From NCBI GenBank assembly GCA_963724765.1, contig CAVRVY010000003.1, forward strand, positions 1,568,001-1,632,000: a stretch of 64,000 bases of DNA, read 5' to 3'. A program made the position numbers and the translations under genes. The notes under the pieces are model-generated. The model searched no databases. It was not told the origin of the DNA and saw nothing but the letters and a program-made list of their open reading frames with translations. The stretch is from an uncultured delta proteobacterium. GTDB taxonomy: Bacteria > Desulfobacterota > Binatia > Binatales > Binataceae. Below, piece by piece: positions 1 through 64,000 of the stretch; position 1 is the first letter of the stretch; every line of letters begins with the position of its first letter.

Positions 1-1
1 G

Positions 2-1039
2 TCCGAGTTCAGCCGGCAAGCCGACGGTAATCTCAACTTTCTGCGGACCGCGAGAGCCGGGGCCGCGAACGGTCCCACCGGAATCGCCATCGATCCATCC
101 AGCCGCTTTCTCTACGTGGCTAACGAGGGCGACGGGCGAATCCATCAATTCCGCATCGAGCGCCAAACGGGCGACCTCGCGATGATCGGCGAAGGTGCGG
201 TGGACGACGGATCCGCGAACCGTCCGCAACAGATCGCGATAAGTCCGCGCGGTGACTTTCTCTACGTTACCAATACCGGCAAGAGCGGCGACGCCAAAGA
301 CGGGTCGATCGCGGAATACGCGATCGACAGCGCGAGCGGTGAGCTCAAGCCACTGGAGACATTTCGCGGCAGCGGTCTGCGGCAGCCACTGGGTATAGCG
401 GTCACGCCCAACGGCAAATTCGTCTACGTTTCCGACAGTGCGGCCGGGACGCTAGTCGCATTCGCGGTCGAATCTTCTGGAAAGCTCAAGCTGGTGGCGA
501 GCACACCGAGCCTTGGCGATAAGCCGGGACGGCCCGGGCTGGTCGCGATACATCCGTCAGGCAGCTTCGTTTACACCGTCGACCGTTCGCTGGGTAGCGT
601 GGTCGTGGCCAAACCCGCCAAGGACGGCAGGCTCGATGTGACCAAGACCTATCATGTAGGCATTTCGAGCTCAGGACCGTTCAGTATCGCACTGGCCGCC
701 ATGGGTCCGAACGTGTTCGTTTATACCGCCAACCTCGTGAGCGACACGGTCTCCTCCCTTGCCGTGAAGTCGGGCGCGCTGGAGCTTGTGGGCGAGTGCC
801 CGACGGGGCTGGGGTATCCGATGGGGATGGTGGCTGATCCAGGAGGACGTGAGCTGTACGTGGTCAACCGTGACGCCTCGACCGTGGCGCGGTTCGCAAT
901 CGGCGAGACCAACGGCGTTACGCTGATTCCGGCCGCATCGATCTTCACGGAAGCCTCGCCCAACGAGCGGAGCCATCCGCTCTACATTGCGACGACTCGT
1001 TGGGACGCTCCGGCCCCAGTGACGCAGACCCGGAGATAG
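2..1039 (+). CDS. Lactonase-family (6-phosphogluconolactonase-like) beta-propeller protein, 5'-partial
   Basis: Frame is open from position 2 (SEFSRQADG...GPTGIAIDPSSRFLYVANEG). Repeated P-x-x-I-A-(I/V)-x-P-x-G-x-F-(L/V)-Y-V propeller blades. Confidence 0.8.
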   Translation, partial: SEFSRQADGNLNFLRTARAGAANGPTGIAIDPSSRFLYVANEGDGRIHQFRIERQTGDLAMIGEGAVDDGSANRPQQIAISPRGDFLYVTNTGKSGDAKDGSIAEYAIDSASGELKPLETFRGSGLRQPLGIAVTPNGKFVYVSDSAAGTLVAFAVESSGKLKLVASTPSLGDKPGRPGLVAIHPSGSFVYTVDRSLGSVVVAKPAKDGRLDVTKTYHVGISSSGPFSIALAAMGPNVFVYTANLVSDTVSSLAVKSGALELVGECPTGLGYPMGMVADPGGRELYVVNRDASTVARFAIGETNGVTLIPAASIFTEASPNERSHPLYIATTRWDAPAPVTQTRR

Positions 1040-1050
1040 CCGGCGAACTG

Positions 1051-1069
1051 ACCCGCAATCTGCGGGTTT
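1051..1069 (+). terminator. Short hairpin between convergent genes
   Basis: ACCCGCA-ATC-TGCGGGT followed by TT. Confidence 0.4.
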
Positions 1070-1087
1070 GATGAAGAATCCGCGGCC

Positions 1088-2272
1088 CTACCCGCGAGGG
1101 CCTTTCAGCTCGATCGGCGGATAGTAAGGCCGGTCCCCGAGAGCATCGACGGCGCGGAAGAATTCCGGGCCGGATGCGCTTCCGTCCTCTTCGAGCTGCA
1201 TCGTCTGACGCAGATAATTCCAGCGCTCGGGGCACAGACGCCGGGTTTCCTGAAAGTAGCGCTTGGCAGCTTCAATATGTCCCTGATGATGGAGATACTG
1301 TCCGATTCGGAAATTGGCCGTGGCCAGCGGATCGACGTTCACGGGCGCATTGATCCGCCGGCGCAGCTCCTCGGCCGAGAGCGCGTATTCGCTCTGGTCA
1401 CCCTTGGCGACCCAGTCGCGGATGGCGTCCACGTAGGCGTTCCGGACGGCTCTCGTCCGCTCGGTCGCGTCTTTTTTCATCTGGAAGGTCGAGCGATCCA
1501 TCGAACGGAATCCATCACTGCTGCCGGCGGGCTCCGCGGGGCGCACAATATTTCCCCGCTCGTCGATCCACACGGCCATCGGGACGTTAGCCATGTTGTA
1601 GAGTTCGGCGACCACGTGGCGCTCGTCGATCAGATTCGGATAAGTGGGAGCCGCCGCGCGATCGCACAGCATCGCGTCCCATCCCATGATTTCCTGAAAC
1701 AGCGGTTCGATCCGCACCGGTTCCGCCGGTTTGATGAAATCGCGCACCGCGGCAGTTCCACCGCTATCGAACGCCACCGACACGATCACGAAGTTGCGGT
1801 CTTTCAGTTCGTTGTAGATCGCCTGCCAGACTGGCAGGTCAAAGCGGCATCCTCACCAGCTTGCCCATGAAAGCAGAAGAACCTTGCGGCCCCTGTAGTC
1901 CGAAAGCGAATGAAGGTTGCCGTCGATATCGGGCAGGGTGAAGTCCGGCGCCTTGAGCGAACCAAGGGCGTTGCGCCGGGTAGCCGCCGACTCACCAAAA
2001 AACCAAAGCGCATGCGAGTCGTTGTGAACGACCGGCTGGCCGAGTTGGCGCGCCAGAGCGGCCAGGTTGACGAGGTCGCCGCCGCGCAAAAACTGGTCAC
2101 GTCGCGCAGCCGGGATGGGTACGCAGCGTTCGTCGCGACACAGGCCCTGCGGTTTGAGCTCCCAGCCCGTGGCCGCCTGCAACTCGCCGATCGGCATCCA
2201 GAGATCGTCCCCCTGGGCCTGGCCGTTCTGGACGGTCGCGGCGCGGTCTTCATAGATTATAGTCACTGCCAT
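1088..2272 (-). CDS. ResA/TlpA-like thioredoxin-fold selenoprotein (WASW-U-GC motif) with C-terminal TPR-like helices, about 394 aa with UGA read as Sec
   Basis: ORFs 1853..2380 and 1088..1789 are in the same frame, separated only by TGA at 1853-1855: APDFTLPDIDG...LLLSWASW*GCRFDLPVWQAIYNELKDRNFVIVSVAFD. ATG at 2272 has a GGAGGG RBS. A SECIS-like hairpin follows the TGA. Confidence 0.85.
1822..1855 (-). promoter_or_regulatory. Sec UGA codon plus bacterial SECIS-like hairpin
   Basis: mRNA reads UGA GGAUGCCGCUUUGA CCUGCCA-GUC-UGGCAGG: a 7-bp stem with a G-starting apical loop 21 nt after the UGA. Confidence 0.75.
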
Positions 2273-2568
2273 CGGCGGTCCCTCCGGTGCGAGCAACGGA
2301 AATCTCTTGAGCGTCACGCTCACCTGATGCGTGACGCGGTGCATGCTGAACATCCACACTCCGGCACCATTTTCCAGCAATCGAAGTTCAAAATAAAGGA
2401 AATTCTCGATGACGGCACATTTGGTGGCGGTCGGTTTTCACGGCGATTCAAACCGTAACCGAGAGTCGTGCTTTAACGTCTTATAAGGAATAAATTGTCA
2501 CGAGGAGCACGCCCGATCGTGCGAGGTGAAGCTCCAACTGATAAAAACGAAGGAAATGATGGATTCAA

Positions 2569-2743
2569 GCGCTCCGCAGGGGAGAGGCGAAGGATTTCTA
2601 CCTCCCACCCAGGGGGACTGTCCAAGCGGTGCGTCTGCGCAGAGGGAACGTGACGGCGCCCTGCTGGTCGAAATCGCCCCGCGTATCTACCAGCGGCACA
2701 GGCCCAGGCGGAAGAGCAGTTGGTGAAAGACCCGGCCACGATG
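2569..2743 (+). pseudogene. Degenerate relic of an mdtA-like RND adaptor gene
   Basis: Fragments in shifting frames (ALRRGEAKDFYLPPRGTV; GALLVEIAPRIYQ; AQAEEQLVKDPATM) match the adjacent MdtA segments [16 protein letters not shown] and [30 protein letters not shown]. Confidence 0.5.
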
Positions 2744-2880
2744 GGAGTACTGTTAGCGACTCCCGGCCAGCGCTGATCCCTTGAATTACCGCCTACGGAG
2801 CCTTCAGATTCTGGAAGCTTATCAATATACAACGCCCTAATCTCACGAGAGCACATTTGCAAGGCGCTGAAACACCAATT

Positions 2881-4122
2881 ATGGACAACAAGCCGGCAGT
2901 CAAGACGCGGTCGCCCTCGTATTTCACTGCAGTCGAGACCGGTCATACACGGACCATCAACGGTATCCATCGCTGGTGGCTGTGGCTGGTAGCGCTCGGG
3001 GTAGTCGGCGTCGGGCTGTACGTTTGGACCGCGCGCAGTTCGAGCAAGGGCCCACCCATCGTGCCCTCCGTCCCGGTCTCGGCAATTCTGGCAAAACAGG
3101 GCGATTTGAATATCTACCTGAGTCAAATCGGGACTGTCACGCCATTTGCCACGGTAACCGTGGTAAGCCGGGTGTCCGGCCAGATTCTGAAGATCGATTT
3201 CAAAGAGGGGCAAATAGTTGAACCCGGTCAACTGTTGTTCGATATCGATTCGCGTCCGTACCAGGCGCAACTGGTCCAGTACGAGGGACAGTTGGCTCGC
3301 GACGCGGCCACGTTGGCCAACGCCAAGATTACCTTGGCGCGTTATCGCCTTTTGCTCCAGCAGGGAGTGATCGCCCGCCAGGATCTCGACAACCAGCAAG
3401 CGCTTTACGACCAGGCGCGCGGCTCGATCGAAAACGATAAAGGGTTGATTGACGCGGTCAAGGTTAACTTGGGGTACTGTCGAGTGGTCTCTCCAATCAA
3501 GGGCCGTATCGGTTTGCGGCAGGTCGATTTGGGCAACTACGTGCAAGCGTCGAATGCGCTCGTGGTAATCACCCAATTGCAGCCGATCTCGGTGATCTTC
3601 AGCGTCCCGGAAGACGACATTCAGGAAGTTACCAAGGACATGAGCGGCGGCCAGGTGGCGGTCCAGGCCTGGAATCGCGATTTTAGCAAGCAACTTGCGA
3701 GCGGGTTTCTTCTGACCCTGGATAACGAAATCGACCAGACGACCGGCACGCTTAAGCTGCGGGCACAGTTTGCCAATGACGACTTGGCCCTTTTTCCGAA
3801 CGAATTCGTCAATGCCAGGTTGCTAGTCGAAACGCTGCACAACACGGTGCTGGTATCGACCGCTGCCGTCCAACGGACCCAGCAGAGCGACTACGTTTAT
3901 GTGGTTCAGTCCGACAAGACCGTCGTGCGCCGTTCGGTCGTGGCAAGCGCGACCCAAGGCGATCTCACGGCGATCGGAAAAGGGCTACAAACTGGTGAGA
4001 TCGTGGTGACCGACGGGCTGGATAAGCTGCAACCGGGCAGCAAAGTCGCCGTCCGGATGGAATCGGGCGCCGCGGCGGCATCGGCGGCAAATAGTCCGTC
4101 ACAAAACCTGGCTGGCCAATGA
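2881..4122 (+). CDS. mdtA: RND efflux periplasmic adaptor subunit, MdtA family
   Basis: N-terminal TM segment; [49 protein letters not shown] motifs; start uncertain (2857 or 2881). Confidence 0.92.
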
Positions 4123-7100
4123 GCCTATCGCGGCCATTCATCCTTCGACCGATAGCAACCTCGCTGCTGATGGCGGCCATCCTACTTGCAGGAGGGTTTG
4201 CGTACAAGCAGTTACCGGTCTCGGCGTTACCCGAAGTCGACTATCCCACCATTCAGGTCATGACGTTTTATCCCGGCGCCAGCCCCGACGTGATGGCGTC
4301 GTCGGTAACGGCACCCCTCGAACGACAGTTCGGCGAAGTGCCGGGTCTCAACCAGATGACCTCCAATAGTTCGTTTGGCAGCTCCGTCATCACCTTACAG
4401 TTCGATTTGAACCTTGACATCGACGTGGCCGAGCAGGAAGTGCAGGAGGCTATCAACGCAGCGGCCACCTACTTGCCTACCAATCTGCCGACTCCGCCAA
4501 TTTACAGCAAAATTAACCCCGCCGATGCGCCGATTCTCACTCTTGGGCTGACGTCGACCGAGCTCCCCTTGGATCAGGTGGAGGATTTGGCCGACACTCG
4601 CCTGTCGGAGAGGATTTCTCAGGTTCCGGGCGTGGGATTGGTAACCATCAGTGGCGGACAGAAGCCCTCGGTGCGCATCCAGGTCAATCCGCTCCAGCTT
4701 GCCGCTTATGGCTTAACCCTGGAGGAACTCCGCAGCGCGGTTGCGGCCTCGAACGTCGACGAGGCCAAGGGCAACTTCGATGGCCTGAACCTGGACTATA
4801 CCATCGAGGACAACGATCAATTACTCACGGCCCGGGCCTATCTGCCACAAATAATAGCCTATCATAACGGCGCCCCGGTGCGGTTGTCAGACGTCGCCAA
4901 GGTGGTTGCCGAGCCGGAAAACGTCAAGCAAGCGGCCTGGATGAACAACGAGCCCGCCGTGATTCTGAACGTGCAGCGCCAGCCGGGGGCGAATATCATC
5001 ACGGTGGTGGATCAGATCAAGGGGCTGCTGCCCTCGCTCCAGAGCACGCTGCCCACGTCGGTCAAGGTTGCGGTGCTGACGGATCGCACGGTCACCATCC
5101 GGGCCTCGGTGCAAGACGTTGAGTTCGAGTTGATGCTGACCGTGGCCCTGGTCGTGATGGTGATATTCCTATTCCTGCGCAGCCTTGCGGCAACGGTTAT
5201 TCCCAGTGTCGCGGTGCCGCTCTCATTGGTGGGCACTTTTGGGGTGATGTATCTGCTCGGCTACAGCCTGAACAATCTCACCCTGATGGGACTGACCATT
5301 TCCACCGGTTTCGTGGTTGACGACGCGATCGTGATGATCGAGAACATCGGCCGCTTTATCGAGGAAGGCGAGTCGCCGCTGCAGGGAGCGCTCAAAGGGG
5401 CCAAGCAGATTGGGTTCACGATATTGTCGCTGACGGTATCGTTAATCGCTGTGCTGATTCCGCTGCTTTTTATGGGAGATATCGTCGGCCGGCTGTTTCG
5501 GCAGTTCGCAATCACCCTCGCAGTGACTATCCTGGTGTCCGCCGTCGTATCACTCACCCTCACACCGATGATGTGCGCCAAGCTGCTGCACAACACGAAG
5601 GAGGAGGAGAAGAGCCGCTTTCACAAGGCCTCCGAGCGGGTGTTTGAGCGCAGTATCGATCTGTACGGCCGGACTCTGCAATGGGTGCTGCGGCATCAAC
5701 CGGCGACGTTACTGGTGGCGATCGGAACGCTGGTGCTGACCGTGCTGCTGTACTGGTACGTGCCCAAGGGCTTTTTTCCGATCGAAGACACCGGGGTGGT
5801 CCAGGGGGTGTCGGAGGCGCCCCAGAACATCTCGTTCTCCGCGATGGCGCGCAGGCAGCAGGCATTGGTGAAAGTGATTCTCCAGGACCCGGCGGTGGAA
5901 AGCCTTTCCTCGTTCATCGGCATCGACGGGACGAACACCACGGTCAACAGCGGACGAATCCTGATCAATCTGAAGCCGCTCGCCGAGCGCAAGGCCGATG
6001 TCGAACAGATTATCGCCCGCCTGCAACCCAAGTTGGCGCAGGTCGGAGGAATTACTCTTTATTTACAGCCGGTCCAGGATCTCACGGTGGATGATCGGAT
6101 CAGCCGAACTCAGTATCAATATACCCTCGAGGATCCGAGTTCCGAAGAACTGAGTTTTTGGACCAACAAGCTGCTCGAGAAGCTCAAGACCATCGCGGCG
6201 CTGCAAGACATCGCAACCGATCAGCAGAACCAAGGGCTCGGAGCCCATCTGGTGATCGATCGCGATACCGCGTCACGATTGGGGGTTACCACGTCCACGA
6301 TAGACAATACGCTCTATGACGCTTTTGGCCAGCGCCAGATCTCGACCATGTTCACCCAGCTTAACCAGTATCATGTGGTGATGGAGGTGGACCCCAAGTT
6401 CCAGCGCAATCCAAAGGCTCTACAGAGCATCTATGTCAGCTCGGCAACTGGCGGTCAGGTACCGATCAGCGCCTTTACGCATTACGAGCCGAACACGACG
6501 CCGCTGATCGTCAATCATCAGGGCCAATTTCCCTGCGTTACCATCTCCTTCAACCTGGCCTCCGGCTACTCGCTGGGCGAAGCGGTCGATGCGATCAACC
6601 AGGCGCAACGGGAAATCGGAATGCCAATCAGCGTACAAGGGGCCTTCCAAGGTACCGCCGCTGCATTCGGCGCATCGCTGGCCAATGAACCGCTACTGAT
6701 CCTGGCCGCCGTGATTACAGTCTACATCGTGCTGGGAGTGCTGTACGAAAGTTACATTCATCCGATCACGATTCTTTCGACCCTGCCCTCCGCGGGAGTG
6801 GGCGCGATCCTGGCGCTGATGATCTGCCGGATGGATCTCAATGTGGTTGCGCTCATTGGCATCATCCTGTTGATCGGCATCGTCAAAAAAAATGCCATCA
6901 TGATGATTGACTTTGCCCTGGAGGCACAGCGTGAGGGTGGCAAGAGCGCCGACGACGCTATCTACCAGGCCTGCCTACTGCGGTTTCGGCCGATCATGAT
7001 GACTACAATGGCGGCTTTGCTGGGGAGCCTGCCCTTAGCGCTGGGCTCCGGCACCGGCTCCGAGTTGCGCCGGCCTCTGGGAGTGGCGATCGTGGGTGGC

Positions 7101-7229
7101 TTGCTAGTCAGCCAATTGCTCACGCTTTACACCACTCCGGTGATCTTTCTTTATTTCGAGCGCCTCGCCCCGGGCTCGGGTAAGCAGCGCGATCTGGAGG
7201 ACGCCGAGCTTGCAGCTATGAGCTCATGA
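4119..7229 (+). CDS. mdtB: RND efflux permease, MdtB family
   Basis: [18 protein letters not shown]..., [38 protein letters not shown]; ATGA overlap with mdtA. Confidence 0.95.
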
Positions 7230-10200
7230 GCCTATCCGAAACCTTCATCAGGAATTCTGTCGGCACCACACTGCTGACCATTGCCATCACCTTGGCGGGT
7301 GTTGTCGCTTTCCGTTCCTTGCCCGTGGCGCCTTTGCCGGCGGTGGACTTTCCCACGATCCAGGTCCAAGCGCAGCTACCGGGCGCCAGTCCGGAAACGA
7401 TAGCGAGCTCGGTCGCGACACCGCTGGAGCGTCAATTCGGCCATATCGCATCGCTGACCGAGATGACTTCGACCAGCACTCTGGGCCAGACCGCAATCGT
7501 TCTGCAGTTCGACCTCAACCGCAATATCGACGCCGCCGGGCGTGACGTGCAAGCCGCGATCAACGCTGCCAACAGTAATCTGCCAGCCAATCTGCCCTCC
7601 AAGCCGACCTACAAGAAGGTGAATCCCGCCGATCCGCCGATCATGATTCTGGCGCTAACCTCTGACATTAAAAAGCCGGGCGAGATGTATGACGCTGCAG
7701 ACTCGATTCTGCAGCAGAAGCTATCGCAGATCGAAGGGGTCGGCCAGGTGATCGTCGGAGGCGGAGCGTTGCCCGCAGTTCGCGTCGAGCTTAATCCCGT
7801 TCAGCTCAATAGTATGGGCATTAGCCTGGAACAGGTGCGCAGCGTGCTGGCGTCGGCCAACGCCAATCTTCCCAAGGGCGAGTTTGCTGACGACCATAAC
7901 GCCTGGAGCATCAGCACCACCGACCAGCTTCTGAAAGCCAATCAGTACCAGCCGCTGATCGTCGGCTATCACAATGGCAATGTCGTACGGCTGTCGGACG
8001 TAGCCGATGTCAGAGATTCGGTCCAGGAAGTTCGTGCGTCGGGCTACTCCGATCTCAAACGCGCCATCCTGGTGTTGGTTTGGCGCCAACCCAGCGCCAA
8101 TGTCATCGAAACCGTCGATCGAGTTTATGCGGCCCTGCCCGCGCTGCAGGCTTCCATCGCGGCCTCGATCAACCTGAAGGTGGTGCTCGATCGCAGCACC
8201 AGCATCAGGGAGTCGGTCAACAACGTCGAGGCCACCTTGTTGATCTCGGTGTGCCTGGTGGTGATGGTGGTCTTTTTATTCCTGCGCGACCTGACAACAA
8301 CCGCAATTCCCGGGGTGGTCGTGCCCGTTTCCCTGATTGCCACCTTCGGCGTCATGTACCTGTTTGGGTTCAGCATCGACAACCTTTCGCTGATGGCGCT
8401 GACCATATCGACCGGCTTCGTGGTTGACGACGCGATCGTCGTAGTCGAAAACATCTCCCGCTACCTGGAGCAGGGTCATAGTCCCTTTAAAGCCGCGGTG
8501 CTCGGCCTTAGAGAGATTGGCTTTACCGTAATTTCGATCAGCCTGTCACTCATCGCGGTCTTTATTCCGATTCTGCTGATGGGCGGAATTGTTGGACGTC
8601 TGTTCCGTGAATTCGCGGTGACTCTGGCGGCGGCCGTCGCGGTCTCGATGGTGGTGTCGCTGACCACTACGCCGATGATGTGCGCCAAGCTGCTGCACCG
8701 CCAGCATGACCGTCAGCACGGCCGCGCTTACCAGCTTGGGGAGCGGGTATTCGACTGGGTACTCAAGCGCTACGAAGTGAGTTTGACCTGGGTCTTGTAC
8801 CATTCCCGCCTGGTGGGGTTCATCGCGTTGATGACTGTCGCGATTAACATCTATCTCTTCTACGTCATTCCCAAGGGCTTTTTTCCCGAGCAGGATAACG
8901 GACGCCTGATAGGCTCGATCGTGGCGGACCAGGATACTTCCTATCAGGCGATGAACCGTCGCCTGCTGCGGTTGATCGCGGCGGTGCGCAGCGACCCGGC
9001 GGTCGCCAACGTGCTCGCTTTCACCGGAACCAGGGGCGCGACCAACACCGCCAGCATGTATATCGAGCTAAAGCCGCTTAGTGAGCGTAAGCTCAGCGCT
9101 CAACAGATAATCGGGCGAATCCGAAAGAAAGTCGCCAGCCACTCGGGACTTAGCCTTTATCTCCAGGCGCAACAGGATCTGCGGATCGGAGGGAGATCGT
9201 CTAACGCTGAGTACCAGTATAGTCTGGTGAGCGACGACCTTCACCTGCTGACCCTATGGGCGCCCAAGTTGCTGGAGCGGATGCGTGCGATCCCCGAGCT
9301 GAGCGACGTTAACAGCGACCAGCAGAATGCGGGGCTGTCGGCCAATGTGCAGCTCGATCGAGACACAGCTTCGCGCCTGGGCCTCTCCATGCAGACCATG
9401 GACGATACGTTGTACGACGCTTTCGGTGAGCGCGAAGTCTCGACTATGTATACCCCGTTGAATCAGTATTTTGTGGTGATGGAGGTCGCGCCCGCCTTTT
9501 GGCAGAATCCCCAAACCCTCCACGAGATACATCTCGGTGCCAATGCTTCCATGTCCGCTACGCCGCCTGCCACTGCGAGCACGGCTGCAGCAGCCCAAAG
9601 CCTGAGCAACTCGAACATCGCCGGCTCCGGCAGCGGCGCCAGCACCTTCTCCCAACCGGCTAACACGAACCTGGTCGGCGGCGTACTTAGCGCTTTGGGC
9701 TCCAGCGTAAATGGTTTGCCGAGCACGACTGCATCCAGCAGTGGAACTTCCATCGTGGCTGGGCTCGGAACCACCACAGCTCCGGCGGTCTCGAGCGCTC
9801 CCAGCTCCTCGCCGACGCCGGTCGCAGGAGTCCTGAGCACGAACGGCAGCACGACCGCTAACAGCACGACTTCGAGCAGCACTACTTCGAGCAGCACGAC
9901 TTCGCCTGCGGCACCGTCAGGTATCGGAAGTTCCGCGCCGGGCGCCGGCGTTGGCGTCAGCTCCGCTGCGATCGTCGAGGGCGCCGCTACTGCGCCCAGT
10001 AATGGCGTCACCGTTATCGGCGCAACCGCCGCGGCGGGTGCCGCCACCGCTTCCACCGGCATGATTCCCCTGGGCAGCATTTCCCGTTTGAACGACTCGA
10101 CCACCCCACTGGCGGTGAACCATCAGGGACAATTCCCCGCAGTTACCATGTCGTTCAATCTTGCGCCGCGGGTCTCTCTGGGACAGGCGGTCGACTTAAT

Positions 10201-10846
10201 CAACCGCGCCGAGCAGGACATACATATGCCCTCGGAGATTCGCGGCGCCTTTGCGGGTACTGCTCAGACCTTTCAAGCGTCGCTTGCCAACGAGCCGATG
10301 TTGATCATGGCAGCCTTGCTTAGCGTTTATATCGTGCTCGGAATTTTGTACGAGAGTTATGTGCATCCGATTACGATTCTCTCGACGCTACCCTCGGCGG
10401 GCGTCGGCGCTTTGCTGGCGCTGGAAATCTGCGGCATCGATCTGAGCGTCATCGCGCTGGTCGGGATTATCCTGTTGATCGGCATCGTCAAGAAAAATGC
10501 GATCCTGATGATCGACTTTGCCCTCGAGGCCGAGCGCACCCAGGGCAAGTCGCCCGAGGACGCTATTTTTCAGGCCTGCATGTTGCGCTTTCGGCCGATC
10601 ATGATGACCACGATGGCGGCGCTGCTCGGTGGTCTGCCGCTGGCGTTGGGAACGGGCTATGGTTCCGAATTGCGCCGTCCGCTCGGAATCGCGATCGTCG
10701 GCGGCCTCATCGTAAGCCAGATGCTCACGCTGTTCACGACCCCGGTGATCTACCTGTACATGGAACGGCTTCGCCTGTGGGGCGAGCGCCTGCGCGGCCG
10801 CCTCTCGCGCAAGCCCGCGGTTACGCCGGGCGTGGCCGGCGTTTAG
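7226..10846 (+). CDS. mdtC: RND efflux permease, MdtC family, with a long Ser/Thr/Ala/Gly-rich insertion
   Basis: Paralogue of the upstream permease ([32 protein letters not shown]); about 170 extra low-complexity residues at about 9535-10060. Confidence 0.92.
9863..9904 (+). repeat. 15-bp tandem repeat (about 2.8 copies) encoding STTSS
   Basis: agcacgacttcgagc agcactacttcgagc agcacgacttcg. Confidence 0.8.
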
Positions 10847-10906
10847 TTTCGCCCGCGAACCGGCAGCGGCGTCGCGAGCCGGCGCGCGAGCTCCTGAGTT
10901 ACGCCT

Positions 10907-11980
10907 CTAGTATCTGGCGATAATCTCGTTGCCGAACTCGCGAATCATTTCGCGCCCGTCGGTTCCGGTAAGACGCAGCGCGATGCCTGTCACGCCGGCC
11001 TCTTCGAGCTCTTTTAGCCGTTCGATCACGGCCGATGCCGGTCCGGTTACGGTGGTCGCCTCGAGCAGTTGCCGCGTGACGTACCGTTCCTCGCCTGGCT
11101 TGGTGAAGATTAGATGCCCCAGGTGAATCTCTTGATACCGTTTCTCCCAGGGCGTTTTCATCTTCATTATGTATTCGTCGAAGTAGCGCTTGGCCAACGG
11201 CTGAAACTCCGGAGGCGCAAAGGGACCGATCGGAGTGTTTTCCGGATGCCAGATCGTGTGCAGGCTGAGCGCGCCCCAGGAGCCCAGGCGCGCGAAGACC
11301 CGGGGTGACATGATGTCTTCGCCTTTGCGCAACACGCAGCCGGCCGTTACGATCACGGTAGGAATTCGTTCCAGCGCCCGCCCTACTCTTTTAGCGGCGT
11401 CGCGGATCTCTGAAAGCCCGCTCCGAATCATTCCAGGGTCCGCGCCCACCGTAATCCAGCCGTCGCCCACCTCGCCCACGACGCGGACGGCCTTGGGCAG
11501 ATTGGCGCCAACGTAAATCGGAACCGGATCCTTGACGTTGATGAAACCCATCTCAGGATGAAGTAGGCGCACCGCCCGCTCGCGGTCGTCTTCCCGGTAG
11601 AGCGCTTCCTTCCCGGCCAGCAGCTTGCGCAACACCTTGACTTCCTCCGCCAGCACCTTAAGCGGTGTGGCCGGCATCCCCATGACGTTGCGCGCGCTGA
11701 AACCGCTTCCTATACCGGCGATTACGCGGCCCGGTGCGAGCTCGTTGATCGTTGCCAGCGCGGACGCGCTGACGGGCGCGGCCCGGTTGCCCGCGCATAG
11801 AACAAAGGTTCCCAGAACGGAGGTGCGCGAGTGCTCAGCCGCCAGCGCCATGGTGGCGAAGATGTCGCTGTAACACATGTGCGAATCGTCGAACCAGGCA
11901 TGGCTGAAGCCATATTCCTCGGCCATTTCCACATCGTGCCAGGCGCGAATATATGTTGGATAACTGATTCCGAATTGCAT
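10907..11980 (-). CDS. LLM-class (luciferase-like) flavin/F420-dependent oxidoreductase
   Basis: MQFGISYP...AEEYGFSHAWFDDSH, TINELAPGRVIAGIGSG; ATG at 11980 with GGAGG RBS. Confidence 0.88.
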   Translation of the reverse strand: MQFGISYPTYIRAWHDVEMAEEYGFSHAWFDDSHMCYSDIFATMALAAEHSRTSVLGTFVLCAGNRAAPVSASALATINELAPGRVIAGIGSGFSARNVMGMPATPLKVLAEEVKVLRKLLAGKEALYREDDRERAVRLLHPEMGFINVKDPVPIYVGANLPKAVRVVGEVGDGWITVGADPGMIRSGLSEIRDAAKRVGRALERIPTVIVTAGCVLRKGEDIMSPRVFARLGSWGALSLHTIWHPENTPIGPFAPPEFQPLAKRYFDEYIMKMKTPWEKRYQEIHLGHLIFTKPGEERYVTRQLLEATTVTGPASAVIERLKELEEAGVTGIALRLTGTDGREMIREFGNEIIARY

Positions 11981-12258
11981 TGGCGGCTGCCTCCTCGGAG
12001 TCGAATGTTCTACTGCGTTACAGTCGGCGGGCACACCCACAAGCGCCCTGGCACCCCATCCTTCGATAGCGTCATGCGTGAGCAAACGCAACGCCAATTT
12101 TGACAGGCCCGATAAAGGCTGCCTTCCCTGGCCATTGGAGGAATACTGTTGTCCGCGACTTCGCGAAGTGGTTAAGATTCAACAAGGTTGGCGCTCCTGC
12201 GGGGGAGCGCGGACTAAATCCGCCAGAGGTATCGCGGGAGAATCCCAGGAGAATCTAA

Positions 12259-13149
12259 ATGAGTATCAGACATCTTGCCGCTTCCGCCGGCGCCGACGAC
12301 ATCGCCGCCGCGCTCGCCGAGGATGGGGCCGCGATTGTCGACGCTTTGGCGCCCGCGTCGCTCATGGACCGCGCCGCGCAGGAAATGCAGCCATACATCG
12401 CCGCAACAGCTATCGGCCGCGATGATTTCGCCGGCCGCCGCACGCGCAGGACGGGCGGATTGATAGCGCGCTCGGAAACCTGCCGGGAACTGGTGATGAA
12501 TCCGCTCGTGCTGTCGACGGCCAAGAAGGTGCTGGGGCATGCCGCGACTTTCCAAATCCATCTGACCCAGGCCATTACGATCGAGCCGGAGGCCGCAGCC
12601 CAGCCAATTCACCGCGACCAATGGGTATTCGACTTTTTCAAGTTTCCGAAGGGCTTCGAGGTTCAACTCAACACGATTTGGGCGATGACTGACTTCACCG
12701 CACAAAACGGCGCCACTCGCGTCATTCCGAAGAGCCATCTGCTCGACGACGGTTTAAAGTTCGAAGAAAAAGACACCGAGCCGGCCGAGATGGCCAAGGG
12801 TTCAGCGCTCTTTTACACCGGAAGCGTCTATCATGGCGGTGGCGCCAACCGCTCCGATACGACTCGATCGGGAATCAATCTGACCTACAGCCTCGCATGG
12901 CTGCGGCAGGAAGAGAATCAATATCTGTCGGTGCCCTTAGCGGTTGCGCAGACTTTGCCGGTCGAATTGCTCCGGTTGATGGGATACTCGTATGGCGGCT
13001 ATGCGCTCGGTTATGTGGACGACGTTCGCGACCCGCTGAAAGTAGTGAAACCCGACCTCGCAAGAACCCGCGCGACAAACCCTACGAATGCAGAGTCGCG
13101 TTTTCGCGATCAAGCCAAACAGTGGCGAGGCGAGGACAAAAACACCTGA
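12259..13149 (+). CDS. Phytanoyl-CoA dioxygenase (PhyH) family Fe(II)/2-oxoglutarate enzyme
   Basis: QPIHRD (HxD), DFTAQNGATRVIPKSH, YHGGGAN; AGGAG RBS. Confidence 0.9.
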   Translation: MSIRHLAASAGADDIAAALAEDGAAIVDALAPASLMDRAAQEMQPYIAATAIGRDDFAGRRTRRTGGLIARSETCRELVMNPLVLSTAKKVLGHAATFQIHLTQAITIEPEAAAQPIHRDQWVFDFFKFPKGFEVQLNTIWAMTDFTAQNGATRVIPKSHLLDDGLKFEEKDTEPAEMAKGSALFYTGSVYHGGGANRSDTTRSGINLTYSLAWLRQEENQYLSVPLAVAQTLPVELLRLMGYSYGGYALGYVDDVRDPLKVVKPDLARTRATNPTNAESRFRDQAKQWRGEDKNT

Positions 13150-13254
13150 CTATTCGGAAATGCCGGTCTTTCCCCGCGGCGGCGGGATGATTTGGCCTGC
13201 TGACCCTCGGCGCCGCGGTCAGTTTTGCCAGCCGATTGCGTTGATTAGCGAGAG

Positions 13255-14103
13255 CTACACCTCATATTTTTTGCTTGTCTCGAGGACCTCGGACGCCCCG
13301 AGGAGGCCGGTGATCTCGGGAAGAAGCTCGAAGCCGGCGCCGCCGGAGATTGCGCCCGCGCGTGCAAGTTCGCGTATCGCGTCGCGAGTGCGCTGGTAAA
13401 TAGCGAAAAGTGTGGCGATATGGATCATTACCTTGAAGCCGTACTGCGCGATCTCCGTCGGATGCAGCAATTGTCCGTTATACAGAAGCGGCAACCCGGA
13501 GAGCAGCCGCGCGCAGTTTCTTAAGTCCTCGAGCGTCTTGATGCCGTCGACGAAGATCAGATCGGCGCCCGCGGCGTGGTAGGCGCGCGCACGCCGCGTC
13601 ACCTCATCCCAACCGAGCGGGGCAAACGCATCGGTGCGCGCGATAATCACCAAATTGGGATCGCGCCGGGCGTCGATCGCCGCGCGCAACTTGGCCACCA
13701 TGTTCTCGAGCGGGATGACCTGCTTGCCATCGAGAAAGCCGCAGCGTTTCGGCCACACCTGATCTTCAATATGAAGCGCCGCCGCGCCGGCGTCTTCGTA
13801 TTCGCGCACGGTGCGTTGGACATTAATCGCTTCGCCATAGCCCGTGTCGGCGTCGCAGATGAGCGGGATGTCCACCGATCGCGCAAGCGCTCTGACGTTG
13901 TCGACCATCTCGCCCATCGTAAGCAGGCCGAGATCGGGGAAGCCGCGCGCGGCCGCGGTTCCAAAGCCGGTCATATAGACCGCCTTGAATCCTTCGTGCT
14001 GGGCGAGTCTTGCCTGCAGGCAATCGTAAACGAATGGCGCAATCACCATTTCAGACCCGTTCAAGAACTTCCGCAGGCGCGATCGTGCATCAGGCATACC
14101 CAC
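13255..14103 (-). CDS. Isocitrate lyase/PEP mutase family (PrpB/oxaloacetate decarboxylase-like)
   Basis: DADTGYG, HIEDQVWPKRCG, IIARTDA motifs. Confidence 0.9.
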   Translation of the reverse strand: MGMPDARSRLRKFLNGSEMVIAPFVYDCLQARLAQHEGFKAVYMTGFGTAAARGFPDLGLLTMGEMVDNVRALARSVDIPLICDADTGYGEAINVQRTVREYEDAGAAALHIEDQVWPKRCGFLDGKQVIPLENMVAKLRAAIDARRDPNLVIIARTDAFAPLGWDEVTRRARAYHAAGADLIFVDGIKTLEDLRNCARLLSGLPLLYNGQLLHPTEIAQYGFKVMIHIATLFAIYQRTRDAIRELARAGAISGGAGFELLPEITGLLGASEVLETSKKYEV

Positions 14104-14199
14104 TCATCTCCTTGGACCCCAAGGGCCTGCATGGCAATGTCGATAGCTACTATTTGAAAACTGAGCTGAATTGTATTATTCGAATGTTCTTTGCAGCGG

Positions 14200-15636
14200 T
14201 CAGAAAATCTCAAAGTACTCGCGCTGCTCCCACGCCGTCACTTCCAGTTCGAAGCGCGCGACCTCGGCTTCCTTGATGAGCGAATAGTAATCGACGAACG
14301 TGCTGCCGAGTCCGGCGCGCAAACATGCGTCTTTGCGCAGCGCCGCGATCGCTTCGGTGAGTGAGTGGGGCAGCATCGGCGCCGCCGCTTCATACGGCGC
14401 GTCGGTCGGCGGTCCGGGATCGAGTTGACGCTCGATTCCATCGAGACCCGAAAAGATCTGCGACGCCATGTAGAGATACGGATTCGCGGCCGGCTCGCCC
14501 ACGCGGTTCTCAAGCCGCGTCGCGGAATCTTCCGGCCCCCCAAGCGCGCGGACCAATACGTTGCGATGGTCGTGTCCCCAGACCGCGCGGTCGGGCGCGA
14601 GGGCATGCCTGCCGTAGCGCCGGTAGCCGTTAATAGTCGGTGTCGCAAGTGCGGCCGCGCCGGGCGCGTGCTCGAGCAGACCCGCAAGGTAGTGCTGTCC
14701 AACCGGCGACAACACGCCGCTGCCGGCCGGGACGAACGCGTTGGCACCCGTGCGTTTATCGCGCAGTGACTGATGCATGTGCCAGCCGCTGGAGAACACG
14801 TTCGGAATTCGAGGGCGGCACATGAAGCTCGCCAGATAGCCATGACGGCGGCAGACCTGCTTCATCGCGCTGCGCGCCAGCATCATCATGTCAGCCGGCT
14901 CAAGCCCCTGGCGCGGCTGGAACGTGAATTCGCACTGGCTCGGCCCGTATTCGACCTCGAGCGTGCGCAAGGGCAGCCCAAGCCCCACGATATTGCTGCG
15001 CAGAAGTTCGAGCACGGGATCGAGCTGGTCGTAACGTAGCTCCGTCAGATGCTGGTAGCCCTGCGTGAGAAGACTGACCTCGGGCGGTGGCCCCGGCTGG
15101 CCGGCATCGTCGAGCGCAAGCCGCGGGTTTTCGAGCTTGAAGATGTGAAATTCCACCTCGAGCCCAGCCACGAACTCGAAGCCGGCTTCGCCGAGCCGCT
15201 CCAGCGCTCGCCGGTACAGATAGCGAGTCGAGATCGGAACCGGCTGGCCGTTCGTGAAAAACAGATCGCACAAGAGCCATCCCGTGCCGGTGGCCCATGG
15301 CAGGATATGGAACGTGGCCGGGTCGGGAACAATTACGACGTCGGCGGCCGCCTCCATGTCGCGTCTGGTAAAGCCGGCGCCGCCGAGCGACAGAACGGCG
15401 GGCACGGTGCGATGCGCGGTATCCTTTGCCAGCAGGGTCATCGGGAAGGTACTTCCCTCGCGCATCATCCGCGGCAGTTCATCGGCGACCACCGCCTTGC
15501 CACGCAACACACCGTGCTGATCGGCGAAGGACAGCCGTACGACCTCGAGCTTGTGCGACTCGACGAGCTTCTCGACCTCATTCGCCGCTTTCGACCGTTC
15601 GTCGGTCCACAGACCATGGCGTTCGACAAAAGTCAT
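14200..15636 (-). CDS. Glutamine synthetase-like protein (putative gamma-glutamyl ligase)
   Basis: FADQHGVLRGK, GLEVEFH, EYGPSQCE, SSGWHMHQS, RLENRVGEPAANPY; probable start MTFVERHGLW at 15636. Confidence 0.88.
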   Translation of the reverse strand: MTFVERHGLWTDERSKAANEVEKLVESHKLEVVRLSFADQHGVLRGKAVVADELPRMMREGSTFPMTLLAKDTAHRTVPAVLSLGGAGFTRRDMEAAADVVIVPDPATFHILPWATGTGWLLCDLFFTNGQPVPISTRYLYRRALERLGEAGFEFVAGLEVEFHIFKLENPRLALDDAGQPGPPPEVSLLTQGYQHLTELRYDQLDPVLELLRSNIVGLGLPLRTLEVEYGPSQCEFTFQPRQGLEPADMMMLARSAMKQVCRRHGYLASFMCRPRIPNVFSSGWHMHQSLRDKRTGANAFVPAGSGVLSPVGQHYLAGLLEHAPGAAALATPTINGYRRYGRHALAPDRAVWGHDHRNVLVRALGGPEDSATRLENRVGEPAANPYLYMASQIFSGLDGIERQLDPGPPTDAPYEAAAPMLPHSLTEAIAALRKDACLRAGLGSTFVDYYSLIKEAEVARFELEVTAWEQREYFEIF

Positions 15637-15694
15637 CGCGCTCCGCATCTTGGCATGCGCCGATTTTGCTTCAGGTTTTCGCCCGGCCAGCGCA

Positions 15695-17017
15695 TCATTC
15701 CGCGGGATGCATCGCCGCCCAGCTCGAGCCCTTTCGGCGTCTGGCGTCGAATTCCCGCCAATACGTTTCGAGCGCCCGGCCGTCGGCGATCCCGTCGAGC
15801 GTGATTGGACCACGGATGCGCTTCGCCGCGGCCTCATCAAGGACCATCAGCGGCCGCTTGCCAGCCGCAGCTCCCTGGATTGCGTCGATGAGGATCCGGC
15901 GATAGGCCGCGATAGCCTTGTCCGACGCGCCGAGATGCTCCCGGGTACGGTCCTGGATTGGCCCCTGCGACTCGACCGCCCATTGGTCGTGCACGTTGAT
16001 GTCTTCGCCCATGCCGGTGTAGGTCTGGCGCCGCTGCTCCGCCGCGTTGAATCCATAATTGTTAGCGGCGTTGAGCCGCGGCTTGTAGTCCGGGAGCGTG
16101 TATAGTTCGAGCCGATGGCGACGCATCGTTTCCTTGTCGACCGGCGCGCCGAAGCTCGTGAAGATCGCGTACCAGTAGCAACTCACGTCATCGATCGGCA
16201 CCTGCCACTGTGTAACTGTCATCTCGGGGCTCAGTGGGACGACGAACGCATTCGGAAATAGCAAATTCGTCACCCGAATGTGAGTTCGCAAATCGTCGAT
16301 CGCGCGCAGAGTTATGATCCGAAAGCCGTAATCCGTGTATTCAGTCTCGATTTGCGGGCGCGGGTGCTCCCGCATGACTTTTGTCATCGGCAGCTCTGAG
16401 TCTGCCGACGTACTGCGAAACTGTATTCCATAATTTCCCGCCGGATTGTGGTCCTCGAAAAAACGGTGCAGGAATGAAGCATGGGCAGGATCGATGCCGA
16501 CTTCGACCGTCTGGAGCCAGTTGCAAGCGACATGTCCTTTGAACGCGAAGGTGTAGGAATCGGGCGCGACAAAACAGTCAAAATGCGGGAAGGCGGGCGG
16601 TTCGCCGGGGCCCAGGTAGGCAAACAGGATGCCGCTGCGTTTGCGAACCGGGTAAGCGTTGTGGCGAATCTTGGTGTAAAGCTTGCTGCCTTCCGGTTCG
16701 GCCGGCGTCTCGAGACATTTTCCGCCAACGTCAAACAACCAGCCGTGAAACGCGCATCGCAGTCCGCCGTCTTCGAGCCGTCCGAAGGCCAGGTCCGCGC
16801 CACGATGCGGACAGGCGCGGTCAACGAGTCCGTAGCGGCCTTGCTCGTCACGAAACAGGACCATTTGCTGACCCAGCAGCTCAATCGCTTTGAGTGGCCG
16901 CTCCGCCGGCAGTTCCTCAACCAGCGCGGCAGGCTGCCAGTAGAGCCGCATCAACTTTCCGGCCGGCATCTCCGGCCCGGTTCGGGTGATCAGTTCGTTA
17001 CGCTGTGCGATCATCAT
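15695..17017 (-). CDS. Rieske aromatic ring-hydroxylating oxygenase alpha subunit (phthalate dioxygenase/LigX-like)
   Basis: Rieske motif CPHRG...CAFHGW; mononuclear Fe motif EVGIDPAHASFLH; DQWAVESQG. Confidence 0.92.
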   Translation of the reverse strand: MMIAQRNELITRTGPEMPAGKLMRLYWQPAALVEELPAERPLKAIELLGQQMVLFRDEQGRYGLVDRACPHRGADLAFGRLEDGGLRCAFHGWLFDVGGKCLETPAEPEGSKLYTKIRHNAYPVRKRSGILFAYLGPGEPPAFPHFDCFVAPDSYTFAFKGHVACNWLQTVEVGIDPAHASFLHRFFEDHNPAGNYGIQFRSTSADSELPMTKVMREHPRPQIETEYTDYGFRIITLRAIDDLRTHIRVTNLLFPNAFVVPLSPEMTVTQWQVPIDDVSCYWYAIFTSFGAPVDKETMRRHRLELYTLPDYKPRLNAANNYGFNAAEQRRQTYTGMGEDINVHDQWAVESQGPIQDRTREHLGASDKAIAAYRRILIDAIQGAAAGKRPLMVLDEAAAKRIRGPITLDGIADGRALETYWREFDARRRKGSSWAAMHPAE

Positions 17018-17139
17018 TTGAGATGTCCCGGCAAGCTTGCGCGATGCGCTGTTCCTCGTAGGCTAAGCTGATTGCCGTCGAGTTTATCAAGCCCGGTGCG
17101 ATGGTTACAAACCAGCCTGCCGATAGCCGGGACGCCTCT

Positions 17140-18066
17140 TTAGAGCTTCGCGATCACGTCGCTAGCCAGCAGTTCCAGATGTTCCATTTCATCGAAGACC
17201 GGGTTCAATAATAGATGTTGCGCGCCGGCACGAACGAGTTCTCCCAGCCGGTCTATACATTCGGCGCGATTGCCCCAAATGGAGACGCGTGAAGCCATGT
17301 CCGCATTTTTGTAACGCATTCCAAACCATTCCCGCAGTCTGCGCTCCGCACGCGCCCGATCGGAGTCGACGGCGACGTAGACCCGCTTCGAGATTCGGAA
17401 TTCGTTTGGATCGCGCTTCGCTTCAGCTAGAAAGCGCCGCAAGAGTTCGGCCTGCTTGACGAAGTCGGCCGAGGAAGACGATCCAGCCCCCATCCAGCCA
17501 TCGCCAAGGCGCGCCGCGCGTTTCAGGGCCACAGCCTCACGAGCGCCAAACCACACCGGCGGATGAGGCTTCTGCGCGGGCTTCGGCTCCATCTCTACGT
17601 TCTCAAACCTCCAGAATTCACCGCTCATCGTCGCCCGCGGCTGCGTCCACAGCGCCTTCATGACCTGAAGTCCTTCAACAAAACGCTTTCCACGATGTTC
17701 GCTGGAAACGCCGAATACCGCTTCAGGCACATGTGGGCCACCGACCCCGACGCCGACGATGAGCCGTCCGTGACTCAGTTGATCCAGCGAGGCCAGACTT
17801 TTGGCTAATTGGATCGGATTGCGGACCACGGTTATCATCACCGATGTGCCCAAGTGAGGTTTCGTCGTGAGCGCGGCCGCGTATGTGAGTAGCGTGACCG
17901 GTTCAAGGATAGGAAAGTCGCCGATAATTTGCTCCTGGACCCACAAGCTTTCGTAGCCGAGCGCTTCCGCTCTTGGGAGAAACTGGCGGATGACGCGCGC
18001 ATCGATCGGAGGGTCGGCGAAGCTTTGCGGGATTGCGATGCCGCAGGGAATATTGCCTGTTGCCAT
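17140..18066 (-). CDS. LLM-class flavin-dependent oxidoreductase
   Basis: AEALGYESLWVQE, LAKSLASLDQLSHGRLIVGVGVG, PKPAQKPHPPVWFG. Confidence 0.9.
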   Translation of the reverse strand: MATGNIPCGIAIPQSFADPPIDARVIRQFLPRAEALGYESLWVQEQIIGDFPILEPVTLLTYAAALTTKPHLGTSVMITVVRNPIQLAKSLASLDQLSHGRLIVGVGVGGPHVPEAVFGVSSEHRGKRFVEGLQVMKALWTQPRATMSGEFWRFENVEMEPKPAQKPHPPVWFGAREAVALKRAARLGDGWMGAGSSSSADFVKQAELLRRFLAEAKRDPNEFRISKRVYVAVDSDRARAERRLREWFGMRYKNADMASRVSIWGNRAECIDRLGELVRAGAQHLLLNPVFDEMEHLELLASDVIAKL

Positions 18067-18144
18067 GTCACACCGATTTCCGTGTAAAGGTCCGTATAAA
18101 GGAAATATCGATTAGCCAGCAGTTTACAGCTCTGCGATGGTTCA

Positions 18145-18879
18145 TCATACGGCATGATCGGCGAAATAGCCTGGTAGCAGTCTGGGGAGCAAGCCGAGCG
18201 GCAATTCCTCGACAGCGCCTGGCGCTAACCTCCCGAGCTGAAACGGTCCATAACCGGTTCGGATCAGGCGAGTCACCTGCAATCCCAATTGTTCGAGCAG
18301 CTTCTTGATTTCGCGGTTTTTGCCTTCGCGAAGCATCATGGTCAACCAGCAATTGCTGCCCTGGCGGCTGTTGAGTGTGGTCTTTGCCGGCCGATAGCGG
18401 CGACCATCGATGGTCAGGCCGTTGGCAAGCCTGGCAATCGACGCTTGATCGACGTTGCCGTGAGCCCGGATGCGGTAGACGCGGGCAAGCCCCTGCGCCG
18501 GATGTTCGAGATAGCGCGCCAGTCCGCCATCATTGGTCAGGAGCAAGAGTCCTTCGGTGTTGATGTCAAGGCGGCCGACCGAAATCAAACGGGGCAGTGT
18601 TTTGGGAAGGGCGGCGAAGACCGTCGGGCGTCCCTGAGGGTCGCGCGCCGTCGTCACGAGTCCCGCAGGTTTGTGATAGCGCCAGATTTTCGATCGCTCA
18701 AGGTTCGCGACTGCTTTACCGTCGACGGCCAGCACATCGTTGGTATCGACCAGCGTCGCCGGATGGGTCACGACAGCGCCGTTCAGCGCCACCCGGCGCG
18801 CTTCGATCAGCCGTTCGGACTCACGGCGAGAAGCAACGCCGGCACGGGCCATGAACTTGGCAATCCTTTCTTTCCCCAC
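18145..18879 (-). CDS. rluB: rRNA pseudouridine synthase (RluB/RsuA family) with S4 domain
   Basis: ERIAKFMARAGVASRR S4 domain; VGRLDINTEGLLLLTNDG catalytic motif; EGKNREI; probable GTG start at 18879. Confidence 0.88.
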   Translation of the reverse strand: MGKERIAKFMARAGVASRRESERLIEARRVALNGAVVTHPATLVDTNDVLAVDGKAVANLERSKIWRYHKPAGLVTTARDPQGRPTVFAALPKTLPRLISVGRLDINTEGLLLLTNDGGLARYLEHPAQGLARVYRIRAHGNVDQASIARLANGLTIDGRRYRPAKTTLNSRQGSNCWLTMMLREGKNREIKKLLEQLGLQVTRLIRTGYGPFQLGRLAPGAVEELPLGLLPRLLPGYFADHAV

Positions 18880-18898
18880 GGCCGTACCGTTACGGCGA

Positions 18899-19558
18899 TC
18901 AGACGTAATCGGTAGGATCTCGCACGCCGGCCTTTTCAAAGCCCACCTGACGCTCCCTGCACTTGTTGCATTGACCGCAGTGTCTCAGACCGCGCGGAGC
19001 CATGCAGGTCAGAGTCGATTCGAGCGGCAGATGTTTGAATTGCTTTATAATCTCCCATTTGCGCAGATCTCGAAACGCCGCCTTCACCTTGATGGGATGA
19101 TTCAGTCCGCTGCTTAGTGCGGACGCGAAGTCGCTGAAAAACTTCGGCGTAGCGTCGGGAAACGGATTTCCAGCGAGCGAGCCGATCGCGATTAGCGAAA
19201 CCTCGTGCGTGCTGCACCAGACCGCCGCGAGACCGACTAGAAGGATGTTCCTTCCGGGGAGATAGACGGAACTGTCCGACTCCTCCGCTCCCGGCACCGA
19301 GTCGCCGGAAACACTCCAGTGGCCGCCGTACATCGTCTCGATCGGCGCGGATAGCGTGGTTACCGCCTTCACATGCGGATGCTTCAAAGCTCGCAGGAAC
19401 CCGTCAAGCGCTTCACGTTCCATCTCTTCCCACGCCAATCCGCATCGCACGTAGATCGGATAGACCTCGGCATTTTTGGCCTCCTCCGCAAGCAGGACGG
19501 AACTATCCAGGCCGCCGCTCGACAAGATTGCGATTCTGTCCAAGCTGTTTCTCCCCAC
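18899..19558 (-). CDS. queC: 7-cyano-7-deazaguanine synthase
   Basis: SGGLDS PP-loop, VYLPGRN, FPD, C-terminal TC...HCGQCNKC Zn motif. Confidence 0.85.
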   Translation of the reverse strand: MGRNSLDRIAILSSGGLDSSVLLAEEAKNAEVYPIYVRCGLAWEEMEREALDGFLRALKHPHVKAVTTLSAPIETMYGGHWSVSGDSVPGAEESDSSVYLPGRNILLVGLAAVWCSTHEVSLIAIGSLAGNPFPDATPKFFSDFASALSSGLNHPIKVKAAFRDLRKWEIIKQFKHLPLESTLTCMAPRGLRHCGQCNKCRERQVGFEKAGVRDPTDYV

Positions 19559-19816
19559 CGATGAGCCGATCTAATCTGAAATTCCGACGATCGAATGCAA
19601 AGTCGAGACACGCGAACCGCGCATGACGATTTTCGAGTGAGTCTCCTTTGAAGCTTCGTTATTCGAGACCGGAGCAGAGCCTTATGCCATGACGGTACAC
19701 CTTCGAGTTCCCTGACGCCACTTGCGCCTCGATCTTCGACTTAGTGTCTGGCATAGTCGCATTTTTCCAGCTTCGGGGACGCAGGGCGAGGGTCTATCGC
19801 AATTCGAGGAACCACT

Positions 19817-20581
19817 ATGGGCACGGAACAGAACGCCTGGTATGTAAACTTCTTTGGCGAAGACTATCTAAACATCTATCGCCATACGATGACTGCCGAG
19901 CGGACCGAAAACGAGGTCGCCTTCGCGGAGCGAAAACTCGAGCTCGATGCCGGCGCACGCGTGCTCGATCTATGCTGCGGCCCAGGGCGCCACAGCGTGC
20001 TCCTTGCAAAACGCGGCTATAAGGTAACCGGCCTTGATCTGAGCCAACCCTATCTCGATCTCGCACGCCGCGCCGCCACCGAGCACAAGGTCGCGATCGA
20101 CACTATTTCGGCCGACATGCGTGAGATTCCGTTCAATGACTATTTCGACGCGGCCATCAACATGTATTCCTCCTTCGGTTACCTTGAGTCGGAAGCCGAA
20201 GATCTGCGGGTCCTCGAGTCGATCTCGCGATCGCTCAAGCGGGGAGGGCGGCTGCTGCTCGACATGTTGAACCGTGAATGGGCCGTCGCGAATTATATCC
20301 AGAACGACTGGCATTCCGAGGCCGACGGAACATTATATGTCGAGCATCGGGCGCTCGATCTGGCAACGAGCCGCATGCGTGTCCGATTTATCATCATAGG
20401 TGCAGACGGGAGCCGCCACGATTCGATAGGTCACGATATCCGGCTTTACACTCTGACCGAAATGACCCGTCTCCTTGGGCGTGTCGGTTTCGGCGGGATT
20501 GAAGTATTCGGAGGCTTCGAGGACGAGCGATATGGGATCGAAACGCGCCGCATGATACTCTGTGCCCGCAAAGATGTATAG
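19817..20581 (+). CDS. Class I SAM-dependent methyltransferase
   Basis: VLDLCCGPGRH, GLDLS, ADMRE, SSFGY; GAGGA RBS. Confidence 0.9.
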   Translation: MGTEQNAWYVNFFGEDYLNIYRHTMTAERTENEVAFAERKLELDAGARVLDLCCGPGRHSVLLAKRGYKVTGLDLSQPYLDLARRAATEHKVAIDTISADMREIPFNDYFDAAINMYSSFGYLESEAEDLRVLESISRSLKRGGRLLLDMLNREWAVANYIQNDWHSEADGTLYVEHRALDLATSRMRVRFIIIGADGSRHDSIGHDIRLYTLTEMTRLLGRVGFGGIEVFGGFEDERYGIETRRMILCARKDV

Positions 20582-20596
20582 CTAGTTCTGCTCGAA

Positions 20597-21592
20597 ATGG
20601 GATTTGTAAGCACACGTAGTTCCCGGATCAAGGCATGGACTGCGATACTTGTCATGTGGGTCTCAAGCGGCCTGGGTGCCTGTACCTCTCCGCGTAAAGG
20701 CCCGGCGAACGCTGCCCCTTTTCGTGTCGCCCTGCTGACCCCAGGGCCGGTCAGCGATGCCGGCTGGAACGCCGCGGCATTCGACGGATTGCAGCTCATC
20801 AAGGAAAAACTGGGTGCGCAAACAGCGCTCGTGCAGACCAGGTCGCCCGCCGATTTCGACGATGGATTTCGTGACTTCGCCTCGCGCGGATTCAACCTGA
20901 TTTTCGCGCATGGTTACGAGTATACGGATTCCGCGATTAGTGTAGCGCGGGAGTTTCCCAAGGTTTATTTTGTGGTCAGTTCGGGTAGCCAATCGTCACG
21001 AAATGTGGCCACGTTAACCTTCAAATTCGATCAAGCGGCGTACGCCGAAGGCGTGCTTGCTGGCGGCGTCACAAAGACCGGAATAGTGGGCGCGATAGGG
21101 GGAATTGAATTGCCCTCGATCCGGCTGACCTTTGAGGGTTTCAGGCGCGGCTTCCTGTCGGTGCGGCCAAAAGGTCGCCTGCTGGTCAGCTATATCGGTA
21201 AGTTCGATGACGTGGGCGCCGCAAAGGAGGCGGCTTTGGCGCAAATCAGCCAGGGTGCAGACGTGATCCTCCACGACGCTGACGCGGCGGGATTGGGGGT
21301 TTTTCAGGCCGCCGCACAGGCGCATATCCTGGCGTTCGGCGCGATTCGAAACCAAAACGACGTCGTGCCCGGCGTAGTCCTTGCCAGTGCCGTGACCTCT
21401 ACCGCCGAGGCATTTCTCAAAATTGCGACAGAGGTCAAGAGTAATCAGTTCCATCCCGGGATGATCGAGTTCGGGATGGAGGACGGGATGGTGAAAGTGG
21501 TGCTGAATCCCAAGCTTGAATCACGCATCCCCGAACTGGCGATGAAGCGGTTTCTTGCCGCGGAGCGTCAATTCGACCATGGAGGACACTGA
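20597..21592 (+). CDS. BMP/PnrA family nucleoside-binding lipoprotein
   Basis: LGAC lipobox; GPVSDAGWNAAAFDGL, IFAHGYEY, QGADVI. Confidence 0.85.
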   Translation: MGFVSTRSSRIKAWTAILVMWVSSGLGACTSPRKGPANAAPFRVALLTPGPVSDAGWNAAAFDGLQLIKEKLGAQTALVQTRSPADFDDGFRDFASRGFNLIFAHGYEYTDSAISVAREFPKVYFVVSSGSQSSRNVATLTFKFDQAAYAEGVLAGGVTKTGIVGAIGGIELPSIRLTFEGFRRGFLSVRPKGRLLVSYIGKFDDVGAAKEAALAQISQGADVILHDADAAGLGVFQAAAQAHILAFGAIRNQNDVVPGVVLASAVTSTAEAFLKIATEVKSNQFHPGMIEFGMEDGMVKVVLNPKLESRIPELAMKRFLAAERQFDHGGH

Positions 21593-21700
21593 CCGAGGAA
21601 CCTGGATGGCTGTTCAAAAGGGAAGGTTACGCGCCCTTGGAGGCGTTGCTTGGCCGCTGCGCTATTGTAGACTGGGGTTGAAAGAGAGCTTACCCCAACT

Positions 21701-22861
21701 ATGACGGTCACTGCTCAGGAAATCGCCCGCCGCATCAGTACTATCAGGCCGATTTTAGCGGAGAACGCGCAGGACTGCGTGCGGGACCGCGCCCTGACGC
21801 CTGCGAGTATGCGGGCGATGGTTGATGCAGGCTTGTTTCGCATTCCACAGCCTTCGCGAGTGGGCGGTTACGAACTGAGTTTGCGCATACTCGCCGACGC
21901 GGTCACCGCGGTCTCCGAGGTTTGCCCGACCAGCGGGTGGGTGCTCATGGTTATGTGCGCTCATCATTTTTGCCTTGGCACTTTCCCCGAGCAGGCGCAG
22001 GACGATGTCTTCGGCGGAGATGGCGACGGCCTGGTTGCAGGCACGCTCGCCTGGCAGGGAAAGGCCGCCAAGGTTGATGGCGGCTTTAGAGTTGATGGAC
22101 GGTGGCAGTTCTGCAGCGGAGTAGATCGTTCCAACTGGGTGATGCTTGGATGCGCTGATGCGGCGACCGGCGGGCCGGGAGTGCATGTAGTGGTGCCGAC
22201 CGAAGAGATTGTTGTTGATGATACGTGGCAAGTTCTGGGCCTTCAGGGGACCGGAAGCAAGGACGTGGTCGCCAAGGACATCTTTGTCCCCGCGGGCAGA
22301 ACGGTTGACACCCGCGCCATGATGCGCGGCGATTCGCCCCATTCGCTCAAGCATGCGACGAACCTTTACCGCGTTTCGTCCGACTCGATGCTCTCGCTCT
22401 CGGTGGTGACCGCCATTCTGGGTTCAGCAAAGTACGCGATGGCGAAGTTTATCGAGCGGACCAAGGAGCGACGGGTCATCGTTACGGGCGCGCGCAAAGC
22501 TGAACACGGGCCGACTCAGATTCGGCTCGCCGAAGCGGCGGCTGAGATTCAGTGCGCAGATCTCATGGTTCATGACGCGCTTGATGTGCTGGGGCGAGTC
22601 GCTCAAATGGGAGAGGGCGCGACCGACATGACATACCGCGCGCAGGTCAAATGGCAGGCCGCCTACGCCGCAGAGTTGTGCCGCCGCGCGGCGTCACGAC
22701 TTTTTGCGGGCTCCGGCGCGCACGCAATCTACAACTCGAGCCCACTTCAGATGGCGTTCAGAAACATTAACGTGGGCGCACAGCACGCGAGCATCGATTT
22801 TGACACGTCGGGCGAGCTTTATGGCCGTACACAGTTGGGATTGCTGAGCTCAACCCGGTAG
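21701..22861 (+). CDS. Acyl-CoA dehydrogenase-like flavin-dependent monooxygenase (HsaA/C2-type)
   Basis: GLFRIPQPSRVGGYE, GRWQFCSG, DTWQVLGLQGTGS, SGAHAIY. Confidence 0.88.
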   Translation: MTVTAQEIARRISTIRPILAENAQDCVRDRALTPASMRAMVDAGLFRIPQPSRVGGYELSLRILADAVTAVSEVCPTSGWVLMVMCAHHFCLGTFPEQAQDDVFGGDGDGLVAGTLAWQGKAAKVDGGFRVDGRWQFCSGVDRSNWVMLGCADAATGGPGVHVVVPTEEIVVDDTWQVLGLQGTGSKDVVAKDIFVPAGRTVDTRAMMRGDSPHSLKHATNLYRVSSDSMLSLSVVTAILGSAKYAMAKFIERTKERRVIVTGARKAEHGPTQIRLAEAAAEIQCADLMVHDALDVLGRVAQMGEGATDMTYRAQVKWQAAYAAELCRRAASRLFAGSGAHAIYNSSPLQMAFRNINVGAQHASIDFDTSGELYGRTQLGLLSSTR

Positions 22862-23125
22862 GGATATCCCACGGCAGAGAGGTTGCTACAGTCTTGGCCG
22901 GCGGTTGTGCCAGGGCCGGGCAGCCACCTTGGACGGCGAAATAATCCGGACGCGATCATGCGATTATGTGCCCGTCCTTTACGACCGTTTGATGGCCGAT
23001 CTCGATTGTCTGTTAGCGACCCAACCGAGCTTGTAGAGTTAGCCAGTATTCTGAGTACTCAATTCGCATAAGCTCGACTTGTCATAACGTCATTCAAGAG
23101 ATCCAACATTTCCAAAAAGCCGCGA

Positions 23126-23620
23126 CCTACGAATAAGGTCGAGCTCAAGTCGAGCATCCTTGAGGAGTGTGGCATCGATCCGCTCCCCGATCATAGTCAA
23201 ACAGAATTGTTCCAGCGCTTTGGCAATGAGTATCCGCTCGTGCTCACCACCGGCGGGCGAGTGATCGAAGGATTTCATCAAAATTCGCCGCAGATGGCCT
23301 GGTTCCGCAAAAAGTATCCGGATCCTCAGGCCACCATTCATCCACACGCCGCCCGGGAGCTCCACGTCGCCGAAGGCGACTGGATTTTAATCGAGACGCC
23401 AGTGGGCTCCGTCAGGCAGATAGTGCGGCTGAGCGAACGGGTCCATCCGCGCGTGATCCATGCCGACCGCTGGTGGTACCCTGAGCGCGAGGGCGCGCTG
23501 CCGGAGCTGTTCGGCGTGCTGGAAACTAATATCAATGTCTGCACACGGGCCGAGCCCGGCGACTGCGATCCGATAATGGGCGCATGGCCGCTGCGCGCCT
23601 TGCCTTGCCTTGCCGGATAG
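23126..23620 (+). pseudogene. Orphan C-terminal fragment of a molybdopterin oxidoreductase (molybdopterin dinucleotide-binding domain)
   Basis: PTNKVELKSSILEECGIDPLP...YPLVLTTGGR...FHQ...IHP...GDWILIETPVG...WWYPE; in-frame stop at 23069-23071 upstream, and the catalytic N-terminal part is absent. Confidence 0.75.
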
Positions 23621-24328
23621 TGCATGGGTGAAGGGCGGCAGGAGGAATCTTCAGATTTCGCCAAGGCCTTGGCCGACCCGGGAAATCATTTTGTGAGGCG
23701 GTGTACTCGGCCGGCGGTTGCAGCCATACCTTTGTCGGCAAGCGGGATGACCTCCTGCGGGTAGCGGACGGGGGCTCCAAATCGCCATCGCCGCCAACCC
23801 CGTTCGGTATTCTCCTCGCCCCAGTGCGGCACGGCTGCTCCCCGTAGGACAGTCCTGACATTCGTATTGTCTGGAAGGCTTGCTAACGTCAGGTCCCGCC
23901 TCATCGCGCTATGAAATCTCACAAAACGCAGCCGAGTCGAAACTCAAAGGAAATATAGATTGGACAAAGTTCCTAGCAAATATGACTATTTTAAGATGTA
24001 GGCCTACTTAAAAATGTGGTGTAGCGTGCAGATTATAGCATCCTTGTCATAAAGATAATTACAACGTTAAGTGCCGGTCCATCGTCCGGCACCAACGCAA
24101 CGTCAAAGTGGGGGTCGGCAAAACGAAGGCAGTCAAGAAAAGGACCGGGAAAATCGTGACTGTCACATTGCAAAGATGGCCTTGCAATTTATTCACTTCA
24201 GCAAAAAAGAAACTGCACTACCGCTCGGCTGCAATACGCCGGCATCGCGTTCTCGACAGCGGAAAACCCGGTGTCTCCGTGCATTTAGAGCGAGGATTGG
24301 CGGCTTTGCAAGTCTGTTGATTGTCCAC

Positions 24329-24344
24329 CGGCACGTGCCTTGCT
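24329..24344 (+). promoter_or_regulatory. Putative sigma-54 promoter upstream of the NtrC-like gene
   Basis: CGGCAC-GTGCC-TTGCT. Confidence 0.65.
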
Positions 24345-24680
24345 GGGCTTTGCAAGACAACTTGAGTCAGGGCTATCGGGTCGAACCCCGGGTCGCTCTA
24401 CCTTGATCGGCCGATCAGGCAGCGGCGAAGAAGCCCTGCTGCATAACTAGCCCATTGATTGCTTGGCAAGATGCTGAGTGGGGCATAAGAGGATGAATCC
24501 TGCAATCGCGAGAGCACCGCAGGAGGATCGCTGCTCGGATGTTCATTGCACCGACGATCCGAATAGAAACGAGAACGACGGGGTGGCTCTCAGGACCAAT
24601 GCACCTGGTGGTGCAATAAATCTCTGGTTTCTCGTGGCGCGTGTCATAGGAAGGAATACAGCCTCCCCGCAGAAATCGTT

Positions 24681-26141
24681 ATGAAAGCCAGCGCCAGAGT
24701 ACTCATCGTCGAAGACAACGCCGATGCGCGGGAGGCTTGGTCCCTTCTGATTTCGTCCTGGGGTTACCGAGTCGACCAAGCAGAAGACGGCGAGCGTGCT
24801 TTGCAGTTGATTGAAAGCTGCAATCCGCAAATCCTTCTGCTCGATCTCAGATTGCCCAAGAAAGACGGCTTGGCGGTGCTCGGTGAGATTCGTGCGAACG
24901 GCTGGCAGCTTCCCACCATCGTGATCTCTGGCGAGGGCGAGATCGAAGACGCAGTACAATCAATAAAGCTCGGGGCCTACGACTATCTGCGCAAGCCAGT
25001 CGATCCGCATCACCTGGAGGTATTGCTCAACAATCTGCGCACGCATCTGACCGTCAGCAAGGAAAATCAGCTTTTACGCCGGCGGCTGATGGACGCCGGT
25101 GAGTTGGGACAACTGATCGGGCAATCGTTCGCGATGCGCCGCGTGATGGCCTCGGTTGAGCAAGTCGCGCCGAGCAGCGCATCGATTGTAATCGTCGGTG
25201 AAAGCGGTACCGGCAAGGAATTGGTGGCTCGCACCATCCATGACCTTTCGCCGCGGTCCAACGGTCCTTATATCGCCATTAATTGCGCCGCCATGCCCGA
25301 GACCCTGATGGAAAGCGAGTTGTTCGGTCATGAGCGCGGAGCTTTCACCGGCGCCGATCGCCGCCGCGAGGGCTGTTTCGAACTCGCGACCGGCGGAACG
25401 CTCCTGCTCGATGAAATCGGCGAGATGAAGCCGGAATTGCAGGCGAAGCTTTTGCGGGTTCTCGAAGAACGGAAGGTTCGCCGTCTGGGCGGCAGTAGCG
25501 AGATCCCGGTCGATGTGCGCGTACTGGCTGCGACGAATCGCAATCTTGAGGCCCATCTTCGCGAAGGTAAATTCCGCGAAGACCTCTACTACAGGCTCAA
25601 TATTTTTACTATTCAGCTACCGACGCTACGCGATCGCCCTGAGGACGTCCCGACCTTGATCGAGCATTTCCTGCGACAGCTTGCCCCGCTGGCGGGTAAA
25701 CCGGTCGTGGGTATGGTAGCCGAATGTATCGAGCTGCTCAGGTCTCAACGCTGGCCGGGGAATGTGCGGCAGTTGCGCAATGTGATCGAACGGGCGCTTA
25801 TCGTAACACGGGGACCATTAATCACGACCGCAGACCTGCCGGAGGAAATCAAACCTACGCTGGCGGAACAGACTACACTTAATATACTGGAGAAGACGGT
25901 CAAATCTGAGTTGTCCGATGAGATCACACCCGGTTCTGATGTGCGCCCCGCATTGGAAGTGCATGTGGGAATGTCATTGAACGCGGTCAAACGCGAGCTT
26001 TTATTGCAGACGCTTAAATTTACCGGCGGCAATAAGGCAAAAGCAGCGGAAATTCTCGGCGTCTCCCTCAAGACTCTTTACAATCATCTCAACGACGATC
26101 TGGCTAGGCGCCCTATAGACGTTAAGTTCAAACAGACATAA
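24681..26141 (+). CDS. Sigma-54-dependent response regulator (NtrC/AtoC-like REC-AAA+-HTH)
   Basis: Receiver LLLDLRLP, Walker A GESGTGKE, ESELFGHERGAFTGA, LLDE, WPGNVRQL, Fis HTH GNKAKAAEILGVS. Confidence 0.95.
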   Translation: MKASARVLIVEDNADAREAWSLLISSWGYRVDQAEDGERALQLIESCNPQILLLDLRLPKKDGLAVLGEIRANGWQLPTIVISGEGEIEDAVQSIKLGAYDYLRKPVDPHHLEVLLNNLRTHLTVSKENQLLRRRLMDAGELGQLIGQSFAMRRVMASVEQVAPSSASIVIVGESGTGKELVARTIHDLSPRSNGPYIAINCAAMPETLMESELFGHERGAFTGADRRREGCFELATGGTLLLDEIGEMKPELQAKLLRVLEERKVRRLGGSSEIPVDVRVLAATNRNLEAHLREGKFREDLYYRLNIFTIQLPTLRDRPEDVPTLIEHFLRQLAPLAGKPVVGMVAECIELLRSQRWPGNVRQLRNVIERALIVTRGPLITTADLPEEIKPTLAEQTTLNILEKTVKSELSDEITPGSDVRPALEVHVGMSLNAVKRELLLQTLKFTGGNKAKAAEILGVSLKTLYNHLNDDLARRPIDVKFKQT

Positions 26142-26391
26142 GTGCAATCTATCTTGGCGCAGGCTCTTCCGGCCTGCATTCCGAACACATTGGCTCGCCG
26201 AAGCAGCCTGGAAGCTTAAAACTCTAACGAATTCAGCTTTGGTCGTCCCTCAGTGCGGTCAGCGCAGCTCTCGCACAAGTTTTGCCTTTTCACCTTTGCG
26301 ATCTCGGGATTGGATGAATACGGCAACGGCTGAAGAACCAATTGTTCTGATTGAATAACGCTGATTCCTGATTCGAAATGAAGGGCGCCGA

Positions 26392-26407
26392 TGGCATCAG
26401 AGTTGCG
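26392..26407 (+). promoter_or_regulatory. Putative sigma-54 promoter
   Basis: TGGCAT-CAGAG-TTGCG, 44 nt before the ATG at 26452. Confidence 0.75.
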
Positions 26408-26451
26408 GGCGATTCGATTGGTTCTCATTTTATGCTCAGAGAGCGAGGAAA

Positions 26452-26910
26452 ATGCCAGAGAAAGAAACTTTGAAGAAAGCGCGTCAGGATGCGGCGGAGG
26501 GCAAGTCCCCTTCTACTCAGGCTGGCGAGTTTGTGCGGGAAGAAATTAATCATGTCCGGGAAGGGAAGCATGGCGCTCGGTCGGCCAAGCAGGCGATTGC
26601 AATCGGATTGTCCAAAGCGCGCCGCGCCGGAGTAAAGCTGGCGCAGCCCAAGCGTTCAAGCACCAGCGCGAGCGCGCGAGAAAAGGCGAGAAACGATTCC
26701 ACCAAAGCACGCCATCCAGGCAAACCGTCGGCCAAACGGTCGCAGGCGACGTTGGGAGCGCTCAAGAGAGAGCGGCGGACGTCGGCCTCGTCGGAAGCAC
26801 TAGCTGAGCAGGCGCACTCGAGCGCTTCGCAGAGAACCAGAAAAGAGCGCAGTGCGGCTGGAAAAAAGGCCGCCAAGACGCGCTCGGAACGTTCCCGGTC
26901 TCGTCATTAG
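26452..26910 (+). CDS. Basic K/R/A/S-rich protein (DUF6496-like), stress-associated
   Basis: STQAGEFVREEINHVREGKHGARSAKQAIAIGLSKARRAGV; GAGGA RBS. Confidence 0.8.
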   Translation: MPEKETLKKARQDAAEGKSPSTQAGEFVREEINHVREGKHGARSAKQAIAIGLSKARRAGVKLAQPKRSSTSASAREKARNDSTKARHPGKPSAKRSQATLGALKRERRTSASSEALAEQAHSSASQRTRKERSAAGKKAAKTRSERSRSRH

Positions 26911-26982
26911 TGAGGCAGTGGTCCGATTGCGGTGCCGATGCTGAGTGCCGAGTGAGGCGAATGACGTACCGGGGAGAACTAA

Positions 26983-27623
26983 AAGCTCGCCACATATCGG
27001 GTGAAACGCGATTTTAGCAAGACCGTCGAGCCGAGCGGCGACTCCGAGCCCATTTCTTCGGATCGATTGCGTTACGTAATTCAAAAGCATGCGGCTTCCG
27101 GATTACACTATGATGTCCGGCTCGAAGTCGATGGAGTTTTGAGGTCGTGGGCTGTCAAGATCGATTGAAGGCAGTGGGTCTGATTAGCTTCTGCAAGACC
27201 ACCGGCGGCAAGGGTTTGCATGTGGTGACGCCGCTTGCGTACGTCAAGAAAGAACGCTTGGAATGGCCGGTCGCTAAAGCTTTCGCGCGCGAACTATGTA
27301 CGCAGATGGCTGCGGAGAGCCCAAATCGCTACCTGATCAACATGACGAAGAAGGCCCGCCCGGGCAAAATCTACCTCGACTATCTGCGTAACGATCGCAT
27401 GGCGACGGCAGTGGCGCCTCTATCACCGCGTGCTCGCAACGGTGCGCCGGTGTCGATGCCATTGTTGTGGACGCAGATGCGATCGGGACTGGATCCGATG
27501 CGCTTCAGCATTCGGACGGTACCGAGTCTGATCGGCAGAAGCGTCGCCTGGCAAGACTACTGCGAGGCCGAACGCGCATTGGGGCCGGCGATCAAACGAT
27601 TGAACAAGCTCAAGGCGGCGTGA
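26983..27623 (+). pseudogene. ligD: NHEJ ligase D remnant: phosphoesterase N-terminus joined out of frame to the polymerase C-terminus
   Basis: 26983-27156 reads [19 protein letters not shown]...[27 protein letters not shown] (PE domain). It abuts KTTGGKGLHVVTPL...IYLDYLRNDRMATAVAPLSPRAR (Pol domain) in another frame. The ligase domain is missing. Confidence 0.85.
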
Positions 27624-27626
27624 ACC

Positions 27627-28732
27627 TTGCCACGCGCTGCGAAAAAATCGAAGAGCAACGGAATAGCCGCGCTGCCCGTGCCGCTCGATACGCGTCCGAT
27701 GGAAGCGCGGTTGGTAGGCGATCTGCCGCGGGAGCCGGGCTGGCAATTCGAGCCAAAATGGGACGGCTTTCGATGTTTGGCGTTCCGGGCCGGCGACGAG
27801 GTCGAGCTCAGGGCCAAGTCAGGAAAGACGCTGTCGCGTTACTTTCCCGAAGTTGTAGCGATGCTCGGCGCGATTGCGCCCGAGTCATTTATCGTCGACG
27901 GAGAACTGGCCATTCCGATTGATGAAAGCCTCTCGTTTGAGGCGTTGCAGGCGCGCTTGCATCCTGCCGAAAGTCGCGTGCGCAAACTGGCGTCCAAACG
28001 CCAGCCATCTTCATCCTGTTCGATTGTCTGATGACCGCCGATGAAGTGAGCCTGCTCGACGCGCCGCTGACGGATCGTCGTGCCGCGCTTGAGGATTTCT
28101 TCGATTCCGCGAGTCGTGAAGCCGCCTTGAAGCTGACTCCGTATACCCGCGAGTATCGCGAGGCGCAGCGATGGCTGGATCACGCTGGCGGTGCGCTCGA
28201 TGGAATTGTTGCCAAACGTACGGACGGCGCCTACCATCCCGGCGAACGCGCGACCTCAAAGTTCAAGCGGATGCGCACGGCGGATTGCGTGGTCGGTGGC
28301 TTTCGATATGAGCAGGGTAGCCGCCTGGTGGGATCGTTGCTGCTCGGCCTGTATGACAAGGACGGTAAGCTGGATCACGTTGGCTTCACCTCATCCTTTG
28401 GCAGCACCGATCGAAAGGTCTTGACCAGGCGGCTTGAGGCGATGATTGGCAAACCTGGGTTCACCGGTAATGCGCCCGGCGGTCCGAGTCGATGGAGTAA
28501 CGAACGCAGCGGAGAATGGCAACCCCTGCGGGCCGAACTGGTCGTCGAAGTCCGTTACGATCACATCACCGGGGATCGCTTTCGGCATGGCACCCGGCTC
28601 ATCCGCTGGCGCCCCGACAAGGCGCCCGAACAGTGCACATTCGATCAGATCGAGCGCGAAGCCAGACCTGCGAGGCTGGTTGCGCAGACGCTCGATCGAT
28701 CATTGGCATCAGGCCCTACGCGACGACGCTAA
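27627..28732 (+). pseudogene. ligC: ATP-dependent DNA ligase (LigC-like), frameshifted near 27997
   Basis: EPKWDGFR, VDGEL in the first frame; TPAIFILFDCL, DGIVAKR, KFKR, RFRH...WRPDK in the second frame; could be an assembly error. Confidence 0.8.
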
Positions 28733-29078
28733 CGCGAACGGTTTTCAGTTATTCGGTCTTTTAATGGACTAGCCGCGCGCCGCCCGCCGGCGTCTCGAGT
28801 TGACTGCGCGCAGCGAAGCTATGAGTGCTGGCTTCAGCGTAGTCGAGGGTCGCTCCTTGCTGCGTCGTCCACTGAGAAAGCGGATTAAAGCGCCGACACA
28901 TAACGTGGCAGCGTGAAGACCGTTCCAGGCATCGATAATTAACAGCTCATAAGTGAGGCCAGATCCTAAAAACAATTGGCAGAGGGGGGCCATGCAACTC
29001 CTTAGCCTGGTGTGCGAATTTCAGCTTCGGCATTTATTTCAATTTGAAGGTCGTCGCCGTTGAAGGGAAGAAATGAAG

Positions 29079-29094
29079 TGGCGCATTTGTTGCT
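29079..29094 (+). promoter_or_regulatory. Putative sigma-54 promoter
   Basis: TGGCGC-ATTTG-TTGCT upstream of the YdeP-like gene. Confidence 0.75.
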
Positions 29095-29173
29095 CCGTCA
29101 TTCATCAATGATGTTTCGCGATTGAATACCAGCGATAAAAATCCAAAGTTTTGAAGAAAGCTCCTGATCAGCG

Positions 29174-31570
29174 TTGAAAACTCTCGATTTCACAACAACG
29201 AACCGCTTTCGGTATCCAGCCGGCCCCTTGCTCTTCGGGGTGTTGTTCGTATTGGGGGCCAAGCTTATTGCCAACAGGCGCCGAGCGCGCATCGTACCCT
29301 ATGCCGGACCGGCCGGTGGTCGGGGCTCTGCAAAAGCGGTTGGAGAAGCATTGATGCGCGAACGCGTGCCCCTCAGCGGCGCGCGCCTCTTGCTGCACCA
29401 GAATAAACATAGGGGTTTCGCGTGTGTCAGTTGCGCATGGGCAAAACCAAAATCACGCCCGTTGGAGTTTTGCGAGAACGGAGCCAAGGCTACCATCTGG
29501 GAAATTGACGCTCACCGGGCGACGCCGGAGTTCTTTGCGAATCACACGGTCCAGGATCTGCTTACGTGGTCTGACCACCAATTGGAACGACAAGGGCGTC
29601 TTACTTATCCGCTTCGGTGGGACAAGGAGAGCGATAAGTACCTACCTGTCCCGTGGGAAGAGGCTTTTCGCGATATCGGGCAGCGACTCCAGGGTTGTAA
29701 TCCTAAATCGGTGGTATTTTATACCTCCGGACGGGCCTCGCTTGAGACTTCTTACCTGTTTGGATTAATGGCTCGCCTTTACGGGAATAACAATCTTCCT
29801 GATTCCTCCAACATGTGTCATGAGAGCACGTCCGTAGCATTGCCCGAGAGTATTGGCGTGCCCGTCGGAACAGTTATCCTCGACGATTTCGACCAAACCG
29901 ATTGCATTCTCTTCTTCGGCCAAAACGTGGGCAGTAACAGTCCGCGAATGATGCATCAGTTACAAAATGCCGTTCAACGCGGTGCTCAAATCATTACTTT
30001 CAATCCACTGCGCGAGCGCGGATTAGAACGATTTACCAATCCTCAATCGCCTGTCCAGATGCTGACCGGCTCCTCCACCACGATCAGCAGTCAGTATCAC
30101 CAGTTGAAGGCGGGCGGTGATATCGCTGCAATCATGGGTATTTGTAAAGCCCTGATTGAGATGGATGACGCGAGCCGCCGCAATGGCCACGTATCGGTGC
30201 TCGATCATGAGTTTATAGAAAACCACGTCCACGGTTTTACAGATTTTGCCAATGACGCTCGAAATTATTCCTGGCAACATCTCGAGCGGGAGGCGGGAAT
30301 AAGCCGCGCCGCTATTGAAGCTGCAGCAGCGAGTTATGCTCGCGCGAAAAGCGTCATCGCCGTTTATGGTATGGGGTTGACGCAACATCGGGCCGGAGTG
30401 GAAGCGGTTCAGATGCTCGTCAATCTTCTGCTCCTGCGCGGGAACATCGGAAGACCAGGAGCAGGCATTTGTCCCGTCCGCGGCCATTCGAACGTTCAGG
30501 GTCAGCGCACGGTCGGCATCACTGAAAAGCCGGAATTGGTTCCGCTCGACCGGCTTGCCGAGCAATATGGCTTCGAACCCCCACGCGATAAGGGGATGAA
30601 TACCGTCGAAGCTTGCGAAGGAATAGTAGCGGGCCGCGTCAACGCCTTCGTCATGCTGGGTGGAAATTTCGTTAGAGCAATTCCTGAAAAGGAAATGATG
30701 GAAACGGCGTGGCGAAAACTGCGCCTTACCGTTGCGATCTCGACCAAGTTAAACCGCAGCCACCTAGTACATGGTGAAGTCTCTTATGTGCTGCCATGCC
30801 TTGGACGAACTGAGGTCGATCGTCAGGCGACCGGCCGGCAAGCTATCTCTACTGAAGACAGCACCGGGTTTTTTCACGCCTCTCGCGGATTCCAAAGACC
30901 GGCCAGCAAACACTTGCTGTCCGAGCCGCGAATCGTGGCGGAAATCGCGAAGGCGACCCTAACTCCCAATCCAAAAGTCGATTGGGATGGTTGGATCGCG
31001 GATTATGGCCAAATTCGTGAATCGATCGAAGCGACTTATCCCGAGAATTTCACGGCCTTTAACCGGCGGATGTGGCGGTCCGAGGGTTTTCAGCGGAAGA
31101 TCGCCGCGCGTCAGCGCAAATGGAAGACGAGCACCGGCAAGGCGAACCTTATCAGTCCCAAAAGCTTGCGCGAGGATCCTGATACTCGCCAGGCAGACGA
31201 TGTGCTTCGAATGATAACGCTGCGGAGCAACGACCAATTTAATACGACAATCTACGGATATGACGATCGGCTTCGAGGCATTCTTGGCACCCGTAGCATA
31301 ATACTCATGCACTGCAATGATATCGCGCGGCTGGGTTTAGCCGAAAGCCAGATGGTCGTTATCCCCACAGTTGCCGACGACGGAATTAGGCGAGAACTGA
31401 AGGGCTTGCAGGTCGTGACATATAATATCCCGGAGGGCTGCGTCGGAACGTACTATCCCGAGGCTAATGTATTGATTCCGCTGTGGCATCATGCCGAGCG
31501 AAGTAAAGTCCCGGCGGCAAAGTCTGTACCGGTGAGGGTTCATGCGTTAGGTGACCAGACGGGTCTCTAA
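29174..31570 (+). CDS. FdhF/YdeP family molybdopterin oxidoreductase
   Basis: CVSCAW, EFCENGAKA, YTSGRAS, NNLPDSSNMCHE, PVRGHSNVQGQRTVGI, RSNDQFNTTIYG; start uncertain. Confidence 0.9.
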   Translation: MKTLDFTTTNRFRYPAGPLLFGVLFVLGAKLIANRRRARIVPYAGPAGGRGSAKAVGEALMRERVPLSGARLLLHQNKHRGFACVSCAWAKPKSRPLEFCENGAKATIWEIDAHRATPEFFANHTVQDLLTWSDHQLERQGRLTYPLRWDKESDKYLPVPWEEAFRDIGQRLQGCNPKSVVFYTSGRASLETSYLFGLMARLYGNNNLPDSSNMCHESTSVALPESIGVPVGTVILDDFDQTDCILFFGQNVGSNSPRMMHQLQNAVQRGAQIITFNPLRERGLERFTNPQSPVQMLTGSSTTISSQYHQLKAGGDIAAIMGICKALIEMDDASRRNGHVSVLDHEFIENHVHGFTDFANDARNYSWQHLEREAGISRAAIEAAAASYARAKSVIAVYGMGLTQHRAGVEAVQMLVNLLLLRGNIGRPGAGICPVRGHSNVQGQRTVGITEKPELVPLDRLAEQYGFEPPRDKGMNTVEACEGIVAGRVNAFVMLGGNFVRAIPEKEMMETAWRKLRLTVAISTKLNRSHLVHGEVSYVLPCLGRTEVDRQATGRQAISTEDSTGFFHASRGFQRPASKHLLSEPRIVAEIAKATLTPNPKVDWDGWIADYGQIRESIEATYPENFTAFNRRMWRSEGFQRKIAARQRKWKTSTGKANLISPKSLREDPDTRQADDVLRMITLRSNDQFNTTIYGYDDRLRGILGTRSIILMHCNDIARLGLAESQMVVIPTVADDGIRRELKGLQVVTYNIPEGCVGTYYPEANVLIPLWHHAERSKVPAAKSVPVRVHALGDQTGL

Positions 31571-31795
31571 CTTATCTGACCGATTATATCGCAGTGTTTG
31601 CAGAATGATTGTAGCACTTTGGCCTCCGTCCATCGGCCCGAGCGGTATTAGCGCAAAGCCTAATCCACAGACAGATCTTTTCAAAGGACGTCTCACCAAG
31701 GGTGCGCACGAACCTGAAGAATTGTCGCGGGCGCTCGCGCCTATCCTGGGACATTTGGACACTCAGATCGCAAAGCCACAAAAGGAGCAAACGAA

Positions 31796-32011
31796 ATGCC
31801 AAAGCATGAAGGAGCGGAGCATCACAAGAAGGCTGCTGAACACCATGAGCATGCCGCCCGCCATCACAAAGAGGCGGCTCGCCATCACGAAGAGGGGTCG
31901 CATGAAAAGGGCGGTCATCATGCCCATATCGCCCATGGACATCATTTGAATGCTGTCCATCATGCGGAGGAGGCGGCTAAAACGCACGCAAACCAGCACA
32001 GCAGTAAGTGA
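31796..32011 (+). CDS. Small histidine-rich protein (71 aa, 21 His)
   Basis: AAGGAG RBS; repeats AEHHKKAAEHHEHAARHHKEAARHH; terminator follows. Confidence 0.85.
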   Translation: MPKHEGAEHHKKAAEHHEHAARHHKEAARHHEEGSHEKGGHHAHIAHGHHLNAVHHAEEAAKTHANQHSSK

Positions 32012-32018
32012 AAATAAG

Positions 32019-32050
32019 AACCGGCGGGATTGTATAAAATCCCGCCGGTT
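32019..32050 (+). terminator. 13-bp perfect hairpin, probable terminator
   Basis: AACCGGCGGGATT-GTATAA-AATCCCGCCGGTT. Confidence 0.75.
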
Positions 32051-32120
32051 AGTTCTCATAACAGAGGATCCAGGAATTAGTAAAGCAGCGTATCGAGCGT
32101 CAGAACAAAGGACAGCACAT

Positions 32121-32435
32121 ATGGATGACTATACACAGCGAGTGCGTTTACGCGCGTATTTGATCTGGGAACGCGAAGGTCGGCCGGAAGGGCTCGCAGA
32201 TGATCACTGGCTCGAGGCTGAACGGGACGTCGCGCAGGAAGAAGACGCTGCTGGCCTGCGAGCGGGACGTGCCTATGACAAAGGTGTCAAAGAGTTCACA
32301 CAATCCGGGCGGGTCGAACGAGCGGCTAAAGCGGCGCAGCAGGCGCTTGACGGCCCGGAAAAGGACGATCTCGAACAGGCACAGGAAACCGCGCGGCGGG
32401 CTGGCAGAGGCGATGATGCTGCCGGTCGGCGTTAG
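32121..32435 (+). CDS. DUF2934 domain protein
   Basis: RVRLRAYLIWEREGRPEGLADDHWLEAE; AAGGA RBS before ATG 32121. Confidence 0.85.
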   Translation: MDDYTQRVRLRAYLIWEREGRPEGLADDHWLEAERDVAQEEDAAGLRAGRAYDKGVKEFTQSGRVERAAKAAQQALDGPEKDDLEQAQETARRAGRGDDAAGRR

Positions 32436-32570
32436 GCTCGGCGCGGCCGATCCGCAATTTGCTATTGATGTTCGGGAGAGTTTTCGTCCGCGAAAGCGTG
32501 AAGCAGTGATCAAGCATCGCGATCCGGATAACTTCCGGCACATAAGATTCAAAGTTGAGGAAGACGTGAA

Positions 32571-33156
32571 ATGGTTAAACCTCTAGAGGGTAAGAAAATA
32601 GCGATTCTACTCACCGACGGCGTGGAGCAATCCGAATTGACCGAACCGCGGAGAGCGCTCGAGGAGGCGGGCCCAGATCGACCTGATTTCGCCTGCAGAG
32701 GGTACCATCCAGGCGATGAAGCACAGGGAAAAAGGGGACACCTTCAAGATAGATGTGCCGCTAAATGCGGCCGATCCCGGCGATTACGACGCGCTGTTGC
32801 TGCCGGGCGGTGTGGCGAATCCTGACGAACTGCGCACGAATTCTCAAGCGGTGAGCTTTGTCAGGGCGATCTTCGATAGTGGCAAGCCTGTGTCCGCGAT
32901 CTGTCATGGACCCTGGATGCTGGTCGAGGCCGATGTGGTTCGTGGACGGATGATGACATCGTGGCCGTCACTAAAGACTGACATACAGAACGCGGGGGGG
33001 ACGTGGACGGACCGCGAGGTCGTCCAGGATGGTCAATTGACTACCAGCCGCAAGCCCGAGGATATTCCTGCATTCATACGCGAGACGCTGGTTGCGTTCG
33101 CTGCGGCGCCGGAGAATTCGACTCTAAAACGGATCAACGCGTCGCTGCCGCGTTAG
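32571..33156 (+). pseudogene. PfpI/YhbO (DJ-1) type 1 glutamine amidotransferase-like protein, frameshifted near 32672
   Basis: KKIAILLTDGVEQSELTEPRRALEEAG, then in the next frame AQIDLISP...YDALLLPGGVANPD...AICHGPW...TSRKPED. Confidence 0.85.
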
Positions 33157-33209
33157 TCGGCAAGTATACGCAACGGTGCTCTGCGCCGAAGCAATTAGAA
33201 GGAGATAAC

Positions 33210-35342
33210 GTGGCGGCTAAAGCGTCTGACAATCGTCGCAAAGCGGCGCGACTGATGGACCAAAGGGTGATGAGAGGGTCTGGCGGCGAGACTCATCAGA
33301 TCGCCGAGAACGACGTCCCGCAGTTGACTACCCAACAGGGTATCCCCGTCGCAGATGATCAGAACTCCCTGAAAATAGGAGTCCGCGGCCCAGCAGCTCT
33401 GGAGGATTTTCATCTTCGTGAAAAGATTTTCCACTTCGATCACGAACGCATTCCGGAACGGGTCGTCCACGCTCGCGGGTTCGGAGCGCATGGCTATTTC
33501 GAAAACTACGAGTCGTTAGCTTCTATCACGCGGGCGAATCTATTTCAGCGCGCGGGCGAGAGAACGCCGGCCTTCGTGCGGTTCTCCACAGTAGCTGGAA
33601 ACAAAGGATCTGCCGATCTTGCACGCGATGTCCGCGGTTTTGCGGTTAAGCTATATACCAAGGAAGGCAACTGGGATATCGTCGGGAATAACATCCCGGT
33701 CTTTTTTATCCAGGATGCGATCAAGTTCCCCGACTTGATCCACGCCGCCAAAGAAGAGCCTGACCGCGGATTTCCGCAGGCTCAGACCGCACATGACAAT
33801 TTTTGGGATTTTATATCTCTCACTCCAGAAAGTATTCACATGGCTATGTGGATCATGTCTGACCGCGCGATACCTCGTTCGTTCCGCTTTATGGAGGGCT
33901 TTGGGGTACATACGTTCCGTCTGATTAATGCAAAAGGCAAATCCACGTTCGTAAAATTTCACTGGAAGCCTAAGCTCGGTTTGCAGTCGGTCGTGTGGAA
34001 TGAGGCAATCAAGATCAATGGTGCGGATCCCGACTTCCATCGACGGGATTTATGGAGCGCCATCCAATCAGGCAACTGTCCCGAATGGGAGCTTGGGCTG
34101 CAACTATTTGATGAGAAATTCGCTGACAATTTTGCGTTTGACGTTCTGGATGCTACCAAGATTATTCCCGAAGAGCAGATACCCATAAGGAAAATCGGTA
34201 GGCTGGTTCTCGATCGCTGCGTGGACAATTTCTTTGCGGAGACCGAACAAGTAGCCTTCTGTACGCAGAATATAGTGCCCGGCGTGGATTTCAGTAACGA
34301 CCCGCTACTCCAAGGCCGCAATTTTTCCTATCTCGACACCCAACTTAAGCGGTTGGGAGGTCCGAATTTCACTCGTCTGCCTGTGAATGCGCCGAAGTGC
34401 CCTTTTCACACGCTTCAGCAGGACGGTCATATGGCCCTGGTTAATCCCCAGACCCGCGTCAATTACGAGCCGAACTCCTGGGGTGGCGAGCTTGGCGGTC
34501 CTCGCGAATCAGAGCGCGGCTTTCAATCGTTTGCTGCAGAGGAAGAAGGTCCAAAACTGCGCAACCGTCCCGACAGGTTCGCGGACCATTACAGCCAGGC
34601 ACGTCAGTTTTACATCAGCCAGACCGATATAGAACAGCAGCATGTGTCGGCTGCGTTTGCTTTTGAACTGAGCAAGGTTGAAACGCCCGCAATCAGAAGC
34701 CGAATGATTTCGCATCTACTCAACGTCGACAAAGGCCTTGCGGAGACAGTCGCGGCGGCGCTGGGCCTCCGTACAATGCCCAAGCCTGCGGAGGCTGCTC
34801 GGCTTCCCCGCACCGATCTCAAGGCTTTGCCGTCGCTTAGTATATTGCTCAACGGTCCTGACAGCTTCGAAGGTCGCAAGGTCGGCGCACTTGTCACCGA
34901 TGGCGTCGATGCCGGCTTGATAAAAGCATTGCGAAGTCTGCTCGACGAGGAGGGAGCACAGCTAGAGATTGTGGCGCCGAGTGTCGGTGGCGTCGAGGCC
35001 AGTGATGGCGCGCGGGTCGAAGCCCATCAATCCATCGAGGGCGGCCCCTCGGTACTTTATGACGCGGTGGCACTGCTGGTCTCCGAGAAGGCCGTTAGTC
35101 ATCTGATGGCAGACACGGCGACCCGCGATTTCGTTTCAGATGCCTTCGCTCACTCGAAGTTTATCGCTTATACGGTGGCTGCCGCGCCACTGCTCAAGGC
35201 GACTATTGGCGAGGATAATCCGGACGGAGGCTTTATTCAGATCAAAGCCATTGCTGATGCGGCGGTGTTCGTAAAGACCTGTCGGAAGCTTCGCTTCTGG
35301 GAGCGCAAAACCAGGGCAGAAGCGAGAGAACGACGAGCTTAG
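33210..35342 (+). CDS. katE: Large-subunit monofunctional catalase HPII with C-terminal DJ-1-like domain
   Basis: [37 protein letters not shown]; GTG start at 33210 after AAGGAG. Confidence 0.95.
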
Positions 35343-35398
35343 GTAGCAGCGCACGGGGTCTCGCGCACGCGCGCTGAGACTATATCCTAATATCCGGG

Positions 35399-35414
35399 CG
35401 GCATGCATTGTGCT
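35399..35414 (+). promoter_or_regulatory. Possible sigma-54 promoter
   Basis: CGGCAT-GCATT-GTGCT (GG-N10-GC), 28 nt before the SDR start. Confidence 0.5.
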
Positions 35415-35442
35415 GGCATATCTCAAACGGGAGCAAGGGTAA

Positions 35443-36309
35443 GTGTCAGAGAAGAAGGAACAATCACCTCATCCGAAGCAAGAGCAGAATCGCCAACCGG
35501 GCCTCGAATCTCAGATGCGGCGTCGGCCACAGGCGCAAGACAGTAGAAGGCGTGGATCAGGAAAGCTCGATGGCAAGGTCGCGCTCATCACTGGAGGGGA
35601 CAGCGGCATCGGGCGCGCTGTGGCCGTGGCCTTCGCTCAGGAAGGCGCGGATGTAGCGGTCGTTTATTTCGATGAGCATGAGGACGCAGAAGAAACAAAA
35701 CGAATGGTGGCCAGTGAAGACCGTCGCTGTGTGACCGTGGCAGGGGATGTGGGTGACGAGCAATTTTGTAAAGACGTAATCGAGAAGACGATCCGTGAGT
35801 TTGGGCGATTGGACATCTTGATCAACAACGCTGCTGAGCAGCATCCCCAAGATAAGATCGAAGACATTACTTCCGGTCAGCTCGAACGAACTTTCCGCAC
35901 TAACATTTTCTCGTTCTTCTTTATGGCAAAGGCGGCGCTCGAACACATTCCTGAAGGAGGTTCGATCATCAATACCGCGTCGGTCACGGCATATCGGGGC
36001 AGCCCTGATCTAATCGACTACTCGGCTACCAAAGGCGCGATAGTCGCCTTCACCCGTTCACTCGCCAAAGCTCTGGCTCGACGAAACATTCGGGTTAATG
36101 CTGTTGCTCCTGGGCCGATATGGACCCCTCTTATTCCTTCGACGTTTCCACCCGAAAAGGTCGAACGCTTTGGGAAGGACACCGTCCTCGGACGGCCAGG
36201 CGAGCCTGCAGAAGTCGCTCCCAGTTACGTGTTTCTGGCCTCGGGCGATGGGTCCTATTTCACCGGACAGGTATTGCACCCTAATGGCGGAGAGGTCGTC
36301 AATGCATGA
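35443..36309 (+). CDS. SDR oxidoreductase, YghA/YhdF general-stress type
   Basis: QPGLESQM, ITGGDSGIG, NNAA, DYSATKGAI, VAPGPIWTPLIP, LHPNGG. Confidence 0.92.
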   Translation: MSEKKEQSPHPKQEQNRQPGLESQMRRRPQAQDSRRRGSGKLDGKVALITGGDSGIGRAVAVAFAQEGADVAVVYFDEHEDAEETKRMVASEDRRCVTVAGDVGDEQFCKDVIEKTIREFGRLDILINNAAEQHPQDKIEDITSGQLERTFRTNIFSFFFMAKAALEHIPEGGSIINTASVTAYRGSPDLIDYSATKGAIVAFTRSLAKALARRNIRVNAVAPGPIWTPLIPSTFPPEKVERFGKDTVLGRPGEPAEVAPSYVFLASGDGSYFTGQVLHPNGGEVVNA

Positions 36310-36405
36310 GCGATCCGCGGGGGCGCCCTCTCGTGACAGCCTCTTTGTAAGAGTTCAACGATCGAAAATATTAGGCAGATAATTCAAACATCAGGAGAAA
36401 AAACT

Positions 36406-36960
36406 ATGAAGACCAGTACGATCGCGTGCTCCGCTGCACTACTGTTCGCGCTTGGTATCCCGGTTCTCGGGTCTGCGCAGTCTACGCAGTCCGCAAAACT
36501 GTCATCATTGCTCGACCAAGCCAATCAAATGAACAATGAAGAACAGGACATGGCAAAAGAGCTGAAAAGCAAAGCGGGTGACAATCAGGCTCTGATCACG
36601 ATGGCCGACACCATCAGAGAGGACCACAAAGCCAATCAAAGCGCTCTCGAGGCGTTGGCCAGCCAGAAGAAAGTTACGTTAAGATCGTATGAAAAGAACA
36701 AAGCCGCTCAGGATCAGCTCGATAATCTGAAAGGTGCGCAGTTCAACGAGGCTTTCCTGAGCATGGATATTCGCGATCATGAGAAAACCCTTGCTTTATT
36801 TCGCCGGGCCAAAGACGAGTTTTCCGGAGATCGTGACGTGCGGGTCTATATTGGTCAGACGATTCCAGTATTGGAAGCCCATTTGAAGATGGCTCAGAAT
36901 CTCCATCGCGACGATAAGACGCTCGGCAGCAGCGAGAACGCCGCTAATAACAAGAACTAG
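36406..36960 (+). CDS. Secreted DUF4142 (ferritin-like) protein
   Basis: Signal peptide; DHKANQ, GAQFNEAFL...DHEK, TIPVLEAHLKMA; AGGAG RBS. Confidence 0.8.
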   Translation: MKTSTIACSAALLFALGIPVLGSAQSTQSAKLSSLLDQANQMNNEEQDMAKELKSKAGDNQALITMADTIREDHKANQSALEALASQKKVTLRSYEKNKAAQDQLDNLKGAQFNEAFLSMDIRDHEKTLALFRRAKDEFSGDRDVRVYIGQTIPVLEAHLKMAQNLHRDDKTLGSSENAANNKN

Positions 36961-36972
36961 CGGATATCTTGC

Positions 36973-37010
36973 GCGCCGTCCGGATTGCGTGTGATCCGGG
37001 CGGCGCTTCT
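36973..37010 (+). terminator. Hairpin between convergent operons
   Basis: GCGCCGTCCGGAT-N8-ATCCGGGCGGCGC then TTCT. Confidence 0.6.
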
Positions 37011-37138
37011 ATTCGATCTGCCTTCCAGCGGATCGACGGCGACGCAGATCCCGGTTCGAAGGATTTCGTATCGTCGGGAGTCGGAGATAGACGTAGAAAT
37101 TGCGCGGAGGGCCGAATGCGATCCGGCTGGGCAGCCGA

Positions 37139-39097
37139 TTAATTGTGCTCGACGCGGCCGATCAATGCCGCAATGGCCGCTGTCAGTTCGCTGGCGTCAA
37201 TCGGCTTGGACACGTGAACCTGGTATCCGGCAAGGAGCGCCCGGCGCCGGTCCTGGGGACGGGCGAGCGCGGTCAAAGCGATCGCCGGCAGTCTCTGGTA
37301 TGAGTAGCCGCGCGCCCGTACCTCGCGAATCAGATCGTATCCGTCGCGTTCCGGCATTCCGATGTCGCTGACCAGCACCTGCGGGTCGAATTGTTCGAGC
37401 TTGGCCAGTGCGGCATCGACGTCGACGGCGGTCGTCACCACTGCGCCAGTCTCGCTCAGGATGCGTGACATCACGATGCAAGTATCGGCATCATCGTCAA
37501 CGATGAGTACGCGCACACCTTCAAGCCGTGCGCCCTCGGCCATAGTCCCGCCATTGAGAATCTTGTCGACCACGTCGGGCGCGGGAGGTGAATCATCGAA
37601 CGCCGGGGCAATCGGCAACAGGACGGTGAATTTGGCTCCTTTGCCCTGCCCCTCGCTCGACGCTTCGACTGTGCCACCGTGCATTTCGACCAGGTGTTTG
37701 ACGATCGCGAGGCCGAGTCCGAGACCGCCCTCGACGCGATTGGCGTTGATGTCGCCCTGTCGGAATCGGTCGAAAAGGTAGGGCAGAAGCTCGGGCGAGA
37801 TTCCCTGGCCGGTATCATTGACGCTTATCTCGACGCGAGAGTTGACGCGCTCCAGCCGCACGTCGATTCGGCCACCCTTGGGCGTGAACTTGCTCGCATT
37901 GTTTACCAAGTTCCAGATTACCTGCTGCAGCCGCGCCGAATCGCCGAAAATCATTCCGACGCGCTGATCGAGTCGAGTCTCCAGGACGAGTTCCTTCGCG
38001 GCGATCGCCGGCGACAAGCTCTCGAGCGCTGATTTGATAGTCGCGGCAAGGTCGAGCGGCTGCACGTCCAACCGCAGCTTGCCCGAAATTATGGCTGACA
38101 CATCGAGCAAGTCGGAGATAAGCTGCGCCTGTGTCCTGGTACTTCGCTCGATCGCGGTCAATCCGCGCAGCACCTGTGCGCTGTCATCGACGTGCCCCAG
38201 CAGCAACTGGGTCCACAACAGAATAGAATTTAATGGTGTGCGCAGCTCGTGCGAGAGCGTGCCCAGAAATTCGTCCTTCAGGCGGCTGGCCCGTTCGGCT
38301 TCATTGCGCGCAGCCCGCTCGCTGGCGAGCAATTCATTTCGTTCGGTCTCGTGCTGCATCCGTTCGGTGATGTCGGTGACAACCGCCAGCCGCACGCCCG
38401 GAAAAGAATGAGCCGAGATATACCATTCCAGATGAACGAGCTTGTTGTCCGAATTGAACAATGGAAAAGTGCCCCGCCAGGTGTCCTTCCTTTCCAGCGC
38501 GCGCTCGATTTCCCGGGGATCGGCCGCAGCCTCCGGCGGCATGAAAGCAGACAGCGGCTGGCGCACGATCTGTTCGCGTGAGCGGTTAAGCAACTCACAC
38601 ATCGCCGGATTGACTTCCAGGTAAGTCAAGTGTTGATCGAGTAACAGTATCCCACTTACCGCATTGTCAAATACAGCTTTGAACTTGGCTTCGCTTTTAC
38701 GCATTTCATCTTCGGCGCGGCGCGCCCGCAAAAATGCGTTGACCGTGGCGATCAGCACCGGAGGCTCGATGGGATGGGTGAGATAGCCGTCGCTGCCAGC
38801 ATCGAGGCCCTGCGCTTTGTCGATTTCCTTGACGAAAGTGGCCGAGATATGAATTACCGGAAGTCGCGCCGTACGAGGATCAGTACGCAGCCGGCGGCAA
38901 ACGTCGAAGCCGTGGATATCCGGGAGATTGACATCGAGTAACAGGATATCGGTGTTGAGGGCACGTTCGAGCGCTTGCTCGCCATTGATGCCTTCGGCTA
39001 CGTCGAAATCAGCCGCCCGAAGAACGCGCGAAGTCGAATACAGCGTGGCCGGATTATCATCGACCACCAGGACCCGGGGAGGTGCTTCATCCGGCAT
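37139..39097 (-). CDS. Hybrid sensor histidine kinase (REC-PAS-HisKA-HATPase-REC)
   Basis: VLVVDD/LLDVNLPD receiver, PAS, LSHELRTPL, NASKFT, GLGLGL, C-terminal VSDIGMP receiver. Confidence 0.93.
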   Translation of the reverse strand: MPDEAPPRVLVVDDNPATLYSTSRVLRAADFDVAEGINGEQALERALNTDILLLDVNLPDIHGFDVCRRLRTDPRTARLPVIHISATFVKEIDKAQGLDAGSDGYLTHPIEPPVLIATVNAFLRARRAEDEMRKSEAKFKAVFDNAVSGILLLDQHLTYLEVNPAMCELLNRSREQIVRQPLSAFMPPEAAADPREIERALERKDTWRGTFPLFNSDNKLVHLEWYISAHSFPGVRLAVVTDITERMQHETERNELLASERAARNEAERASRLKDEFLGTLSHELRTPLNSILLWTQLLLGHVDDSAQVLRGLTAIERSTRTQAQLISDLLDVSAIISGKLRLDVQPLDLAATIKSALESLSPAIAAKELVLETRLDQRVGMIFGDSARLQQVIWNLVNNASKFTPKGGRIDVRLERVNSRVEISVNDTGQGISPELLPYLFDRFRQGDINANRVEGGLGLGLAIVKHLVEMHGGTVEASSEGQGKGAKFTVLLPIAPAFDDSPPAPDVVDKILNGGTMAEGARLEGVRVLIVDDDADTCIVMSRILSETGAVVTTAVDVDAALAKLEQFDPQVLVSDIGMPERDGYDLIREVRARGYSYQRLPAIALTALARPQDRRRALLAGYQVHVSKPIDASELTAAIAALIGRVEHN

Positions 39098-39100
39098 GCT

Positions 39101-40042
39101 CTAATCCTGGGACCGGGTTGCCAACTGGATTTCCGCCGCGGTAGGCAATCTGTTCGGCTTGAAATGCACCGGAATGATGGTTGAAAAAGTCGACCCGCGG
39201 CCCACTTCGCTTTCCACGGCGACGCTTCCGCCCAGCAATTCCGCCAGGCGCTTGCTGAGTGCAAGTCCGAGCCCGGTGCCGCGAAATCTTTTCTGGATCG
39301 GGGAGTCGACTTGCACGAAATCCTGGAACAGCGCGCCCTGATGCTTTTTGGGGATGCCGATGCCGGTGTCCGCTACCGCGAACGTCACCCAATCGGGCGT
39401 GCGGTACTGCGCTGAGACGCGTACCTCGCCCTTTTGCGTGAACTTGAGCGCGTTGGAAATAAAGTTTCGCAGGATCTGCGATAGCTTCTTGTCATCGGTA
39501 TAAATGCGCGGCACGTCGGTCGGTTCCTCGAAAACCAGCGTGACTGACTCGTTGGTGAGTATGGGTTTGAACATTCCTCTGAGCGCCGCAAAAAGGTCGA
39601 CCATCTCGAACCATTGCGGTGAGATCGAAATCCGGCCCGCATCGATCTTGGCCAGGTCAAGGAGGTCATTGACCATATCGGTCAATTCTTTGGCCGAGCC
39701 TTGAATGAACCGCACCTGCTTTTCCTGCTCGTCGGTGAGCGACCCATCCATTCGATCGAGCAGAATGCGGCTGATGCTGCGAATCGAACCGAGCGGTGTC
39801 CGAAACTCATGACTCATGTAGGAAAGGAAGCGGCTTTTGAGTTCCGAAACGTCCCGTAATTGCGCGGCTCTGTCATCGAGTTCGGCATACAGCGCGACGA
39901 CGCCGCTGTTGGTATCGGCAAGCTCGCGGCTCAGGTTGTCGATTTGCGCAAGACGTTCGCGCAGTTCGGCCTCCAACGCATCGCGCTGCTCGCGGATACG
40001 CTCCAACTCTTCGCGCACTGCCTCGGCCTCACGTATGATCAT
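39101..40042 (-). CDS. Cytoplasmic histidine kinase (coiled coil-HisKA-HATPase) of the stressosome operon
   Basis: ELADTNSGVVALYAEL, MSHEFRTPL, NALKFT, GTGLGL. Confidence 0.92.
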   Translation of the reverse strand: MIIREAEAVREELERIREQRDALEAELRERLAQIDNLSRELADTNSGVVALYAELDDRAAQLRDVSELKSRFLSYMSHEFRTPLGSIRSISRILLDRMDGSLTDEQEKQVRFIQGSAKELTDMVNDLLDLAKIDAGRISISPQWFEMVDLFAALRGMFKPILTNESVTLVFEEPTDVPRIYTDDKKLSQILRNFISNALKFTQKGEVRVSAQYRTPDWVTFAVADTGIGIPKKHQGALFQDFVQVDSPIQKRFRGTGLGLALSKRLAELLGGSVAVESEVGRGSTFSTIIPVHFKPNRLPTAAEIQLATRSQD

Positions 40043-41063
40043 GATTAACTAACGCTTGAAGGCGCGCTACCAGGATTGTTGCGTCGTCACGTCCTCGCTT
40101 GGCGTCGCGATATAGTATTGCGGCGATCACCCCAGTATCGGCCTGCGCCAACCCGGGATAGTCGTTCCATTTCCAACGCGCGCTCAATCCGTCCGAGTGC
40201 ATAATCAGCAGATCGCCATCTTGCCATTGATAGTCGAACTCTTGCAGCTTGCGCGCCTCGACACCGATAATGCCGTTATGGGACAGCAGCGGCCTGCTCT
40301 TGCCCGCCGAATTGATGATACTACCTACGATATTTCCTACACCCGCATAGCGAAGTTTGTACAGCCCAAGGTCCACTTGGGCCATCGCCATCGCCGCGCC
40401 TCGCGAGGAGCGCAGCGCGCTATGCGCCGCTTCGAGGTAACCGCGCGGCGAGTCGAACGACCCTTCGCTGAAAGCCTGCACGGCGTGGCCGGACGCGATC
40501 GCTGCCAGCGGGCCATGCCCCAATCCATCGATTACGACGGCCGACATCCGGCCGTCCTCTTGGCGGAATTGCCACGCATCGCCACATTCTTTCTCGCCGG
40601 GAGTCGGAACGCAGATCGCCGAGAATTGGGGTTGCGTGCGCGATTTTGCCTCTGGGGTCCGGACCCGCGATACCACCACAGTTCCGGCGGGCTGGGTCGA
40701 GTAAATCGCAAAGTCGGTGGACAAGCGCCGCACTGCCCCAAGACCGCAACCTCTGGTGCCGCCGCCTGAAACGCCATCGGCCATGGATCGCTGCAAGTTC
40801 GCGACGCCGGGGCCGCGGTCCAACGCGATTATTTCGATACCCGGTCCGGCCTCCGCGGGAAGTACGCGGATCAGTAGTTCTCCTCCTTGGGCGTGAAGAA
40901 GCAGGTTGGTCGCCAGTTCGGTGACGATCAGGGGAACGCGTCCGCGCTCGGCTTCCTTGATTCGGGCAAGTTCGGCCATATGCGAGGAAATCCGCCGTGC
41001 CTCGCCGATCGAGCTGCGGTCAGTAATCGCGATCGAATTGTGCTGATGAACTATCATCGCCAT
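40029..41063 (-). CDS. RsbT-like ATPase/kinase fused to a SpoIIE/RsbX PP2C phosphatase
   Basis: TELATNLLLH, DRGPG, GCGLG; CGD, IDGLGHG, HSDGL, DDAT. Confidence 0.88.
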   Translation of the reverse strand: MAMIVHQHNSIAITDRSSIGEARRISSHMAELARIKEAERGRVPLIVTELATNLLLHAQGGELLIRVLPAEAGPGIEIIALDRGPGVANLQRSMADGVSGGGTRGCGLGAVRRLSTDFAIYSTQPAGTVVVSRVRTPEAKSRTQPQFSAICVPTPGEKECGDAWQFRQEDGRMSAVVIDGLGHGPLAAIASGHAVQAFSEGSFDSPRGYLEAAHSALRSSRGAAMAMAQVDLGLYKLRYAGVGNIVGSIINSAGKSRPLLSHNGIIGVEARKLQEFDYQWQDGDLLIMHSDGLSARWKWNDYPGLAQADTGVIAAILYRDAKRGRDDATILVARLQALVNHDHT

Positions 41064-41070
41064 CCGCGTA

Positions 41071-41469
41071 CTATTTCCAGCGCGTCACAGTCACTATTGT
41101 TCCGACCCCGGACTGAGAAGTGATTTTGAAATCGTTAACCAGCCGCTTGGCGCCGGGAAGGCCCATCCCCAAGCCAGTTCCGGTCGTCCATCCGTCTTTC
41201 ATCGCCAGACTCAGATCCTCAATTCCATTACCCTGATCGCTTATCGTCAACCGCAATCCCTGCCTTTCATTTTCGGCCACGGTCTCCCATTCCAACGTGC
41301 CGCCACCGCCATAGACGACAGCGTTGCGCACCAACTCGCTCGCCGCGGTTACAATCTTGGTCTGATCGACGAGACTGAATCCGAGTTGAACGGCGGCTTT
41401 GCGGATTGCCTGGCGTGCCAACACGATGTCCTGTTCGGAGGCCAGCCGTAATGATTCATTCCTCGCCAC
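41071..41469 (-). CDS. rsbT: Stressosome Ser/Thr kinase RsbT
   Basis: DIVLARQ, TKIVTAASELVRN, DQGNGI, GLGMGLPGAKRLVN; GTG start 41469. Confidence 0.9.
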   Translation of the reverse strand: MARNESLRLASEQDIVLARQAIRKAAVQLGFSLVDQTKIVTAASELVRNAVVYGGGGTLEWETVAENERQGLRLTISDQGNGIEDLSLAMKDGWTTGTGLGMGLPGAKRLVNDFKITSQSGVGTIVTVTRWK

Positions 41470-41839
41470 TGGCGTCCTCGCCATCCTCATCTGAGGCTGC
41501 CAGCAAGGCCATCCCACGCTCGACGTTAAGGGCGGTTTTCACTCCCGGCAGGGTGAGTCCCAGCTCGACCAGCGTGATTGCGACGGCCGGTTGCATTCCG
41601 ACGAGCACGGTCCTCGCATTGAGAATATGCGACATTGCCGAGATATTCCCGATCATCCTGCCAATGAAGGAGTCCACCATCTCCAGCGCCGAGATATCGA
41701 TTAGCACACCGTGAGAGCCGGTTTTTTCGATCCGCGTAGTCAGGTCTTCCTGCAGCCGGAGAGCAATCCCATCATCCATTTCGATCTGGATTGTCACCAG
41801 CAAGAACCGGCCCATCCTAAGAATCGGAATTCGTTCCAT
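41456..41839 (-). CDS. rsbS: Stressosome STAS protein RsbS
   Basis: IPILRMG, DISALEMVDSF, GMQPAVAITLVELG. Confidence 0.92.
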   Translation of the reverse strand: MERIPILRMGRFLLVTIQIEMDDGIALRLQEDLTTRIEKTGSHGVLIDISALEMVDSFIGRMIGNISAMSHILNARTVLVGMQPAVAITLVELGLTLPGVKTALNVERGMALLAASDEDGEDASGEE

Positions 41840-41851
41840 GCCTCTAACTCG

Positions 41852-42712
41852 TCACCCCTTGATCCTAGAAAGCACGAAACCCGATCGCTTCAACGCCAAT
41901 GCCAGCGCGTCCGCCAGGGTCGCCTTGGTGGTCACGCCTTGTAGATCGATCCCGAGATGCACGATCGTCTGCGCGATCTGCGGCCGGATACCGCTGATGA
42001 TGCAATCCGCACCCATCATGCGAATCGCGGTAACGGTCTTCAGCAGATGTTGCGCGGTCAGCGTATCGACGGTTGGCACCCCAGTAATATCGATAATCGC
42101 GGTTTCAGATCCGGTTTCAACGATCCGCTGCAGGAGCGACTCCATCACAACCTGGGTGCGTGCGCTGTCGAGGGTTCCGATCATCGGTAGCGCCAGAATG
42201 CCTTCCCATAGCTTCACCACTGGCGTCGAAAGCTCGAGCAGTTCCTCCTGCTGGCGATTGATAATGGCCTCGCGCGCCTTCTGAAAACTTTTGACGGTAT
42301 GCAGGCCGAGTTGGTCGAGCAACTCGGTGGCGTTCCAGGTCTCGTCGGCCAGCTCCTGCGAGTTTTTGCCGCACTCCTTACGCAGGTACTCGAATAGCGG
42401 CTTCTTGAACGAGAAAATAAAGGAAGCGGTTTCCTCTGAGCTGAAACCCTGCTGTGCGCGCGACCGCGAGATGCTGTCGAGGAAGTCGTACAACTGCACC
42501 CAAGGCGCGCTCTGAGGATTAGTGATTCCGTCGCTGGCTGAGGCGACCTCGAGCAGGGCGAGGAATTCGCGCGTCTGCGCGGAAAGCTCGGCCTCGGTAA
42601 TTCTACGATCAATTTGCAAATCACCGGCTAATTCGTTCATCCAGCCAGCCTGTAGCTCTTCCGGGAATTTCTTCAAAATCGCGTGGGTAAGCGAAGCACC
42701 ATTGGATGTCAT
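41852..42712 (-). CDS. rsbR: Stressosome sensor RsbR (N-terminal globin-like/RsbRD_N domain plus STAS)
   Basis: ELSTPVVKLWEGILALPMIGTLDSAR, DITGVPTVDT, SGIRPQIAQTIV. Confidence 0.92.
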   Translation of the reverse strand: MTSNGASLTHAILKKFPEELQAGWMNELAGDLQIDRRITEAELSAQTREFLALLEVASASDGITNPQSAPWVQLYDFLDSISRSRAQQGFSSEETASFIFSFKKPLFEYLRKECGKNSQELADETWNATELLDQLGLHTVKSFQKAREAIINRQQEELLELSTPVVKLWEGILALPMIGTLDSARTQVVMESLLQRIVETGSETAIIDITGVPTVDTLTAQHLLKTVTAIRMMGADCIISGIRPQIAQTIVHLGIDLQGVTTKATLADALALALKRSGFVLSRIKG

Positions 42713-42921
42713 GGACCTATCCTCAAGACGTTTTTTACCCTCCCGCAGGCGGGTAGAGACCTGGGAGCCAATGAAAATAGATCAGGCCCCCCGAGAGACT
42801 GTTCCACCATACCGCTGTTGGCAAGGAGGTCGCTGCACCTGTTTCACCGATTCGCAGATTTATTCCCTATGATCTTTCGAGCTTTGCACTAGCGCGATCG
42901 ATCATCTGCTTTTTGTTTCTA

Positions 42922-42937
42922 TGGCACAGGACGTGCA
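42922..42937 (+). promoter_or_regulatory. Putative sigma-54 promoter
   Basis: TGGCAC-AGGAC-GTGCA upstream of the FAD oxidase remnant. Confidence 0.65.
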
Positions 42938-43256
42938 ACTATCGAGCCGACAGCCGACTCGAGGACTTGGTACAGCGGTATTCGGGATCCCTTCGTATGG
43001 CGGCGGGTCCGATCACTCCTTTTTACACAACATGAGTTCGCCATGCTCCAGACATCCGTTATTTGCAATTTCAAGTCACGTTTTACCGGCAGAATAATTC
43101 TGCCCAGTGACCGCGCGTATGAATCCGCGCGGCGCGTTCATAACGGTGCGATCCTCCGTCATCCCGCACTGATGGCGGTGTGCGCCACGATCGACGAGGT
43201 TTGCGATGGTAAATATCCCCTTGACGGCAGTACCGCCTTCTGCTATATTTTGTTTC

Positions 43257-44201
43257 ATGAGCAAAGCTTATCGAAACAACCCAGCACGTTGCGGCTCGTC
43301 GGATAGCGCTTATTCGTTGATGGAGTTTGAACGGGAATATCCGGACGACGCAGCCTGTCTCGAATCGCTCATGAAGCGGCTCTATCCGAACGGCATCTAT
43401 TGTCCGACCTGTAAAGCGATCACGAAGCATCATCGCGAGGCGAAGAGGCCATCCTTCGCCTGTCAAAATTGTGGGCACCATGAGCATCCGATGCGCGGTA
43501 CGATTTTTCAGGATTCCGCGACTTCGTTGAAACTTTGGTTCTATGCGATCTATCTCATGTCTTCGACGCGATGCGGTATCAGCGCCAAGCAGCTTGGGCG
43601 CGAAATTGGCGTCACCTACAAGACGGCGTGGCGCATGTTTCACCTGATCCGCAAAATGCTCGAAGTTAAAGACGGCGATCCACTCTCGGGAAAGGTTGAG
43701 GTAGACGAAAGTTTTTATGGCGGAAAGGAAAAGAACAAGCACGCAAACAAAAAATTCTCTGATCACTCTAAGGGCACCGTCGGTAAGCAGCCCGTATGGG
43801 GAGCGGTTGAACGCAATGGCCGCGTCGTTGCGCGCGTCGTTCCAGATACGAAGCAGGCCACGATTCTTCCGCACGTCCGCGAGCACGTCCTGCCCGCAGC
43901 GACTATTTTCAGCGATGAAGCTTATGCCTACGATCCGCTTACGGGGCTTGGCTACAGACACAAGCGTGTGCATCATGCGGCGAAGGTCTACGTTGAAGGC
44001 GACGCCCACGTAAACACACTGGAGGGCTTTTGGAGCCTGACTAAGAACGGCATCCGTGGCGTCTATCGGAATGTCAGCCATAAACATCTGCAAATGTATC
44101 TTGATGAGTACGCCTTCCGTTTTAATCGGCGCGGTCATCAAAGCCCGATGTTTCGTCATTTCATGCATCAGATCACGAAGAAGGCTTCCTTCGCCGCGTA
44201 G
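43257..44201 (+). CDS. IS1595 family (ISXO2-like) transposase
   Basis: Zn ribbon CPTC...CQNC, HTH ISAKQLGREIGVTYKTAW, VEVDESFYGG, IFSDE, NTLEGFWS, YLDEYAFRFNRR. Confidence 0.93.
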   Translation: MSKAYRNNPARCGSSDSAYSLMEFEREYPDDAACLESLMKRLYPNGIYCPTCKAITKHHREAKRPSFACQNCGHHEHPMRGTIFQDSATSLKLWFYAIYLMSSTRCGISAKQLGREIGVTYKTAWRMFHLIRKMLEVKDGDPLSGKVEVDESFYGGKEKNKHANKKFSDHSKGTVGKQPVWGAVERNGRVVARVVPDTKQATILPHVREHVLPAATIFSDEAYAYDPLTGLGYRHKRVHHAAKVYVEGDAHVNTLEGFWSLTKNGIRGVYRNVSHKHLQMYLDEYAFRFNRRGHQSPMFRHFMHQITKKASFAA

Positions 44202-45258
44202 CCTTTGCTAGGTCGCTGACGAAATCGCCGCGCATCGGGATAGGAATGGTCTCGCCAGCGTGGGTAAGCTGTTCGCTTTCTACCATTGCCGAATCGGCTG
44301 TCGCGGCGGAAATGTCCTTCGGCTCTGCGGAACGTCGGCGACGATCCTCAGTCACATCTAGTCTCATCAGCAACTCCTTAATATTTTCTGCGGGAGTGAG
44401 TATAGCCATCCCAGCATTTTGTTCCGTTATTAGATCTTTGCTTTGCGGGCGGGCTTTACGCTTCACAGAGATCGGAATATCGAAATGGCCCGATACTAAC
44501 CCTAGCAATGCCATTATGAATCCTCTTGCTACCATGCGAGAGTGTCCGCCCGGACCGGGGGCGCTGATATTGTAAGTAAAATGCCAAAATACTGGCGAGC
44601 CGCTGTGGCCGCCCCACGAATGACTTTCCGCCAAATAAGCACGAATTGGGACATTTCCTCGTGCCTTCGTACGCAACATGACAAGTTCATCCCCCGGCAT
44701 CCGCGAGATATTCCCGAAGCGAGCGATTGGGAGATTGCGATTGCTACCCGCAGATTGAACGAATAACCCAGGAAAGAATAGATCGTCTCCCGCTTGTACG
44801 GGTATACCGTCGGGAAAGTTTGCTTTGAACACTGGCTCCAAGCGTGGGTTGCCACGTCCCGTAAGGCTCTGGACATTGAGTCGATAGCTACTGTCAATAA
44901 ACTGATCAAGTGGAAGACCTTGAACTGAATGTCTCTCGGGATCGCTCGACAGCAAGATCGCTGCTACATCGGCGCGATCGTGCTTAAACCAATCATCTTT
45001 TCTGGTAGGAATGTCTTCAAACCCGACATTTGACTGAATCTGCGGGAGAGTATTCACCCTAATGTAGATGTCCTGTCCTAAAATTTCTTCGATGGAATGC
45101 AGGGCCGTGACGACATAGGTCCATCGCGCAGTCGGGTCTGTTTCGTCTGGGACCTCTACAAAGAAAGCGGTCCCGCCAGCTATAGCTCCCCCTCGGCTCC
45201 CGCGAGTCTTGGCACACAGAAATGCGACGCAGTCTAAAAAATGCGGATCGATTCTCAA
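44173..45258 (-). CDS. Trypsin-like serine protease (IS passenger gene)
   Basis: GTAFFV, VTALH (His), ADVA (Asp), GGHSGSPVF (Ser), LLGLVSG; TTG start at 45258 after GAGAGG RBS inside the IS; no signal peptide seen. Confidence 0.8.
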   Translation of the reverse strand: MRIDPHFLDCVAFLCAKTRGSRGGAIAGGTAFFVEVPDETDPTARWTYVVTALHSIEEILGQDIYIRVNTLPQIQSNVGFEDIPTRKDDWFKHDRADVAAILLSSDPERHSVQGLPLDQFIDSSYRLNVQSLTGRGNPRLEPVFKANFPDGIPVQAGDDLFFPGLFVQSAGSNRNLPIARFGNISRMPGDELVMLRTKARGNVPIRAYLAESHSWGGHSGSPVFWHFTYNISAPGPGGHSRMVARGFIMALLGLVSGHFDIPISVKRKARPQSKDLITEQNAGMAILTPAENIKELLMRLDVTEDRRRRSAEPKDISAATADSAMVESEQLTHAGETIPIPMRGDFVSDLAKATRRRKPSS

Positions 45259-45653
45259 GTTCCACCTCTCGCCAAGCGCCCGTCTGGGCAGCTTGTAAGG
45301 CGGAAGGATATCACGCGCGGTACTGCCGTCAAGGGGATACTTACCCTTTGCGATGCGGTCGAATTCGCGCGCGAAAACCAACTCCTGGTCGCCGTCCGGT
45401 GCGGGGGACACAGCCCGATTGGCCATTCAGTGTGCGACGGCGGAATTGTCATCGACCTGTCCGGCCTGAAGAATCTTGAAATAGTCAATGCGCCTGACGA
45501 ACTCGCCGTGAGTTTCGGCATCAGGTCGGCGGACAGGCACCCCGCGGGATTTGGGTTTTTGGCTCCAGTCCGAGTGGAACACGCCTGCCGAGATTCGCGC
45601 GCAGTCCGCGTGGGTCGACGAAACGATGGAGGCGATGAAATCGGAGAAGCTAA

Positions 45654-46766
45654 GTGAGCATTAGTTGGTTATATCTGTTTGTGGGCATTCTCCTGGTAGT
45701 GCTCATTTTTTGGGACGCCTTCGAAGTGATGCTTCTGCCTTTGCCGATCAGACGAAATCTGCGGCTGGTAATGCTATTTGTTCGATTAACCTGGCGAACA
45801 TGGACTGCCATCGGGCAACGGCTTGGACCGGGCGAGCGTCGTGAGAGATTGCTCGGCATCTATGGGCCTCTATCACTGGTACTGCTTATTTGCTTGTGGG
45901 TAGGCGGACTTATCCTGGGCTTCGGCCTTATACATCTGGCATTGCAACCCTATTCGTTTCTGCAAGCCTTATATTTCAGCGGTATCACATTCTTCACCGT
46001 AGGCTATGGGGACCTTGTACCCCGCTCGATGCCGATGAAAGCTGTTGCCGTCATTGAAGCTGGCTGTGGACTTGGGTTCCTGGCGTTGGTGATTGGCTAT
46101 CTACCTGTTCTATATCAGCTGTTCGCGAGGCGCGAAGCGCACGTCATGTTGCTCGATGAACGCGCTGGATCGCCTCCCACGGCAACCACCCTGTTAAAGC
46201 GGCATGCGGATGGCCACAGCATGGATTCGCTGGACCAGCTATTGCGAGAATGGGAGGTGTGGGCTTCAGAATTGCTCGAGAGCCACATGTCATATCCAAT
46301 GTTGGGCTTTTACCGCTCGCAGTATTCGAATCAATCATGGCTCGCCGCGATGGCGTCGATAACGGACGCCTGTTCATTAATAATGGTGGGAATCGACGGG
46401 GTCCGGACTTTTCAAGCGCGGATGACTTTTTCTGTGGCGCGTCTGGCGATTATCGAACTGTCCCGGGTTTTGCGAGTTGAAGAAAAGGCTACCGCTAAAT
46501 CGCGCCTGACCTCAACCGAGTTTGCCCGGATGAAGAAGGCGTTGAAGGAATCTGCACTTGAGATAGTTGAGCCGGATGCCGAGGCGCAATTAGCTAAGTT
46601 CCGGGTGACTTACGAGCCTTTTCTCGTCGGCCTGGCTGAGTATCTGATCGTCGCACTTCCCAAGTGGATCAGTAAGTCGGAGCAAATCGACAACTGGGAG
46701 GAAGATGAGCGAGGCGCATCAGCTAAGAGATTAGTGGAGGCCGTTGCGCCAGAGCCCGGCTCATGA
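45654..46766 (+). CDS. Potassium channel family (Ion_trans_2) membrane protein
   Basis: Selectivity filter TFFTVGYGD flanked by TM helices; ESHMSYPMLGFYRSQ. Confidence 0.85.
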   Translation: MSISWLYLFVGILLVVLIFWDAFEVMLLPLPIRRNLRLVMLFVRLTWRTWTAIGQRLGPGERRERLLGIYGPLSLVLLICLWVGGLILGFGLIHLALQPYSFLQALYFSGITFFTVGYGDLVPRSMPMKAVAVIEAGCGLGFLALVIGYLPVLYQLFARREAHVMLLDERAGSPPTATTLLKRHADGHSMDSLDQLLREWEVWASELLESHMSYPMLGFYRSQYSNQSWLAAMASITDACSLIMVGIDGVRTFQARMTFSVARLAIIELSRVLRVEEKATAKSRLTSTEFARMKKALKESALEIVEPDAEAQLAKFRVTYEPFLVGLAEYLIVALPKWISKSEQIDNWEEDERGASAKRLVEAVAPEPGS

Positions 46767-47173
46767 GTCGGAACCGTCTTTGAAGAGCTGACACTCCCTG
46801 ATGAGTGCGCACTAAAGAGCACGGCGGATCATCCATGCAAGGCCCGAAATCGCGAGCCACGTCGCGGTCGCGGCACCAAGAACAACGGCGGGGTTGTAGT
46901 CGGCCAGTAGTTGCCAGACGACTATAGCAAATCCGATTAGGCCGATGCTGCCTAGAGCCGCGCCCGCCGCATCAAGTGCGGCGGCTTCCCGTCCGCGGAT
47001 AGTTCCATGCTCGCCCGCGAGTCTCTTCTTTTCGCGTTCATGTTTTTCGACGAGCGTGACGGCGGCCGGAAATACGACTGGAAAGGCAAGAAACAAGCCG
47101 CCTGTCGCGGGGCCGTATTCGTGCGCGACAATGCCCGTTGCCGCCGTAATCAAACCGCCGAAAAGGAACCTTA

Positions 47174-48478
47174 GCAGGCCGTTGAGGAAGGGGTTTGATT
47201 AGTCAGTGTGATCGCCGTGGTAGTGATAGAAGCGCTGGATTCAGTGGTCGGGTTCGACGGTTTTCGCTGGCCGAGGCGAGCGCGGCGGTATGGTGGAGTC
47301 GTGCTTCATGCGGGGGCCGGGCCGAGTCTGGCGATTCGGAGCAGGTTGTAGGCGGCGGCCACCAGGTAGGCGTGGAGTTGGGTGCGGTCGAGGTCGCAAT
47401 AGCGCGTTTTGCGCAGGCCGCCCACGGTCTTCATCCAGCCGAAGATCTCTTCGACCCGCTTGCGTACCCTTTGGCTCACCGCGTAGCCGGCATGACGGGC
47501 AGTGCGGCGGTCGAGTGCGGAGCCGCCGGCGCGACTCTCATTGCGCGCGAGGTGCGGGGTGACCTTGAGTGCGCGGCACGCGGCGACGAACTCGGCAGTG
47601 TCGTAGCCCTTGTCGGCACCCAGTGTAATCCGCCGGCTGCCCGGCAACGCGGTCTCCAGCATCGCACGGGCACTTTTGCGCTCGGCGTAGCCGTCGGCTG
47701 GTTCGACCGCGAACTCGATCAGAAGACCGTTGCGGTTCTCCATCAGCGCGTTGGCCGAGTAACACAACTTCGCTTCCTTGCCCGCGCCCTTCTTCGCCAG
47801 CTTCGCCTCGGGGTCGGTGGTCGACTGATGAGTCGCGTTGCGGCGGCGCTCGCCGTGGAAGTTAATCGTCGGGTTGCCGGGGTCGTCGGGCGGCTGGCTC
47901 GGTTCCCGCTCCTTGCGCTTGAAGCTCTTGAGCGACGCCCAGGCCTCGACCAGCGTGCCATCCACGGTGAAGTGCTCGTCCGAAAGCAACTGCATGGTCC
48001 GGGCCTGCGCGACCACGCGGGTAAAAAATTCGCGCGCCACGTCGTGCTCCAAAAGCCGCGCCCGGTTGCGCGAGAAGGTCGAATGGTCGAAGCTCGGCTC
48101 GGCCGCATCCATATCGAGGAACCAGCGGAACAACAGGTTGTAGTCGAGCTGCTCGCACAACATCCGTTCGCTGCGCACCGTATAGAGCGCCATCAGCAAC
48201 GAGCCCTTCAGCAGTCGCTCGGGCGGGATCGACGGCCGTCCGATCGCGCTGTACATCTCATCGAACAGCGGCGAAAGCTGCGCCAGCGCCGCATCGGCGA
48301 GTTCCTTGACCCGCCGCAGCGGATGCTCCTTCGGCACCCGATCGCCAGGCTCCATGATCATCAATATCGCCCGCTGCCGCCGCTCTTCTCCCCGCATCTG
48401 CCGCTTCCTCCACCAATCCGATTGCTCACTCTGACGAATTATATCGAAGTGAAATTCAGGCGTTTATCAACGGCCTGC
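47174..48478. mobile_element. IS5-family insertion sequence (1305 bp)
   Basis: Perfect terminal IRs GCAGGCCGTTGA / TCAACGGCCTGC; TA duplicated at 47172-47173 and 48479-48480 (TAG is an equivalent reading). Confidence 0.9.
47306..48397 (-). CDS. IS5 family transposase
   Basis: GRPSIPPERLL, RSERMLCEQLDYNLLFRWF, FTVDGTL, GADKGYD, RKRVEEIFGWMK. Confidence 0.93.
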   Translation of the reverse strand: MRGEERRQRAILMIMEPGDRVPKEHPLRRVKELADAALAQLSPLFDEMYSAIGRPSIPPERLLKGSLLMALYTVRSERMLCEQLDYNLLFRWFLDMDAAEPSFDHSTFSRNRARLLEHDVAREFFTRVVAQARTMQLLSDEHFTVDGTLVEAWASLKSFKRKEREPSQPPDDPGNPTINFHGERRRNATHQSTTDPEAKLAKKGAGKEAKLCYSANALMENRNGLLIEFAVEPADGYAERKSARAMLETALPGSRRITLGADKGYDTAEFVAACRALKVTPHLARNESRAGGSALDRRTARHAGYAVSQRVRKRVEEIFGWMKTVGGLRKTRYCDLDRTQLHAYLVAAAYNLLRIARLGPAPA

Positions 48479-48538
48479 TAGGGAATATTCGCGCCAAGTT
48501 GCTCTCCGGAGCCCGGACGGATCTATATTGATTCGCAT

Positions 48539-48880
48539 TTATCCCAACAAAAGAACCTTTAAGCCGATGGCCGTGGCCAGCCATATAATGATGAGTGATC
48601 CCGCGACGGCCAAGGCCGAACACTTGTAGTGCATCATCACAAGACAAACGCAGTAGGCATAAACGCAGAAGGCAATCGCGCCTCCAATCATCGAACGCGC
48701 CTCTGTTGCGGCATACATAGCGCCGTCTCGACGCAAGGTAAGAAGCAGAGTCGCAAGCGCTACCGAGGGAGCAGCACCGAAGAGACCTGCGAAGCTCTTA
48801 GGTTTTAGAAGGTCACCAAGAATAGCAAAGACGGAGACGATAGCACCGCCAACGATGAAACGAATAAGCGCTTCACTCAT
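48539..48880 (-). CDS. DUF3147-family membrane protein
   Basis: RFIVGGAIVSVFA...KPKSFAGLFGAAPSVALATL; 4 TM. Confidence 0.8.
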   Translation of the reverse strand: MSEALIRFIVGGAIVSVFAILGDLLKPKSFAGLFGAAPSVALATLLLTLRRDGAMYAATEARSMIGGAIAFCVYAYCVCLVMMHYKCSALAVAGSLIIIWLATAIGLKVLLLG

Positions 48881-48903
48881 AATTCGAGCCCATATTTGAC
48901 CTC

Positions 48904-48919
48904 AGCAAGACGTGGGCCA
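48904..48919 (-). promoter_or_regulatory. Putative sigma-54 promoter
   Basis: Minus strand TGGCCC-ACGTC-TTGCT, 23 nt before ATG 48880. Confidence 0.72.
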
Positions 48920-49569
48920 TAGTCTTGTGTCGTCGGATTTTTAATTCGACCTCAGGGCCTTATCCTGCTCGTACAGGCCGTGCAGTGAGGATGGCAAGCC
49001 CATCGGCCTCGCTTGGCAGGCGTATCGGCCTCGATTTTGAAAACAAGTGCGGACGTGTCTGAGCGATTTTCTTGATTGCAATGCCATACGATCGCTGTAG
49101 CGTCACGTAACTCGCGAAGGCGTCGCAAAAACATTTAAATTGTCGCAGGCATACGTTTTGCTGCAACGAAAGTCTGCCGTCTGATCTGATAGGAAAGTGA
49201 ATCTGTGTTGGGACATAAAAGCCCGAAGCGAATCCAATCATCCCGGCTTTGGGCGTTGGCTGATCCGCTGGTCCACGCGAGAACCGTTGGGTTGAAACTT
49301 CTAGCGCGACTACGCCCACGAATCTGTCCTGGCGATGATCTGTCCTGGCGACGATAGATCCAATCAGGCTCGGTCTGAGGCATCGGCGAAGACATCTGCG
49401 TAGCTGACCGATGAGCATTGAGTGCTAACGATGACGCTAAAACCGATGTCGCTGAATTTGTGACGACCGTTCTCCTGGCTTAACAGGCGGCGAATAATTT
49501 CTGCGCTCTGAAAAAGGGGCTGATGCACGTCTTTGCCATCTCCCTACATCTAAGCGCGGGGAGACGACA

Positions 49570-50688
49570 TTGAATAATCATGACAATTTGTCACTTCTAA
49601 AGCACGAACGTTTACGTATCGCTCAGCTAGCTCCACTGTATGAGCCGGTGCCACCGAGGTTATATGGCGGCACTGAACGCATGGTTTCATACATAACCGA
49701 AGAACTGGTTCGCCGCGGCCACGAAGTGACTATGTTTGCGTCGGGCGACTCTCGTACGGGAGCTCGGTTGATCCCGTGCTGTAATCAAGCCTTGCGCCTG
49801 TCCGGCAAGCCGCAACTTGGCGCATCGCTTCAGTTGGCAATGCTGGCGAAGGCTTTTGACAAAGAGCGCGAGCCCTTTGACATTATCCATTCACATATTG
49901 ACTACTGGACTTTCCCATTCTCTAGTATTACCGGCGCGCCGACAGTATCCACGATGCATGGGCGTATGGATATAGATGACCTGCACCCCATCTATCAGCG
50001 ATTTCCCCGGGCAGCGTTGGTGTCCATCAGCAACTCGCAACGTCTTCCATTGCCGAATCTGAACTGGGTAGAGACTGTTTACCATGGGATACCGCGCGAC
50101 CTGTTGAAATTCAACGCTAGACCTGGACAATACCTCGCATTCATCGGGCGCATCTCGCCGGAAAAACGGCCGGACCTGGCGATCGAAATCGCTCGTCGGT
50201 CCGGTGTACCACTGAAGATTGCGGCCAAGGTGGATGTCGTCGATCGTCAGTACTTCGAAGCCGTGATCAAACCGCTCATCCAGCCGCCGCATGTCGAATA
50301 TATCGGCGAAATCAACGATGCTGAAAAGAGCGAATTTCTCGGTGGCGCGCGTGCACTGTTATTTCCGATAGACTGGCCGGAGCCGTTCGGCCTCGCGATG
50401 GTCGAGGCGCTCGCGTGTGGGACGCCGGTAATCGCGCGGCCGTGCGGGTCGGTTCCGGAAGTGATGAAACCGGGAGTCAGCGGCTTCGTCGCCGCAGATA
50501 TCGCGGATATGGCCGCCGCGGTACACAAGATCGATGCGATTCCGCGGGAGCAATGTCGTCGCTATTTCGAAGAGCGATTTACTGTTGAGAAGATGGTAGA
50601 CAAGTACGAACGGGTGTATGGACGGCTTATCGGCTCAAAGGAAATCAGGCCGCAGACATTTGTCGACCAGCCGGCCGCCGCTCGCTAG
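49570..50688 (+). CDS. Glycosyltransferase family 4
   Basis: VPPRLYGGTER, GRISPEK, WPEPFGLAMVEALACGTPV. Confidence 0.92.
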   Translation: MNNHDNLSLLKHERLRIAQLAPLYEPVPPRLYGGTERMVSYITEELVRRGHEVTMFASGDSRTGARLIPCCNQALRLSGKPQLGASLQLAMLAKAFDKEREPFDIIHSHIDYWTFPFSSITGAPTVSTMHGRMDIDDLHPIYQRFPRAALVSISNSQRLPLPNLNWVETVYHGIPRDLLKFNARPGQYLAFIGRISPEKRPDLAIEIARRSGVPLKIAAKVDVVDRQYFEAVIKPLIQPPHVEYIGEINDAEKSEFLGGARALLFPIDWPEPFGLAMVEALACGTPVIARPCGSVPEVMKPGVSGFVAADIADMAAAVHKIDAIPREQCRRYFEERFTVEKMVDKYERVYGRLIGSKEIRPQTFVDQPAAAR

Positions 50689-50866
50689 CAAAAGTGGCCG
50701 GGGCTGACGTCGCGGCGTTAAGCGATTGGGAAGGTGCTGATTAGTTGGGCTGACAAGCGACGGTCGTGCCGATTGTGGGTTCGAGCACTTACGAGTAACT
50801 AGATTGATCTCCTTTCTACTGACTGCCCTTGGCTGCGGGAGGTCGCATCGGTTGTACGATTCGCGC

Positions 50867-51241
50867 TTAGGCGCTCCGCCTTCGCGAGGCTTGTTGAGCG
50901 TCTTTCGACTGGCAACCTACGCAGTAAATTGCAGAAGGAATCGCCTTTAGCCTCTCAAACGGAATCTCTTCTCCGCAGTCAAGACAAATCCCATATTGGC
51001 CGTCATCCAGTCTGGTCAGAGCGTTATTTATCTGAGCGAGCTGCTGCTCGGCGCGTTCAATGATGCTCGCATGGGTGTCTGCGTCAACCAGAGACTTGGC
51101 GACGTCCATGACGTCTCCGGGCGACGATACTATTTCCAGATTCTGCTTGCGGCGGAGTGTTTTCACCCGTTCACAGAGGTCTTCGCGCCCCCGTGCAAGC
51201 GTATGTCTCAGCTTGGCAATACGCTGACGATTATGCTTCAT
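50867..51241 (-). CDS. TraR/DksA C4-type zinc finger protein
   Basis: DVMDVA (DxxDxA) coiled-coil tip; YGICLDCGEEIPFERLKAIPSAIYCVGCQ. Confidence 0.9.
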   Translation of the reverse strand: MKHNRQRIAKLRHTLARGREDLCERVKTLRRKQNLEIVSSPGDVMDVAKSLVDADTHASIIERAEQQLAQINNALTRLDDGQYGICLDCGEEIPFERLKAIPSAIYCVGCQSKDAQQASRRRSA

Positions 51242-51327
51242 AAGCCGGCTCTCTCAATATCGGTGGGGCATGGGCATGCAGGCCAGACGCAAATTCTTTC
51301 CGGAAACTCGGATATCTTGGCGAACGA

Positions 51328-51343
51328 CGCAATGACCGTGCCC
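51328..51343 (-). promoter_or_regulatory. Putative sigma-54 promoter
   Basis: Minus strand GGGCAC-GGTCA-TTGCG upstream of the DksA-like gene. Confidence 0.7.
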
Positions 51344-51707
51344 GATAAACACCCTTGGAATTTACAAGCCTGAGAACACCGAATGGCTTCGTAGTGATGA
51401 AGACTGAGTGGAGACTTCAGATTGCTTTGGAGTTGGGTGCGCCGGTCCAGATACTCGATTCAAGACTAAATTATTGACGCTTTGGCGTGAGAGTAGGAGG
51501 GGCCTCCACTCGGCACATGCGGGTCGCGAATTCATGAGAACGATGTATCCATGCGAAGGTCTGGTATCAAGGAGACCGTGCTTGACTTACACGCCTGCCG
51601 AAACAATTTGCTTGTAAATGTTTGCAAAAATATGAGCTGGACGTAGAATTTCCAAAGCCGGCCATGAAAAGCGCCGTAATTAACTACACTTTAAGGAATC
51701 AGGACGA

Positions 51708-51723
51708 CGGCATGCGGAATGCT
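51708..51723 (+). promoter_or_regulatory. Putative sigma-54 promoter
   Basis: CGGCAT-GCGGA-ATGCT, 54 nt before the SEC-C microprotein ATG. Confidence 0.6.
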
Positions 51724-51777
51724 TGAATCTAACTAAGTCGGATCGGTGAGGAGCGCAACAAAAGGAGGAATGAATCA

Positions 51778-51852
51778 ATGCCCCAGCCAAATGACAAATG
51801 CCCGTGCGGTTCGGGAAAGGCTTACAAGGATTGCTGCGGCAAATCCAAATAA
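51778..51852 (+). CDS. Stand-alone SEC-C motif microprotein (24 aa)
   Basis: AAAGGAGG RBS; MPQPNDKCPCGSGKAYKDCCGKSK*; matches the SEC-C consensus RNDPCPCGSGKKYKKCC; missed by the ORF track. Confidence 0.8.
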   Translation: MPQPNDKCPCGSGKAYKDCCGKSK

Positions 51853-51884
51853 GTCTCGCCCCAGTATCTAAAACATTATTTTGC

Positions 51885-51927
51885 AACTGAGAAGACGGGC
51901 TGAATAAATCGGCCTGTCTTTTCAGTT
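51885..51927 (+). terminator. 19-bp hairpin (3 G-U pairs) after the SEC-C gene
   Basis: AACTGAGAAGACGGGCTGA-ATAAA-TCGGCCTGTCTTTTCAGTT. Confidence 0.7.
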
Positions 51928-52364
51928 CTGGTGTTGTGAAGCTAAGTTCGAGCCGCATACAGGTCGAGGATGGATCGGCCCGGTGGGGACTATGCTGCTG
52001 CAGTCGCGCCAGACGCATGCGTCTCGGTGCCATGAATTTGAGGCGGGATTAGGGATTTGGGGGTTTATCCAACCTAGCTAGACGCTTCGGCCGATGGGCG
52101 TGGGAGGATCGTACATCGATCTGCCGTAAGCGGGCTCCTCTGAATTGAATCGGCTCGTAGCCCGTAACATCGCCGTAATCAGCAGCACGTAGGCCGACGT
52201 CTGTTCGTCTTGCGATCGTTACGTCTTGGCGATTAACCCTTAAATCAAACGCATCGATGAAAAGGAGGTTGAAAGTCCTGGCTTTTGAAACAATTCCTCA
52301 AGCAGCGGGCGTAATCGGCCTAAGTATCGGCAAACATCCCTGCCTCTTCTTATAACCAAGTGTT

Positions 52365-52380
52365 CGGCACGCCTGTTGCT
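52365..52380 (+). promoter_or_regulatory. Putative sigma-54 promoter
   Basis: CGGCAC-GCCTG-TTGCT upstream of the AI-2E gene. Confidence 0.7.
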
Positions 52381-52596
52381 GCCAACCTGAATGGTTTTAC
52401 GAAGAATATTCAAACGCTTGCGCGGGTCAACTCAAACAAAATTGCAGCCCAGGGGTTTCGTGTCTCCGCTGAAAACTGCATACGGTTCATTTTGGTTTTG
52501 CTCGAGTTCTAAGCTTGAGAATGATGCCTGTCGCCAATACTTCTCTGGCCAGGGCGACCAGGCGTTCTCACGACCCGCAGCAGAGGAAAAAAATTA

Positions 52597-54405
52597 ATGG
52601 CGCGTTCGCTTTCCTTTGATGACGATAGCGACGACAGTTTCGACCCTGGCCGAGCCACGCGGCCAATCTTAGCGATTATCGTCGCAACCGCTGTCTTTTA
52701 TCTCGGGAGAGATATTTTGATGCCACTGGCGATGGCGTCAATGCTCGCGGTCATTTTTAGTCCCGTCGCTAATCGGCTAGAGCCGTTTGTCGGCCGCTTG
52801 GTAAGTGCCGCGTTGATCATCCTCGCGGCGGTCGTCGCTCTCGTAGCGGTCGGCTATTTCCTCACTGTTGAGCTTACTGAGATTGCAGTGGAAGTTTCCG
52901 GCTATTCCAACAATATAGCGGTTAAGCTGAGTGCGCTGGAGAAAAGCACGCCTCTATGGCTCCAGCGAGTCGAGCATAGCGTCGGCGACATTGAGCAGCA
53001 GCTGCAAGACACGAATCATAAGACAGCGAAGCACAAACCCACGATAGTACAAGCGCTTCCCAGCTCGCCGGCGCTTGCTGAAGTACTGAAACCGGCCATG
53101 CCCGTGCTCGAGGCAGTCGGCCAGGGTCTGCTTGTGATTGTGCTGCTTTTCTTTTTGCTCTACAGCCGGCAAGACCTGCGTGACCGTTTCGTCAGACTCG
53201 CTGCGCGCGCCAGGATACCTGTCGCCGCGCAGGCCATCGAGACTGCCGGAGACACCGTTGGCCGCTACCTATTCCTCTTTTCACTGACAAATCTAGCATT
53301 CGGGATCGCAACTGGCACCATTGTCTGGTTGCTTGGCCTGCCTAATCCGGAGTTCTGGGGCGGCCTCGGTTTCTTGCTCCGATTCATACCTTATGTCGGA
53401 GCCTTGACGTCGGCGATACTGCCGACGCTGGTGGCGTTCGCCGTTTTTCCCGGATGGAGTAAATCGATAGAGGTGCTGGGAACGTTTGTGCTTCTGGATC
53501 AGGCCGCCGCGCAATTCGTCGAACCCTTCCTTATTGGCCGCGGAATCGGAGTATCACCGGTAGCGTTGCTGTTTTCGGCCATGTATTGGACCTGGGTGTG
53601 GGGAATTCCAGGCCTGCTGCTTGCCACACCTTTAACTGCCTGTCTTAAGGTGGCAGGTGACTACGTCCCGGCCCTGGGATTTCTAGCGGTCCTGCTCGGC
53701 GTCGATCAGCGTTCAGAAGACTATCACGAATACTATCGCAGACTTCTGGAGCTTGATCAGAACGGTGCTCGCTCACTCGCGCTTCGCTACTGCGATGAGC
53801 ACGGTCTTGAGCCTGTCTTCAACGACATTATTGTCCCCACATTAGTATTTATGGGTGAAGAACGCACGGAGGATCACATCAGCCAGGAGAATGAGCGATT
53901 TATCGTAGATACTACTCGTGAGATAATCGCCGAGGTAGGCAATCGGTTAAGCAAGCCGCGCATAGCTCCGAGGCTTCGCATCTTGGGTGTGTGCGCGCCT
54001 GGAGAAGGGCATACCCTTGGACTACTGATGTTATTGGAGCTTCTGCGGCAGGATGGAGCGGCAGCAAGCTTTGTTGGTGATAACAAATCTGCCGAGGAAG
54101 TGCGCGGCTTCGCCAGGCGCTTCACCCCGGACGTCGTGTGCCTGTCGTGTACGGTTACCGAGTCACTGCCAGCAGCCACGGAACTAACCCAGGAGTTGAA
54201 GAAGGATTCTCCGCAACTCATAATTGTTGCAGGCGGAGCCGCTGCTATGGCGGAGCCTTCCAAGTTACTGGTGGCTGGATGTTCACAAGTCTGTTGGAGC
54301 AAAAGTGAGGTGCGGCGTCTGATCAGGAGTTACGGACTGCAGCGCGCGCGAGTTCGAGTTGTCGGAACGACACGCTCTGTCGGTCCGCGGATGAGCAACA
54401 GCTGA
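52597..54405 (+). CDS. AI-2E family transporter with C-terminal cobalamin-binding-like domain
   Basis: AI-2E motifs (LRDRFVRL, LRFIPYVG, EPFLIGRGIGVSP, WGIPGLLLATPLT) followed by APGEGHTLGL...LSCT...VAGG. Confidence 0.85.
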   Translation: MARSLSFDDDSDDSFDPGRATRPILAIIVATAVFYLGRDILMPLAMASMLAVIFSPVANRLEPFVGRLVSAALIILAAVVALVAVGYFLTVELTEIAVEVSGYSNNIAVKLSALEKSTPLWLQRVEHSVGDIEQQLQDTNHKTAKHKPTIVQALPSSPALAEVLKPAMPVLEAVGQGLLVIVLLFFLLYSRQDLRDRFVRLAARARIPVAAQAIETAGDTVGRYLFLFSLTNLAFGIATGTIVWLLGLPNPEFWGGLGFLLRFIPYVGALTSAILPTLVAFAVFPGWSKSIEVLGTFVLLDQAAAQFVEPFLIGRGIGVSPVALLFSAMYWTWVWGIPGLLLATPLTACLKVAGDYVPALGFLAVLLGVDQRSEDYHEYYRRLLELDQNGARSLALRYCDEHGLEPVFNDIIVPTLVFMGEERTEDHISQENERFIVDTTREIIAEVGNRLSKPRIAPRLRILGVCAPGEGHTLGLLMLLELLRQDGAAASFVGDNKSAEEVRGFARRFTPDVVCLSCTVTESLPAATELTQELKKDSPQLIIVAGGAAAMAEPSKLLVAGCSQVCWSKSEVRRLIRSYGLQRARVRVVGTTRSVGPRMSNS

Positions 54406-54467
54406 TCAAATCGAAATAATCGCATCACTGTCACGGACGCCTAGAATAAGTAGCGATGTAGATTCTG

Positions 54468-55160
54468 ATGAGGCGTAAGAGCCAAGGCCGCGAGTCTCAT
54501 TCAGGTCAGAGCGCGATACCTTTCAGCTATTCAATCGAGGAGCTCGCGGAAGCCGCAACGAGCTGCCGTAGCTGCGATATTTGGAGCCGCGCTACGCAGA
54601 CCGTGTTCGGCAAGGGGAACGCGCAGGCCGAGGTGATGTTCGTCGGAGAACAACCGGGCAATCAGGAAGACCTTGCTGGTTATCCGTTCGTCGGGCCGGC
54701 CGGCAAGGTACTCGATAAGGCGCTTGTCGCTGCCGGAATCGCCCGTGACAAAGTATACATCACTAACGTGGTCAAGCATTTCAACTCGATTCAGCGCGGC
54801 AAGTGGAGAATTCACAAAAAGCCAAACGCCGAAGAGATAGCTGCCTGCCGTCCATGGCTGAATGCTGAAATCGCCATGATTCGTCCTAAGGTGGTGGTCT
54901 GTTTGGGCGCCAGCGCCGCGCAGGCGTTGATCAGTCGCGACTATCGGGTCACACAACACCGCGGACAACTTCAAAAATCGGGTTTTGGTCCAATGATAAC
55001 CGCGACCGTGCATCCTTCTTCGATATTGAGGGCTACGGGCGATGAAGCCAGGCGACTCCAGATGCGGCAGTTTGTGACCGACCTGAAGACAATCGCGCGT
55101 GCCCTACCAGAGTCAGCATTAATAAAAGGGGCTCATAGCGATTCTCGGAGCAAGTCTTAG
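54468..55160 (+). CDS. udgX: UdgX-family uracil-DNA binding protein (family 4 UDG-like)
   Basis: CRSC, ATQTVFG, VGEQPG, TNVVKHF...GKWRIHKKP, CRPWL, TVHPSSILR. Confidence 0.85.
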   Translation: MRRKSQGRESHSGQSAIPFSYSIEELAEAATSCRSCDIWSRATQTVFGKGNAQAEVMFVGEQPGNQEDLAGYPFVGPAGKVLDKALVAAGIARDKVYITNVVKHFNSIQRGKWRIHKKPNAEEIAACRPWLNAEIAMIRPKVVVCLGASAAQALISRDYRVTQHRGQLQKSGFGPMITATVHPSSILRATGDEARRLQMRQFVTDLKTIARALPESALIKGAHSDSRSKS

Positions 55161-55192
55161 AAGTGAGGGCGGAGCCTGATAACCCGGTTCTC

Positions 55193-56269
55193 TCAAGACT
55201 TTCGATACTCTCGCCACTCTTTCTCCATGACTTTGGCCATTGCTTTGCCAGCCGAACGTAGCCAGTCAGGTTTTTGCCGATCCAGGTCTTTTAGTACGTT
55301 GCCTACCTGACGCTTAGCCCCGAGATGAACATTTGCCGCTTCGGAGCCCATCGCACGGAGGAGCGTGTATTCGTCGCGCTTCTTCGGTAGGCTAGCAATG
55401 TCAATCGGATTGGAATCCGGGGACAGTCGTCGCACTATCCACTTACCCTCGATTAGCTGAAATGGATCGTGAGCACGAACAGCGGAGGCGATAGCCCGCT
55501 CATAGTAGGAGTTGCGGTCGCCTGTTCGTCCGTCGATCCAATGGAGGGATGATGGAACCATTTCCTTGGCTTCGCGCGCGATGCAGCCTCCCTCCCAATG
55601 CGCGATAGCTACGAAGCGCAGTTGCCCGAGACTTCCCAATCCGGCTTTTCTTAAGACGACTTTGTAGTCCATTTGTCGATCAGGAAGTGTCTTTTCAAGT
55701 GCGCGCCTGACATCACGAGGCAGTGTGTTTCTCACCACCGGACACGTATTCAGCTTCTTCCAGAAATCCTTTGGCGGTTTGAATGCATCGAGACCGAGCT
55801 TTTCAAGAATCATCTCGTGCTCCGCCAACACAATCGGGCAACCCCCGCTCTTCAAGGATTCTTTATAGCCTTCTAAAATGATGCTACAAGCATCCTTCAG
55901 ACCAATCGTGAGGGAGCCAGAGTCGCTTACTATTGTGACGCTAGCCGCCAGGCGTACCAGGTCGCTTGTGTACGGCAGGGGATAAGAGTCGTCGAAGTCG
56001 TCCACACCCCAGGCAAGGCGACCCTCCGAATCGCGCCAGGTCCCGAAACTGTTGACGTGCAAATCGCCGACGGCGATGACTGTGGGCGCTTTTGTCAGAT
56101 CAGCGCAGACCTCTGGCCATAGTTGAGCCCAACGGTAAAACGTCCCACGAAAAAACAAGAACAGATCAGACCTCATCTGCTCGTGTTTGTCCTGCAATTC
56201 GGACTGGGTGACTGGCACGCAAGCCCGCATCCAGCTTTCATAGCTTCTGGTTGCTTGCCGGATATTCAT
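55193..56269 (-). CDS. DUF2252 family kinase-like protein
   Basis: FLFFRGTFYRW, GDLHVNSFG, DDFDD, AGLGSLG, REAK; probable start MNIRQ at 56269. Confidence 0.82.
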   Translation of the reverse strand: MNIRQATRSYESWMRACVPVTQSELQDKHEQMRSDLFLFFRGTFYRWAQLWPEVCADLTKAPTVIAVGDLHVNSFGTWRDSEGRLAWGVDDFDDSYPLPYTSDLVRLAASVTIVSDSGSLTIGLKDACSIILEGYKESLKSGGCPIVLAEHEMILEKLGLDAFKPPKDFWKKLNTCPVVRNTLPRDVRRALEKTLPDRQMDYKVVLRKAGLGSLGQLRFVAIAHWEGGCIAREAKEMVPSSLHWIDGRTGDRNSYYERAIASAVRAHDPFQLIEGKWIVRRLSPDSNPIDIASLPKKRDEYTLLRAMGSEAANVHLGAKRQVGNVLKDLDRQKPDWLRSAGKAMAKVMEKEWREYRKS

Positions 56270-56496
56270 CGTCGCTTCGACCTCAGATCGTGGTTGCATC
56301 GGCGGCGGCGCCCGAACGTGCCAGATGACCAAGAGTTGGGATGATGAACGCAGAGAAGGCGAGAATCAGAAGCGCGAGGGCTTCGAAGTATTGGGGCAAG
56401 TGCGGCAGTTTATCCGTCCATGACACTATTGCGGCTAGTCCAGGCGCTGGAGCGCAAGAGTTACTCGCGTTGTCTGTATCTTCATGGCAGATTGTG

Positions 56497-57515
56497 TCAG
56501 CCAAGCCATTCAGGATGAGTCGAGGTCGAGTCAAAGGTCTGGCTGGTTTTATAGAGTTCGAATCCGCCCGACGCGGCGATCTTTTCTGTCTTCGCGAGAA
56601 GCGCATCCCGCTGAGAGCCGCTCATCGGACGAAACGTGCGCGCGGCATCCAGCGCCTGTTCCAATATTCGCATCGAGTCGCAGCCCGTGATTACCACGCT
56701 GGTCGGCAGATTCATCGAATAGTGCAGGCATTCGACCGGGGTGAGCACACCGCTGCGCAGGAAGTTGCCGTCGCCCATCGTCTTCATACCCAATACGCCG
56801 ATTTGGCGTCGGACCAATATGGGAAGAACGATGGATTCGAAGCTGTCGAAATGGGCGTCCATTACGTTAAGCGGCATCTGCACGGTGTCGAATGAGAAGC
56901 CGTGCTTGTCCGCGGTTTCCAGCATGTGAAGGTGAATTTGAGGACTTTTGTGGCGGTGAAACCTATAAATCGTAGCTTGCCGGACTGCTTCGCGTCGAGC
57001 ATCGCTTCGATAGCGCCGCCGTTCGCGAAAATTCGATCCGGGTCGTTCATCCGGATCACCTCATGAAACTGCACCAGATCGATCCGATCAGTCTGCAGGC
57101 GCCGCAGCGAATCTTCAATCTGTCTGGTGGCTGAGGTTTTGTCGCGTCCGTCGATTTTGGTCATCACAAATGCTTTGTCGCGATAACCATCGCGCAAAGC
57201 TTTTCCGACGCGCATTTCGCTGATGCCGTCATTGTAGTCCCAGCTGTTGTCAAGGAAGTTGACTCCACTGTCCAGTGCGGTCCGCACGATCCGGATGCTC
57301 TCGGATTCCTCCACCAGCGCGCGGCCAAGGTGATGCCCGCCAATACCGACGATGGAAACCTGCTCGCCGGTGTGCCCCAAGCCGCGCCGTGGAATTTCAC
57401 CGCTTGGCGGCCCCGCAGATTTGGATCCATCGGCGGCAAAAGCTCGCCGCGCCATCGCAAGTGCCAGCGCCGCCGTTGAGCCCGCAAGCTTCAGGAAATT
57501 TCGGCGTTCAATCAT
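56497..57515 (-). pseudogene. Tat-exported aldo/keto reductase, frameshifted near 56955
   Basis: ERRNFLK Tat signal, FLDNSWDY, LQTDRIDLVQFHE, FIGFT|(G)HKSP... continuing MLETADKH...QMPLN; one G missing. Confidence 0.82.
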
Positions 57516-57524
57516 ATGCGCCGT

Positions 57525-57683
57525 TTATGACGAGTGCTTCTTCCGTGCAGCGGCCGCTCCCTTCTTACCCAACGCGGTACGAACCCGCGATGGCAGGTGT
57601 GCAATCGTCCGCTTGTCCTTGGCTGCAGTCGCCGCCTGCTTGATATTCTCACGCGCCGCTGCGCGTTGCTTTGTCGTCGCCAC
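57525..57683 (-). CDS. Small basic 52-aa protein (stress-associated, KGG-like tail)
   Basis: GGAG RBS, GTG start; MATTKQRAAARENIKQAATAAKDKRTIAHLPSRVRTALGKKGAAAARKKHSS*; not in the ORF track. Confidence 0.72.
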   Translation of the reverse strand: MATTKQRAAARENIKQAATAAKDKRTIAHLPSRVRTALGKKGAAAARKKHSS

Positions 57684-57710
57684 GATCCATTCTCCAATTG
57701 CAGACAGATT

Positions 57711-58343
57711 CTATTCCATAGCCTCTTCTTCTTCCGAGGCTTCGGGTGCGCGCATGGCGGATTCCATTGCGAGCGTGGTGAGCGCGTGCTCATTCCAATT
57801 GAGATGGGTTTGTTCCTGCTTGCGTACTTCGCGGATCGCCTTGGAGGCCATCCGTTTCAGTTCCGGGTCGCTAATCCTGGTGGTTATCGAGGCGAGCATC
57901 TCCCAGTCCCAATGATCCTTGGTTTCAGCGAGGACCAGGTTCTCTATATTGTTCAAGTCCGTCAGCTCGGCAGGCACCTGCACAGAAAGCAGGCCGTTCG
58001 CCTTCTGGTCAGCGGCCTCCGCTCCGGGGCTTCGATAGTTCGCATCACCCGCCGCAGCCTCGAGCATCTCGGTGCAGAGTTCAACGTGGCGTTCGGTCTG
58101 GCGCATGAATTCTGCGAGCTTTTCTCTGAATTCGGCGTGTTCGAGCTCGTCCAGGGCCTTTTCGTAGAGTTTCACCCCACCCATTTCGACCACCAGCATT
58201 TCGGATAGAAAATCTTTCAACCATTCCGTTTCCAACGGCATTTGCTTCCCCCGCGATGTTCTCTTTGAAGACGCGCGCTGACGAGCGCCGTTGCGATGTG
58301 AGGTTGCCATTTGCTTCGCTCCATTAAGACGACTTGTTGCCAA
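57711..58343 (-). CDS. Ferritin-like (DUF892/YciF-like) protein
   Basis: EMGGVKLYE, QTERH, AETKDH, EQTH metal-ligand motifs; start could be 58343, 58310 or 58241. Confidence 0.75.
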   Translation of the reverse strand: MATSRLNGAKQMATSHRNGARQRASSKRTSRGKQMPLETEWLKDFLSEMLVVEMGGVKLYEKALDELEHAEFREKLAEFMRQTERHVELCTEMLEAAAGDANYRSPGAEAADQKANGLLSVQVPAELTDLNNIENLVLAETKDHWDWEMLASITTRISDPELKRMASKAIREVRKQEQTHLNWNEHALTTLAMESAMRAPEASEEEEAME

Positions 58344-58381
58344 AAGTATACGTTCGCCCGCTTACAGTGAAAGCAAACGGA

Positions 58382-58397
58382 AGCAATCGACGTGCCC
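58382..58397 (-). promoter_or_regulatory. Putative sigma-54 promoter
   Basis: Minus strand GGGCAC-GTCGA-TTGCT. Confidence 0.72.
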
Positions 58398-58470
58398 GCA
58401 GGGAGTAAAGCTCATTCTCTCATCCTTGCTGCATCAGGACGAGCAACGGCAAGACCGGATTGTAATGTTG

Positions 58471-59238
58471 TCAAGTGTCACGTGAATCAGGAGAATATTT
58501 CTGCAACTGTGAAAACGTAGAGTCAGCCGTGGTCCAATCGTTATTGAAGTACGCGTACACCTCGCGTCGCTGTCTCAATAACGTCCTCATTTGATCAGCC
58601 CAGCGACAAAGTTCTGGCTTTGAATACGAGGATGCAAACATCTTGCGCGGTCCGTGAAAGCGAAAATATGTAAAGTCTGCCGTAGTTGCGATGTCGGGAA
58701 CCGGATAGCGGGTTGAATGAGAAATTACCAATGCTGCACGATGGCGCCGAAGGAGCGCCAGCATCGCATTGCCGAAACATGAGTCACTCCGGAATTCCAC
58801 TGCTAAGCGCTGCCGGCGGTCGCCTCTGCCTGCAAAATCCAGAAAATCATCCAGCGACTTGAGGTTGACGTCGCTCGCGCTAAAAGTTGAAGGGAACTGC
58901 AGCAGGATTGGCCCGAGCTTATGCTTTAGAATCGAAACTCGACCAATGAACGTATCCCAGGCCTCATGTGCATCCCTGATACGTTTGATATGTGTGAGGT
59001 AGCGCGACGCTTTTAAGGCGAACCGAAACTGGTCCGGCGTCTCGCGGTACCAGGCTTCGCAGGTCTGTTCCGTGGGCAACCGATAGAAGGAGTAATTGAC
59101 CTCGACCGAATCAAATTGGCTCGCATAGTAGGGAAGCCATTTTTTCAGGGGCACCTCGCGAGGATAGAAGTCGCCTCGCCATTCGCGATAGGTCCAGCCC
59201 GATGTGCCTATATGCGCGCCAGTCATGCGGCGTGGCAT
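58471..59238 (-). CDS. DUF72 domain protein (YecE-like)
   Basis: IGTSGWTY...W...FYP, VEVNYSFYRLP, KASRYLTH, LLQFP, YFRFHG, YAYFNND. Confidence 0.9.
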   Translation of the reverse strand: MPRRMTGAHIGTSGWTYREWRGDFYPREVPLKKWLPYYASQFDSVEVNYSFYRLPTEQTCEAWYRETPDQFRFALKASRYLTHIKRIRDAHEAWDTFIGRVSILKHKLGPILLQFPSTFSASDVNLKSLDDFLDFAGRGDRRQRLAVEFRSDSCFGNAMLALLRRHRAALVISHSTRYPVPDIATTADFTYFRFHGPRKMFASSYSKPELCRWADQMRTLLRQRREVYAYFNNDWTTADSTFSQLQKYSPDSRDT

Positions 59239-59260
59239 GCGTCCGAGCGCATGCCTCGAG

Positions 59261-59791
59261 TCACGACATTTTTGTTAGAAGCGATTTCATATCTTCGGCG
59301 TGATCCTCTTCCACCTTGAGAATGTCTTCGATCATTTTGCGCGTGGTCGGATCGCCGTCACCGAGCCAGCGCACTATTTCTGAGTAGGATTCGATTGCAA
59401 TACGCTCGGCAACGAGGTTTTCCTTGATCATCGATGCGAGGCTGTCGCCTTCGGCGTATTCGGAGTGGCTGCGGGTGAGAAAACCCTCGGGATTCAAATC
59501 CGGCGCCCCTCCGAGTTGCGTGATGCGCGCCGCCACCCAATCCGCGTGCTGTTGTTCCTCACCCGCGTGTTCCAGAAACTGATCCTTGGCCCCTTCCGAA
59601 TTGATACCAGATGCCATGTAGTAATGCCGTTTGTAACGCAGGACGCATACCATCTCTGTGGCGAGAACGTCGTTCAGAACCTTGAGCACCGCGTTTCGGT
59701 CGGCGCCGTAACCCTCCGTTACAGCACCCTGCTCCATATGCTGACGCGCGCGGCTTCGGAGTTTTTTGAGATCGGTTACGAATTCGCTCAT
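59261..59791 (-). CDS. Bacterioferritin-like ferritin-domain protein
   Basis: LATEMVCVLRYKRH, EEQQHAD, ENLVAERIAI, EEDHAED; AGGAG RBS. Confidence 0.88.
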   Translation of the reverse strand: MSEFVTDLKKLRSRARQHMEQGAVTEGYGADRNAVLKVLNDVLATEMVCVLRYKRHYYMASGINSEGAKDQFLEHAGEEQQHADWVAARITQLGGAPDLNPEGFLTRSHSEYAEGDSLASMIKENLVAERIAIESYSEIVRWLGDGDPTTRKMIEDILKVEEDHAEDMKSLLTKMS

Positions 59792-59969
59792 TTCAAGATC
59801 TCCTATTCACCTGGCTTATCCATACGGAATTTTCCGCATGAAAGCTTTGTGTATCACGCCCCAGGATAAACAACAGTGACATACGAGCGCAGCCGCCCGT
59901 ACCTTTGCCGCACGCCACTCCCCGAGCCGTCGTCAAAACTCGAGCTCGATGCTGATCACAGAGAAGCTA

Positions 59970-59985
59970 AGCAACATGGCGGCCA
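59970..59985 (-). promoter_or_regulatory. Putative sigma-54 promoter
   Basis: Minus strand TGGCCG-CCATG-TTGCT upstream of the ferritin-like/DUF72 operon. Confidence 0.65.
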
Positions 59986-60303
59986 ATCTGCCGAGACCGC
60001 TTAAAATTTGCGGCAGATTTGTGCTTTCACAGGCAATCGAAGAGAAAAAACTTCGCTTCGCCGCGACTGGTTCGGCAGGAATAAGAGAAATGGCAGCAGA
60101 ATTTCGACTGAACCGCCCGCTGCGGCAATCATGTTACCGGTGACTTTTCGTAGCGTCCCTCGCCACACACTTCGTGTTGGATTGTAGGTGGCATCGCGGA
60201 CAATCAAAAAGTCAATTTCACCGGAAAAACCTACAACGCGGGAGAACATTTTCAAAAAGACGAGCTAAGACTGGATCGAACCGCGCTAAGACGCGGCGAG
60301 AAC

Positions 60304-60319
60304 CGGCATGTCCTTTGCT
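60304..60319 (+). promoter_or_regulatory. Putative sigma-54 promoter
   Basis: CGGCAT-GTCCT-TTGCT, 40 nt before the multicopper oxidase ATG. Confidence 0.75.
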
Positions 60320-60359
60320 CCGGTAAAGCGCGCGCTGCGTTCAAAGGACAATTTACACT

Positions 60360-62108
60360 ATGATCCATCCATTCGATCGTATCCTCCTGGTCGCGGCGGC
60401 AATCACCCTGATGATGCCGTCGCCGACGCGGGCCGCAGGATGCGTTCGCTACGCGCCGGGCAGCGCGGTCGTCGAGCCCGAAGATCTTTACAGCCAGAAC
60501 GGCGTATTGACCGTCGACCTCTCCTATCAGACGAGCACTGACGCCAACGGGAATCAGCTCTTCTGTTACGTGCTTCCCGACGGGAACCAGTCGCCAACGC
60601 TACACATAAATCCCGGTGATCGGCTGGTTCTGACGCTTACGAATGATACGCCTGAGCCGGCGCCATCAGACGCGATGAAAATGCAGATGCAGATGTCTTC
60701 CTCGCCCACTGATGCTTGCGGCGCTTCCACGATGGACACGTCGTCGACGAACGTGCACTTCCATGGCACGAATACGCCGCCGGTATGCCATCAGGACGAG
60801 GTCATCCACACGCTCATAAACTCCGGTCAGACGTTCACCTATGACGTGCAGTTTCCAGCCGACGAGCCCTCCGGTGAGTACTGGTATCATCCGCATGTCC
60901 ATGGCTTGAGCGAGATGGCCGTACTCGGCGGCGCCACGGGCGTAATCATTGTAGAGGGTATAGAAAACCTTCAGCCCAAGGTTTCCGGTCTTCCACAGCG
61001 GATTCTGGTCGTGCGCGATAGCGTCATTCCAGGCGACCCTGATCCGCCCGCTCCCGCCAAGGACCTTTCGCTGAATTACGTTCCGATTCCGTATCCCGAC
61101 TATCCGCCGGCGATCGTCACAATGAGTCCGGAGGGGCAGGAATTTTGGCGCGTCGCGAACACTTCGGCGGATACGGTGCTGGATCTCCAAGTCAAATACG
61201 ACGGCAGGGCACAGCCGCTCGAGATCGTTGCGCTGGATGGTGTTCCGATTGGCTCCCAGGACGGTTCGCGCCGCGGCAAGCTCATCACGAGCACAGCTAT
61301 CCTGGTGCCACCCGCCTCACGCGCTGAGTTTATCCTGAAGGGCCCCACTACCAAGGTGAAGCTCGCACAGTTCGTGACGCTCAACGTTGATACGGGCCCG
61401 CAGGGTGATAATGATCCGGCGCGGCCGTTGGCTACCATTCAGACCACCGAGGCTCCTGGCGCGCAGACAATCTCTGAGATGCCAGCGGTTTCTGGACCGC
61501 CAAGTCCTCAACGCTTCGAGGGCCTGGCGGAGGCTAAGCCTACTGCAACGCGGAAACTCTACTTCTCAGAAAATCAGACAAACTTTTTCATAACCGTCGA
61601 CGGTCAGACCCCGGTCGCATTCAGTCCTGACCTTCCGCCGGCAATCACAACTACCCAGGGGGCGGTCGAAGACTGGACCATTGAGAACCGCAGCGGTGAG
61701 GTTCACGAATTTCATATCCATCAAGAGCACTTCCTGCTGCTGCAGCGTAATGGAAAAGCCGTCCCTTCAGGTCAGCGCCAGTTTTTCGATACGGTCAATA
61801 TTCCCTACTGGAAAGGCAAAGGTCCCTACCCGAGCATAACGGTCAGGCTGGACTTCCGCGGACCGACGATCGGCGATTTCGTTTATCATTGCCACATCCT
61901 TGAGCACGAGGATGGCGGCATGATGGCGATCATCCGCGTGCTGCCGCAGGGCTCCAGCGCCGCGCTGAAGAAGCGCACTTTGGGGGCCGCTTACGCCGTT
62001 CAACCGACGACGCCTCAGGCGCCGACCAGGGCGACCGCGCCGGCGTGGCGCTCGAAAGTCCTGCTGTTGTCGCGGTCGGCAATTACGGAGATTGTACTTG
62101 GTCTTTAG
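60360..62108 (+). CDS. Secreted multicopper oxidase
   Basis: NVHFHG, YWYHPHVH, HEFHIHQ, YHCHILEHEDGGMM; signal peptide. Confidence 0.93.
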   Translation: MIHPFDRILLVAAAITLMMPSPTRAAGCVRYAPGSAVVEPEDLYSQNGVLTVDLSYQTSTDANGNQLFCYVLPDGNQSPTLHINPGDRLVLTLTNDTPEPAPSDAMKMQMQMSSSPTDACGASTMDTSSTNVHFHGTNTPPVCHQDEVIHTLINSGQTFTYDVQFPADEPSGEYWYHPHVHGLSEMAVLGGATGVIIVEGIENLQPKVSGLPQRILVVRDSVIPGDPDPPAPAKDLSLNYVPIPYPDYPPAIVTMSPEGQEFWRVANTSADTVLDLQVKYDGRAQPLEIVALDGVPIGSQDGSRRGKLITSTAILVPPASRAEFILKGPTTKVKLAQFVTLNVDTGPQGDNDPARPLATIQTTEAPGAQTISEMPAVSGPPSPQRFEGLAEAKPTATRKLYFSENQTNFFITVDGQTPVAFSPDLPPAITTTQGAVEDWTIENRSGEVHEFHIHQEHFLLLQRNGKAVPSGQRQFFDTVNIPYWKGKGPYPSITVRLDFRGPTIGDFVYHCHILEHEDGGMMAIIRVLPQGSSAALKKRTLGAAYAVQPTTPQAPTRATAPAWRSKVLLLSRSAITEIVLGL

Positions 62109-62196
62109 ATCTTCTCCTCGACTTAACTAGACGGAAAGCAGCTGAACTCTATCCAATGGCTATTCCGGCGATTGCAACCAATTAGGGAGTATAAAT

Positions 62197-62706
62197 ATGT
62201 TCGTGTTAACGCAAACAGGCGCGCGAGTACTTGCGGCGGCGACGCTGCTCTCCTCTATCGTTCTGGCCAGTCCTTTCGCCAAGGCCGCAGTCGCACCTGC
62301 GCCGGAGGTTCTAGCCCAGGCTTCTACATCGCCCGCAACTACGGAGACGGCCCCAGCGGGCGCGAAAGCTGATCCCGTCGAGATGCACATCAAAGAGTTG
62401 CACAACCGGCTTCACATCACGGCCGCTCAGCAGGCCCAATGGGATAGCCTCGTCCAGGTGATGCGAGACAACGCGAAAGCGATGACTGATTTGCAAAAGC
62501 AGAGAAGCAAAAATGCGAAGGAGATGACCGCTGTTGACGCGGTTAAATCCTACCAGGCGGTCATCGAAGCGCATGAGGCTGGAATGGCTAAATTCGTCCC
62601 GGCCTTTCAGGCGCTGTATGACAGCATGTCGGACGTCCAGAAGAAAACCGCGGACGCCATGTTCCGCACCAAAGTGCGTTCCGCAGCGGAGAAGGATAGC
62701 AAGTAA
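62197..62706 (+). CDS. Spy/CpxP (LTXXQ) family periplasmic chaperone
   Basis: Signal peptide; LHITAAQQAQW, LYDSMSDVQKKTAD; AGGGAG RBS. Confidence 0.82.
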   Translation: MFVLTQTGARVLAAATLLSSIVLASPFAKAAVAPAPEVLAQASTSPATTETAPAGAKADPVEMHIKELHNRLHITAAQQAQWDSLVQVMRDNAKAMTDLQKQRSKNAKEMTAVDAVKSYQAVIEAHEAGMAKFVPAFQALYDSMSDVQKKTADAMFRTKVRSAAEKDSK

Positions 62707-62778
62707 TCAAGAGGTCGGACACGGCGATAGTGCGAACTTCCCGGTTTGCGGCAGTCGCTCCAGGAGATTGAGGGCGTT

Positions 62779-63093
62779 ATGGAAAAGACCACACTAACCA
62801 AGATCAGTAAGATGATGATTGCGATCGGCTTCGGCGTTACAATTTTTGGTGCTGCGATGGGATCGGCTTTCGCCGGCGGCGGACATGACCGAGGCCACGC
62901 CGATAGGCATCACGAAGATCGCCATAGGGATCACGATAGAGGTCACGTTTACGTTGCTCCCGTGCCAAACTACTATTACGCGCCGCCGTCGAACTACTAC
63001 TACGCGCCGGAGCCGGAATACTATCCACCTTCGCCGGCTTATAGCGCGCCGCCGCCATCGGAAGGCGTAAACCTGTTCTTCGGCATGCGCTAG
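62779..63093 (+). CDS. Small secreted His/Arg/Asp- and Pro/Tyr-rich hypothetical protein
   Basis: Signal peptide ending SAFA; HDRGH repeats; YYYAPP repeats; C-terminal GVNLFF. Confidence 0.65.
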   Translation: MEKTTLTKISKMMIAIGFGVTIFGAAMGSAFAGGGHDRGHADRHHEDRHRDHDRGHVYVAPVPNYYYAPPSNYYYAPEPEYYPPSPAYSAPPPSEGVNLFFGMR

Positions 63094-63112
63094 AAAATGT
63101 TGGCTGAGTGGT

Positions 63113-64000
63113 TCACTCGGCTCTCACGTGTGCAGCCTTCGGGTCGTTCTTTTTGAGCATCATCGCGACCGGCACCATCACCAGGCAGATCACAGCAATC
63201 AGCCATGCCACGTCCATGTATGATTGCACGGTCGCCTGGGCGATGGTCGCGTCATATATGCGCAAAAGCGTCTGGCGCGCAGCCTGGGGCTGGCTCAGGC
63301 CGCGATGAAACAGTTGCGCGCCTAGCCCGTCCGTCAGCGTGCGAAAAGACTGCTGCGCGGGAGTCACGTGCGCGATGAGTTCGTCCTGATGAAACTGTGT
63401 GCGGCGCGCGACCATGGTTTCGACCAGCGAGATGCCTACGCTCCCGCCGACATTGCGCAGCAGATTGATGAACCCCGAAACTTCACCGCCTTTCTCCTCC
63501 GGAAAGCCGACGTAGGAAGCGGTGTTGATCGGGATGAAGAGCAGCGCGAGCCCGAGCGATTGCAACGCTCGATAGGTAGCCGCCGTGCGAAAATCAATCT
63601 GCAGGTCGAGGTTCATCGCTACGAAGTGAATCGCGTAAGCACTCGCGAGGCATCCGGCCACCGCCAGCCAACGCGCCTGTACTCGCGTGACCAGCTTTCC
63701 GACCGCCGGCATCAGCAGGATCATCACCGTTGCGCCAGGCGCGAGCGTCATCCCCGCGAGTTCGGCGTCGTAACCCATGAAGGCTTGCATGAACTGCGGA
63801 ATAAACACGGTCATCGCGTAGACCTGAACCCCGTAGACGAAGATCATCGCGGCGGCGGCGGCAAAGCTGCGGTTCTTGAACAGCCGAAGATCGAGCACTG
63901 GACGGCGCCGCGTCAGCTCCCAGATCACGAAACCCACCAGGCTCACGACGAAGCTGACCGCCAGAAACGAGATGAGGTGCGAAACGAACCAGTCATCTTC
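63113..64000 (-). CDS. DHA2 (EmrB/QacA) MFS efflux permease, 5'-partial
   Basis: WELTRRRPVLDLRLFKNRSF, NLLRNVGGSVGIS; frame open to the window end. Confidence 0.9.
   Translation of the reverse strand, partial: EDDWFVSHLISFLAVSFVVSLVGFVIWELTRRRPVLDLRLFKNRSFAAAAAMIFVYGVQVYAMTVFIPQFMQAFMGYDAELAGMTLAPGATVMILLMPAVGKLVTRVQARWLAVAGCLASAYAIHFVAMNLDLQIDFRTAATYRALQSLGLALLFIPINTASYVGFPEEKGGEVSGFINLLRNVGGSVGISLVETMVARRTQFHQDELIAHVTPAQQSFRTLTDGLGAQLFHRGLSQPQAARQTLLRIYDATIAQATVQSYMDVAWLIAVICLVMVPVAMMLKKNDPKAAHVRAE

Follow-up and report, generated by a model that had tools for sequence, protein, structure and literature searches.

Motif statistics and genome comparisons demonstrate, at the level of predicted promoters, that at least 11 stress-protection transcription units begin at genuine sigma-54 (-24/-12) promoters, and that purifying selection acts on these elements among members of the genus. 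The units lie in a 38-kb island at 24-62 kb of the window, that is, the whole stretch of 64,000 nucleotides analyzed. On balance we favor the reading that sigma-54 carries a general-stress-type programme in this lineage, probably via activators encoded in the island and on contig C4.

Enrichment of sigma-54 motifs

Sites were scored by requiring the invariant GG and GC and counting matches at seven flanking consensus positions, with a score of at least 6/7 taken as strong and at least 5 as a weaker tier. A preliminary description of this DNA had listed twelve GG-N10-GC motifs. All twelve were recovered with position and strand unchanged, eight scoring 6/7 (24329, 26392, 29079, 42922, 48919, 52365, 58397 and 60304) and four 5/7 (35399, 51343, 51708 and 59985). 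Two conserved sites had been overlooked (49147+ and 50771-), giving 14 motif sites in the island altogether.

A search for TGGCAC-N5-TTGC with up to two mismatches finds 64 sites in the window versus 67.0±7.5 in shuffled sequence, which is no enrichment. This loose search is non-discriminating, whereas the stricter score reveals a clear enrichment. The intergenic DNA of the island (7,537 bp) contains 16 matches scoring at least 5, compared with 2.32±1.46 in dinucleotide shuffles (n=500, maximum 8), and nine scoring at least 6, compared with 0.30±0.52 (maximum 3). The region at 1-23 kb is indeed poor in motifs, as had been judged by eye: its 2,200 bp of intergenic DNA (1-23.9 kb) holds one match at 5 or above (0.51 shuffled) and none at 6 or above (0.05 shuffled). 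The density comparison of 24-62 kb with 1-23 kb and with shuffles places the enrichment in the island and not at 1-23 kb. Sigma-70-like sites at 24-43.5 kb show no excess (9 versus 8.5±3.1 shuffled).

A total of 207 matches scoring at least 6 were found in the whole genome, 130 of them in the non-coding part, which amounts to 20% of the genome by our own crude ORF caller (79-81% coding), the source of all gene calls beyond the window. The reversed motif, used as control, gives 22 non-coding matches genome-wide and none inside the island. Among 2,634 genome windows of 38 kb the island is the densest, with 12 matches at 6 or above (mean 1.46, sd 1.76). Seventeen of the 130 non-coding matches fall inside the 3-kb surroundings of activator genes, which make up 3.0% of the genome. 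Outside clusters, 20 motif-preceded genes include classical sigma-54 targets, namely genes for the small subunit of a NiFe hydrogenase, for Wzy and a Tad pilus protein, and for response regulators and polysaccharide deacetylases. Together, the proximity to activators and the classical targets validate the motif internally as a marker of sigma-54 promoters. Two more motif-dense clusters were found on contig C4, with about 20 further sites before many unrelated protective genes; the motif precedes genes for CsbD, Hsp20 (Hsp20-CBS), PolX and an activator paralogue. RtcB is the second called gene 3' of one motif in the genome.

Promoters and genes of the island

The island at 24-62 kb is accessory and has a lower GC content than the genome (55.8% versus 62.1%). 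The host is an uncultured soil and peat bacterium. Ten of the twelve listed motifs recur in other genomes of the genus, either upstream of orthologues or at syntenic positions, with diverged flanks; 42922 is not retained, and 60304 was compared at distant orthologue loci. Homologous islands with conserved promoters are present in at least five other genomes of the genus, among which gene order is reshuffled and island content and position vary. All motifs had been described as pointing at the adjacent gene, which applies to 11 of the twelve, the exception being 42922+, aimed at an IS1595 transposase.

The leftmost motif, CGGCACGTGCCTTGCT (24329..24344, +; score 6), lies 337 nt 5' of the activator gene (24681..26141, +). 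The activator orthologue of genome G005 (87% identical) carries the near-identical CGGCACATGCCTTGCT twice, 138 and 169 nt upstream, the count for this motif being one of one fetched orthologue plus three of eight related MAG loci. The next motif (26392..26407, +; score 6), 45 nt 5' of a DUF6496 gene (26452-26910), is retained 5' of its G005 orthologue as well as at corresponding sites in G016 and G004. It is followed by decayed NHEJ genes assigned by Pfam (27147..28732, +), in which a primase-polymerase survives as a 158-aa remnant and an ATP-dependent ligase is split near 28030; in relatives both ORFs are intact (556-567 aa and 367-376 aa). Short-read contigs from other runs have identical sequence at 27592-27852 and 27804-28113 within this decayed region.

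The motif TGGCGCATTTGTTGCT (29079..29094, +; score 6) is situated 80 nt 5' of a gene for an FdhF/YdeP-family molybdopterin oxidoreductase (29174..31570, +; Pfam, and TIGR01701 at 973 bits versus a cut-off of 582). It is found at -93 to -101 in all four close orthologues (78-85% identity), where the surrounding intergenic DNA has diverged, while no motif reaches a score of 6 at eight more distant homologues (34-51% identity). Downstream are genes for a 71-aa histidine-rich protein without Pfam family (31796..32011, +), a DUF2934 protein (32122..32435, +, with inferred start), a PfpI/DJ-1-like protein frameshifted into two frames (32571..33156, +), which was named by reading its translation and has orthologous pieces in G005, and a large-subunit catalase of KatE type (33003..35342, +; Pfam Catalase 1e-178 plus Catalase_C), the true start of which is probably near 33255. 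A perfect-score match at 31801- straddles a start codon and is probably due to chance. A further motif (35399..35414, +; score 5) lies 29 nt 5' of an SDR gene (35443-36309, +; NF005214 at 447.6 bits versus a cut-off of 413), which is followed by a DUF4142 gene (36406-36960); it occupies the same position in all four fetched orthologues, and a remnant is seen in G005.

Whether the motif at 42922..42937 (+; score 6) functions is doubtful. The gene in front of it is that of the IS1595 transposase (43206-44201), and the matching intergenic region of G005 does not align and has no motif scoring at least 5. Further right, an IS5 element (47306-48397), copies of which elsewhere in the genome are 98-99% identical, interrupts a DUF3147 pair. 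The motif at 48904..48919 (-; score 6) stands 24 nt 5' of DUF3147 gene b (48539-48880), and the unit containing this gene begins with a sigma-54-type motif in three of four relatives. The motif at 49147..49162 (+; score 6), 408 nt 5' of a GT4 glycosyltransferase gene (49570-50688), scores at least 6 in four and at least 5 in all five orthologues, which also conserve upstream blocks. An orphan motif-like site (50756..50771, -; score 5) directly 3' of dksA is aimed into the 3' end of the GT4 gene, and matching motifs occur 3' of dksA in G016, G004 and G006. The DksA/TraR-type zinc-finger gene itself (50867-51241) has a motif 87 nt upstream (51328..51343, -; score 5), the core of which, GGGCACAnTCATTGCG, is present in all four orthologues between diverged flanks.

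The motif at 51708..51723 (+) precedes by 67 nt a gene for a 24-aa SEC-C-motif peptide (51790-51864); G005 has the same site and a peptide with one substitution. Another (52365..52380, +; score 6) lies 217 nt 5' of a gene for a transporter of the AI-2E family with a fused B12-binding domain (52597-54405), followed by a UDG-family gene, and is present upstream of four of five orthologues. The same fraction of orthologues (4/5) retains the motif at 58382..58397 (-; score 6), 39 nt 5' of a gene for a 210-aa protein (57711-58343). This protein matches no Pfam or NCBIfam family and is probably DUF892/YciF-like, a high atlas score being taken as a lead only. The motif TGGCCGCCATGTTGCT (59970..59985, -; score 5), 179 nt 5' of a ferritin-like gene (59261-59791), is identical or differs by one nucleotide in seven of eight same-genus orthologues, while at family level a motif reaching 5 is present at only a minority of the ferritin loci. 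Judged from these loci and the distant YdeP homologues, the predicted sigma-54 wiring is young or patchy. The rightmost motif (60304..60319, +; score 6) lies 41 nt 5' of a multicopper oxidase gene (60360-62108), the next gene encoding an LTXXQ protein; none of four orthologue loci, all distant, has a motif scoring at least 6.

The stress-gene content ascribed to the island is borne out in part, by the YdeP oxidoreductase, the YghA/YdaD-type SDR, the ferritin, the DUF892/YciF-like protein and the nearby catalase and PfpI; CsbD and Hsp20 are encoded in the other clusters. The ligD counted among these genes is only a decayed remnant, and katE and pfpI, the most emblematic of them, have no motif of their own in the window. 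No motif scoring even 4 was found upstream of katE, and a strong hairpin (32019-32050), 3' of the 71-aa histidine-rich gene, separates katE and pfpI from the YdeP promoter.

Activators, sigma factors and the stressosome operon

The only activator gene inside the island encodes an NtrC-family response regulator (EBP) with Pfam REC, sigma-54 AAA+ and Fis-type HTH domains. GAFTGA, Walker A/B and the receiver Asp within LLLDLRLP are all present. Its best solved relatives are the Aquifex NtrC-family chains 4l4u and 1ny5, and it stays under every NCBIfam equivalog cut-off. The proposal of an activator encoded behind its own sigma-54 motif therefore held, the NtrC-type gene being intact and the motif conserved. 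A paralogue, 85% identical, is located at C4:706775-708166. In two genomes of another genus, activator homologues and ferritin genes with a motif lie no more than about 7 kb apart (G066 contig C243, G041 contig C272).

The genome contains one rpoN and 28 strong EBP matches (PF00158). Its 11 sigma-70-family matches comprise two RpoD, one RpoH-like and eight ECF-type proteins; ten of them (all but the second RpoD) were scanned and none reached RpoS or SigB/F/G cut-offs, and searches of the 97%-complete genome for NepR and PhyR_sigma2 gave no match. Since RpoS, SigB and EcfG are not recognisable in a genome whose island is full of sigma-54 promoters, a sigma-54 activator may stand in for the general-stress sigma factor.

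A stressosome-type operon (37139..42712, -; Pfam) lies about 11 kb from the activator gene. It encodes RsbR (41852-42712), RsbS, RsbT, a HATPase_c_2+SpoIIE phosphatase and two kinases, namely a histidine kinase at 39101-40042 and, at 37139-39097, a PAS hybrid kinase that has two receivers. The operon is 83% identical over its full length in G005, the only one of 16 other genus genomes with a DNA-level match, and this RsbR was detected in only three of 41 family genomes. We infer a link between the operon and the NtrC-type activator and sigma-54 promoters. The promoters are kept in G006, G016, G004 and G014, which have no DNA match to the operon, so the stressosome cannot be an obligatory input.

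In the proposed mechanism, sigma-54 RNA polymerase would wait in closed form at the island promoters and fire only after remodelling by an ATP-hydrolysing EBP. The likeliest activators are the island response regulator and its C4 paralogue, each behind its own conserved motif, which may create a feed-forward or autoregulatory loop. Histidine kinases would phosphorylate the receiver Asp, with the kinase pair of the stressosome operon as candidate input. The island and the two C4 clusters (CsbD, Hsp20-CBS, PolX and others) would then make up a general-stress-type programme carried by sigma-54, under one or several activators.

Alternative readings and known systems

The RpoN-run general stress response of the preliminary description is supported by conserved motifs, rpoN and the activator, but not by a shared upstream activator site: k-mer and dyad/direct-repeat searches gave nothing after multiple-testing correction, and a blastn-short comparison of 33 upstream regions, all against all, found no match at E<=0.05. 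As the genome has 28 strong activator matches and no shared site was found, several separate regulons are equally possible on this evidence. The promoters could be real and yet belong to a mosaic of small regulons, for oxidative, acid, osmotic or desiccation and metal stress and for DNA repair, every one under a separate activator. Joint travel and shuffling of such genes would account for their collection in accessory islands. The reshuffled gene order fits this, as do -24/-12 variants that are promoter-specific across genomes (YdeP and ferritin, for example) and a TTTTGAAA-type block restricted to a subset of promoters, those of the GT4/DUF3147 pair, AI-2E and the multicopper oxidase in the window and of DksA, AI-2E and GT4 in relatives. 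However, the island has a single activator gene with a close paralogue in a second cluster, activator homologues accompany motif-bearing ferritin genes in G066 and G041, and short degenerate activator sites could evade the searches used. We regard the mosaic as possible rather than probable.

It is unlikely that sigma-54 dependence chiefly silences a costly, horizontally acquired island, a mobile or recently transferred module bringing its own activator, with the stress flavour secondary. Low GC, the IS1595 and IS5 insertions with near-identical IS5 copies elsewhere, decayed ligD and frameshifted pfpI, and variable content and position would suit such an origin, but Pfam scans of the island genes found no integrase and the window contains no tRNA. 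Conserved promoters in the other islands of the genus indicate wiring that is maintained rather than merely imported, and chromosomal classical targets use the same motif type. That the motifs are chance or sites of another DNA-binding protein, with the genes read from sigma-70-type promoters, is very improbable, for although the loose search shows no enrichment, several motifs reach only 5/7 and 31801- looks accidental, the motifs exceed both shuffles and the reversed motif, keep an exact -24/-12 block amid diverged flanks and associate with activator genes and classical targets, and sigma-70-like sites at 24-43.5 kb stay at shuffle level.

The favored sigma-54 programme resembles the SigB regulon of Bacillus/Listeria in its targets (KatE-type catalase, YdaD/YghA-type SDR, Dps/ferritin-like, CsbD, Hsp20-class, Usp) and in the RsbR-RsbS-RsbT-PP2C operon within the island. 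It differs in that no SigB/F/G reaches cut-off in the genome, the RsbV/RsbW-SigB output was not seen, the operon terminates in two histidine kinases, and the promoters are -24/-12, not -35/-10, and so require an ATP-dependent activator. Under RpoS in enterobacteria, and under EcfG-PhyR-NepR in Alphaproteobacteria, katE, osmY/BON, dps, yciF-like and csbD genes are induced as a set. Many protective genes of the same kinds are found here, but in a genome without RpoS at cut-off, NepR or PhyR, and the control logic differs, as sigma-54 depends on an ATPase that binds enhancers. The sigma-54 stress modules that serve a single purpose (PspF-psp, RtcR-rtcBA, ZraR, NorR) are one-operon circuits. They share with the island the mechanism of one activator, a -24/-12 promoter and stress-related genes, whereas the island alone has 14 sites in 38 kb and two clusters have about 20 more.

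PMC3162934 lists PspF under "control of membrane stress response". In the Borrelia Rrp2-RpoN-RpoS cascade, as summarized in PMC2940757, an NtrC-type response regulator and sigma-54 likewise stand atop a global adaptive programme; there sigma-54 works through rpoS, which was not found here, where sigma-54 motifs directly precede effector genes. According to the abstracts of PMC4976288, PMC9237108 and PMC10436020, Vibrio vulnificus is a Gram-negative with a stressosome of two-component output, and as in our genome RsbRST occurs in a SigB-less bacterium and is followed by kinase/regulator genes rather than a sigma-factor module. Those abstracts make no mention of a sigma-54 output, whereas the operon of the island sits among sigma-54 promoters.

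Distribution and conservation of the sigma-54 motifs

The preliminary description had placed twelve GG-N10-GC motifs in the island of stress-protection genes at about 24-62 kb of the window (24329+, 26392+, 29079+, 35399+, 42922+, 48919-, 51343-, 51708+, 52365+, 58397-, 59985- and 60304+), and all twelve were found at these positions. Every GG-N10-GC was scored at seven further positions of the literature consensus for sigma-54 (T before GG; C, A and C/T after GG; TT before GC; A/T after GC), at which eight of the sites match six and four match five. A loose search of the consensus with up to two mismatches was uninformative, its 64 matches not exceeding the shuffled expectation (67.0±7.5). 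With the stricter score, the intergenic DNA of the island is enriched, as had been expected from visual comparison with the left part of the window. A total of 16 matches of at least 5 and nine of at least 6 are present in the 7,537 bp of intergenic DNA between 24 and 62.2 kb, against means of 2.32±1.46 and 0.30±0.52 in 500 dinucleotide shuffles of the same DNA. The 2,200 bp of intergenic DNA at 1-23.9 kb hold one match of at least 5 and none of at least 6, with shuffle means of 0.51 and 0.05. Across the studied genome (5.4 Mb in four contigs, C1 to C4, with the window at C3:1568001-1632000), 207 matches of at least 6 were counted, 130 of them in the 20% that a crude ORF caller left as non-coding, where the reversed motif of the same composition gives only 22. 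The island ranks first among 2,634 sliding 38-kb windows, with 12 matches (mean 1.46, sd 1.76) and none to the reversed motif. These counts confirm and extend the original observation. The accompanying claim that all motifs point at the adjacent gene holds for eleven of them, which are co-oriented with the start of a non-IS gene 24-337 nt away, but not for 42922+, which faces an IS1595 element.

DNA searches were performed over 17 genomes of the genus, the studied one included, and matching islands were then fetched and scanned. Rearranged versions of the island were found in five of them (G005, G006, G016, G004 and G014). The motif is present at all four orthologues of the YdeP, SDR and DksA promoters, with an additional promoter remnant in G004 for YdeP and in G005 for SDR, and at four of five orthologues for the AI-2E transporter and for orf210, the 210-aa protein behind 58397-. 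The GT4 promoter at 49147+, overlooked in the preliminary description, is kept at four of five orthologues with a score of at least 6 and at all five with at least 5. Seven of eight ferritin orthologues carry the motif, as do the single orthologues available for the SEC-C peptide and for the DUF6496 protein (the latter with two more syntenic sites), and the one fetched orthologue of the activator has two tandem copies. The second DUF3147 gene (DUF3147b) belongs to a unit headed by the motif in three of four relatives. Homologues of the activator carry a motif 165-271 nt upstream in three of eight related MAG loci (L002, L003 and L007). The -24/-12 block is the best-conserved stretch in the alignments, while the intergenic DNA around it is largely unalignable. 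Such retention at orthologues or syntenic sites within diverged flanks, the pattern expected under selection, applies to ten of the twelve sites. It does not extend to 42922+, which lacks a counterpart in G005, where the RsbR-ion-channel intergenic region does not align with the window; for 60304+, all multicopper-oxidase orthologues available for comparison are distant.

The sites have the properties of sigma-54 promoters: a GG and a GC at a spacing of exactly 10 nt, a TGGCAC-N5-TTGCW-like context, and a position upstream of and co-oriented with a gene, in a genome that encodes both RpoN and GAFTGA-bearing activators. A single rpoN was detected (PF04552, 203.8 bits), and PF00158 has 31 matches, 28 of them strong. 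Seventeen of the 130 non-coding motif matches lie within 3 kb of activator genes, a zone that makes up 3.0% of the genome, which denotes an approximately fourfold enrichment. Classical sigma-54 targets are among 20 motif-preceded genes scanned outside the dense clusters, namely a NiFe hydrogenase small subunit, a Tad pilus protein, a Wzy-type ligase, two polysaccharide deacetylases and single-domain response regulators; a Usp-CBS protein was also found there. The promoter level of the description is well grounded, and from sequence comparison the genome possesses conserved predicted sigma-54 promoters together with rpoN.

The predicted promoter wiring fades with phylogenetic distance. Of eight YdeP homologues with 34-51% identity, none has a motif of at least 6. 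Among family-level ferritin loci outside the studied genome, a motif of at least 5 was found in 6 of 22 (G005, G066, G041, G048 and two paralogue loci), a count that leaves out the G049 locus, and at this level no clean pattern links activator presence to the ferritin motif; two tallies behind this comparison do include G049, an unpublished genome on which none of the claims depends. Loci with 43-50%-identical activators from Bryobacteraceae and other groups show no motif excess, with 71 matches in 1.53 Mb over all 80 loci.

Gene content of the island and decay of some of its genes

Housekeeping-type genes (pseudouridine synthase, QueC and acyl-CoA dehydrogenase) occupy the window left of about 23.6 kb. 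The island begins with the NtrC-type activator (24681, plus strand), a DUF6496 protein, decayed NHEJ genes and a YdeP-family oxidoreductase, followed by a 71-aa His-rich protein, a DUF2934 protein, a frameshifted PfpI-like gene, a KatE-type catalase, a YghA/YdaD-type SDR and a DUF4142 protein. The minus strand encodes RsbR, RsbS and RsbT along with a HATPase_c_2+SpoIIE phosphatase and two kinases, of which the first is a histidine kinase and the second a PAS hybrid kinase. Beyond these lie IS1595, a protein that may be trypsin-like, a K+-channel-type protein and a pair of DUF3147 genes with IS5 between them, then a GT4 glycosyltransferase, a DksA/TraR-type protein, a 24-aa SEC-C-motif peptide and an AI-2E transporter fused to a B12-binding domain. 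The right part encodes UDG, DUF2252, an aldo-keto reductase, a probable DUF892/YciF-like protein, DUF72, a ferritin-like protein, a multicopper oxidase and an LTXXQ protein. The protective genes among them are diverse and unrelated, as is typical of general-stress regulons.

For three genes named as members of the presumed regulon, the window gives no support. No motif of at least 4 was found upstream of katE or pfpI, and a hairpin with a 13-bp stem separates both from the YdeP unit, in contrast to G006, where YdeP, DUF2934, katE and DUF4142 are collinear behind the YdeP promoter. As to ligD, the NHEJ genes at 26910-28732 are decayed. The primase-polymerase remnant retains only the last 158 aa of the 556-567 aa found in relatives, and the ligase is split near 28030 into frames of 135 and 263 aa, compared with 367-376 aa. 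Independent short-read contigs carry the same sequence, so the decay is no assembly error. DNA contigs of four runs match the sequence, and the population is present in soil, peat and sediment metagenomes; no RNA run was among the matches listed for this DNA. The PfpI/DJ-1-like gene (32571-33156) is divided between two reading frames that share 32716-32825; in another run, one contig of low depth has an extra G behind 32993, and the contigs listed do not span the frameshift.

The GC content of the island is 55.8% versus 62.1% for the genome, and two mobile elements have left scars, as is characteristic of horizontally acquired genomic islands. An IS1595 element (43206-44201) separates the stressosome operon from the ion-channel gene, and an IS5-family element (47172-48482) splits the pair of DUF3147 genes, which are neighbours in G005. 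Copies of the latter with 98-99% identity are located at C4:577523-578828, C4:579201-580510 and C1:758123-759431. As possible border marks, no tRNA gene occurs in the window and no integrase family among the scanned genes. At the left edge, a 137-aa ORF (23207-23620) has only a molybdopterin-dinucleotide-binding domain and may be a remnant of another YdeP/formate-dehydrogenase-type gene.

Activators, sigma factors and the stressosome

The enhancer-binding activator described in the island is intact, with the receiver Asp, Walker motifs, a sigma-54 AAA+ domain with GAFTGA and a Fis-type HTH. Assignment to a named equivalog was rejected, since its best scores fall below the cut-offs for AtoC (432 versus 714 bits), PEP_resp_reg (411.8 versus 502.6) and NtrC (410 versus 558.6). 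A search for a common activator site, covering 6-8-mers, 4-5-nt dyads and direct repeats with gaps of 0-15, gave nothing that survives multiple testing, and all-against-all blastn-short of 33 upstream regions gave no match at E<=0.05. A TTTTGAAA/TTTCAAAA block is present upstream of 4 of 14 island sites, representing three independent loci, and was found at none of 19 sites in the clusters on contig C4, at none of the 101 remaining sites and in 23 of 4,507 background pieces. It could be the site of a bending protein, and is a lead only because the pattern was chosen post hoc.

The genome has eleven sigma-70-family matches, consisting of two near-identical RpoD, one RpoH-like and eight ECF-type proteins. 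No cut-off for RpoS or SigB/F/G was reached by the ten of these proteins that were compared with NCBIfam (all but the second RpoD copy), and NepR and PhyR_sigma2, both detected in a Caulobacter control, have no match in the genome. At 97% completeness of the assembly, RpoS, SigB and the NepR-PhyR pair are likely, though not proven, to be absent. A dedicated sigma-70-family sigma factor for general stress was not found, a result that for EcfG rests on its PhyR-NepR partners and is less firm. The near-identical rpoD genes (C3:835721-837466 and C1:657356-659293) represent either a duplication or part of the 5% contamination reported for the assembly; an RpoD-like C-terminal fragment is encoded at C2:39747-40010.

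Pfam domains of a stressosome (RsbRD_N+STAS, STAS, HATPase_c/HATPase_c_2 and HATPase_c_2+SpoIIE) are encoded in one operon of the island, whose phosphatase (40029-41063, minus strand) joins an RsbW-like HATPase_c_2 domain to a SpoIIE/PP2C domain. In place of an RsbU-RsbV-RsbW-SigB output, the operon continues with two histidine kinases, and no SigB/F/G cut-off was reached. Island-type RsbR is present in 3 of 41 family genomes, and among the other genus genomes the operon has a DNA match in G005 only; relatives without such a match still keep the promoters. In G045, which belongs to another genus, this stressosome-kinase operon has as its convergent neighbour the gene of a 654-aa PAS-PAS sigma-54 activator (locus L127, G045:C14, 7426-15013). 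This activator is of the PAS type and is not an orthologue of the island activator, and the arrangement is weak support for a stressosome-activator link. A second RsbRD_N match (C1:619479) was rejected as such a link, being a histidine kinase that a transposase and CoA-transferases separate from an unrelated activator.

Further motif clusters and a possible stress regulon

Contig C4 carries two more motif-dense regions (632-690 kb and 704-754 kb). According to crude ORF calls, genes within about 260 nt after a motif encode CsbD, Hsp20-CBS, PolX, a PRTase/dienelactone-hydrolase protein, a PLD-like protein, an FtsX-type permease and an ABC-transporter-GT4-debranching-enzyme-like unit. BON-domain and DUF992 proteins are encoded by the first called genes downstream of a motif, at 420-980 nt, and RtcB by the second called gene after one. 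A paralogue 85% identical to the island activator, in the cluster at C4:704000-754000, is also preceded by a motif and follows two hybrid kinases, a 1,592-aa multi-HAMP/GAF protein and a REC-PAS protein.

The textbook general stress responses are run by lineage-specific master regulators, sigma-S, sigma-B and EcfG. The preliminary description proposed one run by RpoN with possible autoregulation; conserved promoters, rpoN and the typical gene set agree with it, but a shared activator site does not emerge, and the regulon level is hypothetical. In the proposed mechanism, the island activator and its C4 paralogue would drive these promoters and also their own, and kinases, the stressosome-coupled pair among them, would feed both activators. 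A single master regulator is argued against by the lack of a shared upstream site and by the patchy occurrence of RsbR and the stressosome where the promoters are kept. We regard it as a tentative and rather doubtful possibility that in this soil and peat lineage sigma-54 took over the role of RpoS, SigB or EcfG, with a phosphorelay, fed in part by the stressosome-coupled kinases, acting through an autoregulated NtrC-type pair on at least 30 promoters in three islands; the targets would then comprise catalase, ferritin/Dps-like, YciF-like, YdeP, CsbD, Hsp20, PolX and compatible-solute genes.

The mechanism would be that of ordinary sigma-54/activator systems, from which only the unusual target set differs. 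If true, the takeover by sigma-54 would constitute a fourth, mechanistically different design of general stress response, in which transcription is strictly off until the ATPase acts, with no basal leak and ATP spent for each initiation. Its input would be phosphorylation instead of sigma-factor competition or partner switching, and the stressosome, if the link is true, would be tied to a sigma-54 output. No general-stress regulator is known for most uncultured soil phyla, and the promoter sequences could let soil and peat metatranscriptomes report the stress states of an abundant uncultured group. No regulon joining sigma-54 with general stress, the stressosome, CsbD or catalase, and no stressosome with a sigma-54 output, was found in the literature searched (subscription journals and supplements excepted). 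In the accessible part of one comparative study (PMC3162934), a term search found no 'catalase', and 'general stress' appears there only among the references and in the background section, where it concerns SigB.

Several single motifs and genes deserve mention. A sigma-54-like motif at 50756-50771 (minus strand), just past dksA, is kept in G016, G004 and G006, where the next gene match comes only after more than 1 kb of DNA; in the window it runs directly into the 3' end of the glycosyltransferase gene, and it may denote a lost gene or an antisense start. A perfect-score motif at 31786-31801 (minus strand) overlaps the ribosome-binding site and start codon of the 71-aa His-rich gene (31796-32011, plus strand). 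It is probably a chance match and, if real, would be antisense to the YdeP gene. The SEC-C peptide gene (51790-51864) encodes 24 aa with a CPCGSGKAYKDCCG core behind its own sigma-54 motif and differs by one substitution in G005; a promoter like that of the peptide, at C4:1486778, precedes an unrelated ORF.
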